NCBI GenBank assembly: GCA_024679065.1
Contig: JAGIQG010000009.1
Span: 99,634,001 to 99,698,000 of the forward strand
Length of the DNA: 64,000 bases
Source: Sphyrna mokarran
Lineage: Eukaryota
Reading direction: 5' to 3'
In this document: positions 1 to 64,000 of the stretch, one piece after another
How the letters are laid out: the number at the start of each line of letters is the position of its first letter
How positions within the stretch are numbered: position 1 is the first letter of the stretch
Notes under the pieces: generated by a model
Seen by the model: the letters and a program-made list of their open reading frames with translations, nothing else
What the model was told of the DNA's origin: nothing
Databases searched by the model: none
Program-made: the position numbers and the translations under genes

Positions 1-2200
1 GCCTCACATTCGTAACCTCGGATCCTTGTTGACTCCATTATGGAAAATTCATTTAGGCTCAGTACCCCGCCCGTCCTCAATAATGATCATTTATTTTCCT
101 TAAGTGGACATTCCATTCTTTGAAATCACGAATTTTCTCTACACGTCGTCCACTCTTAGGCAGCAAATTTTAAGATCCCTCCAACAAATCTTGCTTCAGA
201 ACCATATTTTCTCCTTGTTCGTGTATGGTCAGGAAAGTTAGCACCTCCTTTTTTTACCAAAACTAAACATGACGTAAAATGTGACACTATCAAATACTCC
301 CATTATCTTTCCTAATACAACAATAATAATATTTTTGTCATTAAAATTATATACCTAAAACCACTGTGCCCAGTATACTTCATGTGCATGGTCTCATTTC
401 CAAAGTCCGCTGACCAAAACTCATCTCATTAAGTTAATTTTGGTATAATCAGAGATTTATAAATATTCAGTATTAACTTATGAAGCTGTTTTTGTTTCCC
501 CTCGCCAATCCATCAACACGTCCGTCATATTGAAACATCTGTTCATACTTCCACCTTTTCATGGGAAATACCAATGTCTACCATTCTCCAGTCACAGAAG
601 TTAATTTTCTGAAAGTCAATGTTTTATCGCCATAAACCATTTTTAAAAATCGAATCAAGCAATGGCGCTCATTTCCCCTGAACTTTCAGTTTTCTGTCAA
701 TAATTTTATGTGGCAATTTCTAAATAAAGCTATGTATACGACATCCATGGCATTAACTTCACTCGCTATCTCTGCTACTTTACCAAACATTATCAGTTAA
801 ATTTCTGTGTCAGGATCTGTCATTACTAATTAGCGTCAGCGTTCTTTCGCTCAAAACTTTCCACGTCTCTCTCAAAGTTTGTATACTTATTATTCACGAA
901 GGTTTACCAATCACTGAAGTTAAATCGATTGGCTTGTCATCACTGGGAACATCCGCACACTTTTTCCTGATTTTCCATTCTCCTTCCATTACCATTAGCT
1001 ACGTATCAAGGAAGGTACTAAGATTGCAGGAAGAAATTCCGTTATTTCTTTCTCTCCCTAAGTCTTCTTACCACCCTCCCCCCCCACGACCATTTGGAAT
1101 ATTGCTGTTTCCAGCTGCTCAAGATCAGGTGGCTATGCGATGCTAAGCTTTGCCAGCATATTTAGCGGATTCTGTGGATCATTTTTCGCAGTGTCGACTT
1201 CCTCGCGATGTTAGTAGCTTGTACACACTTTTCATTAGCATATTGTATAATTCAGTTATTAAATGTTCCAGCCATGGCCTGCATCTCTGGGTGTTTAACT
1301 CATTGGTCCCAACTGATCCACCCCACTGCTACCAAAGTATTGATGATTAAGACTTTTTTTAATAGATTCGGATTTATTTTTATATTTTTTGCCATAAATT
1401 TAATTTGTCGCATTCTCCCTTTGCCTGTTTCATTTTTCATCTTCAATTCAACTGTCAAGGATTTTTATTCAGCTTGGAAATGTCTTAACGAATTCAAATG
1501 TCATAACATTATATACAGCCAAAACTGTATTTTTTAAAGAACTTCACAATCTCAAGGAGCCTTGACTTTGATACACTTTTCCCTTGTTCGTATGATACTG
1601 CACCCGTGTGTATGAAAAATCGTCTGTGAAAAGTTTTTTCTATTGTTGCTATCTTTTCTGCCATTCTTTTCCCCACTTTATCTTTGCTGTCCCACTTTCA
1701 CCCAAAAGACATTCCCCCATTACAATTAGATACTTTGCTTCAGATTGTTACTTGATATTCTTCATTCTTTACACGCCATTAAACTATAGTCGCAGGCACC
1801 CAAGTGTTCCCCATTGTAAATTAGTTCACTTAGCCGACTTTATTCCCGAGCGTCTTATCCAGCAGAACCTCTTCAAATGTTGGACGGAGAAAATACTCGT
1901 AAAGGAATTTCTGCTAAGTAGTTTTTGAAACTCCCCCTTTCCCTACGCTTTAAGTTATTGCACACCAGCTCTAAATTCGGGCATGGTCAGAAACCCGCAT
2001 ATTAATACTTCATGGCTCTCAATCCTCTCTCTGATTTCACTGCATATTTACACGCCCATCTGCCGGCAAATAGACCATCTATGGGCATATTTACATAAGA
2101 TTTTGTCTTTCCTGGAGACATGTGCATTCCCAGCTCCCCCATTATATAGTGGGCCACTTGAATTTCTATTGATACCTTCATAGTAGCAGGTATTTTGTGG
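1..2200 (-). mobile_element. Old, heavily degraded CR1 LINE (EN, RT and 3' tail)
   Basis: Minus-strand remnants RPTFEEVLLDKTLGNKVG (EN, ~1.87 kb), PIDLTSVIGK (~0.92 kb), NAMDVVYI (~0.75 kb) and NIYKSLIIPKL (~0.45 kb), in CR1 ORF2 order; many stops. Confidence 0.7.
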
Positions 2201-3315
2201 TTCCTACATTCAGTGCACCACTAGAAACAGGGGTGGCAGCAGATCACATATGCTTTTCTTTCTCTGCAAATTTTCGATTCGCTTGAGGCAGATGTGTTTT
2301 AGAAAGGTCCAATCGTATATCGTTCCGACCTACCTCTGACAATAAAACCTGCCAGTTCCGCAGTTGTGTCTGAAGGCAAGTGATATGTAATATTGTGCAA
2401 GAAATCCCAAAGGAACGCATAACAACCAAATGATTACGAACATATGAGATTAACTCGCACGCAGAATCATAGAATAATAGCATTGAAGAATAGTTGGAGC
2501 AAAGGGCATTGGTGAGTTAAAAATGAAACAGGAGAAGCACATGCGGTAGTTGGGAAATCAATGTTTCGGCGACGTACGTGCCAAACAAGTTGAAATGATT
2601 TTTTTTTGGCCAGAATAGTCTTTGTTGGTGCCGCAAAAATCTATGTAATCACTTATTAAAATAAGTCAATCATATGTTAAAAAATGAGTGCTCTTCCTCA
2701 ATCCCACTGGCAGCCACCGCCCTTTCATGCTGAAGTTTCAGCCATGATTTCCTTCGGACTCCTTTGCGCTGGTCTAATGGTTCCACAGCTCGACACTTAC
2801 CTGCCATTATCATACGATATTGATTTCATACCTATTCCATTAAGTTATCCTAGTGAAAGCAGCTTCTACCTCTCAACCGCGCTTTATTATTTCTTTCGAC
2901 TTCCCTTCCTCCACTGCCTCTCTCTCTCTTATGCATTCATTTCCCGATATCTCTGGCCAATGCTAAAATGCGAATTCAGTTCAGTATTTTTTTCGGATAT
3001 GCCCTTGAACAAAATACACCTGCGCTTCTATGGCTGCAGCGATGTTGAAGAGAAAACAAAACAACATAATTAATTGAGACCTATTTGTTTTTCATTGACC
3101 ACAGATTTTGCGACAGCGGAACAACCTAATTTTACTAACATCAATCATACACAGTTTAATACAACAGTTCGTTTAATTAAAAATGACAATAAAAATTGGA
3201 AAAAGTGAATTAAAATGCGAAATTATCGCAAAGGCCTCTATTCTCCTAGTCCCTGCTGGGCGTCTTAACTTCCATGTTTTGATCCTTACCGCCCCCTGTT
3301 TCTCCTTCTCTCTTC

Positions 3316-3380
3316 GTGTGTGTGTGTGTCTGTGTGTGTGTGCGCACGCACGCATGTATATTTCTTTGTGTGTGTGTGTA
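3316..3380. repeat. Interrupted (GT)n microsatellite
   Basis: gtgtgtgt tracts visible. Confidence 0.9.
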
Positions 3381-3498
3381 TATCATTGCGGCTGTGTATG
3401 TGCCTGTTTTGATGTATGTCCAAATACGCTTGGGTCTCTTGTTGGAGTGGTTGGTTAAGGGAGTCAGGAGTTCCAAAGCCGTCCAGCGCTGACTGCCG

Positions 3499-3538
3499 TT
3501 ATATGACGGGCAATCTGCAGTGCGCGGAAATCAGCTGC
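3499..3538 (-). CDS. Tentative terminal coding exon, phase 2, (R)QLISAHCRLPVI*
   Basis: tttaatgtcattttag|GCAGCTG...ATATAA; phase fits 4362-4398; minus-strand ATTAAA/AATAAA at ~3155-3177 and ~2885. Confidence 0.35.
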
Positions 3539-6500
3539 CTAAAATGACATTAAATATTAGACTTTTCTAAGCCAATTATCCCCATTGATATGCTGCCCAT
3601 ATGGTAACATATCTGGTGTGCTTTCTGCAAACCTCCAAAACCCCGCCCACTCCGTGCGCATGTCCCGAAGCAAGACTAACCCAGAGCAAAACGTCAAAAA
3701 CGGCGTAACAAGACACATGAAATCATATCAACCCAAATTAGGACAATTAAAATAATATACTGTCCGTGTATGTGTATGCACATTTCTGAATAATCTACTT
3801 GCGAGTTCCTTTATCTTTTGAACTGTTGGAAGAAGAAAATATACGGATGCTAAGCATCAAGAAAGTTATTTCTCGGATGAAATATTTTCCCGTGTCACAC
3901 GTACGATATTATTTACTCTAGAATTAAAAAAACGTATGCTTTTCTTTAGCGGTGTCAAATAATGATATACAATATATAAATCTATATAAATATAACATGA
4001 ATCGCAATCATATATGTTAGTATTGATGGGTCCAATAGTTAAGACATCATTTCCTTAAATGTAATTCGAAAGGGGGGACATTAGTACACCTGATCAGCCA
4101 TTGCGCTTTCAGACAGGGCAAACGTTCAGGTGGATAGTGTTTGATCACCTATTTATGTGCAAATCTCAGTCAGATTGTCAATTCCGATTTGAGTAAATGT
4201 GGACGAGATGAATGCTATCTCCAGCTTGTGAATTAATTGCTTATGAATCCTGTAGTAAATATTGCACTGATCAATGTTTTATTGTTGCCCTTTCTTATGG
4301 GGCACAACAGAACACGAAGTGAAAATGAAAATCACAGAATATCACTGACTGTATTGCTCACCGTATGACCGACGGAGTCAGAGAGAACCCGAAACTTTCT
4401 ATAAGAGTGGGAGGCTGCACAGAACGCACGTGACATGACACTGTGCTGCGTGCTAACTTTTCTTGCGGTGTGGAGACTGAATATTTCGGACGTGTAACTG
4501 ACGTAATCAATTCTTTAGCAAGTTTGACCTTCCAACAAAATATCTTTCAGCCGAAATGCAGAGCACACCGTTAAATAACGAATTATTTGGGGTTCGGGTA
4601 GAATTGAGTGCACTGGGTGGTTTGGGTAAATATCTTTCAATCTCTAGATTACTTATGACCCCACTGTTACCGTTTTCTAATATTGTGCAGGCAGCACAAA
4701 ATTAATGGAGACAACGAACTCAACTTATGATTTAAAACAACGGAAGAGTCTCATTTTATTCCAGAGTGCTGGCCTCATAAAGATTTCTTTTCGAGGCAGG
4801 AGAGACACTGTCAGACGCATGCTGCCAATCGTTAAAATATATCAGTCATTAAGTCCTTGCCTAATGACATATTCAAGCAAGTTGAACCCTGTTTCCGATT
4901 TCCATTTGGAAATATTAGAATTAAATATCCCACCAATGTGGCTGAAGAATTAACAAATGTTTAGTTGAATTGCAGGTTGCTGGAGTGCGGAACTCTAATA
5001 TGTTGCTAAATTTCCACAAGAAGGAAAAAAAGAACTAGTTTCATTCCCAGCAATTTCTATGCAATTGTTTCACGGGATCTTAGAATCGTTACATTCCAGT
5101 GAAGATCGTACGCAGTTTTAAAGTTTTGCTGCTTCGCAGAAAGAGCATTCTGTCTCATTCTTCACAACACAATAACACAGGAAGAAGAAGCAGGGGTAGG
5201 CCACCAGGCACTTTAAGCAGGTCCAGCCATTAAATAGGATCATTGAGAATTTTGCTGGCCTCAATATCTTTTCTTCGGCATTTCCACTTGGTCCTCTAAT
5301 CTTATCTACCACATCCTTTCAGATCATTTATTTTCTGAGAGCAAAACAATTCCATTTCAAGTTGGATCGAGCATGCCTTCTCCACATTTTGCTTAAATTC
5401 GTTCCAATCTGTAATAAATTTTTAGGTGAAGCCACTTCCAGACATCACCTTTGACCATTCACTTGTATATTGATATGCTCTTGAGAACGATTTTTTAACT
5501 ATTTGTCTTGAAATCGTGTGCTATCTTCTTCCTTGAAATAATGAGTCAAAAACGTTACCTGAATTCCACATTACATTATACAATGTTTACTGCCCATGTA
5601 TCATTTCATTTTCTTGGAGAGATCTCAGAATATGCTAAGTGAAATCGATGAGAAACTATCTGTAAGTTGGAATTGTTCAGCACCGTGTGAACAAATAGAT
5701 AAAACATGCATTTGTCAAGTAACTCCCTCTGGCTCGGTTTGCAAACACATGTTATAGATTTGGGAGTAGGGTTATTGATTAAATCCCACATATAATGTTT
5801 TTCAGCTTAATTAACTATTTAAAGTTATCTTGATTCTCTGACAATCAAAATTGCATCCAAATATAACTGATTTCTCAAAGAATCGTGAGATTCACCAATT
5901 TGTAGCCGCAGTCTCGCATTTTCTGAAAAAAAAAATTGAAAGATCAAGAAAAAAAATCAATATGCTCATTTCAAATTATTGATCCACAGTAACTACAGTT
6001 GCATTTCCTCCCTCACCAGCGGCAATTTGTAATAGTGGTTTGACAGCACCAGATTTTGGCGAATGCAGTATGTGTTCACTGGGTTTAATCTGAGCCAAAG
6101 TCACTGGATGGAATATTTCTACAGGCAATCGAAACGGAGAAACGGAATTTTGCACGTCACAAATATATCCACCTTACCTTTTCTCAGTGCCTCCGCTGAG
6201 GAAAAATAAACACATACATTTTATTATGAAGGCGAAGTGAATCCATGCGGTGAAAACCTGTTTGTTAATCATTCAGATCCCACTTTGCACCTGTCACATT
6301 AGATCTATAAAATTGGGTGACTTGTGACTGCCATGTTAATGTCCATTGTGTCCATCCTTGGTTTGCCAGATCTATAACATTTGATGCGATTTAATTTGAT
6401 TTATTATTTTCATGTATTTTGCTATACAATGAAAAGCATTATTTATTGCTCTCTATACAGACAAAGCATAACATTCAAGACTACATAGGAGTCAACGAAA

Positions 6501-9500
6501 GGTGAGTGCTCTGAACGCAGTATTACAGCCATTGTTAAAATGCAGAGAAAAATCGGTTTAATATAACGCTAGTTCATTTAAATGTCTGATGACAGCAAGG
6601 ACGCATTTGTCCTTGAGTCCGTTGGTACATGATCTGAGACTTCTGTCTCTTTCTTGAAGGAAGAAGGTGAAAGAAAATATGCCCAGTGTAGGTGGGATTT
6701 CTTTATTATGTATAACATTATTACATACCACAGCAACGAATTTGCAGCAATCTCCAATTCTATAGATTGCACGGCACTTTTGGATACCTGGCATAGCTCT
6801 GGTTTTGCATTTTACAGAATTCAAAAGTTTACAGTTTCATGTCAACAGAACGGCAATTTTCAGAACAAAAGTTTCTGAAATACAACTTAGTAAATAAGTA
6901 TCGATTGTTCATTACAAGTGAATGTACATACAATGCAGCCCATATATCAGAGAGATAAAGTCAAGTGAGGAAAAATGGGAGATGCAATCTCTGCCACCTG
7001 TGCTTGAGACATTCAATTACTTGCAAGGTGTTTCAGCAAATGATTATAGAGAAGGAATTAATTTGCCAACTGGTGCGTCTAGTTTTAACGCCATAATTTT
7101 ATAAAACAATGCAAGGTTGGGCTTCTCTGAAAATTCTTCATAAGAGAAATGGTGCAACGTACATAGAAGAGCTTGAATGTTGATGAGAGAATAAAATATA
7201 TCATTGCCACCTTTCAGAGTTTGTAATCAGTAGCAACAAGTTACCAGTAGAGTTAACAGAATACGCATAATTCAATTTGGCTTCAAGTACAGGTACGTCA
7301 AACTTACAAATTATTGCATTCTTGAAGGAATTGAGTTGATGAGTAAAGTAGATATTTGATGCAGTTTGCAACTATGACAAACTTAGAAATTCTATCAATT
7401 TGTTCGATTTTTTTATTTTAAAAAGGATGAAAAAAACTGATGATTGAACTTTATTTATGAACTACGTTTGAAGAATAAGGTTGTATTTTCGTTGGAACAA
7501 TGGCTGAAAATATATAATTATCATGAGGATACAGGAGGTAATTTGGTGAAATCAACCCGCTTGTTAAATCACAAAGCTTCAAACGCCTCGAAACAATATT
7601 AATTGTGAAATGAATAATGCCTGGTAAAAAACTTTGTGTCAAAAAGTACATTACTAATGGAGAAGAATTAATCTCTGATTTAAAATATGAGCCTCTATGA
7701 TTTGAAAAGGATTATTTTCCCTTTTTGGAAAATGAATTTGTCCTGGAAGACTTTATCAAAGAAAAAAAAACTAAAGCCAGGTTCTTGAAAGTGAAAAATG
7801 GGCAAATATATTAACGGTTGAGATGTTTAAAAATTTGGAATCTGCCCGACTGGACAAATGATGCAGTGCAGAATTCATAGCTGCAGTGGCGCTAATTGAC
7901 GATTTCAAACGTCTTTTTGTAATTGTTTTCAGCCATAGTTCATTTGGTAGCACCATGTAGATTGAAGTCAGATGTTACTGGTTATATCTCAACTTCAGTT
8001 GTTTAAAACTGAAATTTCAGCTGCTAAGCCAGTGCATTACTGAGGGATTTGTATACTATTGCTGGTGACATCTTTTGAAATCCCGGCGCTGTTTCATAAC
8101 TACTTGAAAGGCCAAGCAGAAAAAGAAAGATATCTGTGTAGGTAGGGGGTGGATTGCTAAATGGATAGAAAGATAAATAATACACTGACAGATGAATCGA
8201 CGGAGGGTCAGGCAGACGGACATAGAATGCATGCATGTTTTATGCATATAGGCAATGCATGCCTGGATGGATATATAGATAGATGGATGGATGGATGGAC
8301 AGACAGATGGATGGATCGATGGATGGTTGAATTTATGGTTCAGTCATCCTCGTTACGTTTCACTTATTCTGCTATGTGAAGTATGTCCTTGTTATTCCTG
8401 AGCGTCTTCTCTATTGTTTACTTTAGTAAATCAATTACTATCTTCATACCCATTCACTTTCTCATTGAAACCTGAAGAATGCAACACAGTTGCCTACAAT
8501 TTATCATCATCAAGCTTCTCTGAACACCAAATGGACCACATCAGATACTGCCCTTCCCTTTTTGCACTTCTCTGTCTGACCACTGGAGACGTTGCCGACA
8601 AACTTTCTCTGTTTACTGATTTAATGTGTCAGCTATCTCATTTACGTCACAGCTCTCGTATCATTCCTCTCTTCACTGAGGAATTCAAATGCAAGTTGAA
8701 CAAACACAATACACATTTACGGCTTTCAGCGCATATGCAAGGTTCAAATCCTGCCGTTGCTTGTCATTCTAATTCACAACGTTGCGTCCACACTCATATT
8801 TCTGTACAAGGCCTGCTGCACTCTTCCACATTTGCTGAATGTAAGCTTAAGCATCAAGAAATGAAACGAAAAGAGTCGGATTTGGCGTTTTACTGCGATC
8901 AACGCGTCAGACCTTGAACTTTGTATACAATTCTGATTCATTGTTTGCAACCTGCGTCGTTTTTTAAAGTTTTTTTTTTAACCGAACTGCTCTTAAGGCT
9001 AGACATCTGATTTATTTCTTTACAACAGTCATTACCATTCCATTTGCCTTTCGTTCTATGACACATGTATCGTTTAAACACTCCAGCCTTTATTGGAAAA
9101 CTATTTTCTATCTTCTCCACCTCCAACACCCAACGTCATCAATGCCAACACAATACCTTCCTACAGGATCTCTGAAGAATCGTTCTATTCAACAAGTTAC
9201 TTATGCTTGCCTCTCTGCAGAGTCTTCAGTATTTTCCATACTTTCTGTTTTAACTTTAGGAAGAATGACAAACCATATTCAGGCACTGAAATACGGATGA
9301 TATACAACAGAATGTAAAGAGAAAGTAGAGTGTGAATATGAGCGAATCAAAAACAGAACAGATTTGCTCAACGTCACTGCATGACCTGAAACACATAACA
9401 GAAATAAAGCTAACATGGAATTATTGCCAGCCACCTATTTCAGAAAATAGGTAATTAATTCCCAACCGAACGTTGCAAGTCTCTGCCACAACCTATCACA

Positions 9501-12500
9501 ACCGTTTTGCATACTTACGAGTTTGTACAGCACCTGCAATGATAATCAACTTGATAAGTATTAATACTGATTTCTTCATCGCTTAACGATCCACTTGTCT
9601 ATCTTGATGCATACTTAACTGTGTTACATTTTAACGAGAAAAGTTAAATATATTGCAATATATGTTTAGCCATGTGCTGCATTATTTGTGACTTTGCTCG
9701 ACAGATGATGTGTTGTTCGATAAGTAAATGGAAATTTAAGCACATGGATAGATATGCAGAGAACTGGGTATTTGCAGAGAGATGGATCACAAGTAGATAA
9801 ATTAAAGGCCTTCTGACGCCAAATTTCAGTGAATTCATCTTGAATCGCCAAAAGGTAAGACAAAGTGTGGTTACAGGAGGGTCTTTTTCTGCATGGAGGT
9901 CTGTCACTAGTGAAGTGCCCCAGGCATCTGTTCTGGGACCCTTCCTCTTTGTAATTTTTATAAATAACCTGGATGAGGGAGTGGAGGATTGGGTTGGTAA
10001 GTTTGCTGATGACACAAAGGTTAGTGTATAGTGTGGAGGAATATCAGAAGTTGCAGCGAGTCATTGATAAGATGCAAGACTGGGCAGAGAAAATGTGGAT
10101 GGATTTCAACCCAGATAAGTGTGTGGTGATTCATTTTGGCAGGTCAAATAGGATGACAGATTATAATATTAAGGGTAAAACTCTTGGCAGAGTGTAAGAT
10201 CAGAAGCATCTTGGGGTCCGGGTTCATAGGACATTCAAAACAGCTTCATAGGTAGAGGCTGTGGTTAAGAAGGCGTATGTGCACTGGCATTCATCAATCG
10301 AGTTTAGGAGTCACGAGATAATGCTGTAATTGTATAAGATAGTGGTCATACCCCATTTGGAGTACTGTGCTCAGTTCTGGTCGCCTCATTATAGGAAGGA
10401 TGTGGAAGCCATAGAAAGGGTGCAGAGGAGATTTATCAGATGTTGCCTGGGTTGGATGGCACGTCTTATGAGGACAGGTTGAGAGAGCTCGGTCTTTTCT
10501 CCTTGGAGACGAAAGATGGGAGGTGACCTGATAGAGGCGTATAAGATGTTAAGAACTATTGATCGAGTAGTTTCTCAGATTTTTTTCCCCAAGAATGAAA
10601 TGGTTGCCACTAGGCGACACAGGTTGAGGGTGCTGGGGAGCAGATAGAGAGGAATTGTCAGGGGTACGTTTTTCATTCAGAGGGTGCTGGGTGTGTGGAA
10701 TCGGCTGCTGGCAGTGGTGGTGCAAGCGGATTCGATAGCGTCGTTTAAGAAACCTTTGGATAAGTACATGGAACTTAGTAAGATAGACGGTTATAGGTAC
10801 GCCTAGTAGGTAGGGACATGTTTGGCGCAACCTGAGGGCCGAAGGGCCTATTTGTGCTGGAGGTTTTCTATGTCTCTATGTTTCTAATTGAGAAATTTGA
10901 TCATATAAGTTGTTTATTCAGTCATATAGAACGCCGGCATTTTCTGAGCGCTGTTTTAAAATGTTGCAATTTGAATCTTCAGCGCAATTTCTGCAGCATC
11001 TAAGCTGAGAGACATTGCTTGCATTTCCCTGGCATGCTATGATAATCACTTGTTTGAAACTATTAACTATTATTTTTTTCCTACGAGTTCAGTTAAAATG
11101 TTTGCTTGTATTATATTTTGTTCCTCTGGACAGCACTGTGCCTTTCTTGACCACTCTTTCTCTCTCTGTCATCACACCCAAATGCAAGTGCTGGTGAGCT
11201 AGAGATACTACTTCTTCTGAAACTCAACATGCACAATCACGCCATTCTTAAATAGCGCATAAGTTTTCTCTGTGCAGTAGTCTTCTGTTTCTGTGTTTCA
11301 AAGAAATCCTGGTTTCTAATATCGAGAAATGTCGTTGTCACACTACACTGCCCTCGACAATCACCCAGATCTTCAAGGTGCCATTTCCGTACAGTGGTAG
11401 GCACTCTTTGGAATGCTCTCCATTCAGTATTTTAGCAGCTGGGCAGTATTAAAACAAATGGCAATAAGGATCAGGCGATTTCGGTGGCAACACAAATAAT
11501 TCATGCAAATAAAATATCATAATTTAGATTTAGAATAATGTCTAATTATGCATCCAGCTCAGAACGAGACACAAGACGGACGCTGGAAGAAACATTCTGC
11601 AGGGTTAACCAACACGATTAATTATTTCTTCTTTCAATGCTGCAGTATACAATGTAGCTCTAAATCCAACTGATCATGTTAGTAAAATTATCGTTGAGTA
11701 AATTTATGTGACGAACCGTCATGAAACAAAATAACCTGCCATTGCTATGCAGTCAGCTGACAGAGAAAAAAATACCTATTACTTTATTTTTAATAATAGG
11801 GAGTAAACGATTTAGGCACTTACGTGCTGATTTGACTTCCAAGTCAGCTCCTAACAAAACAAGACACATAGAATGTAATTGTTGCAAAATTGCGGATAAT
11901 TACTCGCTGAATTTCAAGATCGAACCATATTGATCCTTCATCAAGATTCAACGGGGAACGTTTGGCAAAAGGAGTAACGTTTGTATTATTACAGCAAATT
12001 GTACAATTGAATTAACAAAATAAGTGCACGACATTATCTTTTATATGTCGAAAATGAAAAGTTTCCCGGCCTTACAGCAACGACTAATATGTAAATACTG
12101 AGTATCATTTTGTATATCGTCTGAAGGTGCTTCAGTACAAATCTATCAACCAAATCTTGATACCACATCACAGAGGAAACAATATTAAAGTACATAATGT
12201 ATGTAGTTGTTCAGAGCATAATTTATAGTGGATTATGGAATATGTGATTATTCTTGACTTTAAAAGTGATTTTGGAACATTGAATTGATTTTTACAGATG
12301 AGATACGCATGGTATTTCTTTATTAGTTCCAGTCAGTATTGCCAATCGGTGACGCATTCCACTGCTCACAGCTGGAATTTTGATTATATATTTAAGTTGT
12401 AAAATCCCCGGGAGGACATTCCCACAGAACTTTCATCACACTAGCCATTTATAAAATGCCTGCCTGGAGCTAAAATTTAATGAAAAACAACAAATGGAAT

Positions 12501-15500
12501 AGCGAATGAGAGGTCCCCTTAACCCGCGCGCCAATTGAAATGGAAATTAGGCGCTTTTTAAAACTTTTGCAAATTTGTGCGTTTTTTCTTGTTGCTTAAC
12601 TTCACTCCCGTTGCTGAACTCCGATCCGTTGCTTAATGATATGATTAATGCAATCTGTTTTGATGCTTACTGCAGTCAATGAGAGATTTCGCCACATCCC
12701 TTAATTCTGGAAGAGAAACGCCAGATAATTGGTCCACTACAGTTTTTAATTTGCATTGCAGAAGTTGAAAAGCAGCGCATTATTCGGCGTAACGATTATA
12801 TGGTTTGGTAATGGTAATACAGGTGCAGAATTCAAGAACGTAACAGGGAATTTAGCACAACCATTCATTATGATACGTTTCATTACAATGCATGCCAGTC
12901 ATGCATCCATATATTGTCTGCGCCATGTTAACGTGCAACATTTTAGCAGTAATTTGCCTGTCTCTCTCCTTAAATATTGACCATCTTGTTTTGTGCCAAA
13001 TTTTATTTAAGGGATTTCGCTTTCCGCTTTAGTGTTTATTTTGAAAGAGAAATTTGTCCCACAGCATAGTTCAACAGTTTATGAATTTGTATTGACATTA
13101 TTAACGGAAGATAATTTGTAAGAAGAAATATACTTCTTTCATTTAACCGTTTATAATATTATGTATAAACATTTGTTAAGAAATACCATCCGAAAGTATT
13201 CAAAGTATCTGAATGCCTTGCCCAATAATGGTGAAAATATATCCAGTTAATAATTTTCAGTGGAAATAAGGCAAATTTATTTTCCTAACAATCATTTGGA
13301 TTTCTGTCAAAAACGAGACAACAAATGATGGACTATGTATTCAAGTTATGTCCGTATTCAAATGATATTCAAAAGTTACACTGGTTTGAAGAACTGTTGG
13401 CAGTCACGTTCGGTGTCAATTTCTTTGTGTTGGCGATGGCAATGATCAAGTCAATGTCTGGTGAAAGACGTTTGAATGCAGTCATCATTATGGTTGGAAA
13501 ATAAAACTCTCACGATAAGGAAATTATCGGAGTGGCCATTATGTGAGTCTTTGAAATCATAAAGGGAAACAATTACATTGTCGAATGTTCCAATTGAAGT
13601 CAATTTTCGATTCGTATCCGTTCTTTTTATGGCATAGAATTTTGTGAAATTATTGTGTCCACCTTTGGCTATAGAAGACTCCTGCATCGATTATTTTTCA
13701 TCTATCTCTCCCATATGAGCTGCCATACTGAACCTACGATTTCTAACTTCTATATGCCGAGTAGGAGCGCAAATGAATTCTGCGACTTCATTCACAGGTA
13801 GGTGACAATGATTATTGATTTAAAAAAGGCAGCATTATGGACAAACATCTCCATACAAATAATACCCCATCAATATTATATGCACGAGTTGTGAGATATT
13901 CACCTTGCTGATTTCCGGTAATGTCTTTCGCTGAAAATGCAGAATCAAGTGGTAAATAATACGACAATTTTAATGCCCATTTTCACGAATTCGCTGCATG
14001 GTGTCAAGATCTTAAGTTTGGAATCAGAATTAAGGATACAATTATAATGAATTTTGGGATTGAACCTTACTTTTTTACTCTCTTAACGCACTGTTGTTTG
14101 CTATTTTACAGTCATCAATGTAAACATGAGTATTGCTAATGGCCACATTATTTTCAAACAGTAACATTTATAGGCAGTTTTTCTTTCAAACATTGCAGTG
14201 AGAAAATGCTGAGCAAAGCATTTGAGATAAGTTTGAGGAGTTTGGCGAAAGTGAGTTTTATGCAAATACGTGAAATCTGCAAATCCATGGCAGATAGGTG
14301 TGCTTTACGAAAGTAGATATCTTCCCTCTGTTGTAAGTCTCGAGCTGAACGCTACTTTTTTTTATTTCACTCTCCTTGATTTCTTACCATATTTTTGATT
14401 TTATACTTTCGTTGCTATCTTTTATGTTCCCGTAATTAACCTCTCCATCCGTGAAACAGTTTCTTCATCTCCATTTGAAAGAAAATTTCAGAATTTCAAA
14501 GGCGTCAACTGAATGTGTTATTAGTATTATCAGCTTATTAACTATTCTTAACAGTCACAGTCCCTCAATGATGGCCATATCTCACAGCAAGATAGCTTTC
14601 CAAATTGGCCGTTCGAACAATGATAAAGGCAATAGTCACTGTCACTCGATTCGGTGAAATGAAAAATGCAACTGAGATACTTACATTATGTCTAATCAGT
14701 CTACGTTTTCTATCAGAACATAAATCTAATCCCCATTGCACTGTCGCCTAAAGCTATTCAATTGGCTAAGCATCGTAGTCATTGAACGGAATTTGAAGTA
14801 ATTATTGCATTGTTTAATGTTGATAGCATGTGAACTGGCATAACTGCAGGGCTTGCTAAAATTGGAATCCAATTTGATAATCTTTGTTTATGTTTCCAAA
14901 GAAAGGAAACGGTCATTGAGAAATATTAGAACACAAATGTGATGGACTGTAGAATTAGGTAGTTCTTTATTTAACCGAGAATGAGCTTGAAAATGAGCTG
15001 TATTTAACGAACTAATCTGGTATTAATCTATTGATTAAAGTCATAGTGGTTTCGGATATTCTCAAACATCCAAACAATCATATTATTGACACACCTTGTC
15101 GTATTTTGGTATTTCGAATGTACAGGAAGTAGATGAATAATACCGAGATACTTTGTATCCCTGCAGTTGCTTTACGGAGACCATCAAGCAATGGGTTTGG
15201 GTGCGTACTGCAGGAAAGGTGCAGAGCCATACTCAATACTAGATACTGGGAGCCAATTATAAAGGAACAGCCAACCAGTCCGAGCCGCAGAATAAAAGCT
15301 CTTCAATTAAGGTGAAAACGAAACAGATAGCAAAAGATTTGCATTCAATACAACTCAGAGACATGAATGCAGACATAATGTGCAGACTGCATCGTCACAA
15401 CATTTGCAAAGAATAGGATGGGGCCTAAATAGGCATAGTATTTGATAAAAAACTGATTTTCGTCAATACACATAAGTTGAAATAACTGGCTGACAATTGG

Positions 15501-18500
15501 GTCTGGACGTGTTTTAATTTGAGAAGGCTGTAGAGAGATTCTTTCTTGAAACACTGTAGCCCACGTGTAACAGGAGGAACTATTAGTGCTATTAAGAGTA
15601 GAGGTAAAAAGTTGTAAATTCAGCGACGGAGATGGACATGCCTCCAAGTCACGATGGTGTGTTATTTGGAGGAAACGGTGCAGGTTTCCTTTTTCCCCAC
15701 CTCCTACCGTAATTATTTTTTAAATTGATATGAATAGCTGTTTAGAAGGAGATTTTGCCAATTTTTGTAGTGCCCATTATAAATATACAGCCGTTACTAA
15801 CGTGAATTAAGGGTAAAGTTTACGTTATTGAATGGATGCAGACCAAGTGGCTTGCTTCGCACCAGGTAGTTTTCGGCTTCCTGAGTGAAGTAGGAATCAC
15901 AGTCATTCAACAAATTGGAAAAAAAAAATCCATGAGGGCCCTTAATTTTGCTTTGTGAATAGTTAACGGGCGTTGGAGAGTGAGGGGGGTGGGTTCTTTG
16001 CTTTCGAATTTACAACTTTTGTACAGTCGTATCCGGAATTTCCTCAGGTCTTGCTGCATTTTGACATGTTCTACTGCAGTACCTATGGTATTGCCTGTGG
16101 TACTAACAAGTTGCAGTAATTTGCCAATATCCCACTTATAACATTGTGATGAAATGAAGCAACTGAAGATGACAACACCATAGACGGTACCATGGAACTA
16201 CCGTTGTGCCGTTCTGGAGTCAACATGATTGACGTCCAACAACCATATCACCTTCATTTTGTATTACACAAGATTACAAGTGCGAACTTTCCCACTGATT
16301 CGCATTGACTTCACTTTCGCTACGGAACATTGGTGCCACAATTAACGAAATGGTGTCTTGATGTAAGTGTTGATTAACTTATTTCAACTTATGTTTCCAG
16401 CTTCTTTTCCAAGCTTGAACCCGGGGTGTGATGAGGTCAGGAACGGAGAGTCTTGGTGAAACCCAAAGTGAGTGGCAGTGATAACATTACTGTTATGTAC
16501 GTGCCGCTTGATAACCGTATCAATATCACATCTATCACTTTAATGATGATCGACTATAGTCTGTTGAAACAGTGGTTTACCAGAGGGGAAGTGAATTGCG
16601 TTTTATGGACAACATCTTTCTGGAAGACTTTTTAAATTATCAGAGAAATCCCTGCTGGAGCTTATCGCGGTCTACAGGTGGGTTTCGAATACGATTATTC
16701 ATAATAATTGGATTAATGTTATTTAGATCCACAACATTTGCATGATCCAATCCCTGAATTGGATACCAAGCGGGGAGAATTTACTTTGCTGCGTTTAGCT
16801 TTTAAGATGTAGGAGCACTTATTGGGAGGCACATGCGCGTTGCCCATTCTGTGTTGCAATATTTTGGTATCGTTCTTATGCACAGATTTGCTCGACTCTA
16901 GCAAGTTGATATTTATGAAGCCTTCTTCCATGGGTTGTCGTTTAATCGTCCATGACCATTCACTTAGGAGGGTGAAGGACGGCAGATTTCTGTTCTTTTG
17001 AATAGTTTTGGATGTATTCGCTATTTCTATCACATGCGGCATTTTATATTTGGCATGAACACCATTTTGTGTTATGGCTTCACAAGTTGAGACTCCGTTT
17101 TTAGTTTTGATGGTGATGTTGATGACTTACCTCCCTGTGCTGCGTGACAGCAGTTTTCGAGTGCATGGTTGCAGATTTTGCGCCACAACGAGATGGGCCG
17201 CTTTGTTCTAATTAGTGTCAAGTTTCTTGGGTGTCGTTAATGGCCACTCGTCTACAAAGTTCAGAATATACTACCACACTTAACGATTACAGTTCAGAAA
17301 GTCGATAGGTGAAATACTCGCCAATGCATTCCTCGCCGCCACGAATCCAGTGGCGAGGAAGTGATTTCTTCCTGTTGAACATTAACACGCAGACTTGAGG
17401 AGTTAATGACATATAGCAGTATATTTGGCTCTCTACTATTCAGAAACTTCAAAATGCAACGGCAGGCACAATGGTGCAGCCTTTGTGTCGAAGGACTGAA
17501 AGTCTTCAGAAGCATTCAATATATAGCATGGTGTGTTTCCTTTACTTACGACTGAATGCGAACATACAGCTACTTAAACGTAATTGCTACGTTCAAGTAT
17601 GTTTTTTTAAATTCATGAATATTACGTGGTTGATGTATTAACTTCGCAAATCTGTTTGTAATAGTTATTACTCAGAGGAAAACATACTGCAAGCTATCTG
17701 CCACGCAAGAGCTTACTCAATTACTGCCAAAGATTTACACAGCCTTAGGCACAAAGAATATTATGCTAGAAGAAAAAATACCAGGATTTTTCTGATACAA
17801 TAAAGTTTTATGAATGTTGAAGGCTCCCAGGGCAATCGCCTCATTACTGCTCACAACGTGCTCTCAAAGTGCTACACTCTATGTTTGATGATAAAATAGT
17901 TCAATACAAATGCCAAAGCTTTAATCATAAGCTCAGTTCAGTTGATACTACTGTGCTCCGTGATTGATATAAACGAAGTGACGATCGCGAATGATGCAGC
18001 CAAGATCCATACCCATTTCATTTTGTGGTACGGTATCCAAATCTATTCATCTAAGTTAACTAAGTGAATTATCCAATTCTGCTCCTCAGCAAACTTACTA
18101 TTGGCACGCGCACTGCCTTTAAAATAAAGCCATTGATTTCGTTCGAATTCCAGACCTAGTAATAACATTTATTTTGAATCAAATTAAAGGCAAAGACAAG
18201 CTTTGAAAGGAAGAAAGGACATGTGGTCAGAATTTTAGGAGGCAAAAACAGTGATTTGCTTCTGAATTGTGATTGCAAGATGTTGATTCTGGCAACAAAG
18301 TGATTTGGACCATATGGAGGGTTCGGTCATATTCAGCAAAATAATTTCCAGAAGTCATAATTGTGTATTAGCTGATCGTGTATCAAGCTCAGTTGAGATC
18401 AAATTCTACCAAACAACCAACTGGGGAACTTCGTCACAACAGAAATCGACCAATTACTGTAAAGATGATGTTATGCTATTACACAACAATGAAAGAGCGA

Positions 18501-21500
18501 GAGACAACTGGAACTAAGGTCAAAGGATTTCCAGAAGAATGAAATAGGTGCTCAGATAACTAACTGTTTTTATTTTGAGTTGCACGTGTTTGCTTTCTTT
18601 AGAATAGGACAGTAGCTGAATGCAAAATTGGTAAGGTAACCACAGCATGTTTTTTTTAATGGCTTAAGTTATTTGGCTAAAATCCATTATTGCAAATACA
18701 ATTCATAGGATGAAACCACGGTTAGTGAAGTGAAAACGGAACATATATCGTACGGCAAATGATTGGCTGTTACGGGATCGTGATCACCAGCATGAATCCC
18801 AGCAATCACATCTGTATTAAATGACGTAAGCTTGAGGAACATATCTTTAGGATTGATGAATTGCACATCAATTCGGAAAAGATAAACAACTATACAGAGT
18901 GCTAGTGAGGCCGCAGCTGGCGAACTGTGTGCAGTTTTGGTCGCCGCATTTGCGGAAGGATATGTTGGCCTTGAAGGGAGTGCAGAGAAGGTTCACTAGG
19001 CTGATACCAGAGATGAGGGGGTTACTCTATGAGGAGAGATTGAGTAGAGTTGGTTTATACTCGTTGGAGTTGAGAAGTTTGAGGGGGGAATCTTATAGAG
19101 ACATATAAGGTAATGAAGGGGATGGATAGGGTAGAGGTAGAGACTTTCTTCCCGCTTATAACGGATAGCAATACAGCCTCAAAATAAGAGGGGGGCGGTT
19201 TAGATCAGAGTTGAGGAGAAACTTCTTCACTCAAAGGGTGGTGAATCTTTGGAATTATCTGCCAGTTGAAGTATTGGAGGCTACCTCGCTGAATATATTT
19301 AAGTCACGGATAGGTAGGTTTCTAATAAGCAAGGGAATTAAGGGTCATGGGGATAAAGCGGGGAAGTGGAACTGATCCACTTCAGGTCAGCCATAATCTT
19401 ACTGAATAGCGCGGGAAGCTCGAGGAGCTAGATGGCCTACTCCTGCTCCTATTTCTTATGTTCTTATGTTTTGGGATTATCAACCACTCGGACCTAAATT
19501 AAAGAATCGGAACTCAACGGTTATAATCCCTGTATTACTAACAGACTTATGTGTGTATTGCCTTAATGGTGAGATAATTAGGGAATGACACACGTGGCTA
19601 AAGGAGTGGGAAAGGGGCTTCCATTTCACGTGGCTTTAACATCAATATTGGAACAGGAGGAATTCATATCGATGGGACGATCTTCATCTGAACTGATCTG
19701 GGGTCAGTATTCTAGCGAAAAGGATAATTAGCGTAGTTACAAGGTCATTCAACTAACGAGTGGGGGTGGGGGGGCGTTGGGGGAAGAAAGAGTAAAACTG
19801 CGCGAAGCACAATGGTTAATGGGAAGCAAAGCAGTTTGTTGTCACATGAGGGGCAAGTTTCAACCACATTGAAAACTGGGAAAAAAAGTTAAATGGAACG
19901 AAAACTCATGAGATATTATGAATGCCGGTGCTAAATTCCAAAAGAAGATAGAAACAAACCTAGCATATGGGCACTTAATTTGAATGCTCAGAGGATTCGA
20001 AGGAAGGTAAATGAGTCGCCGACAGAACTCATTGCAAATGAATACGATTTAGTGACCACGAGAGACACGGTTGCAGTACACTCACGATTGGGAATTAAAT
20101 ATACAGGGGTATCACACTACTCGGGAGGACAGAGAGGACGTTAAGGGAGGAAGTGGAACTCTGATAGTTAAGGATGATAGCAGTTCAGCAGGGAAAACTG
20201 ACATAAATTGTATGGAAAAAAGATTTGGGTGGAAATTAGAAATCGTAAGCTGAAAAAGTCACTGATAGGCATAATTTATAGGTCACAACATAATATCATC
20301 ACGGCGCAGGGAGCAATAATCAAAGTTAACTTGTAAAAATGGTATGTGATTATCATGGGGAATTTAATTTACATGTTGATTGGTCAAACCACATTGGACA
20401 GTGCGGCCTTGAGGAGGAGTTCGTAGAATGTATCCATGATTGCTTCATCAAAAAATATGTAATTCCACCTATGAGGGAGCAACCTACGAGGGAGCAGTCT
20501 ATTCTAGATCTGATCCAAGGTAATAAGAGAGGATTAATTAATTTTCTTATAGCTAGGGATCCTCACGGAAGGAGTGATCACAGTATGGTTGAATTAAAAA
20601 TGCGGAGGGAACGTGAGAGTGCAGAACCCAAAAGCAGTATCTTGCACTGAAAGAAAGGAGACTACAATTGTATGAGGGACGAGTTGTCTGCGAAGAGGCA
20701 TAAATAGTTTGTGAGTGGGCAATGTTCCAACAGATGGAGTACAACGTCGCTAAATGTGAGGTAATCCATTTTGGGACGAATATCACCAAAATAGACTACT
20801 TTCTAAATGGCATAAAATGCAGCATTCTATTGTACTGAGGATGCTGGGAGTCCTTGTGCATGAATTGCAAAGAATTGTTTCCACATGCTTCACATAATTA
20901 AAAATAAAGCAAATGGAATGTTGTCTTTCATTGTTTGACGGTTAAAAAAGGAGGTTATGGTGCAATTCTACAAGCTACTGGTGAAGGCATAAGCACCTTA
21001 CTATGTACAGTTTTGGTCCCATTGATCGAAAAATGACACATTGGCAGTGGAAGTGCTGCAAAGGAGATTGACTAGGTTGATCCCAAATTTGAGAGGGTTG
21101 GCGTATGAGCGAAGACTGAGTAGACTGGATTATGTTCATTGGAATTCAGCAGATAAAGGACGGTCTTAGAGAAAGAAAAATGATTATGAGGGAGTAAACA
21201 AGATAGAAGCAGGGAAGTTTCTTTTTCCCACTAGCGGCTAAAAATAAAACACACAAGTCACAGCCTCAAAAAAAAGGGGATGGGGGGGGGGGAGCAGATT
21301 TAGGACAGAGTTGAATGACTTCATCACCTACAGGCTTGTGAATGTGTACAATTCCCTGCCCAGTGAAGCAGTTGAAGTTATCTGTTTGAATGTTATTAAG
21401 GCAAAGATGGATAGAATTTTGAATAGTAAAGGAATTAATATTAATGGTGAGTCAGCGGGTACTTGGAGCTGATTACACGGAAAGATCAGCCATGATCTCA

Positions 21501-24500
21501 ATGAGCAGGAGAACATGGTAAAGGGGTTAGAAGGCCTTACCCTGCTCCTATGTTCTTAGGTTCCAAAGATAGGCAATAGGGCAAGTGATGAGATTTGAAG
21601 TTATTAGAAGTCTAATGATGACCACGGTGAGCATGAAAACGCTGTTGATTGTTCCAAAGCAATCTGGTTCATTAATGCCCTTTCGTGGAAGGGCATATCT
21701 CATCCTTGTCTACTTTACATGTTATGTCTATGCTCTGCAAATTGTGTAATTGTAAAATAGCCAAAGAAACCAAACAGTTCAAGGGCAGCTTTTGAGTGGC
21801 AACAAATAATGGCCGAACGAAACCAAATGTCGCAAGTTAATAAGACAAAAGGTTTGTAAGGTGCAGGAATAGAATTCGCCCATTCGGCCCATAGATTTGG
21901 TTCTGCCATTCGATCATGGTCGATATCCTCTTCATACTCATTTTCCTGCTTTCTCCTCATGATCCTTAAACCCATTCAGAATTACAATTCTTTCTATCTC
22001 CTTCTTAAATTTGCTCTCTGTTCCACCATCTACCTGAATTTGGGGTAGCCAAATATTCAAAAACATTTGGAAAAAGTGCATTTCCCTCAACTTTGTTTAA
22101 AATTTGCTGTCTCTTATCCTAAGACTGTGGTCTCTTGTCGTAGAATGTCCCAGATGAAGAAGCTTCCTTTTTTATCTATACCTTGTACCATTGTACATAG
22201 ACCAATTTGATCTCCCCTCATTCTTAAATTTAGACAATACAGGCCTAAACTGTTTACTCTCTCTTCACATGGTAAGCTCCTCATCTCCAGAATCAATCTA
22301 GTGATACTCACCTGAACTGTCTCCAATGATATTAATCTTTCCTCAAATAAAGGAACCAAAACAATAGTCCAGGTGTTGTCACAGCGTGCCTTGTATAGTT
22401 GAAACAATGCTTCCTTGCCTTTATATTCTATTAGTTTAGATATAACTGCCAACATTCTACTCGCTTACTTTAGTATCTGCTGTAGCTGCACGATCATTTT
22501 CTGTGACTCATGATGAGGGCACCACATCCCTCTGCATCAGGGCATTCAAAATTTCCCCCCATTTAGATAATAAGTCGCCTTCCCGTTTTTTTTTCGAGCA
22601 AAATGCAACAGAACAAATCATTACTTAGTTTCTGCCTTTCGAGCAATTTCTCCACTGCATAAAGCAGTTGGATTTGGAAATTTATATTGCTTAAGTTCTG
22701 TTGCAGAGACTTTTCATCTGCGAGAAGGTGAAAAGCTGTGGGGCAGGTACAAACGTGGGATTAAGCCTACTAGGAATTATTCCACGAATTCATTCAAGAG
22801 CAAAAATGAACTGTATTCATAGTGGCTTGTAGTCTCCTGCCTCGTGCGATTGAATTGTTTGAATGTTTGTGCACATGGGTGCGCGCGTGTATTTGTTTCA
22901 ATGCATCTGTTGGCATTGGCAATCTTGATCGTGGGGAATCATGGATTATGAGAACTCTCGTCACACAGTCCACCAAAAAAAAATGAGGCAGAAATTATCT
23001 TTCACAATTTCCGAAATAAATTTGGAGATTGACCTCTCTGTTGCCTTAAAGAATTCTACGTTGATTTTTTATTCAGGTGGGTTCAACGCCATTGACCTAA
23101 AAATTTGTGTCAGAAGAGCGTTCTGCTTATGAATGATTTGAACACCGGAAAATTAGATGGCATTAAGGTTACAGCCGATGAAATATTGACAATAATAAAT
23201 TTGCACAGTGGGACAGTTCTTGAAGCCTCATTCACATCCTTCCCTGAACTACAAAACTATCTTTACCTCTAGCAAAATTCACCGATGTGAATGCAACTAA
23301 CAGGAACGAGTTTGAAAAAAAAACACGATGGGTGATATCGTTATACATTAGTTCAATTATCTGCAAACATTAATGTTGCATGGTGATAAATCACGGACGA
23401 ATTAAAATTTATTAGACATGCGAATCGCTGAAATTATATTCTAAATAATTGGCAAATGGACGAGTACACACAACAGTTTTCCACAACCGCTAATAAATCT
23501 GAAGATTCCGTGCTCTTGAAGTATGGGTTCCACAAACCACTTTGCACACACTTGTACATTAAAGAAAACAAACGCAATACTAATTATATTTGAGTGGCAT
23601 ATGGTGTACTCAATGGAAATTTTACAGGCATAACAGAATCGCAGCAAAGTTACATAAAATTCTCATGAAACTATGTTATACGTTGCTGCCTATCAGCTGC
23701 GAGATACCAATGCATTTCTTATTTCTACACAAAACTTATAATCTATGACCATGATCTTAATATTGTCTGCTTCAAAATCGGTTAATGCTAACCTTTGGAC
23801 GCATGCAGATCTCTAATTTCTGTGGATTCATAATTTAAAAAAAATCTGTTATAAAACTTCCAGCTGCAATCCACCATCTGCAATAAAACAATTGTTTTCT
23901 TGTATACTTAAAATTCTTGAACAGCATACCTGCCCTCAATTGAGCTATTCTGTCATCTATATGATAAAGAATTCCATTGTTAATGAGTGACAATTGTTCA
24001 TATCGAGGAAGGCAACAGAACAAGCTATTAATGCATTGTGCTTTATTTCAAGAAAGTACAACATTGAGGGATAGCTATTCATTTGTTCATATCCCACAGC
24101 AATCAATTGGCAATTGATAGCCGATTTGTCAAGGTTGATTTGAAACGAAACTGCATGTTTACTGCCCCCTGATACATTTTCTATGGCAAAGCCCCTACCG
24201 GTCTTATCCAAATTACCAATCGATACCTATGATGCAGTTCAACTGTCTCAGACATTTGATAAACTTGCAATCAATCGGGATGAGTTGATGACAAATGGCT
24301 TTGCCAGCGAATCTTTATTTTTAGGCAATTTCAGTCGCTTTTTAACAGGACTTTCATTCATACAGTTGTAAGCTTTCATATCTGAAAGGATAACCGTAGT
24401 TTAAAAAAAATCAGGTGGAAATGAGCCATTGCAGGCTGAAATCGCGGATTTGTAGATATTATTTTGACCTGTAGATTGAAAACCTTGACTGTGCTTTTAG

Positions 24501-27500
24501 TAGTTGTAGTAACGAAGGCATTATCATAGCTGGACATTCCTTGAACTAACAGCTAAGTTTGATTAGTTGAAGCAGTACTAAGTCTCACAAAACAGATTAA
24601 AGCCTAACAGGTTTGTTTGGTAGCATGAGCTTTCAAAGTGCTGCTCCTTCATCGGGTTGAACTTTAACCTGGTGTTGTGAGACTTCTTACTGTGCCTACA
24701 AATCTATCGATTTGCAACATTCTTTATCGGAACTGTACTGGATTAAATAGTAAAACAGCAGTTGTATTATACTATATGAGTTTCATTCACATTAATTCAC
24801 TCAAACTCATAAAATATCCCATGTTAGATTGGGGAAAAATATGGCATAGGAGTAACAGTGGCACTTCTTGAAAGAACATTTTTTTCCATCTTTTTGCTCT
24901 GTCCGTTAATCCACCTTCAAGAAGCAGTTGAAGTCCTTCACAATAAGTCCATCCACAGGTTAAATTTGGTCGGCCTTGCTATCATGTTGCTTCTGTATTG
25001 GTGCAAAATGAATCGAACTAACACATATAGTGAAATGACGTTTTTCTAATATTTTGATAATTTACACCGGGATCTTATCGAATTCCTCTTTCTTAAACGT
25101 ATGCCTATGGCGACTATAAAAATCAGCACAGTTTTAGAAGACGGCCATTGTTCCACGTTAATAAAATAATTAAAGTTCATTTCATTTTTGGCAATGATGC
25201 GAAGATATGATATTGAGAACGTTGAAGTGTATAATGGATAGTCAATTTAATCGTATCAATTTCATAGATTAGACCAGCATTAAAATTATTTATGTTATGT
25301 ATATATATATAACATGCAATAATAGTGGATGGTTAAATATTAAATGTTACTACTGAAAAATGCTGATTGAGATCTTTATTTTGTCCCGTAGTCTAATGCT
25401 AATTTCATAGAATCCATAGAATCATATAATGCAGAAGAGGCACTTTAGCCCATCGCGTCTGCATCAGCGTGCAAGTACCTGACCTCCCACCTAATCCCGT
25501 TTTTCAGCACTTGACCCGGAGCCTTGTGTGTTATCACGTAAATTGCTGTTCCAGGTGTTTACTACAGGATATGAAGCAACCCGCACTTCTCAACCTTTCA
25601 CGCAGTGCATTGCAGTTGGTAGCAACGCTATGGTTAAAGCGTTTTTCTTCATACCCACTTGCATTCAATTACTCAAGATCATTTTGACAGGTTACCTGCC
25701 ATATTCAGGTGAGCAGAAACATTAGTTCAATTGTACTGATATTGAGCATTTCAGAAATGTGATGATATATTTGTTGCATGGGCTATGTTTTAGCTTTAAC
25801 TCAGTTTTTCAAGGTGCCCAGTTCTCTACCCAACAGGCTGCAACCTACGCTGGATGCAAGCTAATTATTAAATTTGGGTATAAGTGTGTTTGTTTTAATC
25901 CGAATTAAGGTATTTTTGTTTGGTTTAGTATTTGCCTTGTGTTGTAGAGAAGAATTTCGATTTGATTTAGTGAGATTCACATGTTTAAGGGGAGAAATTA
26001 AGCTTACCGGGGAAAAAGATACAGTTACTGCCAGGTGCTGAACGGTGATGTTTGGGATGGGCTAAGAGACAAATTTTTCTCTCTGTCATTCTCTCAAGAG
26101 ACATTCCAGGTTCTTGAGGTCCGGCATCACACCAGGAAGCACGTACGCCAATGCATTTCTATCTGATATTGAAGAGGAGTTTAAATTTGTACGAACCATA
26201 TTGCGTGAATTAAACAAATATGGATTGTTCCGAAGTTAAGAACTGCATTATGTCATCTTCCGTTATGTCAGTTAGTAAGACTTATGCACATTTCCAAAAT
26301 CGTTTGACTATGTTGTTCAAAAATAAAGTTTATTTTGTTAACAGCCCCGTATGTCAACGACATCAGACCTTCTCCTCACACTTACACCAAAATAGAAAAT
26401 GAAAGCCTAAGTGGTAGGTTAACAAAATTGAGGCATTTTCCAAGATTATAAACTTCTCTTCCTTGTCTGCTTTGTGATTATCGACATCAAAAACAGTGGC
26501 TTTCAGTTATTTCTTTTGTTTTCTTTTCAGGTGTTTTATTTACTGAGTTTGGATCGGGGGTTTCTTGTGGAAAAATAGCTTTCAATGGCTAAGGTTTTGT
26601 TGGCTTTAGACGAGGTCACTCGGCGTGGTTTTCAAAAGATTCTTAAAACCAAGTTTTTGGAATTGACAAACAAGTTGCTGTTGTCTATACCTGCTAGGCA
26701 CAACAAAGGTAAAGATTAATTCAGTTACTGTTCAGCATCCAAGTTTGCCAGAAATATAGTCCGTATTGAAATTGTCTAAAATTCAGTTACAAACTTGATG
26801 TCGGAATAAAAGGAAAATAATGAATTACTCTAATGGAACAAATAGAGAGAAAAAGTAACAAAAGCAAGAGAGGAAGACAGAGAGAGAGAAAATCATAATG
26901 GAACAAAGGTAACATAATAAAGAAATTTGAGGAGGGTAATTAAATAAATCAGTTTGAGTTTCAAATAAAAACAAACGAGAGGGAGAAGGGGAACTGCTTG
27001 AGCTTCGGGAACTGGAGCTGAAAAGCGAAAGACGACTTAAACTGGCTGATTTAAAAACACTAACTAGTTGTGAGGAATGTCAGGAAGAATGAATCCATCA
27101 TAGACAAACGCCAAATTGGGAACTGTTTATAGAAGTTCAGGAGGTGCCAAGTCTTGCAAACGAAGAGGTGGCAGGTTTTATTTTGTATCAGTTGAGCAAG
27201 TAGCTAAATAAGTTAATTGTCACGGTATTCCTGGTTGAAAACGAGATAGGAGGGAGATCCGGTGAGTCGTCTGCCTCACGACAAGAGGAGGAATGTAAGG
27301 CTTTTGATCAAGTGAAAAATACAGTCTTAAACTGAATATCAATTAGTGTCGAAAGGCCTGAAGTTTACGTACCTGAGCAACGAACAGAATCAAAGTTTTT
27401 TTACAATTTGAAAGCAAAGTAAATTTGACAAGTGAATAAAAAACATTCAGGATAGAACAGACATGTGGCAATCTGAGCGAATCTGTTATCCTGAAGGAGT

Positions 27501-30500
27501 TTGGTAATGCATTTCCTGATGTAATAAGAACACATATTAAGGGCACAGGGCTATAATTGTGAGATTTGCAGGATAATTTGCAGATGATAATCAGACAGTT
27601 CATAAATCCACATTTGAATTTTGAAATCAAGCTACAAACTGCGAAGGATATAAACTGGGGAAAAGATCAGTTGGGGAAAGATGTATACCTCAGGTTAAAA
27701 AAAAAAAGAGGTTGGAAGAGAATTGAAAAAAAAAAGCTTAGTTGTTTTGATGTTAATAAATTTGTGGCTCAAAAAATCCATTGGGATAACAGCACTGTAA
27801 AACAAGATAAACCAGTAGGCTTTGTGAAAACGACGAATGAAGCCATGGTTGAAGCTGAAGTGCCAGAGAAGAGGAAGATATGTGGAATTTTGCTGAAAAG
27901 TTTGTTGTCCCGTTATATAAAGTGAGATTGACAAACTTGCTGAAATGTAGTACTGTTTCAGCAATGAAAGGGGGAAAAACGTGGTGTCCAGGAATACAGT
28001 TTACCCTAGGTCACAACATAAGTGATCAGAGATGGAAACGATGCCATCTGCAGTTGGCAAGTTAATGGAATATTGTAAAATGGAGCTGATACAAGAAACA
28101 TATCTTATAATGTTTCCTTACTATTGGCAACAAGATCACAAATGCACAGGTTGAGACTGGAGAAGAAATCAACGAGTAAATAAATATAAAGAAGCTAGAG
28201 TACACTTGTTAGAAACGATTTTGACCTGATGCATGTGAAAGTAAAAGTACAGGTGACGAACGAAGTGTACATCCTTAGTTTAGGGTTATTTTTCAGAATT
28301 ACCCCAGAAAGATGTAGAGAGAGAGGTGTTGACCAGAAATCATACAAAAAAATGAGCGCATTCTGTAGAGATATTACTTTAATCATAATGTATTAATGGT
28401 CGAGTAGAGATCTTTAATATTCAAGCAGTTGAAGAATTGGCAGAAGTCTGTTAATTTGCTCTACTGGTGCGTTGTACAAAGGGCGTGTTGTCGAAGTGTG
28501 TGAGATAAGGGCAGAGGGTCATTTATGAGTAAGGAAAATGTCAAGCGAAAATACCAACGCTTTTTTTTTGACCTGAACTGTTGAAGTCCTGGTGGACTAT
28601 TATTATTCATGCCATGCATTTCAGGTAACAGGAATAGCAGAAACAGTCATCAAATCATCAACCTTTATACCCATTCCAACATTTGTATAACATTTTACAA
28701 AGACCCTAATGGATTGTATAGGGCTGCTCCCTAAAACGAAAGATGGGAATGGAATCAGCAATGGTTGGCCGCATTGGATATGTATATTACGTTTATGGGC
28801 GCCATCTATTTGTAGTATATTAAAGCTGAAATAATTAGAGAGGAATTACATTACATCTTTTATGACACACAGAGTTCCCCCAGAAATCCAATCAGCTCTA
28901 TAATCAATTTTTAAAAGTTTTTCAGTGAAGCTCTGGATAACTAAGAGGTAAAGTAATTTAATCGATTCTTGTGATCCAGATTCGTGAGGAAAGCTAGAAC
29001 GATGTCATCAAAAGTTAAACACCATGTCGAGAGCTTATAATCAGGTTTATCTGGAGGATTGGTATAATGGAATTTCATATATGCTTTTGTAATTAGGCAT
29101 GCACCAAATGAACCAACTAAATTCAGTTTCTTTGAATTGTTTTTTTTTGTGATTAGGTAAAATGACAACATAAATGGATCAAGTATCAAATGGTGAATTA
29201 GCAGTCTGAGACAACATTTTTGGTCTATGTGCAAATGTTGTGGAGCGAACAACTCGAATTGGTGAGTTGGTGACAGAACATTTAAGATGATATGCTATGC
29301 AATGAAAACAAAAGTTAAGAAATAAAACGGTACTGTTTTGATTGTGGGGATATAGTTTTATTTTTTTCCATGTTAGGTGTGTTCCTAAAATCAATGTTTA
29401 GTTGGATTTACCAAATCGAAGTAGATTTGAGCTCCATGAATTATTTCATCAGTAAATCAGATAGAAAGACATCTCATAGAATGTGGAATGGCAATATGCT
29501 CAGAATGATATTCTGATAGGGAGCAAAAACATAAGAGTATGTATGAGCTTTTATCCCTCAGAGTAAAGAAATAAGTCCAGGCGATTATGAATTTCATATA
29601 CCTCAAATAAGGAAGCAGAATGGGGAAACTTGAAAAAAAATACCAGTTTACCTTCTGGAGGGAAATAAAAATAATTTAAACATTTCATTCCAATCATATG
29701 GAGCAATACATGGGAACAAGCCAACAAGCACTAAAACAATTATGCATTATATAGTTGTAGGAAGTGTTGTTCCAATTAATCAACATCCATATAAACTCAA
29801 ATGGAAACCTAAAGCACACCTTAAAATATTATAACATAAAATATATTATTGGAGTTGCAGGGAGTGGAGCTCAGATATATTTATAATATCAAAGTCACAC
29901 AGTACACAAAGATTGTGTGTGAAATATACAAAAGTCAACGTCAGACACATATGCGATTCCTCGATTGGAAAATTGTACTAAAAACTGGGAGAAGCAAATA
30001 CCATTCCTAAATTTGACTTCCTTAAGTACACTGAGAAGCAACTTTAGCTGAAAGAACAAATGAAATTTCATCTTTCTTTACACCAAATTGTCGGTACTTA
30101 AGTCTTGTCTTTAGGAATGAAGAATTCACCAGCAACATTCTAAAGATAAACTTACAAAGTGATTTCTGGGCTAAGGGACTATGCCGTCTACATTGGCGAT
30201 TTGACTGTTTTCATTCGGATATGAAAAGATCATTTGAAACATTCAAAGAAATTGTTTGAACGTTCATGATAAACTTAGCTAACAATAAGTTTGGAAAAGC
30301 CAAAAGTCACATCTTTAAACTATGCAATTGAACACGGACAGAAAGTCCCACGGAATGTGAAGACAAATTATATTGTGCAATTCTAGCAGCATCGACGATA
30401 AGTATTGAGATTCGTGGGCCTAATTGTTTTCAACAGGAAATCTGTGCCAACTTTTAGCTGACATATTCGAACATTTAGAAAGACAGAGTGAATTTGGCGA

Positions 30501-33500
30501 TGGTATTGCGACATTTTAACATTTATTTTACCAGCAATTTATCAGTGACAATTGTTTGCACTGATCACAATCCATTCGGAAAATTAAAGATTAGAATGCA
30601 AGACTGTTTAGGTAGAGTTTATTATTATAGCCATTTAGCTTTTAAATTGCATATGCAACAGGAAGAAAAATGCGATTGTTCCCGCTTCAGTACGGCTTTG
30701 ATAAAGTAAAAAAGAAATGTTCAACTAAATAGAACTGTACGATACTGCAGTTATATTTGCACGTTTAGATATAACAAAATGTGTGCCAATTATAGCGTGT
30801 TATTGCTATGAAGATTGAGGTTCTGAAAAGTGAGGGGAACTTTTTCTACTGTTGTCTGTTCGGCACCAGACGGCTCACATGATTTAAATGCAGGCTTATA
30901 ATTGGTTTTGGCTTAGGATGAATTGGTTTTCACCTCACGTTGTGCATGCTTGTTTAGTTTGTTTTTTGTCCTGGAGGTTAAGCGTAGATTTTTGATTGGA
31001 TGATTGGCAGTCAGTCACTTAAGGGTAAGAGTTAAGTTTGCAGTAAATGCAGCCAGTGACTTCCGAATTTTGAAAAAAAACAGGTCGATCGTTCTCTCCC
31101 TCTGGTATTTGGATCAGTTAGGAGACATTGGCCCCTTCCATTCTCTTTCCTGAAATATTATGGATTTTCGAGAACTGGCAGCCCAAGCCGGAGCAAGTAA
31201 TTCTGTGCGTTGTTGACTGATATTGAAGCGGACTTTGGTCTCTAAGACGGATGACGCTTGAAATAAAACTAATAGCGATAGGTCCACTGTTAATAATTGA
31301 ATCTTGTCATGCTTAGGTCTTCTCATTGATAAAGGTCAAACTAATTCATTTATTACTGCGAATCTGTATTGTTAAATGAATTTTATTTTGATAAAATACT
31401 TCCGAATCTGTCATTGAAGGGCCCTGTGGGCTACAGCACTAGATCCTCACATTAATTCGAAAATATGAAATCTGTTGGTGGCTTTTCGGGCTTCATACTA
31501 TACTTTCGGATTTCTGATTTGGGATCTTAATGCAAGAAGTAAACATAGACATTTTTGTACAAGTAAACACAGTTTTGCAAGTAACTTATCTCCAACTTTT
31601 CTCACTCAATGTACTAATATCATTAGCAAATGTTCCTCTGCTGTTTTGTCGGCACTGCTGATACTTGTAAAGGAAGTAACTTTGACGATACATACTAACT
31701 GCTATATTTAAATATGCAATACTCACTGTCGGATTTGCACTTCGCATCCAGCTCTAAAGTTAATTACATAGAAGGTGTGCATTAGGTTACAATTCAGGTA
31801 AAACCATTCAAACCTACAGTGACATTTGGAAATTAACAAAACATGAACGATTAAATATTTTTTTTCAGGACGTGTTTACCTTCCTCTCTTTCAATCAGAC
31901 GCTTTTCTAAAACAAATGAACACATTCAGGGCTATTTAAGCCACAATATAATACGTTTTTTTCTCCAACACGTGGGAAAACGTTGAAATAGAGTTGCTAT
32001 GTACTGAAAAAAGGCTTAGTAACATTATTACCTATTCTCCTTCTGTACATTTAACGGAGAAATAGTTTGCAATGAATAAATTGATATTATCTGACAAGTT
32101 GCTAAGTGTCTAATTGGTAGAAAATGAACACATAACTTTGGAACACTGTGGTATGATCAGCATAGCGGACATGGACATGGTAGCAATTACGCCAGCTTGG
32201 AACGTTAGTCAATTATATGGGCCGTAAAGAGATCTTAACCCAAATTATCTAAAATTAGATCACTGATAGTTGAAGGATATAGAGTGTAAAATTGAGACAA
32301 ACTTTGTTAAGCTTTCATGTCTTACGGTGTAGAATTAACTGTTCTTAAAGGTACTACCTGATTCCGTTCATATATTGTCAAAATGTCATTTTTGTGAGCA
32401 TCAACTTATACTTTGCAGAAAAGAGGAACATGATAGCGATACGTTTCTATATTCATTCATTATTTCCCATGTAATAACGTCAAGTTCATACCATGTAAGA
32501 TATGTACGCTGTGAGAAAAAAGGTGTTGACTGACAGTCAAGTCAACTCTGCTTTGCAAGTGGTCAATTTCCAGTTAATGGCAAAATATCTCAAAAAATTG
32601 AACAGCAGATTAAACACGAGGATTCACATTCCTAACATGCATTGATCAGCAAGTGGCATTTGTCATTAATAGGACTTTCAGTTCAAAATGGCACTCAAGC
32701 AAACGTGTATGTACCGTGCACTGTATAAATACAGTGCAATTGTGGTGGCTGGTAACCAGGCGTGAGCCAGGGCATTTCACTGATTGTAATAAACAGCGTG
32801 TTGTCCGTGCTCAACTGACCGGCCTTCCAAGTGTTAAAATATATATTTACTTTTAGATATGATTCCACAATGCGGCCGCACTTGCTGAACAATATTATGT
32901 CCGCTAATCGCCACACGAACAAACTGTTTATGATATTCTGCATCATTATTTGGGACATATTTTCCTTAACGGTGAACTCTGCTCCATATTTTGCAATCAC
33001 CTGTTTTTTGAAGAATGCTGCTTAAGGTCTTTAGTTCTGGAACGAACAATACAATCATCAAAACTGATTAAGATAATCACTTCCTAATGGTTGCAGACTT
33101 CTGTTATCAGTCGTAGCAATTGGATTTTCTGATGTTAAGCTTTTTATTTGTTTGGTAGTTGTATGGACATTCTTAACATTATAATGAAGAAATGAATTGT
33201 TTTCAGGTTGGTGCATTATTAAAGTACAAGCCAAGAGGTTTGTTTATACTCTGAATGGGTTTTGGTGGGCATGTTTTGATTCGGTTGTGAGGTAATTTAG
33301 TCGTGTCCGTTTTGTCGTCTGTCAGTCAGACACCAGACACGTGGAAAGAAGGAAGTTTACGTCAGGTTGCTGCTGAATTTCTGTGAGCGGTGGGGGTGAG
33401 AGCTTGAAATGCGAGACGGCGTTGGGTAATCGTAAGTTTCGTAGGCTAGCCGAGTTGTGAATATAGTGTGGTGGAGGAATAAGCCTAGAGGGGAGATAAA

Positions 33501-36500
33501 AAAGCTGCATCGTGCTAGATTGGCGATTTTGTTCCGGAATTCAGTTGAGTTATCCTGGCTAATTGCTGAGTTAGAACTGTGGTTATCCAGTGTAACATGG
33601 CGTGGGTAATCAGCTATGTTCCGCGCTTTCTCAGCTCACGTGTGTTTGACATTTCTTCAGGAGCTTCAGGAAGACAACTTTGACAATTGATTTATTGGAT
33701 GATTTGGGCCAGTATCTCACATTATTCAGTCGATAAAATGTTAGTGGTGTTGTGTATTTTCATCAGGACTTGATTATACATTAATTAATTGCTTTGAATT
33801 TAAACAACGGTAGGACCGAATGTCACAGGATATGACGAATGCTTCGCGTTCTTCGAGGTTTGAGTCTACAAATTTCTAGTTACTTTTGGCGCTGTAATTT
33901 CTTCAAGGCATCTGCGACCTGTGCGAGTAGGATACGCATTGTCATGGTATTTTAAACAAACACTTTGCAGGACCCTTTCACAGTAAGAAAAGCTAAACCA
34001 GAACGTGTTGGAATATTTCAAATAAAGAATTCTTTACGCACAGCTAAGAAAATCGAAAGTGAAACCAATATTGAAATACAGGAGAGGGAACTCAAGTTTT
34101 CTGTTAATTATTCAATAAGATGCTGACATTATCTGAACTCGGATCACTGAAAGTTGTATAATCAAATATGTGAAATTTAGGCAAAGTTAATGAAGCTCTT
34201 CATGTCTTACGAGGTAGAAGTAATGATCGTTACTTCTGGCAAAAATACCGTTGGAGTTTGTTCATAAGTTGCCAACATTTCGTTTCTGCGCATGTTGTGG
34301 ACATAGCTTAAACATTGCCGAAGGGAGAGGCATGTTGCCGAAGGTTTTAATATTAAGTTCATTAGAACCCAAGTAATAAAGCCAAATTTTATACCATGAC
34401 AGAATTGTATTCTGTGACAAATTCATAAGGGCTCTTAATGTTAAAGGCTAGCTGGGCCATTTCAGAACTCAGTGATGAATGAACTGAACTTCATTGATTT
34501 TAGAGTCACATGCAGACATGAAAAGGTTCAACTGATTTATTTCCGTAAGGAGATTAGTGACGTGTGCGTCTTTCCACGATAGTCATAATTTCATGCTTGT
34601 AGAGACTAGCGTTCAATTTTGTGTATTATTAATTGAATCTCAAAGATGGAATTATTGTCACGTTCCCCGAGCATTAGCCAGACCATTTGGGTTACTAGTA
34701 ACGTAAGATCGCCACCTCATCACCACATTCTTAATGTCAAAATAAATCAAGTGTTTTGCCTTTTTAAAAATTGAATAATATTAGCTAACATTTGAAGAAA
34801 AGAATAGTCAAGTCTGATGAATGTAAATTGACAGTGCCATAAATGTGTATGCACCATCTATGGCTTCCCAGGACGTTAAATAAACAGCTCAACCAGAAAA
34901 GATAGGTCTTAACTTTTTTTTTTACTTCTACTTGGGCATTTGTATAAGTCCCGTAATTTAAATTTAGTGGACAGCTAATCATATCAGCTTCTTACTTCCC
35001 AAGTTCAACTGAACCTTTAGTGATTTCAAATATTTATATCTAAAGTGATCTTCGATTAGAGCAATATTCTCACTATTAGCTTTGTAGCATAACCTCTGCG
35101 AATTCGTTATTTTGCAATGTAGCAAAAAAAAACAGCGGCAATTCTTTAGGGGACTTTGACCTCTCAGTTAGTAGCTTAATTCAGTACGGTAGGCACAAGT
35201 TATGTCAAAACAGAGAGTGTTTCCTTCGAATAAAAGTGACCAACTTTGACATCCCATGCGAATACTTTGTGGAAATCCTGTATAGTTTCGAACCGTTTAT
35301 TTGAGGAAAAAACGGTGAGAAATCTATCCTCAATACATTATCAGCTCTGGGATAGTCAAGAGTACCTTTCGTGGCTACAACATTAAATGAAAACATGGCA
35401 ACCATGGTATTTTCCAACACTTTGCGATTTCAATGCAGACATAGTTTTTTTTTTTCTGAACTCATCTCATAAGTTATAATTTGCTGCTCTATTTCTTTCT
35501 CTCTCCCTCAGGATTCTGTGCAGTTTCAAATTCCTCCCTGAAATTAAACCCTGAATGGATAGGGTTCATAAACCTGTCCATTTAATCGAATTCCCTGTCA
35601 ATACTACGAAAGTAAATACACAAAACAAATGATCCAGACTCTAGAGAGATGTCACCCATTTGGCCGTATAGGCAATATGTGCTAAGAGCCAGTCCCAATG
35701 ATCCAGAAAGTCGTCGTTCATGTTTCATCATCTAAGAAGTAAAACTAAGCATCTAAATATATCTCCCTTTGTTAGTGAATTGCGATAGTAATAATCACTG
35801 GGAATTTGAATTGGCAATTGTAGTTTTTCAGAGCTAGAGAGCTATTTGTTAGCATTCGATTCGCGTGCCAGCTTGATTAAAAACCTTTGATAACTACAAG
35901 TTTGTGGAATAAATAAAGAACACCCGGGTACTGCGATATCCGTGTCTATTGGAAAGGTTGCCACAAAACACGATCAGGAAGAACAGGTTATGACTTGCGA
36001 GTGGAAAAAGTACTGAGAGAAGAGTCACACTGGACTGGAAACTTCAACATTATTATCATCGCATATGCTACCAGGCATGCAGAACATATCCAGAACCTTT
36101 CATTTTCATTTCAGAATTTGCTTTCTACGAACGTAAACTGGGTTGGCCTCGCAATTCATTTTATATCACGACACGAGGAAAATTCCTACCAATTTCTTTC
36201 GTTTCCAAGTTTGTTCCTGAAATACAACCAGCAAAGTATCGTCAGTAGTTGTTTTGTTTTTTAAATCATTCTTTGTAGCCTGGATTTTCGTGGATTTTTA
36301 AAAAATATATTGCATCTGCAAAACTTGCAATTTCTGTAGTCTTTACTTTAATGGAATTGGAAGTTGACTAAATTTTTACATTTACTGTCGCCAAAAATCA
36401 TAGTGCTATTATTAAATAACTTGTCACTTTTATGAGTTCGACAGTGATAATGCACTCATGTACATCCATTCCAGAGGTAATATTCCAAACAACAGTTGAT

Positions 36501-39500
36501 GGAAGCCAATGTTGTTCGTAACAACATATATTTTGAACTGGCATCACACTTCTAGATGCAAAATCAAACCGTATCAAACAGCAAACATCTCCGGCAGTTG
36601 CTACCCAGTCACTTACAAATTATAACAAGCCAAAGCCTTACCTGTCAAAACATATTGATGCAAAAGTGTTTATTTTACTTTTGCCTTTGTGGTTAACAAT
36701 CTTGAATTTGGAATCCGTTCTATGTCTTTAATTGGGAACTGGTCTACTTAAGTTTCAAGCCCTATCTAGAATGCTAACTTGGACCACGTAAGGGCAAGGA
36801 CATTGCTTACGTTAGATTACTAAAAATGGGAGTAAATTATCCCGAAGAAATGAAATATGTGTAAGGGTCATGTGTGCTCAGATGTGACTTGTTTCCTCTG
36901 CCGTTTAAAGATTTCTGTTCCCTTTCCTCATTCTATAAAATAAAAACTGTACCAGCGCACAAATGCCCCCGCTCTGAATGATAGATGACATAAATATCAG
37001 TCATTCAGTGAAGGATCGTTGAAGTCGCAAGAACTGGAATGATACTTCAGCTTTTCGTAGAGAGCGGCATGGCAAACTGGATATAATTCAGGATTGATTG
37101 CACTAAACTTTTTTGGAATAACTGATACTTCCAATATCACATAGAAGAACAGTGACAATTAGATTTGCATTGCTGCCTCAGCATCAGAGAACCAGGTTTG
37201 ATTATGGCCCTGACTGACTGTCTTTGTGGACTTTGCATATTTTCCCTTCATCTGAGTCGTCGTTCCTGATTTTCTCCAAAGTCCGGGGATATGTACAGTA
37301 GGACGGAAGGCATGCCAGATTGTCCCACAGCATCCTGTGATCATTGGTTAGGTGGTTTAGCAGATACATCGATGGTGCGGGTTTGGTAAAATGCTCTTCC
37401 AGAGAGTCAGTAAAGTCTAAATAAGTCACATGGCATCATTTTGCATTGTGGGGATTATATTGCAGCTTCCAAAAAAATGCGCTAAACACGTTAAGGAATT
37501 TCTTCACAAATATTATTTCAGAACAAATACAATGCCCAGTAGAGGGAAATGTTGAAACAGCGGAAAGTTAATGTGAATCACAGATTAAAGAAGGACAATG
37601 AAGTACGTGTTGAGTAAGAAAAAAATCAAAAGAGAGGAAAAGTTATATTTACCACAAACAAATAAACACATGCACATTGCTGGTATTACTTAATAGATCC
37701 CGTTCTTAATGACATGAACGAATCGTTTGAAAAGTTAGTAAAAGAAAATAATAATAAAAACATAGTGCATCTATGAAGGGGTGTTATGAACAAGGAAGTA
37801 AAGTCAAAATCGCATTTTTCCTACGTTTATGAAATACCTCACAAGGGAAATAAATAAATTCAATATGAAATAAACAAAAATGAAATAGGATGACTGACCT
37901 AATATAAAATCAGCAATATAGGGCTGGAAGTGAATGCATTCACATGCGATATAAATATGTTACATTTTGAAAAAAGAAATGATGGATTAGTATGGTTCCA
38001 TACAATTCGATTGGCGTGGTATGGAGTGAATCGCCTTTAATATATACATGACGTATGTCCACTTTTACATACTTGTGTCTCGGATTGTTTTCTGCAACTC
38101 TGAAATAAATGAATGATGATACTTGCAATTATGAAGAAGAGCAACAATCATCTATTGAGGGAACACCACAGAAAAGAAAACTGTTGAATAAAAGTAAGTG
38201 TGGGAGGTTCGCCTTTGAAAAAAGATCCTTCTAAGCATACTGGTAAAACATTGACGACTGGACTCGTTCTTTAAAAGCTCGTCAATGTTTTATTCACTGT
38301 GAAATCAGTGTAACGCAGATTCAAAGCACCGACCCGTTAGAGATGACTGATGCTAATAGGAAGAAGCAAACTTTGAAGATACTGCAAAATATTAAATAAC
38401 GTGCAAAACCTTCAGTGATAATAAAGAGCATCCATGGATTGAATACCTTCGTTGACATTTCTTATGTAAATACATTCGGAAAACATGTTTGAAATCCTGT
38501 TTCTCATATGAAAATAAAATTGACAGTAGTTTCAACGTGAAGCGACAAGACGGTGCCGAAATACATTTTCGAGTCTTATGAAAAGGCAAATACATGGCAA
38601 AATGCTAATAACTTGTGAAGTCTTAGTTGCATGCGTTTCGTTGAAATCTGTTTATAGCTTATAATCAAATATTTCACAGTGGCGGCTTTATTTCGTGTTA
38701 AATCAACCTTAAGTTAAATTATAATTAATACAGATGCGGACCGAGTTAGAGTGTGGAAGCCACCGTGTTCTCAGTTATTACATGCACATCAATTTGCGGA
38801 TTTCAGGACATATGAATGCGGTCCTGGAAGTCCAGTGCGGGAACAGAGCTATTGCTTCCCGGAACGTTTTTATTTCTTGCCCTGGACGATTGTATGGGCG
38901 AGTCACATTAGGTATCTTTTCGTTTAGATTCCGAATCACCATTGGTTGTAGGCGGAATGGCGAACGAATTTCGCCTTCATTCTGAGGACAGTTGATATCC
39001 CGGGGAATGTGTGATTTCGAATTTTCTGGTGAAGTCTTTTAGTGATTTTATTTTCCACTTTTCGGTAATGAAGATCGAATTCAAAATTAAGTTGCATGCC
39101 GAGATAAGCTAATGAAATACGTATACATCGTCTCGAAAATGCTGAAGACCCACTGATTATCCGTTTTAGTTTAAATAAAATGATTGCAGGCCCGGGAAGG
39201 GCAATATATCTCTGCGTCGTTTTGTGGCTTCACATTCGAACTATCGTCAACGTTATTCTCATATGAGAAACAGGATTTCATACGTGTTCTCCGAATGTAT
39301 CTGTATAATAAATATCAACGGATGTCTCATCCATAGATTTGGTCAAAAAAGGACCATGATATGGAGACGCCGACGTCTGACTGGGTGAAGGATCAGAATT
39401 CTCACAACGCTAATATGAAGTCCATAAAGTTTTTTTTGTAATCACGAGGTTTCGAAGCAATGCCCCTTCATCATGTGAGTCGAGTTCGAAAAAAGAAACC

Positions 39501-42500
39501 GAAATTATTTCGGAAGACTTCCAACAGTCAAATGCATGGAAATTGATTGGACATTGATTTATACACGTACATGCCAAGAACAAACGAACTTGGGTTGCTG
39601 ATAATGCGTCCGCTGTACTGGAGATACGTTCCTGCTCGGAAATTGTAATTAGATGTTAATTTAGGGCCAAGAATGATGGAAGACAAGGGACGGTAGGCGT
39701 GATAGTAAAAAATGTCATAAGGATAAGAGTACTGTTAGCTCATAAGATGATCACGGTGGATGGAGGTTCAAAAAGTGAACCATTAGTTGGCACCAGAATG
39801 TTTCTGTACCCTTCGCAGTTGGAACACCTCTGGACTATAAAACACAACATGCGTCATGCTAATAATTCATGTTCTGCATAAATGTAACGTGTACTTTGGG
39901 TTCCTCAGTTTTTCTCAGTAAAGAGAAAAAATGATTTGGTTACAGTAGATTCTTAATTTGATCCCCGTATTCATTCAACCATATACCTCTCAATTAATAT
40001 CAAACCCCGAACAATGTTATGGAATGAATTTTTGCCAGATGAAAAAGAGAATAATGCAGTCGGAAACACCGAGAATCATTTTTGGCTATATATTTGTTTC
40101 GGGTGAACAAAATATCACATAATACAGCTAGACATCAAAATATCACTTAGATATCACACCATGTTCTGAAGTTACCGATTCTAAAACTATTAACCAATAA
40201 TGAACAGTTAGATTCAATGCAAATTGTAATTGGGCAATGATCGGTCGATAGAACTGCTCCGGCAGCGGGTCTTGGGTCAAAATACACTTCTGTGAGTGTA
40301 AGTGAATTCTGGAAGATCGGGATTCCCTATTGGCACAATGATAGTTCCGAACTCTGCTTTTGGTTTTCAAAGTATATTATTCGGATCTTACTTTTCTGAC
40401 TTGTCTGAAGGGCGAATTCTGTAAGAGGAAATACAGTGTTACAAATAAGGTTACGCGCTGAGTTTAGCATTGCGTCACACTAAACTTGGTATTATTAGTG
40501 TGAAAATTGAAACACCAATACATCGGGATAATATCACTGCAACACTGTCTTGCGCGAAGCAGACAAGGGAACTGAATGCGTGTCTACAAGTATTTTGTGT
40601 GGAGAAGGGGGTTCCATACATTTCATGTGATCATTGTTTCTTCAGAAAAGGGGGAGTGTGAGTTGGATCATGGGCAATAACAGATGATGGAATGCTGTCC
40701 AAACTGATAGCTGTTCTAAAAGGAGAAGATTTCCAGTTAGGGATTGCAAACAATGCAAACATTATTTTAACACCTGAGAGATCCGCTTTATTTATTCTAA
40801 TCTGACTGCCATATAAATTCAAAAACGGAGCCAAAAGCTTCCAATCATGAGAGCGAGACACCCTCCAGATGTTCTCTGTGCGGACAAAACCTCTTGCATT
40901 CAACTGGTCAGTCGACATGCAAACAAAGTCACAGCTTGGGGGAAACGGTGGAAATGCGGAAAATGAGAAGGAATTCAAGTAAATATCAGATTTGGAAACT
41001 CATTGAGCACTTATACTGGCGAGAGATCGTTTTCGTTTTGCCTGTGTGGGAATGGATTCACTATAGTGTTCGCCTACAATCATAACGGTGAACTCACACT
41101 GAAAAGAGGACAGTTATCTGCACACTCTGTTGGATGAATTTTAGGTAGACATCGGCCTTCACCAACGAGGCCAACCTGGAGAAAGATTATTCATCTATCC
41201 TTGTGTGGAAGAAAATTCAATTATTCACTTCTACTACTCAAACACCGTGTATTCACGCAGTGAATAAGCTGTTCGTCGGCTCCATTTGTGGGAAGAGATG
41301 GCTACAGTATTCCGAACTGCTGACACACTAACGAATTCAAATGGAGGGAGACTGTCCACTTGGGTCCCATCTCTCCCAAACTTCCGAAGAATTAATTCCT
41401 TAATTAACTTGGTGCCACGTGAGTGTGTGTCAACATGAAATGGAAATCTTGTTTCAGACGGATTGCAAACGGAATCAGGAACTGAGGAAACATATTTAGT
41501 GCAGTGCAGGTTCGGAAATGAACATTCGTGAACGGCTGCAGTGCGTATTTGATAAAACATTTGCTGTTGCACACTGGTTTGCAAAATCTGAACAGAAAGT
41601 ACGTGGTGCTTGCAAAAATGTGACACAACACTTGGATGGATTTTTTTTACTGTATACATTAATGTTAGTTTCCTGAGAAGAAAGCTTGACGGAAAGAACT
41701 AGATGAAATATTACATATTTTAAATCTACTTTCGGGCAATTAGGCAGCTATGCTAATGTAATATCTTCATAAAGTATCCGCTGCTAAAATCAGCATTATC
41801 AATGAGATTATATTCCCCGTTAAAACTGCAAACCATTCACTACAGTTGCAAACACGACTATTCTACTTCTATGAACCAATTAAATATTTATATTTATTTA
41901 GTAGTCACAAGGAAGACTTACACTAACACTGTAATGAAGTTATTTTTGGCTAGATATTTGTTGCGGGAGAACAAAGTATCACATGATAGAGCTAGACATC
42001 AAAATATCACTTAGATATCACATCATATTCTGAAGTTACCGATTCTAAAACTATTAACTAATGATGAGCAGTTAGATTCAATGCAAATTGTAATTAGGCA
42101 GTGATCCGTCGATTGAACTGCTCCGGCAGCGGGTCTTGGATCTAAGTACATTTCTGTGAGTGTAAGTGAATTGTGGAAGTTCGGAATTCCCTATTGGCAC
42201 ATTCCCTTAGTTCCCCTAGTCATCACTCGCCGGTGCCTGTTCGGGTCAATGTACTTAACCAACACGTCTTTCAGACTACGGGAGAACTCGGAGCATCCGG
42301 AGGAAATCTACGCAGACACGGGGAGAACGTGCAAACTCCACGCAGAAAGTCACCCGGCAATCGAACCCAAGTCCTTGGCACTGTGAAGCAACAATGCTAA
42401 CCACTGTGCTATCGTGTTGCCCCACATCGCTGTAAGGGTACAGTGACTTCATTTCTGTTGTGTAACTGACAGCATCTCTGTCACTTAAGAACAGAGTCGG

Positions 42501-45500
42501 TAGGGAGTGTTGGATTTAAGAAATAAGTTAATACATAAATAACATGTATGGCGAAGTATTCCTTCACCTTCGCTGATGCTATTTGCGACACTCCTATTGA
42601 AGGAAATATTGGTATTAGATAATTTGTGAACTAAAGGAAGCCATCAGCGTTTACATCACTTTTAATCTGTGCAACCCATAGGTGCTGCAACGTTCTGAAT
42701 CTGTACTGATTGAATGTTGAAACTTGCAACTGCAAAATAGAGATCCGTTTTGCCTATAGTGCCAATGTGTACCAAAATAGTCGTTGTCGCCCGGAGAACC
42801 TTTTTTTTTCAATACGTAAATACTATTTCCCTGACCTAGGATCTTTTGCTTTCCGAATAGATTTCCTCAAATATCTGAATGTGCTCTATCTTATGGTGAC
42901 ATTTTCTGGCCAACCTTCCGCTAAAAAAAAGGATCTTACTCAACTCATTCAGTTTTCGAATTCGTGAGGCAGATCATTTCATCTCCTGCTCTCATATACA
43001 CTTTACAACGTTAGCTTCCGAATCTTTGTAAGCGTTCAACAACGCAATGTGAATTTTTGAGACGACGAGAAAGATTTTCAGTGTGGTCAGGAGTACTTAT
43101 TGCAGGTTCACGAGGTAAGTGTGTAATACTGACGGTGGCGCGGAGAAAGTGGTCAAACGGATAGCGGGGTGAAACAACGGGATAAGAGATTGATGGCAAC
43201 CTGTTACGGCGTTAGGTAGGCAAGTGGCAACTCAGTTGGGCGACAAGAGGTTACATTTTTCAGGTGTATTCATGGAAATTCGGAGCGTCAGAAAATATAA
43301 GTCTTACTATGGGGCGGAGTGAGTTGGATGCTGGTGTGTTGACAGTTGATCTTGGGCAGTCTGCGGCAGAGGTTAGCAGAGGGCTCAGTTGGAAAATCGA
43401 ACGCAGAAAATATAAGTCTTACTATGGGGCTGAGTGAGTTGGATGCTGGTGTGTTGACAGTTGATCTTGGGCAGTCTGCGGCAGAGGTTAGCAGAGGGCT
43501 CAGTTGGAAAATCGACTGCACAAATCGCGAGATCGGAGAACTGTGCAGCATGGGAGTATCCGGTATCAACCTGATTCAGGGGCAACAATAATCGGGTCAT
43601 GTTGTGTGGGCGTTTGAAATTGTTGTGGGTGATCTCGGGACAGCCAGTGCGTCTGGAAGCGAGTTGAGGATGAGTTCTACCGTTACCCAAGATTTAGTCC
43701 GAGATTTTGCATTGATTCGAATACTCCCTGCATAATTTGTGATGCAAGCAAGACTGAGCCATCCAAAATATAACCCAGAAGATTTATCTCGGGGAAGTTA
43801 ATGCATCCAAGACATTCCCTTGAGTCAGTGCATTGTAACATCTGCGGGTCGAGACGCGGAACATTAGTATTACTTTTGTCTTCCCTGATCTAATGACAGG
43901 AAGTTCAAGATTAAAGTATCATGAAATGGTGTCGATGCCACGTTAGTGCTCTCGGCATACAAGTAACAACTTGATTCTCGTGAATGGCAAATAGCACATT
44001 GAAACGTTTTTCCGGAGTACATTACAACTATGTTCAGTAAAGCGCGTATGTCAGATTCGTAAAGTAGAAATCATGTTCAACAGGTAGCGATAACAATAAT
44101 TCAACACCAACTCTTTGATGCAACCAGAGTGTCACAGTGAACTGCTAATTACGAAGACTTTTATTTGTAGAGCACTTTCCCAAAACTGTTTATAACATAT
44201 AATTTATAAGTGTGTTGAAATAAATGGAAAAAATGCAGAACATTACAATAACAAACACGTATTGGTAGAAGGAGTGGAAAAATTACAGACTAAATTTAAC
44301 GACACGAAGCGTAAAATGTCATTTTCGTTGGATTACGTGGAGAGAAAATTTGCAATTCAGATCCAATTTCAAAGTTAGTGCAGCAGCAGAGCGACATCAT
44401 TGTACATGTGCTCAGACATTTGAAGGTGACACGGCAGATTGAGGGAGCACCTAATAAATTCTAACATGCAGATGTTTTTAAAATAGTTGCGTAGAGTATT
44501 AACAAAAGTCATGGAAGTGTTGTAAACTAATGTCGATAACCAAGCAAAGATCAGAAGGACGTATCAATTTGCTGCAGTATGCATTACATGCTCCTGCAAC
44601 CAAATTAAGCGAACCTTTGCAAAGAGAGAAAGAAAACACACATCATCGTGAAAAGTGGTCATTGTTTGTTATGAATTTGCAGAAAATGCGAGCAAAAGTA
44701 GGCAAATAAGCTTTAGAAAATCAATGCCGAAACCTGACAATTAGTGAGTTGGCAGAAACTGTCTCTATTACTTGAATATTCTTGCCTCATGTATTTTTTG
44801 TAGCTTTTACACAATTGTTCGCTTTCGTGAAGTCAACGTATTGCTTTCATATTAAAGTTATTATGAGGCTATTGCAGATTGTCCACTAATTTACTTTAAA
44901 TCAGCATTACACTATCATTCCAGTCGATATGTTTTGCCAAAAGTTGTCCCTATTTTCTGTTTGTAAATTTCATTCCCTTGTTTATTGGAAGTATTTATTC
45001 TATTCAGCGGCGTTATTCAATTGTAATGACGTGCGATATTTTGTTTTAACAGGAATAACCAACAAGCTAACCAACCTGATACAGACATGACACAAATCTC
45101 TTACGTGGACACTCTGGATCGGGAAATCGATTGAATCACTTCATTCTGCACTCCGTGGATTCTATGGCTGTATGGTTGCATAATTTACACTCTGGAAATA
45201 TGAAATCCAGGCTCTTAGTGAAATTAGCAAATCCTTCTTGTGCATGCCACAATGCAACACTGCAGAATGTTTTGTCTTTTTTTAACGCACACTTCCACAC
45301 GGCATTTACATTTAATCATCTGCTCTCCAAGAATGAATGCATCCGCTGAAGGCATTTACGCTTTGCTAATTTCAGCACATCATTTTTCTTCTATTCCGAC
45401 GTAAGTGCACATTGCATTGCCCTGATATTACTTCACTCTAGATACTGTGTCCCAATGATCTGCATTAGTCTATTGAGAATCACGGCAGTGGGATCGTGCA

Positions 45501-48124
45501 ACAGTGACACTTATATCTCTCTAGTTACGCTCTACTGGCATGAGCACATACAATAGCAGCTTCTAACTTGGAATATGTATTTTTCACTTAAATCGTTGAG
45601 AAGTTCAATTAGAAACAAAGTTATTCTGCTAACATTGGGCATTTATTTAAGCTGTACCAGAATAAAAAAAATATATTCGTATAGATATTCCAGTTGTTAC
45701 CTGAGTCATGAGCTTCTATCAGTTCTGGAAGAGAAAACAAAAGTCTGATTGTGTTAAATTAACATCTCAAGCTAAAACAGCTTTAGTTAAGCGACATTGT
45801 GAAAACGATAATTTAGCCTTACTCACCGATTTCCGCCAATTGTTTGGAATACGTGTTAGAATCTACTGTTAGAACTAGTTTTTGACCGTTCGGTCATTAG
45901 AAGTCGTTTTCTTTATTTCATGAGATGTTTATGTCACTGGTTGGCAAGGACATCTGTTGCCCATGTCTAAATGCACTTGACATAATGGTGACGGATAGTC
46001 GTTAGAACAACTGCACTCCAGCAAGTGGAGGCAAGGCTGTCGTGCTATTCAAAGAAAGTCCCAGGATTTTGATCCATCTTAAAAGGAAGAAAAGCAGCAT
46101 GGAACGATATCGGATACCCAAATTATTGCACATTTCGTACAATTTTGCTCTCAAATTGTTGACAGCGAAAAATACTATTGTTTGCACACGCAAGAGGGTA
46201 ATTGCTGTATTGTCTTGACATTTCCATCACAGATTTTATTCCAAATTCGTATTGGAAGTGCTCGTGCACCATGTCAATATAATTAAACGAAACAAAACAG
46301 TGCAAGAGCATGTGAAAATTAAGTGCAACAAACAATATAAACATACTTATTCCGTATCTTACCTTTTTCTTTGTCGGTTAGTAACGTTTCTGCCCAATAA
46401 AAAAAAACTATCGTCACAAAGCAGCAATGAGGCTATATAGTCGATAAAAACTGAATATTACGAGGAATTAGGAACATTCCTTGAAAGTGAGTCACTGTAC
46501 AGAAAAAGTTCTCATAATTAATTTTTATGTTAATATAGATTTATTGACTTGAGGTATTTTTATTTGAAGAATAGATTGTAGATCTTGCACTGCATGATGT
46601 GGGTGGATGTTTTTCTTTACTTCAAAGTAACACACCAGCAAGGGAATTACTATAATTTATTTGTTAAGAGATTAATTATAGTTGTTCAGAACTAAACAGT
46701 GGCCTTAGAAGTAATTATGTGGTCAAATACAACTTGCCGCAGCCGATGAGAAACACCGTTGCAGCTAAGGAAAATTTTCAAAACATGGGATCGATTTTAA
46801 AATTTCAATCACTTGCTACAACGTTGGATGGTTCATGTGACAGGCTCATATAATAGCCAATCCATTATTGGTAAACGTTAAGAAGGGAAGACTATGATAA
46901 GAAATGGAAATGTCGGTATTTTGTTATGATTATTTTGAAAATATTCAGCCATTGAAGGTTCTACGGTGAAAAGTAGCCATTAAATGTTCAACTTATTTGT
47001 TTCTAATAAAAGCCGACATATGTTCAGTTGCGCGCTCAAACAAATATTGCGTGGTTGCAACTGCAAGCAATTCATAATTAATTTATTCATACCTAACGAT
47101 TCATATTTTGTCTTCAATTCTAAAGGAAAATTACAATTTGTTTAGTCTCGTGCATTATACAAACTGAGAGATAAAGATAAGAGTGGGATATGATCGATCC
47201 AACAGAACATTGAAACGTAATAACTGTAGCAATGAAAAAAAAATGCTAATTGCAGCAAACGTCCTTGGAAACTGCACACGGAAGAGAAGATCATAGATAT
47301 CATTTCGACTTCCGAAGAAACTAGCTGCATCATAATACTCTAAATAGGACTTCCTTATTCCTGTATTTCTTTCTAAATGTATTCAGCACTAACAATTTTG
47401 ATGTTGTTTCCATAGAACCACGTTAGAAGAAATTAGTTTCCAGCATTATATCATCAACGTAACGATACCTGCAAATGTTGTTCTTTCAAGTGAGAATGAA
47501 CTCCCGCATAAATGCTGAAATCTAAATTAAAAACAGAAAATGTTGCAAAGACCCAACAGGTCTGGTGGCTTGTGTGGATAGGAAAGTGTTGTAATGTTAG
47601 GAGTCTGTATGAATATTCTTTGAAGTGAAAGATAGAGTGTCATGTGATCGACGTACTTCCCATCTACACCCCTCCCCATTTTGTGTAGCACCTGCGGTCC
47701 CCCCACATCTTCTTTGAGCAAAACCCGAAAAAGTCTCGACTGATACTACTCTCCTCTGCCTGACTGTACTTCATTCCTCACGAATCAGCTTCTGTTTCAA
47801 CTTGTCTCACTGCTTACAAAGTAAAAGCTGCGGCCATGGGTATCTGCATGTTTCCAGGTTCTGCTTATTTTTTTGTGGGTTATGTCCAACATTCTTTGCT
47901 TCTATTCTGCTCAGGCCTGTACTCAGAAAGTTTTCTCCATTATGTTATTAACAGCATAATCAAAGCTGAATTCTAACACATATTTTGCACAAACAATAGA
48001 TATCAATACATTTCGTAATACCACAGCATCATCACACTCCATAACTGCTGCCTGACCAATAATCGTTATAGCATCCTCGCTATTTATTGAAAGACGTTAA
48101 TACTTTCTAAAGACACAAAGTAGC

Positions 48125-48165
<41 letters not shown>

Positions 48166-51100
48166 GCTTCACTGAACAAGCAACACGTGCAGTGGTCTTC
48201 TGGAAATACGAACTTCAACACGATAGGTAACTATACCTGCATTATAGAATCATAGAAACCCTACAGCACAGAAAGAGGGCCATTTGTCTCATTGAGTCTG
48301 CGCCGAACACAGTTCCACGCAGTATTACGGAAATAGAAACTGATTAGCAAAATATTATTTCGTTGGAAAAGAGGGATGGGGGACAGAGTTCGCTTGTAAT
48401 AACAATTTAAAAACATATCGGTGATGCTTACAATACAGGTGCTGTGCTATCAGTTTTAATATATTGCGAGATAGAGCAGCGAATCGACAATAAAACTATG
48501 TAAGTGTGTAATGACTGGAGATAGAGAGAGAGAGAGAAAGAGAAGCTTCTTGACTAAGTAAGAATTCAGTAATATTAAACGAATGTGAAAGTTGCAGTAA
48601 AAAAAAACGAAGTAGAAATTGATTTCACAAATGTATTCTCAGTTGCAGGCCAAAGAAGTTCAATAAACAATTGCTATGTTTGGAGGAGCTTTAAATTTTT
48701 TAAATGCTTAATTTATTTATCTAAAAGATTAACACGGAAAAAAAGCGACTGAAGGGAAATGAAATGACCGAAAAAGGGCGTCATTATCCGTATGGGTCTC
48801 AGGAAAACATCTGGCAAAGTGTGACATTAACGACAGTTAACAAATCCAATGGAACAAGATCGTCTGACGGATTGGAAAATTGCTTTAAAAACAAAAAGTT
48901 TGAAGTTGAGAAATGTTTATCTTTTTTCAGATTGTAACACCTAAGACAATGGCAATCCATTGGTCCAGTACCAGGATTTTCACATACAACATTGATACTG
49001 GGATTCCGATTAAAAAAAACTAAACATAATTTATCTATTATACCAAAATTGGAGGTCCTGCAGATGGTAATAGTCATACATATCCACTGAAAGGACATGG
49101 GAAGGCGATTACAAAAAAAAAAAATTTTGATGGCATGAAATTTTAAACTTCAGAGAGTTAGTGATGCATGTTTTATACAAAGTTCGGGGAAGAGTGAAGC
49201 AGGATCAACTGGCAACTTCCTGAAGAGTACGCAGCGATTGAATTATCTTAGTTCAATCTGCACATCTCATTCAGTTGCCGGGAAATATTGGTCAGTTAGC
49301 ACAACATGCAGGAATTAGGGCCCAAAATTAGAGAAATTTCATAAAGAAGCAAGTTATTGTGCTGAATATTCATGCCATTTAACTTAGGGCCCGAATAGAT
49401 TATTTTACCCAGTACTGGTAGCATGCATTAGGCAATATACGAATGACTCAAAGAGTTTGCAGAAAAAAAATGATCACAGTGATCCCATAGTTAAGAGATA
49501 ATAACTTCAGTGTTTTGTTGGGGAAACTGAATGTGTTTTTTTGGAACAATGGTGTTTGGCATTGATTTGATGGCTTTTTTCACGATAATGGCAAGTGTAG
49601 GCCTGGGACGAAAGGGAACCCGCCCATCCCCAGATAATGGTTTTGGATAAGTGATGCACAGTCGAAAGGGAAAATTTTTATTAATCAGCGCGTGACAGTG
49701 ACCTCGAATTTGCTGCCGACAAGGTGATGGAAGCTAAGATAATGAAGTACGTTAAATATAAATTCGTTTTGCAATTCATGAATATACAAATGCAGTTTGG
49801 TTGATCTGTGGAATGAAAGCGAATAGAAAGCTCGACGATGATGTGGCAGTGAATCAATTGCTCAAATAACTATTGTAGTGTCTTGATCGTTCATCATATA
49901 ACTCTTTTGTTAGCTATGTCATAAATAGTTGTAACGGATTACAGTAGTAGATCAAAAACAGGCCTAGTTCCTTGCATTTTAAAATTCAGTCAGCATTATA
50001 CAATAAGAGTACTGAATCATTTAAACCATGTTATCTGAAAACAACGGCTGAAGGGAAACATTGCAAATAAAGGACAAATGTGAAGTTTTCGGGATGAAGC
50101 AGTGCTAGAAAATGTGCATGGTGTCATAGAGAGTGAAGTAGACCTCTGTGGCTCAATTAACTTTTTCCATCGATGATTCTGCTAATTTCCATACACTCAA
50201 ATTATAACAAAAACCATCTTTCAGATTATCAAGTTTATTAAAGGAGGTTCAAAGTATCCAACAATTACGTCCTTTCGGCGCCCGACTGTAGAAAAGGAGA
50301 GGTGTTTCATGAGTAAATGCAAATAATTCCTCTATCATTCTGAGGCATTTAAGGGGAAGGTGGGTTCGTGTGTGGTAAATGCATGTTTTGCGTTTAAACA
50401 AAGCCCAGATAAAACGACTTGTGATGAGGTGGGGTACTGCCGTTATGAAAGTAATTTAGCAAATATTTGGGGAAAAGTAAGTGACGTCACTAGTACAGTG
50501 GTTAGCATGGCTACCTCAGAGCTCCAGGGCCCCTGTCTGCGTGATGCCTGAATGATTTCCTTTTATATGCAGGGGTTTCCTCCAGATGTTCCATTTTCCT
50601 CCGACTATGAGACACCAATTATATTAATCCTTTTACCAAAATTTATTCCATAAGGTAACATGCCTTGGTGATTTAAATTCTCGGGAAAAGTGCTTATTAA
50701 ATGTTGCGAAAATACCTGCCTCCATCAACATTTCAGATGATTTCCAAATTTTTACCACTCCTGAGTGGGCACTAACGTCTCAGGTTCCATCCCCCCAACA
50801 AAACCATTTATTCCTTAAATTAAAAATGCGCCTTCTGATCTCAGATAATGTTTGTCAAAGAACAAAGAGAAAGGAAAAGAACAAAGAGAGGTGCAGCACA
50901 GGAACAACTCTTAGGCCGTCCAAGCTTATACTGATCAAAATACCCGAAATAAATCAAAGAAAATAACGTTCTGCCATTACTCAGTCAGCATTACTCTATT
51001 CCCCACTTATTTCATGTACCCAGCCAGATGACTCTTAAATGTCACGAATACATCTGTTTGCACGAAATTCTCTGACAGTGCGTTTCAGACACTCGCCATT

Positions 51101-54100
51101 CTCTGCGTGAAAAGCTTCCCCAGCACATTTTCATGAAACGTTCCCCTCGTCCCTTGCATCAGTGCACAGCTGTTGATACTTACATCCTTGGAAAACACCA
51201 CTGACTATCCACCCTCTCCATGCCTCTCATAGTTTTGTACACTCTATCAGATTTTTCCTCAGCCTGTTTCTTTACAGTGAATACAATCCGATTTCAATCA
51301 ACCTCTCCTCATTTTCATTACCCACTCTAGGTCTGGCTGATGAAGGCAAGCATGTTATATGCTTACTTAATCACCTTGGACAGCTTTGTTGCCACAATTA
51401 GGGAACTGTGGACCTGCACACTCAGATCACTCTGTATACTAACATTCCAAAGACCTCTGCAATTTACAGTATGAATGGGGCATCGATTCAAATGATCTAC
51501 CCTATCTATGCATCTTACAGTTGAAATACTGCCATTAAATTACTCCCTCAGGTTCCTTTGGTGATAGGTAAATAAATCCAGTCTACCCCGTTCTTAACGT
51601 AGATGAACAAGTTTATTGTAGACAAAATGGTTGGTTTCCCTTTGATAGTGTAGCAAGCAGTACTGAACGTAATTCACCATCTGAGGTCTAACTGGTGTGC
51701 TATAAATTATACCAAGACTTTCCTATGTCCTGGCGAATGACGGTGCGCATTCTTCATGCCTTCTTCACCACTCTATTTACAGGTTCTGCCATCTTTAGGG
51801 ATCTGTGGACGTATATGTCAATGTCCAGCTGTTGGTTTTATGCTCGCTAGGGACCTACCATTCATTCTGCATACCTTACCCTAAATAGACCTCCAAAAAT
51901 GGATAACCTCAGGCCTGTCAGGATGAAATTTCATCTGCCACCGCTCTGCTCAACTTAGCAATACAACATCAAAATCACCAGCAATTGTCGTGTCATCCAC
52001 AAATTCTACGTTTACATCCAAGTCATAAATATGTGCAACAACCAGCAAGCGACCAGGCACCGATCCCTGTGGTGCATCAATGGTCATGTAACAAATGCAG
52101 CCCTTCACCATCTCCCTTTGCATCATACTAAAAATCAGTTTTTCATCCAATTTTCGATCTTGGTTATTTCCTTTGGGCTCTAAATCTGTTGGGCTAGCAT
52201 TCTACGTGGGCCTTGCCCAGTGCCTGTTTGAAGTCCATGTAAACTACATCAAATGCTACCATCATCAATATATTTAGTTTATTTCAAAACAATATCTCAA
52301 TTATTTTTGGTAGACAGTAACTCGAACCAACACATCTGTGCTCATTATCCCTGATCAATCCCTAGCATTTCAAGTGTTTATGAATCATGTCTCTCAGATT
52401 TTTTCCGAATAACTTCCCAATGACTGCCTTTCCACCACCTTGACTGTAAGGCTTGACTGATTCCTCCTCCCCTTCTTCAATAAAGGTATCAGATTAGCTA
52501 CGCTCCAGTCATTTGACTCTTCACCTGTGGTCATTGCAAATTTGGATATCTTCGTTTAAGGTCATGCAACCTTAACAGGCTGCGATAAATCTCATCAGGT
52601 CCTGGAGACTTATAATTTTCCTGTCCACGAAAACATATAGTAACTGTCCCTTATTAAGCTTAACGTGCAATCTATCCAGCTGTCTATGCACTTCATTATT
52701 TTTATACACCTCATCATTATCCTAACTGAAACCTCCAGCGACAATATTCTCCTTCTCAGTGAATAAAAACAAACAGTAAATTTAAGTTCTCACCCATATC
52801 CTCTGCTCCTGACACAAATTGCCCCTTTGGTTCAAATGGGCACGAACTTTTCCTTGGCCATGATATCGCTCTTCATATACTTATAAAATGCCTTTGAATT
52901 TCCTTAATCATATCTGCCAATTACATATCCTCTTTGCCCAGCAAATCTCTCTCGTTGGAACCTTCTTACCCCAAGGACCCTGTGGTTCGGAAGTTCTTCT
53001 TTCTTGTTAAGTTCTCTCTTTGTATCTTATGATCCTCTGTTATTTTACCAAAATCTGGACATATCTTGATATACAGATTTCCCAGGAAGTGCCTCCCTCC
53101 CCCTTCAATCTTAAAGACATACGATAAAGGCTGAGGTGTAATGGTATTGTCACTGGACTAGCCATGCAGGGACAGGGGCGAATGCCGTCACTGTGATTCA
53201 TATCACAATGTAGCAGACATAATAATTTGTAATCAATGAAAATGTGTAATTAAAAGAATAATGATGACTATTAAATCATTGTCGATTGTTGGAAAATCCC
53301 ACCTGGTTTACGAATATGCTTTAGATAAGGATATCTGCCGTCCTTACCTGGTCGGGCCTACATGTGACCGCACATGTGACTCCAGACCACCAGCAATAGC
53401 TGACTCTCAAGAGACAATAATTTCTGGCTACTCAGTGATGCCAACCGCCCATGATTTTCATTTAGCTCTACAGTGCAGCAGGAGGAGATTTGGCCCATTA
53501 AGTAAGTACAGATTTTCTCACAAACATCTTACCTAGGCCCAACCATACTTCATCCTCGTTATTCCACATACTTATCCCATTAATCAAACTTCCCTCTATT
53601 CATAGAGGCATTGAGATTTGCAACATGGAAACAGATCCTTCGACCCAACTTGCCCATGCAGTCAGCTTACGATATTAAGCCAGCCGAATATAGGTTTGGA
53701 CAACATTCCTATCAACCAACCTTGCCCATGCAACTACTAAGTGTTTTTGTTTAAGACAGAGTTGTGCACACATTCACTACTACCTACGATAAATCGTTCC
53801 ATACACTCGCCACCTCTGTGTGAAAACAAAAATGCCCCTCTCGACCCTTTTGTTTCTCTCACACATGTTAAACCCCCTTTATTTGTAAACTCTCCTGTCT
53901 TTGGGGAAAAAAATGCAGTCTATCCAGCTCTCAATGCACCTAATTATTTTTATACATCCCTATAATATCACCCCTAACTCCGAAATCCAATTTAGTACAT
54001 GAACAGAGTAGAGCGAACAAATTTTAACTGAGGCACAAAATGATCTTTGGTGTCTCAAGGTAAGTTAGTTTTCATAGTGTGATGTTATAATGTGAAAGGA

Positions 54101-57100
54101 GGTGTCTGTGGAATCGGTTGTAGCCCCCAGTTTCAAAATCGAATTAGATCATATTCGGAAAACAGAAATTAAGTGCTATGGGATTAAAAAAAAACTCATT
54201 ACACAAATTTGTCGCAGCCACGACGGGTCAAGTGCCTGCTTGAATGCTCAAACTATTCTGTGAAGCCACATTTAAACTAAAGTGCTTGCGATGATGATGT
54301 TAGGCAAGAACAGATATCACACAGTTTGGTTGAATATTATGCTGGACAGCACAATAAGCCTTAAAGAGAGTAGTTTGAAATAGTATCATATTGCTGGCAA
54401 GATTTTTCTTATGTGGCACCGTCTCTCTAGCTAACTGTTACACCATTAATAGTGTTTTCTGTGCTCTTGCCTTATCTATGTTTTGTATCTGTGATTGTCA
54501 CGTAAGATGTGCATTTTGTAGAATCTCTGACTGTCTTCTGTAGACCTTAATATAACTCTATATTGAACGTATTTAATTTCGCCCCCCAGGTCCGGAAATA
54601 AATATTGCTACGTCTGTCGATATTTGGTACAAACAAAACTGCCACGTAATTTGGCTTCTACAAGAGAGCCGTCCAATCACATCGATCCTTTCAGGAGATT
54701 GTCAGAGAACAGAATTCTGTTTATGCCTTTAAATCAATTTTACTCACTCACCTACAATATTATACATCAACACTTCATGAAATAAAACTATGAATTCTCA
54801 AAGTATATTACCTTTCAATTGTTTCACCTTATCCGCTGATAAATCGGAAGTAAATATAGCATGTAAGTCTTTTTATAGAACAGGGAATCATGATGTGTTA
54901 TGACAATCTTCTATGCTACTTAGTTGTTTGGATTTGTGCGATGGTTCAAATCAGAGAACATTGAGGTTCCTCAATTCCACAAAAGAAAACAACCCACTAG
55001 CAGAAACCGTTTATGGAAAGGAAAGGGAAAAAAAAATATCGGTGACCTGGGCAATTCCCCCTCCCCACTCCACGAAAAGAATAGCATTTTAAATAGCCTC
55101 AAGTTATTCATAGCCAACATGTTTCGCATTTTTCGATGCAATTCAACGTGACCCTTTACTATCGCAATTACCATTATGCTGTCAATAATTCGGATTGAGG
55201 AATGGATATTGAAAACTCCACCTGCTGTGTGAGATACATTGAAGGTTGTGCTGAATGTCTTCTTGCAACGGCAACCCCCATCTTTACGACGTAAACGGAA
55301 AGAAACAATACCTGCCATGTCCACATAAAACAAATCATAGGATACTTTACCGAGTTGTTTTCGACATTTTATCACCTCTGAATTAAAAGGAGAGCGACAG
55401 ATAAATTGTGAGATTCATCGATTTGAAAGAATGCTAAAACACAGCAGGTAATAACAGAAAATGAACAATAAATTCGGCTGCCCTTGAAGCATCTGATTAG
55501 CCAGGAATATGTTGGGTTTTTCGAATCGGTATCACTCATCTTCAGGACTGAAGACGGTTAAGTACTTCTCGTTCTCGTGCTACAGGTAATGGAGACACAT
55601 TTCCCTTGTCAACCTATTCGAAACATCGTATATTTGTATACAATTTCACTCATTTGGCGTTGTGCAAAAAAGAACAAACCCAGAAACTTCAAGCAAATTT
55701 TCAAGTAAGCACATGAATTCCTGGAACATTTTTTTTGTAAATCTTAGAAACTTCTTAAGTGTACTCAGCGATACGAATACAATGCTCTGTTTGTGGGTTC
55801 AGTAACAAGTTACGAAGGTTCCGTAATGCTGCGTTTGGACCGTATGGGCAGCTCTTAATGCTTCTCAGTCTTTCTGGGAATAAGTCAGGGGTGTCCACAT
55901 TGGGGCAAGACATTTTGAGCTCTGCCGCTTTCCAATTCAATCAATTAAGGCCAGTTCAAGAAAAGTCATAGTGAGCTCTCTTTTTCTGATTGGACCGCAT
56001 GCACTCAGATGTAGGATATTCACAACTGCCCAAGAGGTTGAGGGGGGAATTGTCAGCAAACCACTCAGCTGCTCTCCCGAAAACTCAACATCGACAGGAT
56101 ACTGCCACAAGCTCGAGCTGTAGGAAGGTTTTCTGCATATTGTTCCAGGGATGAGGCACGTGGAAGGAATAGAAACGCAAGGTCACTTTTAGAAAAATAC
56201 AAGGTAGGGGGGGGAGGTGGATTTGAATATGGTCGTCATAAGCATGATAAGTTTTGCCAGCATAGATTAAGGAAAAAAAATACAAATATGTCTGACAAAA
56301 ATAACAGAAGAAGCTGATTTTCGACGACTGACAAAGAGGACAAACAAAACGAGTTGGTGGGGGTGGGGGGTGGGGGAGGAAAACTATTATGCGTTGATTT
56401 GAAACGCAATAACAAAGCTTTTGCTGCCGAGTTATACAGTGCAATGTTTAAAAATAAAATTGGACAAGCTTCTGAAGTGATCGAAAAGGGTCTTTAAGGC
56501 TGAACGGGAAAAGGCAAGTTTTGGAACTGAGTTGCAGAAAGATGATATGGAAAACAGCGTTTCATGACCCGTTGAACGTTTCGAAAATTCTATTATACTA
56601 TTAGAATAGCTTAACATTTGCAGACCTCGCAGATCAATAGGAATCAATCTGACCATTTTCAATGCTTACATTCTGTTGGGAGATAAACGTAATTGAACAG
56701 AAAAAAACAATGCAAGCATAGGTATACATCATCTGAAAAATCAGCGACCTACTTACACACTCAAAACAATTCCCTTTGGACTTCCTACAAGAGATTTCCC
56801 CGCTCCGCTCGCTGGGCTTTTCTGAGCAGAAAACGTCGTACCATGAGGTTCCACTTGCAATCCAAAGTAATAGTCATGATGGTATGCAATGGGACACAGA
56901 AAGGCTTCGAAATGATGCCAGATTGCTGGAACAAAATTGCACCATTCGTAATAAAAAAAAAAGGAATCCACTTCTCACCGCTATCTTCTGGTACTCTCTT
57001 GACTCTTACGTTTCCTGAATGCATAAAGGAAAGCAAGTGTTCTTTCATCCATACGTTTTTGATGACGCACAAGACTTCTCCGACATCCTGCATCAAATTT

Positions 57101-60100
57101 TGCAAGCATGATGCAAACATAGAACATAGAACATTACAGCACAGAACAGGCCCTTCGGCCTTTGATGTTGCGCCGACCAATATAAAAAGCAATGCCCCTC
57201 CAAACTAAACCATTCCCTTCTCTTCCATATACTTCTCAACTAACCTCTTAAACGCCACCAAACTTGGCGCATCTACAACTGCTGCAGGCAGGGCATTCCA
57301 CTCCCGAACCACCCTTTGGGTAAGAACCTACCTCTGATATCCGTCCTATAACTATCACCCCTTAATTTAAAGCTGTGTCCCCTCGTGCTAGCTTTCTCCA
57401 TCCTAGGAAAAAGGCTATCACTGTCCACGCTATCTAAACCTCTAATCATCTTATATGTTTCGATTAGGTCCCCTCTTAGCCGCCTCCTTTCTACGAAAAC
57501 AACCTCAAATCCCTCAGCCTCTCTTCATAAGACCTGCCCTCCATACCAGGCAACATCCTGGTAAACCTCCTCTGTACCCTCTCCAATGCCTCCACATCTT
57601 TCTTATACTGTGGGGACCAGAACTGCACACAATACTCCAAGTGCGGCCGCACTAAAGTTTTGTACAGTTGCAACATGACGTTGCGGCTCCGAAATTCAAT
57701 CCCCCTACCAATAAAAGCTAAGACTCCATATGCCTTCTTAACAACCTTCTCGACTTGACTGCCTACCTTCAGGGATCTATGCACATACACACCAAGATCC
57801 CTCTGTTCATCAAGACTACTAAGAATCCTACCATTAGCCTATACTCTACACATTTATTATTCCTGCCATAGTGCATTACCTCACACTTTTCCACATTAAA
57901 CTCTATTTGCCACCTCTCGGCCCAGCTCTGCAACTTGTCCAAGTCTCTCTGCAAACTATAACACCCCTCTTCACTATCTACCACTCCACCGACTTTAGTG
58001 TCATCTGCAAATTTACTAATCCATCCTTCCATACCCTCATCCAGATCATTTATAAAAATTACAAACAGCAGGGGCCCCAAAACAGACCCCTGAGGTACAC
58101 CACTTGTCACCGAACTCCACGATGAATATCTCCCATCAACTATCACCCTCTGTCTTCTATCTGCTAGCCAATTCCTAATCGAATTAGCTAAATCACCCTC
58201 TATCCCATACATCTGCATTTTCTGCAGAAGTCTTCCATGGGCCACCTTATCAAACGCCTTACGAAAGTCCATATATACCACATCAACCGCCTTACCCCCA
58301 TCCACCTCTTTAGTCACTTTTTCAAAAAACCCAATGAGGTTAGTAAGGCACGACCTACCCTTCACAAAACCATGCTGACTATCCCCAATCAATTCATTTC
58401 TCTCTAAATAACTATAAATCCTATCCCTAATAATTCTCTCCAATACTTTGCCCACAACAGAATTAAGACTCACTGGCCTATAATTCCCTGGAAGGTCTCT
58501 CTTCCCCTTCTTGAACAATGGGACCACATTCGCTATCCTCCAGTCCTCCGGAACCACACCCGTAACCAACGACGACCTGAAGATCAGAGCCAGATGCTCT
58601 GCAATCGCCTCTCTTGCCTCCCAGAGAATCCTAGGGTAAATCCCGTCCGGCCCAGGGGACTTATCTAACTTCAAACCCTCAAGAATATCTAGCACATCCT
58701 CCCTATCTACTTCAATATTTTCCAGTTTGCAACCCTGTACCTCAGTGTTCTCCATAACTACATTTACATCACCCTGCGTGAATACCGAAGAGAAATATTT
58801 ATTCAGTGCCTCGCCAATCTCTTCAGGCTCCACGCACAACTTCCCACTGCTGTCTATGACTGGCCCTAATCTTGTCCTAACCAATCTTCTATTCTTAACA
58901 TATCTAAAGAAAGCTTTAGGATTCTCCTGAATCCTATCAGCCAAAGTCTTCTCGTGTCCCCTCTTAGCTCTCCTCAATTCACTCTTTTGCTCCCTCCTGG
59001 CTAATCTATAGCTATCCATTGCACTAACTGAGCCTTCAAGCCTCATCCTGACATAAGTCTCCTTTTCCCTTTTAAGCAGCAAATCAACTTTTTTCGTACA
59101 CCAAGGTTCTCTTACTCGAACCATTTCCTCCTTGCCTGACAGGGACATACTTATCAAGGACTCACAGCAGCTCCTCCTTGAATAAGCTCCACATTCCAGA
59201 TGTTCCCAGTCCCTGTAGTTTCCTAATCCAATCTATGCACCCTAATTCTCTCCTGATGGCCTCATAATTACTCTTCCCCCAGCTATAACTACTGCCCCCA
59301 GCTTCATGCCTATCCCTATCCATCACTAATGTGAACGTAGCCGAATTGCGGTCACTATCACCAAAATGTTCACTAACTTCCAAGCCTAACACATGGTCAC
59401 GCTCATTGCCCAGCACCAAATCCAATGTAGCCTCACCTCTAGTTGGCCTATCTACATACTGAGTCAAAAAACCTTCCTGCACACTTTGTGTGAAAACTGA
59501 CCCCTCTAACGAGCTAGAGCTATAGCTATTCCAGTCAATATTAGTAAAGTTAAAGTCCCCCATAACAATTACCCTATTACTTTCACTCCTGACCAGAATT
59601 GACTTGGCAATCCTTTCCTCAACCTCTCTAGAACTTTTAAGAGGTCTATAAAAGACTCCCAACAGGGTGACCTCTCCTTTCCTGTTTCTAATCTCAGTCC
59701 ATACTACCTCAACAGACAAGTCCTCATCAAACTTCTTTTCTGTCACTGTGATACAGTCTTTGACTAATAATGCCACTCCTCCCCCACCTTCTACCTCCTT
59801 CTCTACTCCGACTAAAGCATTTGAACCCCGGAACCTGCAACATCCATTCTTGTCCCTGCTCTACCCACGTCTCTGAAATGGCCACAACATCGAAGTTCCA
59901 GGTACTGGTCCAAGCTGCAAGTTCCTCCCCCTTATTGCGAATACTCCTTGCATTAAAGTAAATGCATTTCAAACATGCCCTACCCCACCCGTATGCTGCT
60001 GTGTTTTACGGCTTTCCTCTATGACCCCCTTACTCTCATCCCTCTTAGCACCCCAACTATTCAGAATCCCACCCCCCCCCGAATCAGTTTAAAGCCCCCT

Positions 60101-63100
60101 GCATAGCCTTAGCAAATTTTCCCCCCAAGATATTAGTTCCCCTCTGGTTCAGGTGTAGACCACCTCTCTTATAGAGGTCCCACCTATCCCAGAATGAGTC
60201 CCAATTGTTCAGGAACCTGAACCCCTCCCTCCTGCACCATCCCCGCAACCACGAGTTCAAACATTCCCTCTCTCTATTCTTCTCCAAACTATCCCTTGGC
60301 ACAGGCAAAAGTCCAGAGATAACCACTCTGCCAGTTTTGGCCCTAAGCTTCCACCCCAACTCCATAAATTTCTGTTTAATATCCCTTTCCCTCGTCCTTC
60401 CTATATCATGTGTCCCTACGTGAACTATGACTTGGGGCTGACTCCCCTGTCCCTTAAGAATCTTAAAAACCCGATCTGCGACATCCTGGACCCCAGCCCC
60501 TGGGAGGCAACACACCAGCCCTGAGTCACTTTTATTACTATTTACTCTCCTATCTGTCCCTCTAACTATGGAGTCTCCAATTACTAGGCCCAATCTCTTA
60601 TTCCCCCTACCCACCTGAGCATTCTCAGCAGGCTCACCCCCAGAGGCCGGCTCCCTTTGGTCATCTCCAGTTGATTCTTCCTCAACTGTAGCCTCCAAGA
60701 CAGAAAATTTGTTTTGGAGGGGAACAGCCCCAGGGGATTGTCTACCCGATTGCTTCTTACCCCTCCTCCTAATGGTTACCCAAGAATCACTTTTAGGAGT
60801 GACTATCTCGTTGTTACTCCTGCCAATATCCTCCTCAACCTCTCGAATTATCCTGAGTTCCTCTAATTCCAGCTCCAGCTCCTTAACACGATCCTCAAGG
60901 AGCTGCAAATGTGCACACTTCCTGAAGGTGTAATCAGCAGGAACACTACTGGTGTCCCTCACCTCGTACATACCGCAGGATGTGCAACGTACTGCCTGCG
61001 CTGCCATCCCTGATACGTTAATTTCCAGGAGAGAGAAAAAAAAACTTTCCACACACTTTTATTCTTAGGTTAGAGGAGGGGGGAGGGTGGGATTCTCTAC
61101 ATGTGTAGAGTATCGGGTTTCCTCTCTCTACCAATTTATAGAGACAGAGAAAACTACAACTACCGGCAGCCTCCTAATGACAAACGGTAGGCATGGCTAT
61201 TTGTTAGGGATTTCAATGCCTCATTCAAATTGGATTGCAGTTGCTGTACATTGGTAGTACTGTTATTGTTACAATGAACATAAATTGGTAAGTCGAAACG
61301 CTGGTGCTTTCTAATTATGCCTTCCCAATAAATTAGTCCTAACTTCCCAAATTCCTGCTAAAAACGAAATCTATTGTGCCAGCTCAAAAGTGAATTGTAC
61401 AGCTGGAATAAATTGTTCTCTTCTATGCACTGTAGCAGAGGTACCTTTATGCTTGTGGTGTAAAGCTAATTGGATCAGATTGTCCTGTCATGAATGCTAG
61501 TTTCAGCTAATCCCAGTTTTTCTATTTGTTTGACCATGTATGCTAGCCAGTTGACTGCCCCAGAAAAACAATGGTTGTCCATGGTGCAACAAGACTGCGT
61601 TAATGCAGAATTCTTAATTTTATTTTTACCATAATAATTTGACTATTTTAAGGTGCCTTATGAGAATTCACAATGTGCCTAGGACAAAATATGCAAAGGT
61701 ATCATGAAATGCAAATTAACCATGTATTATTTTATAAGCTTTTACTTTCAATATATATGTATTGCGCATCTGTGTCAACTTCTGTTTGTATGCAGCATTA
61801 TGGGAAACACAACGGAGACAGACCAAATTCTTTTTTCATAAAATGGAACACAGAAAATCAGCTTCTCTTATCTGTTTTTGGATACACGAAAAATTGTTTA
61901 AATCATAGGCCTGTTATTTAAGGGACTAAATTCGTCTATGAGTAGCGAGGCTGGAGCAGTCTATCAAGCTGATAAAGGAAGCCCAGATTCCAGTGAAAGA
62001 TGTTCACAGATAGCCTTGTACACTGGGAATGACTTGGGTTAGATTTCCTAGGTAAAGTGGAAAGAACTTACATGAGTAATAAGCTAATAATTTATTTTTC
62101 CTGTTGACAGGTGGAACGTTATTGGTTAAGGTAATATATTTGAATATTGTGATTGAGTCCTCCAGTCTGATTGACAAGACTAGGTGGGATATTGAAATAT
62201 TCAGAATAAATTCATAATTTGTATTGAACTATATTATCTCAGAGTAAACAGTTTATCCTCATTGATTGCGTTTCTCTCCTGATGCAAACATCAGCAAATA
62301 AAATGATTTTCGTTCTTAAACTATATACGTTTTTTGACTTCCACGTATTGGTTTAATGAACCTCAACAAGCACAGAGAACCGCAGGGGACATCTCAGAAA
62401 ATTCCTCTTGTACTTTTTGTGCACTGCAAGCAGTGGTACCTTCATCACCTGCCTATGGTCTAATAATAACAGCATCAGATTGCTACGTCATGAATAGTAT
62501 TTGTTGCCAATCCCATTTTTTTCACTTGTTTAATATTGTAAGTTAGCACGTTTGCGGCCCCAGGAAAATATTGTCGTCCATGGCGTAACAAGACAGCATA
62601 AACACATGTCGTATGCTTTTGAGTTTTGTAGTGATGACAGACAAAAATCACGTCATTGCATTAGTTGGGAAACGCTCTTAATATAGGCTTGTCTCGGAAT
62701 CCATGTTAAAAAAGTGATATATTCGAAGCATATTATGGGCAAATAGATAAGTATTAACTGCCCTCCAGAATGTGGGAAAACTGGATGCCTGGCTGCAAGA
62801 AGTAAATGCATATTAGTATAGAACAAATGCCTGCAATTTAGTGCTTTTGGTAATCTGACGAGTTTAATTAATGCACAATTAGTGGTGCAGGGGCATATAT
62901 TCTGTCATCGTCTGATTAAAATTTGATAACAATAAAAAAAAGGCTGCTGTTGTTTTACATCCTTAGATTAATCAGAACATATAACATCGAAAACCTTACT
63001 AAGACTCTTTGTATCAATCGAAACAAATTTTCCACAACAGTATATACACATGATTTTCTAATTAATTCCAACAGTGAGGTTTAATCCCATAACGACTGTA

Positions 63101-63314
63101 AAATTATGCGGAACGTGAAGAAGATTAGGTTTATCTGTATAGCTCATTAAAAGGAAATAAGTTACAGTTGATAAAATGGACCCCTTGCATTCTGCTTTGC
63201 TACAGTTGATAGTGAATGTCAAAATATTACCGCCAGTCACGAAACTTGTCTTATTCTAGATCCAAGCCATAATTCTGTTACCTTCAGTTGGGGATCGCTT
63301 CAATGTGTCCAATT
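3499..63314 (-). CDS. Partial spliced gene model (5' end outside window): microexon-encoded coiled-coil-like protein, about 210 aa in window
   Basis: 21 AG..GT-bounded exons, lengths multiples of 3, all open in phase 1, plus 2 tentative 3' exons. Joined: xLDTLKRSPTE|EVIKCRKQL|ADKVKQLK|ELKTKYESL|ETLLTDKEK|DSNTYSKQLAEI|ELIEAHDS|EFALQTSQK|KLQKTIRDT|RTNLETKEI|EKRLIEREE|ELDAKCKSD|NDRIAQLRA|VAFTSVNFAR|VEKLLERQKL|SSARAN|TKDITGNQQ|ELRDVAKSLIDC|SAVQT|PEALRK|ENARLRLQI|ESFGFSLTPSVI|RQLISAHCRLPVI*. Confidence 0.7.
4362..4398 (-). CDS. Tentative penultimate exon 37 nt, phase 1-2, ESFGFSLTPSVI(R)
   Basis: cctcccactcttatag|AAAGTT...CATACG|gtgagc. Confidence 0.45.
5180..5480 (-). mobile_element. Degraded CR1 3' tail fragment
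   Basis: gaagcaggggtaggcca...gccattaaataggatcat resembles the reverse of the CR1 tail at 19380-19470. Confidence 0.45.
5896..5922 (-). CDS. Microexon 27 nt, phase 1-1, ENARLRLQI
   Basis: poly-T tract cag|AAAATG...AAATTG|gtgaat. Confidence 0.72.
6178..6195 (-). CDS. Microexon 18 nt, phase 1-1, xEALRK
   Basis: tttatttttcctcag|CGGAGGCACTGAGAAAAG|gtaagg. Confidence 0.75.
6390..6720 (-). mobile_element. Non-LTR retrotransposon 3' end (Rex/Babar-like)
   Basis: tttgatttattatt...tatacagacaaagcata...cttgagtccgttggtac matches, from memory, a common shark LINE tail. Confidence 0.5.
8265..8326. repeat. (GGAT)n/(AGAT)n tetranucleotide repeat
   Basis: gatggatggatggatgg tracts. Confidence 0.85.
9519..9533 (-). 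CDS. Microexon 15 nt, phase 1-1, SAVQT
   Basis: attatcattgcag|GTGCTGTACAAACTC|gtaagt. Confidence 0.55.
9850..10886 (+). mobile_element. 5'-truncated CR1 LINE (RT C-terminus and 3' UTR)
   Basis: VPQASVLGPFLFVIFINNLDEG..KFADDTK; frameshifts; tail ttctatgtctctatgtttcta. Confidence 0.92.
12671..12706 (-). CDS. Microexon 36 nt, phase 1-1, ELRDVAKSLIDC
   Basis: gtttctcttccag|AATTAA...ACTGCA|gtaagc; stops in both other frames. Confidence 0.7.
13904..13930 (-). CDS. Microexon 27 nt, phase 1-1, TKDITGNQQ
   Basis: ttctgcattttcag|CGAAAG...AGCAAG|gtgaat. Confidence 0.68.
15470..17340 (-). mobile_element. Old CR1/L2-group LINE remnants (RT region), with a second overlapping fragment at ~17150-17340
   Basis: Degenerate similarity, from memory, to a common shark LINE (caggtcttgctgcatt, gaagcaactgaagatg, gatgaggtcagg..aacccaaa); no intact ORF. 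Confidence 0.5.
18099..18116 (-). CDS. Microexon 18 nt, phase 1-1, SSARAN
   Basis: ctttattttaaag|GCAGTG...CCAATA|gtaagt. Confidence 0.5.
18890..19470 (+). mobile_element. 5'-truncated CR1 LINE 3' end
   Basis: LVRPQLANCVQFWSPHLRKD..VQRRFTRLIP; tail ttcttatgttcttatgtt. Confidence 0.92.
19560..21565 (+). mobile_element. Degraded CR1 with internal deletion (ORF1 end, EN, jump at ~20700 to RT C-terminus, 3' tail)
   Basis: GEFNLHVDW, PTREQSILDL and GRSDH (EN), then directly QMEYNVAKCEVIHFG; tail cctatgttctta. Confidence 0.8.
21600..21725 (+). mobile_element. tRNA-SINE central fragment (same family as 53130-53455)
   Basis: ctggttcattaatgccctttcg..catcctt shared with 53300-53350. Confidence 0.5.
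21845..22605 (-). mobile_element. 5'-truncated CR1 LINE 3' end
   Basis: IEYKGKEALFQLYK..LETVQ..TRLILEMRSLPCEERVNSLGLY. Confidence 0.85.
22625..22654 (-). CDS. Microexon 30 nt, phase 1-1, VEKLLERQKL
   Basis: ctgctttatgcag|TGGAGA...AACTAA|gtaatg. Confidence 0.65.
   Translation of the reverse strand, partial: WRNCSKGRN
23267..23296 (-). CDS. Microexon 30 nt, phase 1-1, VAFTSVNFAR
   Basis: ctcgttcctgttag|TTGCAT...CTAGAG|gtaaag; a competing internal donor (gtgaat) would give 14 nt. Confidence 0.45.
23930..23956 (-). CDS. Microexon 27 nt, phase 1-1, NDRIAQLRA
   Basis: ttctttatcatatag|ATGACA...GGGCAG|gtatgc. Confidence 0.75.
24572..24695. mobile_element. Short Penelope-derived element with inverted ends
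   Basis: aagtctcacaaaacagattaaag ... ctttaacctggtgttgtgagactt form an imperfect inverted repeat; related one-ended copy at 39360-39480; family assignment from memory. Confidence 0.55.
25758..31535 (+). mobile_element. Degraded Gmr1-type Gypsy LTR retrotransposon (gag/SCAN-like, integrase, RT, RNase H) with diverged LTRs
   Basis: SCAN-like ILKEFGNAFPDVIRTH ~27490; integrase PIPTF..MDCIGLLPKTK ~28670-28740; RT YAIPRLENC ~29950, GMKNSPATF ~30115, VYIGDL ~30190; RNase H TDHNP ~30560; LTR similarity 26164/31216 (ctgatattgaag.gga.ttt) and 26322-26420/31376-31482. Confidence 0.8.
31727..31753 (-). CDS. Microexon 27 nt, phase 1-1, ELDAKCKSD
   Basis: taattaactttag|AGCTGG...CCGACA|gtgagt. Confidence 0.75.
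31880..31906 (-). CDS. Microexon 27 nt, phase 1-1, EKRLIEREE
   Basis: ttcatttgttttag|AAAAGC...AGGAAG|gtaaac. Confidence 0.78.
32245..34418 (+). repeat. Diverged direct repeat pair (~32245-32515 and ~34128-34418)
   Basis: Colinear words attatct, gatcactga.agttg, ttcatgtcttacg, gttcata, gtaataa, ataccatg, ctgtga. Confidence 0.7.
34430..34727 (-). mobile_element. Old tRNA-derived SINE
   Basis: Reverse similarity to 53130-53455 (gagtcacatg, cattag..ttactagt). Confidence 0.5.
36190..36216 (-). CDS. Microexon 27 nt, phase 1-1, RTNLETKEI
   Basis: gttgtatttcag|GAACAA...AAATTG|gtagga. Confidence 0.65.
37150..37455 (+). mobile_element. HE1-like tRNA SINE, degraded
   Basis: gcattgctgcctca..ccaggtttgatt..gactgtctttgtggactttgca resembles the reverse of 42290-42420. 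Confidence 0.6.
38073..38099 (-). CDS. Microexon 27 nt, phase 1-1, (K/E)LQKTIRDT
   Basis: tcatttatttcag|AGTTGC...ACACAA|gtatgt. Confidence 0.72.
38430..39338. mobile_element. About 0.9 kb element with ~140 bp imperfect terminal inverted repeats (putative non-autonomous DNA transposon or foldback)
   Basis: 38430-38570 is the reverse complement of 39199-39338; perfect 21-mer gaaatcctgtttctcatatga at 38491 and 39279. Confidence 0.6.
40078..40337 (+). repeat. 260 bp direct repeat, copy 1 (source)
   Basis: Ungapped alignment to 41942-42201, offset 1864. Confidence 0.92.
40392..40418 (-). CDS. Microexon 27 nt, phase 1-1, EFALQTSQK
   Basis: tttcctcttacag|AATTCG...AGAAAA|gtaaga. Confidence 0.7.
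41886..42423 (-). mobile_element. HE1-like tRNA SINE interrupted by the 260 bp copy (41942-42201)
   Basis: Tail tttatttagtagtcacaag..cactgtaatgaagtta (41886-41942); body cccctagtc..gcagacacggggagaacgtgcaaactccac..aatcgaaccc..gctaaccactgtgc (42210-42423) with reverse A/B boxes. Confidence 0.85.
43289..43515 (+). repeat. Tandem duplication, period 115 bp, two nearly identical copies
   Basis: cagaaaatataagtc...ggaaaatcga at 43289 and 43404; one mismatch seen. Confidence 0.95.
45701..45724 (-). CDS. Microexon 24 nt, phase 1-1, ELIEAHDS
   Basis: ttttctcttccag|AACTGA...ACTCAG|gtaaca. Confidence 0.7.
45827..45862 (-). CDS. Microexon 36 nt (NAGNAG alternative 39 nt), phase 1-1, DSNTYSKQLAEI
   Basis: ttctaacagtag|ATTCTA...AAATCG|gtgagt. 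Confidence 0.6.
46363..46389 (-). CDS. Microexon 27 nt, phase 1-1, ETLLTDKEK
   Basis: tttttttattgggcag|AAACGT...AAAAAG|gtaaga. Confidence 0.72.
47093..47119 (-). CDS. Microexon 27 nt, phase 1-1, ELKTKYESL
   Basis: ttttcctttag|AATTGA...CGTTAG|gtatga. Confidence 0.75.
47690..47960 (+). mobile_element. Penelope-like RT fragment
   Basis: KAAAMGICMFPGSAYFFVGYVQHSL resembles the Penelope RT motif KGVAMGTRMGPSYACLFVGYVE. Confidence 0.65.
48127..48162. repeat. (TA)n microsatellite
   Basis: Pure TA run. Confidence 0.95.
50858..53100 (-). mobile_element. Cluster of degraded CR1 LINE fragments
   Basis: Tail aagaacaaag..cagcacaggaac at 50858-50905; RT motifs PQGSVPG..YDLDVN..FVDDTTI at 51950-52150. 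Confidence 0.7.
53130..53455 (+). mobile_element. tRNA-derived SINE
   Basis: ggtgtaatggtattgtcactggactag head; ctgccgtccttacctggtc..catgtgactccagacc body. Confidence 0.6.
54812..54835 (-). CDS. Microexon 24 nt, phase 1-1, ADKVKQLK
   Basis: ttccgatttatcag|CGGATA...TGAAAG|gtaata. Confidence 0.6.
55351..55377 (-). CDS. Microexon 27 nt, phase 1-1, EVIKCRKQL
   Basis: ctccttttaattcag|AGGTGA...AACTCG|gtaaag. Confidence 0.7.
57491..59972 (-). pseudogene. CR1 ORF2 (APE endonuclease plus RT), disrupted
   Basis: NARSIRNK, ISETW, MGDFN, NYRPVSL, GVPQGSVLGP, KFADDTK, VRPHLEY; split into 4 ORFs by frameshifts/stops. Confidence 0.93.
60084..61007 (-). CDS. CR1 ORF1: zinc finger/leucine zipper plus SGNH (GDSL) esterase
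   Basis: ATG at 61007 MAAQAVRCTSC; LEDRVKELELELEEL; VIGDSIVR, HVGTHD, GLHLN; open for 307 aa. Confidence 0.9.
   Translation of the reverse strand: MAAQAVRCTSCGMYEVRDTSSVPADYTFRKCAHLQLLEDRVKELELELEELRIIREVEEDIGRSNNEIVTPKSDSWVTIRRRGKKQSGRQSPGAVPLQNKFSVLEATVEEESTGDDQREPASGGEPAENAQVGRGNKRLGLVIGDSIVRGTDRRVNSNKSDSGLVCCLPGAGVQDVADRVFKILKGQGSQPQVIVHVGTHDIGRTRERDIKQKFMELGWKLRAKTGRVVISGLLPVPRDSLEKNRERECLNSWLRGWCRREGFRFLNNWDSFWDRWDLYKRGGLHLNQRGTNILGGKFAKAMQGALN
61420..62640 (+). repeat. Diverged direct repeat pair (~61420-61640 and ~62415-62640)
   Basis: Colinear words tgcactg..gcag.ggtacctt, atcagattg, gtcatgaat, aatccca.ttttt, gtccatgg.g.aacaagac. Confidence 0.7.
63282..63314 (-). CDS. Microexon 33 nt, phase 1-1, (E/K/Q)LDTLKRSPTE
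   Basis: ctttgtttacag|AATTGG...CTGAAG|gtaaca. Confidence 0.65.
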
Positions 63315-63429
63315 CTGTAAACAAAGTCAAATCATTCAGCTCTCCCATAATATAGGAAGGACAAGTTGAGTTCAAATTTCTCACATACCTTAATTTCTTT
63401 TAAGGTGACATGTGATCCTTTGCGGTCAT

Positions 63430-64000
63430 TTACAGGAAAGAGGTAGAGAATCTGCTGACTGGTGCAATGAAACTATCCTCTCCCTCAATGTCAACAAAAT
63501 GAAATAGATAATCATCAACTTCAGTAAGCATAGTAGAAGGCATGCGCCTGCCTACATCTATGGAGACGAAGTAGAAATGGTTGAGAACTTCAAGTATTTA
63601 GGTGTCCAGATCACCAACAACCTGTCTGGTCCCTACATGCAGATACTGCAATTAAGAAAGCCCACCAACGCCTCTATTTTCTCAGGGACGAAGGAAATTG
63701 GTATGTCTGCTACAACTCTCACCAACAGAGGCACCGCACAAAGAATATTCATTCTAGATGTATCACAGCTCATGGATGTATCATGACGCCTGCTGTGTCC
63801 AGGACGGCAAGAAAGAACAAAACTGTGCTGTGGCATGTCTTCTGATGTATCCAGAATCACAAGGAACTACAAAGACTCGTGAATGAAGCCGAGCCAGTCA
63901 CAAAAAAACTTCAATTCATTCAGCAGACAGCATAATCAAAGACCTCACACACCGTGGACATTGTCTATTCCATCTTCTTCAGTTGGGAAAAGGATACAGA
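63430..64000 (+). mobile_element. Rex1/Babar-like LINE RT C-terminal fragment (runs off window)
   Basis: YRKEVENL..WCNE..LSLNVNK..VEMVENFKYLGVQITNNLS. Confidence 0.8.

Follow-up and report, generated by a model that had tools for sequence, protein, structure and literature searches.

Microexons in the window

The window, which is the whole stretch of 64,000 nucleotides of Sphyrna mokarran DNA analysed here, carries on its minus strand 21 phase-1 exons bounded by AG and GT. They are 18-36 nt long and total 582 nt (194 codons). Once joined, they contain no stop in phase 1; phases 0 and 2 have 19 and 11 stops, respectively. These exons (window coordinates, 5' to 3' of the gene) are:

63282..63314, minus strand, microexon of 33 nt, phase 1-1, linker start; collinear with S. 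torazame XP_072329363.1
56979..57014, minus strand, microexon of 36 nt, linker; collinear with XP_072329363.1
55351..55377, minus strand, microexon of 27 nt, starts at heptad g; aligns with Narcine, missing from the catshark model
54812..54835, minus strand, microexon of 24 nt, starts at heptad b; Narcine counterpart residues 386-393, skipped in one isoform
47093..47119, minus strand, microexon of 27 nt
46363..46389, minus strand, microexon of 27 nt
45701..45724, minus strand, microexon of 24 nt
40392..40418, minus strand, microexon of 27 nt
38073..38099, minus strand, microexon of 27 nt
36190..36216, minus strand, microexon of 27 nt
33001..33036, minus strand, microexon of 36 nt
31880..31906, minus strand, microexon of 27 nt
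31727..31753, minus strand, microexon of 27 nt; 9/9 residues the same in catshark
23930..23956, minus strand, microexon of 27 nt, weak acceptor
23793..23819, minus strand, microexon of 27 nt
13904..13930, minus strand, microexon of 27 nt
12671..12706, minus strand, microexon of 36 nt
11824..11850, minus strand, microexon of 27 nt
6178..6195, minus strand, microexon of 18 nt; counterparts in paralogue protein P0021 and Narcine
5896..5922, minus strand, microexon of 27 nt, xLRLQx class
3799..3822, minus strand, microexon of 24 nt, the weakest in the set of 21; agrees with the 24-nt class found after xLRLQx exons

The original prediction had described 21 symmetric, stop-free phase-1 microexons on the minus strand, and such a set was recovered with AG/GT borders under strand and shuffle controls. 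The peptides quoted in it, ELKTKYESL (47094-47120), ETLLTDKEK, EKRLIEREE, ELDAKCKSD, DRIAQLRA, EALRK and ENARLRLQI, were located on this strand. The number of exons agrees; the lengths of 15-36 nt and the 187 codons given there do not, the two sets being slightly different. No exon ends at 3499, the left border proposed, which is probably a slip, and the last supported exon is 3799-3822.

Two chance tests were used, one based on a generic splice matrix and the other on a model for which 42 exons from beyond the window served as the training set. With the generic matrix, 27-nt candidates amounted to 10/66 on the minus strand versus 0/64 on the plus strand (block shuffles: mean 0.6, maximum 3). 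The trained model gave 11 exons with a score of at least 9 on the minus strand versus none on the plus strand; 120 block shuffles gave a mean of about 0.4 exons (maximum 2), and a 120-kb control of adjoining TRIM/NRM DNA gave 2 and 0. The excess over the plus strand and over shuffled DNA, proposed earlier as a check, was thus found, and the microexon gene in the window is almost certainly a real gene.

Gene A beyond the window

The array extends far past both ends of the window, so that the 60-kb gene first described is too small. The window covers the middle part of a minus-strand gene, gene A, which spans about 344 kb and was modelled with 79 exons and 794 codons without a stop; all splice sites are AG/GT and 79/79 exons are open. 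To the right of the window there are 43 further microexons and a 132-nt exon with the initial Met (G000:C1548:99847298-99847429), on the side where the N-terminus of a coiled-coil gene had been expected. To the left there are 14 further microexons (C1548:99520583-99619258) and a decayed B30.2 exon (C1548:99502847-99503378), which would belong to the same transcript as the window exons. Among the 79 exons, 46 are of 27 nt, 20 of 36 nt and 8 of 24 nt, and none is of 21 nt.

Two catshark species, the electric ray Narcine and a skate have homologues. The RefSeq models of the family, from four other elasmobranchs, are XP_072329363.1, XP_038671248.1, XP_038673008.1 (LOC119976528), XP_055520637.1 and XP_069775393.1, with their isoforms. 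Gene A shares 425 of 666 aligned residues (64%) with the uncharacterised S. torazame catshark protein XP_072329363.1, and 90 of 164 in the portion encoded by the window. A comparison of 14 upstream exon pairs of gene A and its paralogue gene B gave a dN/dS of 0.37 (bootstrap 0.20-0.68; dS 0.68), and the microexons are under purifying selection.

A recent pseudogene, or a set of exons picked by chance, is very improbable. The terminal domain exon is broken and the catshark protein partly guided the choice of exons, which would fit such an origin; against it stand the strand and shuffle controls, the canonical sites and open frames of all 79 exons and a dN/dS below 1. Gene A is probably a functional elasmobranch gene, one of at least three tandem paralogues on the same strand.

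The family models are either uncharacterised or generically named as coiled-coil proteins (CENP-E-like, EEA1-like, myosin-like), and none of them reaches the arrays further downstream or the B30.2 exon present on this contig. Pfam gave only generic, sub-threshold matches on the homologues. A PDB search with the coiled-coil profile had no match, the ESM Atlas yielded nothing beyond generic coiled-coil look-alikes of mixed families, and no shorter homologue (30-217 aa) was present among 4381 candidates. Two of the six phmmer hits, P0020 and P0022, were dropped as unrelated repeat proteins from ENA contigs.

The predicted coiled-coil rod and its exon units

The coiled-coil nature that had been predicted was borne out by the heptad periodicity and by AlphaFold. 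The hydrophobic period of the gene A product is about 3.5, and in the heptad register, assigned with a purpose-made scoring matrix and showing 13 breaks, position g is the start of 19 of the 20 36-nt exons. AlphaFold returned long helices and disordered linkers (pTM 0.19). The product, of about 800 residues, would form a soluble rod in the cytoplasm, about 100 nm long, with five to six helical segments joined by short linkers, that may dimerise through its coiled coil.

The exon units encode 8, 9 or 12 residues, and the heptad register is kept only by whole modules of 21 or 35 residues. Because all exons are multiples of three and phase 1, skipping preserves the reading frame; single skips are proposed to alter rod length and pairing geometry, since the units have 8, 9 or 12 residues. 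In Narcine isoforms, both ends of 10 of the 11 distinct deletions fall no more than one residue away from a projected exon border (mean under the null, 1.65; 0/20,000 draws reached this). None of the single-exon skips of Narcine keeps the heptad register and, therefore, they may be splicing noise.

The uncoupling of frame symmetry (every exon 3n and phase 1) from heptad symmetry (21- or 35-residue modules only) is useful for the study of microexon splicing and coiled-coil evolution.

Genomic setting

Gene A and at least two tandem paralogues (genes 0 and B) are neighbours of rps5/NRM, within the MHC class I framework region. The contig that carries gene A has every one of the 53 MHC-I matches, with rps5 at 98.99 Mb; the MHC or extended-MHC location that a relative of butyrophilins should have was therefore found. 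Pfam gave no confirmation of the NRM exons, and a search for MHC class II beta returned no match and was uninformative. In the catshark, LOC119976528 is within a run of seven giant genes with NRM at its end. The corresponding place is an annotation gap in white shark (1.8 Mb) and sawfish (1.0 Mb), and the sawfish PBX2 and NOTCH4 genes are 0.3-0.4 Mb from the gap. A conserved multigene family, missed or truncated by standard annotation, occupies what had been a megabase-scale blank in the MHC of the most ancient lineage of jawed vertebrates.

Two other identities were rejected. The homologues have no Pfam HCR match, and CCHCR1, the coiled-coil rod protein of the MHC, has its orthologue in another gene, located at 112.03-112.05 Mb; a C-type lectin with a CD23/CD209-like stalk was dropped after no convincing lectin motif appeared in 564 kb.

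Search for receptor parts upstream of the start exons

The original prediction regarded the microexons as the possible cytoplasmic tail of a membrane-bound BTN/BG-like receptor, with Ig and transmembrane exons further upstream. Two observations agree with it: the three start exons each have 14 nt of open phase-1 sequence ahead of the ATG, as expected after a transmembrane exon, and genes with BTN-type IgC and adjoining PRY exons exist elsewhere on the contig (94.4, 97.4 and 109-111.6 Mb). However, none of 163 ORFs upstream of the start exons matched an Ig family, no Ig pattern occurs in 624 kb, and the single hydrophobic candidate in these 624 kb is weak and lies upstream of gene B, none being found upstream of genes A and 0. 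No C2-set_3 match falls at 97.4-109.2 Mb (34 matches of 88 candidates), and only 32 kb separate the gene A relic from the start of gene B. The V-set search, in which the best 150 of 1261 candidates were scored, was uninformative for this region.

The homologues point in the same direction. Their maximum 19-residue hydropathy (five proteins) is 0.4-1.35, and the N-terminus is acidic and non-hydrophobic, unfit as a signal peptide. Three RefSeq models (two from S. canicula and one from Narcine) begin at the Met of the start exon, and the S. torazame model has just 22 extra, non-hydrophobic residues before it. A receptor tail is therefore improbable. The link to butyrophilins and BG survives in part: the MHC location and a family B30.2 exon that matches BTN3A1/A3 hold, whereas the receptor tail and the 21-nt exons of BG (0/79 here) do not.

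The terminal B30.2 exon

The downstream paralogue, gene B, has a terminal phase-1 B30.2 exon with an SPRY match above cut-off (E 7e-8). A TGA lies about 20 codons ahead of the normal end, and although the DNA differs from that of the gene A copy by about 34%, the frame has remained open over 153 codons. The last exon detected before it is of 27 nt and phase 1. The relic after gene A, 66% identical at the DNA level, is decayed. Heptad repeats are followed by B30.2 in genomic order in gene B (cut short) and in gene A (relic); position, strand and phase suggest that the microexons are spliced to the B30.2 exon.

The best solved matches of the B30.2 of this cluster are BTN3A1/A3, with TRIM21 next. 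An intact relative at 101.418 Mb, known from the exon alone, scored 95 bits with BTN3A1, 79 with TRIM21 and 62 with pyrin, and a low 54 bits with BTN2A1. In a neighbouring TRIM control, pyrin (183) and TRIM21 (156) both exceeded BTN3 (151). Because BTN2A1 ranks low, the BTN3 preference, drawn from sequence matches, is to be taken as a lead and not as a phylogeny.

The B30.2 of the cluster is too divergent to be scored with Pfam PRY. A genome search with this profile gave none at 98.3-102.0 Mb among the best 150 of 208 candidates, and a B30.2 motif scan of 564 kb had no match; both missed the divergent copies described above. Behind the upstream array (214-275 kb in window coordinates), the search revealed no remnant of B30.2. 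The C-termini of the RefSeq proteins compared with B30.2 peptides gave nothing clearly above shuffles (the best case was reached by 11 of 300 shuffles).

In TRIM genes, a small phase-1 exon precedes the B30.2 exon. The family could be a TRIM without RING and B-box, in which successive duplications of this small exon rebuilt the coiled coil and which acts as a decoy or lattice partner of MHC TRIMs. Large PRY/B30.2 clusters flank the region, the exon before the gene B B30.2 is of the expected kind and TRIM21 is the next-best solved match. However, no RING or B-box was found in homologues or upstream ORFs, the coiled coil is encoded by long exons (96 nt) in the three PRY genes sampled nearby, each of which shows no microexon candidate in 20 kb, and the ranking of B30.2 matches is unlike that of the TRIM control. 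This origin is unlikely. Descent from a B30.2 (BTN/TRIM) gene is highly probable, and butyrophilin rather than TRIM ancestry is slightly favoured.

Proposed origin and function

The best reading, to which we incline, is a soluble family resembling the butyrophilin/BG tail (microexon coiled coil plus B30.2) that lacks an ectodomain. The ancestral unit would have been a hydrophilic exon with the Met, followed by tens of symmetric phase-1 microexons coding for a heptad coiled coil with interruptions, and it would have closed with a 27-nt exon and then a B30.2 exon of phase 1. Such a layout would correspond to a butyrophilin cytoplasmic tail, greatly lengthened as in chicken BG, devoid of ectodomain and membrane anchor. 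Paralogues with B30.2 could carry a ligand-binding pair at the rod end, as BTN3A and TRIM tails do, and gene A, after losing the domain, may act as a rod or decoy partner similar to the soluble BG "zipper protein".

The same anatomy is compatible with a different function: a structural family, perhaps germ-line or cytoskeletal and unrelated to immunity, in which the B30.2 relic supplies only the 3' end and the MHC location is historical. B30.2 is decayed or shortened while the microexons are under purifying selection, and the five RefSeq family genes have no B30.2 domain. The gene has annotations in four species and none at the corresponding location in white shark or sawfish, which could mean tissue-restricted expression, and the BG zipper protein is described in the cited account as a regulator of actin-myosin (PMC5938342). 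Against this, the gene B B30.2 is open for so many codons at its divergence, and the 101.418-Mb relative is intact. A purely structural family appears rather doubtful, and an innate-immune rather than purely structural role is possible without being favoured.

Speculatively, and with little likelihood, the stretch of 1-4 Mb next to NRM in the MHC of elasmobranchs, blank in two annotations, would hold surviving "butyrophilin tails" without ectodomain. They would reflect the source module of the tails of butyrophilins (few heptads and B30.2) and BG (many heptads, no B30.2), and the grammar of 8, 9 and 12 residues would let splicing set rod length and the choice of paralogue partner in a cytoplasmic immune sensing or decoy system.

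Comparison with known systems

As with butyrophilins (BTN3A1/A3, BTNL), heptad repeats precede B30.2 in genomic order and there is MHC linkage; unlike them, the shark family has no IgV-IgC or transmembrane region, about 100 heptads instead of a few, and a B30.2 that is cut short or decayed. MHC TRIM-B30.2 proteins are similar in being chromosomal neighbours with a coiled coil followed by B30.2 and, presumably for the shark product, in solubility, but they have RING/B-box and a coiled coil from few long exons instead of microexons.

Mammalian TSBP1/C6orf10 is an MHC gene adjoining NOTCH4/BTNL2 with many very small exons, a structure unconfirmed in the literature searched. The sequence searches run gave no match to it.

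Chicken BG genes, as far as the cited accounts describe them, encode a signal peptide, IgV and transmembrane regions and no B30.2; their tails have 13-36 exons of 21 nt (a few of 18 or 24), each exon being a heptad, 12 genes span 99 kb and a soluble tail-only form (the zipper protein) has been described (PMC5938342, PMC4046983, PMC8813856). On these accounts, the shark family shares with BG a long coiled coil from many small phase-1 exons (split first codon), copies in tandem on one strand within or next to the MHC and TRIM region, and alternative splicing of tail exons. It differs in the lack of Ig or transmembrane regions, the presence of a B30.2 exon in the family and, in gene A, about 78 microexons, chiefly of 27 and 36 nt and never of 21 nt, over about 344 kb. 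The shark family adds a second vertebrate case of MHC microexons that encode a long coiled coil, here tied to a B30.2 exon, and this makes the origin of BG and butyrophilin tails testable.

Schistosoma MEG genes give rise to in-frame skipping variants. By analogy only, their coding sequence also consists almost wholly of very short exons (bioRxiv 10.1101/2023.06.21.545858), but they encode secreted parasite proteins, whereas the shark gene is a vertebrate one and codes for a heptad rod with no signal peptide.

The microexon array

The microexon array in the window is real. The peptides of the original prediction, which had claimed about 21 phase-1 microexons, were located on the minus strand as claimed. 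In a scan of the window for candidates of 6-60 nt, carried out with a generic splice matrix, 10 of 66 candidates on the minus strand were exactly 27 nt long vs 0 of 64 on the plus strand. A second exon model, trained on 42 exons that all come from outside the window, found 11 exons scoring at least 9 on the minus strand and none on the plus strand; 120 local dinucleotide shuffles of the window gave about 0.4 on average and never more than 2, and in a 120-kb control taken from neighbouring DNA the counts were 2 and 0. Neither the plus strand nor shuffled sequence, the controls named in the original prediction, holds a comparable array.

The supported set comprises 21 exons (582 nt in total) which, once joined, contain no stop in phase 1 vs 19 and 11 in the other two phases. 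The end of the array had been placed at 3499; no exon was found ending there, the last supported one being 3799-3822. Outside the 21, open phase-1 candidates are present on the minus strand at 39794-39829 (36 nt), 11736-11756 (21 nt) and 2334-2369 (36 nt), and may be extra or alternative exons.

Gene A and its homologues

The array extends past the window on both sides and is modelled as a minus-strand gene of about 344 kb (gene A) on contig JAGIQG010000009.1 (C1548). Its start lies where the original prediction had expected the N-terminus of a coiled-coil protein, to the right of the window:

C1548:99,847,298-99,847,429 (L021:9298-9429), minus strand: Met-bearing start exon of gene A, 132 nt, 149 kb right of the window

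Paralogues of this exon are present in the same orientation at 99.470 Mb (downstream gene B) and 100.480 Mb (upstream gene 0). The gene A model, whose exon choice was guided in part by a catshark protein and which lacks some exons, contains 79 exons: 44 upstream of the window, 21 within it and 14 downstream, the latter chosen by splice and composition scores only. It is stop-free over 794 codons, with AG/GT at every site and a median intron of 2.5 kb. Exon lengths are 27 nt (46 exons), 36 nt (20), 24 nt (8) and 18 nt (2), plus one exon each of 33, 42 and 132 nt, and the split codon is Glu in 48 of 78 cases.

With the gene A start exon as query, S. torazame XP_072329363.1 (730 aa, uncharacterised) and S. 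canicula XP_038671248.1 were retrieved. The catshark proteins led in turn to Narcine bancroftii isoforms and Leucoraja erinacea XP_055520637.1, and a second catshark paralogue, XP_038673008.1 (LOC119976528), was also retrieved; there was no other credible match beyond the catshark, Narcine and Leucoraja proteins. The gene A product shares 425 of 666 aligned residues with the S. torazame protein (90 of 164 in the window part) and 230 of 617 with Narcine X1.

Two further comparisons provide independent support for the gene. Fifteen Narcine isoforms, all RefSeq models (15 of the 19 cluster members plus one singleton), differ from X1 by internal deletions, of which 11 are distinct (8, 9, 12 or 18 residues). 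In 10 of the 11, neither end is more than one residue away from an exon border projected from the Sphyrna genome, one of these ten falling in a poorly aligned region; the null mean is 1.65, and 0 of 20,000 draws reach 10. Besides, dN/dS between genes A and B is 0.37 (0.20-0.68), with a dS of 0.68, over fourteen exon pairs that all lie upstream of the window. The start exons of the shark paralogues encode, in their disordered N-terminal part, a conserved acidic tyrosine motif (DEYINI or DEYMNI) that is absent in Narcine and resembles a phosphotyrosine docking site; dN/dS is 0.17 over the first 26 codons.

A predicted segmented coiled coil

The gene A product has a hydrophobic period of about 3.5. 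According to our own register scoring, Leu and Ile predominate at positions a and d, Lys is frequent at d, and the heptad register is broken 13 times. Exon classes begin at fixed heptad positions. Of the 36-nt exons, 19 of 20 begin at g; those of 27 nt begin at e in 26 cases, at c in 9, at g in 7, at a in 3 and at d in 1, and those of 24 nt at b in 5 cases, at g in 2 and at c in 1. The modules that preserve register are 36+27 nt (21 residues) and a set of three 27-nt exons with one 24-nt exon (35 residues). Single exons do not preserve it; the 42-nt linker exon is the sole microexon to encode a multiple of seven residues, and the Narcine deletions, taken singly or together (8-30 residues), never amount to one. 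An AlphaFold model built on a six-sequence alignment (pLDDT 69.6, pTM 0.19) shows six long helices, with disorder in the linkers and at the N-terminus; it supports helicity only.

Genomic location

In this genome of 2.77 Gb, all 53 matches to MHC class I are on C1548, at 85.8-95.8 Mb. The same contig carries PRY/B30.2 clusters at 91.8-98.2 and 102-112.9 Mb, CCHCR1 at 112.0 Mb, rps5 exons at 98.99 Mb, and exons at 99.075 Mb that are presumably nurim, for which Pfam gave no confirmation. Between 99.10 and 100.74 Mb, 128 exons scoring at least 9 were found on the minus strand vs 9 on the plus strand (893 kb sampled, training exons included), and gene 0 (100.48 Mb) aligns collinearly with LOC119976528. 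According to the PMC10751288 supplement, this catshark gene spans 291 kb and is one of seven unnamed genes, 0.18-1.18 Mb long and all on the same strand, in a run that ends at NRM and is followed by rps5, DHX16, polr1h, vars2, gnl1 and abcf1. Judged from position only, the other six genes probably belong to the same family. In the annotations, the region after NRM is gene-free for 1.83 Mb in white shark (NC_054485.1:92.35-94.18 Mb) and 0.96 Mb in sawfish (NC_067438.1:7.52-8.48 Mb); reedfish has no such empty interval, though a 745-kb model overlaps nrm there. About ten butyrophilin-like genes, in which a PRY exon lies on the same strand as a BTN-type IgC exon and within 7-40 kb of it, are present at 94.4, 97.4 and 109.2-111.6 Mb of C1548.

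B30.2 sequences in the cluster

Two B30.2 sequences are associated with the cluster:

C1548:99,103,835: divergent phase-1 B30.2/SPRY exon at the 3' end of the cluster, with four 27-nt exons ahead of it
C1548:99,502,847-99,503,378: B30.2 relic behind gene A, 17 kb after the last detected microexon

The first would be the end of gene B, on the far side of the interval 99.13-99.39 Mb from its start exon. It is open for 153 codons, followed by a TGA just ahead of the LYPFF strand; stop-codon read-through may occur here. The relic retains an intact acceptor, shows stops and frameshifts, and is 66% identical in DNA to the gene B exon; splicing to it in phase 1 would extend the product by about 29 residues before a stop. 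Since the TGA is common to both, it is older than their duplication. Two findings count against a B30.2 end: the search behind the upstream array gave no relic, and B30.2 is absent from all the RefSeq models of the family seen. Past the gene B TGA, whose next base is C, the frame resumes with LYPFF at L094:3306-3374 (C1548:99,103,306-99,103,374, minus strand) and stops at the same place as that of an intact paralogue.

The closest genomic relative is an intact B30.2 exon of 172 residues at 101.418 Mb, on the same strand. Among solved structures it matches BTN3A1/A3 best (95 bits), with TRIM21 (79) and pyrin (62) behind, whereas a neighbouring TRIM used as control ranks pyrin and TRIM21 on top; however, BTN2A1 ranks low, which was counted against a butyrophilin link. 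Six of the eight closest relatives of the gene B domain (itself excluded) are B30.2 exons at C668:8.5-14.3 Mb, closer to it than most MHC TRIMs.

Relation to known families

The original prediction had suggested, as one possibility, the tail of a BTN/BG-like receptor. This is not supported: none of 163 ORFs upstream of the three start exons matches an Ig family, no Ig pattern was seen there, and hydrophobic segments are lacking in the homologues. BTN-type IgC exons do occur on C1548, but none between 97.4 and 109.2 Mb. The family resembles a BG or butyrophilin tail in its presumed working. It is not a member of either: Ig and transmembrane parts were not found, and its exon unit differs from the 21 nt of BG (definitions, including that of TRIM, from PMC4046983, PMC5938342 and PMC8813856). 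TRIM membership was rejected, as there is no RING or B-box and microexon arrays are absent from three nearby PRY genes; identity with CCHCR1 was rejected as well.

Six identifiers used as queries retrieved no paper. Searches on shark or cartilaginous-fish microexons, coiled coils, butyrophilins or B30.2, in a corpus outside which most subscription journals fall, returned no title or abstract opening describing the family, and passage searches of the main text of the elasmobranch MHC paper gave none of the terms butyrophilin, TRIM, coiled and gene desert. The genes are on record through partial RefSeq models, yet not understood.

Proposed function

The protein would be a soluble segmented rod that dimerizes through its heptads, B30.2-bearing paralogues presenting a pair of ligand-binding domains at the rod end. 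Gene A would have lost its B30.2 and kept the rod exons under selection, acting as rod, spacer or decoy partner. This role could be likened to that of the soluble BG tail, which regulates actin-myosin according to PMC5938342 and PMC4046983. Exon skipping would preserve the frame and alter rod length; sub-module skips would also shift the heptad register, an effect that could adjust pairing or amount to noise. A role of the family in immunity, suggested by location and domain only, is conceivable, if somewhat short of probable.

Other features of the window and its flanks

57769-61058, minus strand: intronic LINE of nearly full length, with a CR1-like layout
43273-43515: tandem duplication, 115-bp unit, 2.1 copies, 96%
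8264-8326 and 48127-48162: microsatellites

The LINE contains an ORF1 with a GDSL/esterase domain, followed by endonuclease and reverse transcriptase in two frames, and many close copies of it are present in the flanks. At 3-11 kb to the left of the window (L011/L012), three 24-nt phase-1 candidates coding for a Gly/Thr/Asp-rich linker lie in a segment of about 1.3-1.6 kb that is repeated locally; they were excluded from the gene A model. CpG is mildly depleted across the whole window (about 30-80 per 2 kb at 35-45% GC), only a mild depletion for vertebrate intronic DNA.

Follow-up and report, generated by a model that had tools for sequence, protein, structure and literature searches.

The window, a stretch of 64,000 nucleotides from Sphyrna mokarran (contig positions 99634001-99698000), lies entirely inside one long minus-strand gene model, here called copy A, and its 22 micro-exons, 19 within positions 5896-55377 and three outside (33, 36 and 24 nt), probably form the middle part of this copy of an elasmobranch coiled-coil/B30.2 family. 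Copy A has at least 88 exons over ~345 kb, with a first coding exon of 132 nt at 99847298-99847429 and a decayed B30.2 exon at about 99502860-99503378 (contig coordinates). Micro-exons of at most 36 nt make up 86 of the 88, every one a multiple of 3, with 46 exons of 27 nt, 21 of 36 nt and 12 of 24 nt among the 88, and the joined exons give 836 residues free of stops. A tandem paralog, copy B, was modelled with 126 exons, which is a lower bound. The exon chain is based on homology and on RefSeq predictions that split the gene; the search in copy A was confined to the multiple-of-3 class after pairing with the paralog had placed the signal there, and part of the exons were entered by hand from candidate lists. 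At least six members of the family were examined in the Sphyrna mokarran genome, and eight B30.2 exons of this type are listed there. The micro-exons of the window, with the support for each, are the following (letters are heptad positions).

63282..63314, minus strand, 33-nt phase-1 exon outside 5896-55377; paralog pair, gap-0 match to the S. torazame model
56979..57014, minus strand, 36-nt exon outside 5896-55377, linker with Pro; paralog pair, S. torazame model
55351..55377, minus strand, 27-nt exon starting at g; paralog pair only, missing from the S. torazame model
54812..54835, minus strand, 24-nt exon; paralog pair only, missing from the S. torazame model
47093..47119, minus strand, 27-nt exon starting at c; A and B fall on the same S. 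torazame residues
46363..46389, minus strand, 27-nt exon starting at e; paralog pair, S. torazame model
45701..45724, minus strand, 24-nt exon; paralog pair, S. torazame model
40392..40418, minus strand, 27-nt exon starting at a; paralog pair, both catshark models
38073..38099, minus strand, 27-nt exon starting at c; paralog pair, both catshark models
36190..36216, minus strand, 27-nt exon starting at e; paralog pair, both catshark models
33001..33036, minus strand, 36-nt exon starting at g; paralog pair, both catshark models
31880..31906, minus strand, 27-nt exon starting at e; paralog pair, both catshark models
31727..31753, minus strand, 27-nt exon identical in the paralog, conserved stutter-type register break; paralog pair, register model
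23930..23956, minus strand, 27-nt exon starting at e; paralog pair, both catshark models
23793..23819, minus strand, 27-nt exon with the second conserved register break; paralog pair, catshark model, register model
13904..13930, minus strand, 27-nt exon; paralog pair, S. torazame model
12671..12706, minus strand, 36-nt exon, GC donor in the paralog's copy; both catshark models
11824..11850, minus strand, 27-nt exon; paralog pair, both catshark models
9519..9533, minus strand, 15-nt exon, linker; paralog pair, catshark model
6178..6195, minus strand, 18-nt exon, linker with Pro first; paralog pair, catshark model
5896..5922, minus strand, 27-nt exon starting at g; paralog pair, catshark model, register model
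3799..3822, minus strand, 24-nt exon outside 5896-55377; paralog pair, catshark model

The micro-exons in 5896-55377 are real, far beyond chance. On the minus strand of this interval there are 11 candidates of 27 nt flanked by AG and GT, compared with a mean of 0.98 (maximum 5) in 400 block-wise dinucleotide shuffles, and on the plus strand there is one. Collinear exon pairs of the same length shared with the tandem paralog number 93 for the minus strand and multiples of 3, and 0-7 in each of the five other strand/length classes. Two catshark RefSeq models, which overlap across the window and map exon by exon, align onto the interval exons with zero gap. The confirmed set, all in phase 1, comprises 19 exons (thirteen of 27 nt, two of 24, two of 36, one of 15 and one of 18). 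An earlier note on this DNA had listed 21 exons, 11 of them of 27 nt and none of 21 nt; 27 nt is indeed the modal size and 21-nt exons are absent from the interval, but its two 30-nt exons, its 33-nt exon and its second 18-nt exon are not confirmed. The comparison of exon sizes that it proposed, here made with the paralog and the catshark models, supports the 19. Most of these end in G (13/19) and start with AA or AG (12/19), as it had described, and the Glu that it expected most junctions to regenerate is found at 11 of 19.

None of the 19 other in-frame candidates in the interval has a paralog counterpart of the same length at ≥50% identity, and none of the ten extra candidates that were scored improves the heptad score. 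Candidates of 30 nt, one of 34 lengths scanned, also exceed the shuffle maximum (6 observed, maximum 5 in 400 shuffles), so copy-specific 30-nt exons may be present in the interval. Scanning for GC donors brought up three of them in copy B and no new one in the window, and spliced-chain tails that paired B30.2 residues with intron pieces were discarded as spurious.

We lean slightly towards copy A having a transcript to itself rather than sharing a longer one. A and B agree in 15 of 16 residues from the Met onward, compared with 2 of 4 before it, and each copy retains an upstream exon that has splice sites and contains in-frame stops. Since the 132-nt first coding exon of A is phase-1 symmetric and open, and same-strand arrays lie upstream, A is perhaps no gene in its own right. 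It could be an internal duplicated block of one huge transcript ending in the B30.2 exon of B, extending over A and B (about 745 kb) or over the whole same-strand array from ~101.34 to 99.10 Mb, with the B30.2 exon of A as an intronic relic; we regard this as rather unlikely, and it would leave the reading of the coil unchanged. Such a transcript would explain conserved rod exons next to a dead terminal exon. It is consistent with the candidates of 27 or 36 nt that continue upstream, present on this strand in 15 and on the opposite strand in 6 of 19 sampled stretches of 10 kb, and with one exon type recurring twice more, at 100.65 and 100.98 Mb. Two protein searches gave no B30.2 match between 99.104 and 101.418 Mb, and a search for a decayed one where the upstream array ends reached a score of 91, below the background maximum of 94.5. 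The peak of conservation from the Met onward and the stop-containing exon kept in both copies argue against it, as do the strong acceptor (7.7) and the AATAAA 336 nt into the terminal exon of A, and the few candidate exons in the ~50 kb upstream of A. It is unlikely that the 2.3-Mb same-strand array is a single gene, with several hundred micro-exons, a rod of thousands of residues and one B30.2, grown by register-preserving block duplication and with its length set by splicing, in which A would be an internal block with a fossil terminal exon. No reliable exon chain resulted when shark models were mapped to the upstream array, and a blastn match hinting that this array ends like copy B turned out to be a repeat.

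Together the window exons probably specify a long coiled-coil rod with a heptad that is canonical for the most part. The hydrophobic period is 3.48 in A, 3.50 in B and 3.49 and 3.52 in the two catshark models, and depends on exon order, as shuffled orders matched the real power at 3.5 in 0/300 cases for A, 0/300 for B and 2/300 for the window segment. The 3-4 heptad pattern continues through the junctions and is unbroken for 97 residues across ten window exons. In the register model of copy A, which uses approximate home-made weights that favour heptads by design, there are 12 register jumps, compared with a mean of 27.6 (minimum 20) in 60 shuffled orders, and the model is unchanged over jump costs of 3-6. 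Both catshark models share this register and its two conserved breaks. Of the 36-nt exons in this model, 18/21 start at g, and the commonest class of 27-nt exons starts at e (24/46); a 36+27 pair therefore amounts to three heptads. Exon order would in this way preserve register, with sums such as 12+9 or 9+8+9+9 residues closing on multiples of seven.

The earlier note had proposed a non-canonical coil built from 9-residue modules, and this is contradicted by the heptad running across junctions, by the loss of the 3.5 signal on shuffling and by the joined peptide, which has no 4.5-residue periodicity. The periodicity check that it suggested gives a heptad for the whole gene (3.48-3.52), and for the window segment alone a peak at 3.54-3.55, with a power of 4.03 at 3.5 and 3.94 at 3.6. 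Its alternative of a segmented coil holds in small part, since there are two conserved register discontinuities, both within 27+27 pairs, and Pro/Gly linkers divide the rod. The linkers also break the predicted helices of the catshark protein in a single-sequence fold of low confidence (mean pLDDT 55, with the B30.2 unfolded). Its point on exon skipping stands: as the exons are symmetric in phase 1 the frame is always kept, and no single interval exon has a residue count that is a multiple of seven (0/19; 5/18 for adjacent pairs), so skipping one exon would shift the helical phase.

These features could be read together as a 9-residue module derived from one 27-nt exon, with single-exon skipping tuning the phase or length of a coil that is segmented or non-heptad (18/5-type). 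The window peak at 3.54-3.55, the two breaks in 27+27 pairs and the low-confidence helix breaks at linkers in the catshark prediction fit this idea, and Narcine RefSeq isoforms differ by single blocks of 8, 8, 11, 12 and 23 residues, none of these lengths being divisible by 7. We find it quite improbable, given the order-dependent period of 3.5 over the whole gene and the 97 unbroken residues; the 27-nt exons do not all belong to one sequence class and sister genes alternate 27 and 36 nt, and the Narcine isoforms are predicted models of a family member and possibly splicing noise.

The heptad rod has most likely grown by amplification of a 36+27 exon pair and of larger blocks, rather than of one 27-nt exon. 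At least two sequence classes can be told apart among its 27-nt exons, with an identity of 0.45 inside the e-start class and of 0.28-0.29 to the c- and g-start classes, and in sister genes 25/27 and 25/31 neighbours alternate 27 and 36 nt, which makes amplification from a single 27-nt ancestral exon, as first suggested, too simple. A 9-residue exon is followed by a 12-residue one in 17/21 cases in copy A (p 0.003), copy B has 24/31 adjacencies counted both ways, and in one S. torazame model exactly one 9+12 pair is repeated in tandem. The pairing is not strict, with 36-36 runs and single 36-nt exons absent from one copy.

In copy B the terminal exon, which encodes a SPRY domain (Pfam 4e-10), has a TGA located 21 codons from the end. 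The homologous exon of copy A is frameshifted, has many indels, is open for 29 codons to a stop and is about as diverged as introns, so that the copy A rod likely ends without a working B30.2 domain; ~109 kb of 3' exons of copy B have no counterpart in A. The rod of A matches the shark models as closely as the rod of B does (66/66% and 67/68%), and dN/dS between A and B is 0.46 over 685 codons and 0.62 over the 158 codons of the window (weak). In intact relatives, by analogy with the architecture of TRIM, BTN and BG proteins, the rod would dimerise and hold the B30.2 at a distance in the cytoplasm. Conservation of the rod long after loss of the binding domain would point to a role for the rod itself, and copy A is most likely a head-less rod that may act as a structural coiled coil, as the chicken BG-derived zipper protein does, or as a partner of B30.2-bearing paralogs. 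A recently dead pseudogene, to which the frameshifted B30.2 exon, the unmatched 3' exons and the window dN/dS would point, is very unlikely, as the 88 exons retain frame and splice sites and are as near to the shark models as those of B, which would require death much later than the loss of the domain.

The RefSeq models of the family (XP_038671249.1 in S. canicula, XP_072329363.1/362.1 in S. torazame, XP_0697754xx in Narcine, XP_078422387.1 in Cetorhinus, XP_060706632.1 in Hemiscyllium and XP_048472904.1 in Rhincodon) are automatic, split and variously named, and none spans the whole gene; the catshark B30.2 is intact. Pfam returned SPRY or nothing for the homologues and the ESM Atlas only generic SPRY clusters, and a collagen-type or lectin-neck gene was rejected, as no such domain was found and the terminal exon is SPRY. 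A literature search, with most subscription journals outside its scope, found no paper on a shark coiled-coil/B30.2 family.

Excerpts of the BG literature describe BG and a BG-derived zipper protein as long coiled coils encoded in many phase-1 micro-exons of variable number (PMC4046983, PMC5938342, PMC8813856). The commonest 27-nt class here agrees with the chicken BG exons in placing the split codon at e and hydrophobic residues in codons 4 and 7, and copy A, too, has no functional B30.2. Relative to the same excerpts, the present genes differ in having no Ig-V or transmembrane exon, exons of 27, 36 and 24 nt instead of mostly 21 nt (2/88 exons of 21 nt in A, 4/126 in B and 0/19 in the interval), at least 88-126 exons instead of about 27-38, and relatives that end in B30.2. 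Butyrophilins (BTN/BTNL), among them those of Sphyrna mokarran at 109-111.6 Mb of the same contig, have a tail of short phase-1 exons with a single B30.2 exon behind it, with 27-nt tail-exon candidates in 6/6 loci inspected in this species, and short heptad exons followed by a B30.2 exon are likewise present in the paralog and the catshark model and decayed in copy A; here, however, IgV, IgC and transmembrane exons were not found, the tail is more than 10x longer and the B30.2 sits on a separate long branch. In an unrooted B30.2 tree the family is on its own branch (100/100), and grouping with BTNs has a p-AU of 0.050.

Searches with tblastn using fish and own-genome BTN Ig domains gave no match at E≤0.05 in 864 kb, with a working positive control; Ig-V motif scans were negative, and a V-set search had no hit near the locus among its best 150 matches. 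The highest 19-residue hydropathy (KD19) is 0.62 in the A model and 0.23 and 0.53 in the catshark models. The idea that a BG or butyrophilin gene has its Ig and transmembrane exons further upstream and its cytoplasmic tail in this array, for which the BTN layout of a phase-1 micro-exon tail plus B30.2 (as excerpted in PMC8813856), the 27-nt candidates in the species' own BTNs and the e-start register of BG 21-nt exons (as excerpted in PMC5938342) could be cited, deserves hardly any credence, as the 864 kb gave no Ig match, the 28 BTN-type IgC matches all lie outside the 97.4-109.2 Mb part of the contig, the S. torazame model goes from its first exon directly into the rod and the B30.2 domains form their own clade. 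The BG framing of the earlier note thus falls away, with no Ig or transmembrane exon found, a family that ends in B30.2 and 27-nt tail-exon candidates in the species' own butyrophilins.

Like class IV TRIMs, the family has a cytoplasmic coiled coil, here predicted, and a C-terminal B30.2, the latter frameshifted in copy A and carrying the late TGA in copy B; many TRIMs lie on the same contig, and RefSeq names relatives 'zinc-binding protein A33-like' or 'TRIM39-like'. It differs in having no RING/B-box match in 864 kb (the same query detected three TRIMs in another search, the positive control not being in the same search), and in the three TRIMs of the neighbourhood B30.2 is preceded by exons of 23 nt and ~117 nt, not by micro-exon arrays. 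A 27-nt penultimate exon, for which the literature search gave no support in mammalian TRIM5/BTN, is absent in these three TRIMs. Schistosome micro-exon genes (PMC8293314) also carry most of their coding sequence in symmetric exons no longer than 36 nt; homology is not implied, and in the shark genes exon order appears tied to coil register.

With a heptad rod, the surprise of a non-heptad coil largely dissolves. If the interpretation is correct, sharks and rays would possess, next to their butyrophilin and TRIM clusters, a family of B30.2 proteins that are soluble and have very long coiled coils, and whose genes current annotation splits and misnames. The family would be a natural record of coiled-coil growth by exon duplication with register kept, arisen independently of the similar chicken BG tails and built on a 36+27 unit instead of 21 nt, and copy A would be a case of a rod conserved long after its binding domain was lost.

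Scanned for splice sites with approximate vertebrate weights of our own, the window (G000:C1548:99634001-99698000) gave 27-nt candidates at 9/83 on the minus strand vs 1/98 on the plus strand. In the interval 5896-55377 of the window, where the micro-exons lie on the minus strand, there are 11 such candidates, where 400 shuffles average 0.98 and never exceed 5, and 21-nt candidates are at the chance level of the same shuffles. Same-length exon pairs between copy A, the gene model containing the window, and copy B, its tandem paralog, number 93 for minus-strand lengths divisible by three, and every other strand/length class has 0-7. Two catshark RefSeq proteins picked up by homology, S. torazame XP_072329363.1 (covering the 5' end as far as exon 11824; exons are named by their start in the window) and S. 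canicula XP_038671249.1 (exon 45701 to the B30.2 domain), overlap within the window and match copy A exon by exon with zero gaps. This gives 22 confirmed exons in the window, 19 of them in the interval (13 of 27 nt, two of 24 nt, two of 36 nt, and one each of 15 and 18 nt); for exons 55351 and 54812 the support is that of copy B only. The earlier note had proposed 27 nt as the modal size and no exon of 21 nt, and both statements hold (13/19 and 0/19). Its two 30-nt exons, its 33-nt exon and its second 18-nt exon are unconfirmed, as none of the 19 other in-frame candidates in the interval has a paralog counterpart and none of ten tested raises the heptad score. Since 30-nt candidates in the interval lie above all 400 shuffles, copy A may have copy-specific 30-nt exons.

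The introns of the window hold further elements, including a LINE that we take to be of the CR1/L2 type:

Window 57245-61058, minus strand: near full-length LINE retrotransposon, lying in the intron that separates exons 63282 and 56979; ORF1 of 324 aa with a GDS-type esterase motif, ORF2 (endonuclease/reverse-transcriptase) broken
Window 40078-40337 and 41942-42201: intronic direct repeat, 260 nt, 92%
Window 43289-43518: tandem duplication, 115 nt, 97%

The nine-residue exons tile a heptad, not a nine-residue repeat; the rod has Pro/Gly linkers and a few discontinuities that are real. The hydrophobic periodicity of the rod peaks at 3.48 in copy A, 3.50 in copy B, and 3.49 and 3.52 in the catshark models, power at 4.5 is not above shuffles, and the real power at 3.5 is matched by none of 300 exon-order shuffles in either copy and by 2/300 for the window segment, where the peak is at 3.54-3.55 and 3.5 and 3.6 are indistinguishable. 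These periods, the missing 4.5 signal and the dependence on exon order leave the non-heptad module previously suggested mostly unsupported. Under a seven-state register model, 18 of the 21 36-nt exons of copy A start at heptad position g, and its 46 27-nt exons start at e (24), c (9), g (7), a (5) and f (1), a table unchanged across the jump costs tested; the model places 12 register jumps in copy A vs 27.6 (minimum 20) in 60 shuffled exon orders. Within the window, 97 residues run in unbroken register from exon 55351 into exon 31727, followed by two breaks, at the 27+27 pairs 31727 and 23793, both also present in the two catshark models. The argument that skipping one exon would shift helical phase is borne out as arithmetic, with 0/19 single-exon skips in the interval being register-neutral, and 5/18 adjacent-pair skips are neutral. 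In Narcine, the isoforms predicted for one family member drop 8, 8, 11, 12 or 23 residues, which would fit either such skipping or splicing noise.

The 27-nt exons form at least two sequence classes, which are defined by register and hence not independent of the register model, and one of these is nearer to the 36-nt exons. Of the three related genes that were sampled on contig C668, two alternate 27 and 36 nt (25/27 and 25/31 neighbours) and the third does not (7/14 neighbours), the S. torazame model has a tandem repeat of exactly one 9+12 pair, and a shorter paralog at 101.42 Mb has the same exon sizes. Six B30.2 exons of the family type are listed at G000:C668:8.56-14.32 Mb, and the three sampled loci there carry 27/36-nt micro-exon arrays with 5' ends beyond the sampled stretch. 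In the same genome, candidate exons of 27 nt follow the transmembrane exon and precede the B30.2 exon at all six butyrophilin (BTN) loci inspected, whereas the exons before B30.2 in three neighbouring TRIMs measure 23 nt and ~117 nt; thus, 27-nt exons are nothing unusual for this lineage, and the likelier source would be a tail of BTN type. A B30.2 tree gathers the ten rows of the family on a single branch (100/100); constraining family and BTN B30.2 to group together gives a p-AU of 0.050, so that kinship is neither shown nor rejected. Those of the ten rows that have a name, or belong to this genome, are all elasmobranch; of 149 new homology matches, 12 were named. At G000:C1548:81.1-81.8 Mb and 91-113 Mb there are a cluster of more than 20 V-set exons and B30.2 exons of TRIM and BTN type by the dozen, a content that would be consistent with an MHC-linked region.

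Copy B is collinear with copy A, about 70% identical and 300-400 kb downstream. There are at least 88 micro-exons in copy A (46 of 27 nt, 21 of 36 nt, 12 of 24 nt and two of 21 nt; 836 residues, zero stops) and at least 126 in copy B (68, 31, 15 and four, respectively), part of the set having been added by hand from candidate lists and spurious chain ends removed.

G000:C1548:99847298-99847429: first coding exon of copy A, 132 nt, with ATG
G000:C1548, near 99503.4 kb: terminal exon of copy A
G000:C1548:99103312-99103835: SPRY exon, terminal in copy B
G000:C1548:99304574, 99172665 and 99170128: GC donors at three copy B micro-exons
G000:C1548:99623351 and 99624975: 24-nt copy A exon doubled within a 1.6-kb local duplication immediately downstream of the window
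G000:C1548:99.90-101.34 Mb: further micro-exon arrays on the same strand

An acidic Tyr motif in the first coding exon, DEYINI, is conserved in A, B and S. torazame and by its resemblance is a possible SH2-binding site. We lean slightly towards copy A being a stand-alone gene. The same-strand array continues upstream of it to about 101.34 Mb, from 99.104 to 101.418 Mb no B30.2 was matched, and no decayed B30.2 was detected at the end of the next upstream array; copy A could therefore be one inner block of a single huge transcript, which we consider the less likely reading. Separate genes are favoured by conservation that peaks from the Met onward (15/16 residues), by the upstream stop-containing exon kept in both copies, and by the strong acceptor of the copy A terminal exon. 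The last exons of the upstream array are similar to the C-terminal portion of the Narcine model, which by this likeness may be the counterpart of that array rather than of A or B.

An in-frame TGA lies 21 codons short of the end of the B30.2 exon in copy B, at a position that is Arg in the catshark and other sharks; the residues past it still match a basking-shark model (16/20 by eye) up to the homologous stop, and copy A shares the TGA at this position. Possible explanations are read-through, an assembly error and a recent CpG change. The homologous exon of copy A has many indels and a stop after 29 codons, and ~109 kb of the copy B 3' part is without counterpart in A. Yet the rod of copy A lies as close to the shark models as that of copy B, at 66/66% (A/B) over 450 residues and 67/68% over 216. 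A/B dN/dS is 0.46 over 80 exon pairs and a weaker 0.62 over the 20 window exon pairs. We regard a pseudogene as an improbable description of copy A.

Searches of 864 kb gave no match to Ig or to RING/B-box, and the copy A model has no hydrophobic segment. As described in one set of sources (PMC4046983, PMC5938342, PMC8813856, PMC6790196, PMC12841164, PMC3137616, PMC8293314), BG is defined by Ig-V, transmembrane and mostly 21-nt exons, and the same set defines BTN and TRIM; the copy A gene differs from all three in that their defining head features are absent. No published description of this elasmobranch B30.2 family was found in the literature searched, and the family is apparently undescribed; the gene to which these micro-exons belong is a large, real and under-annotated member of it.
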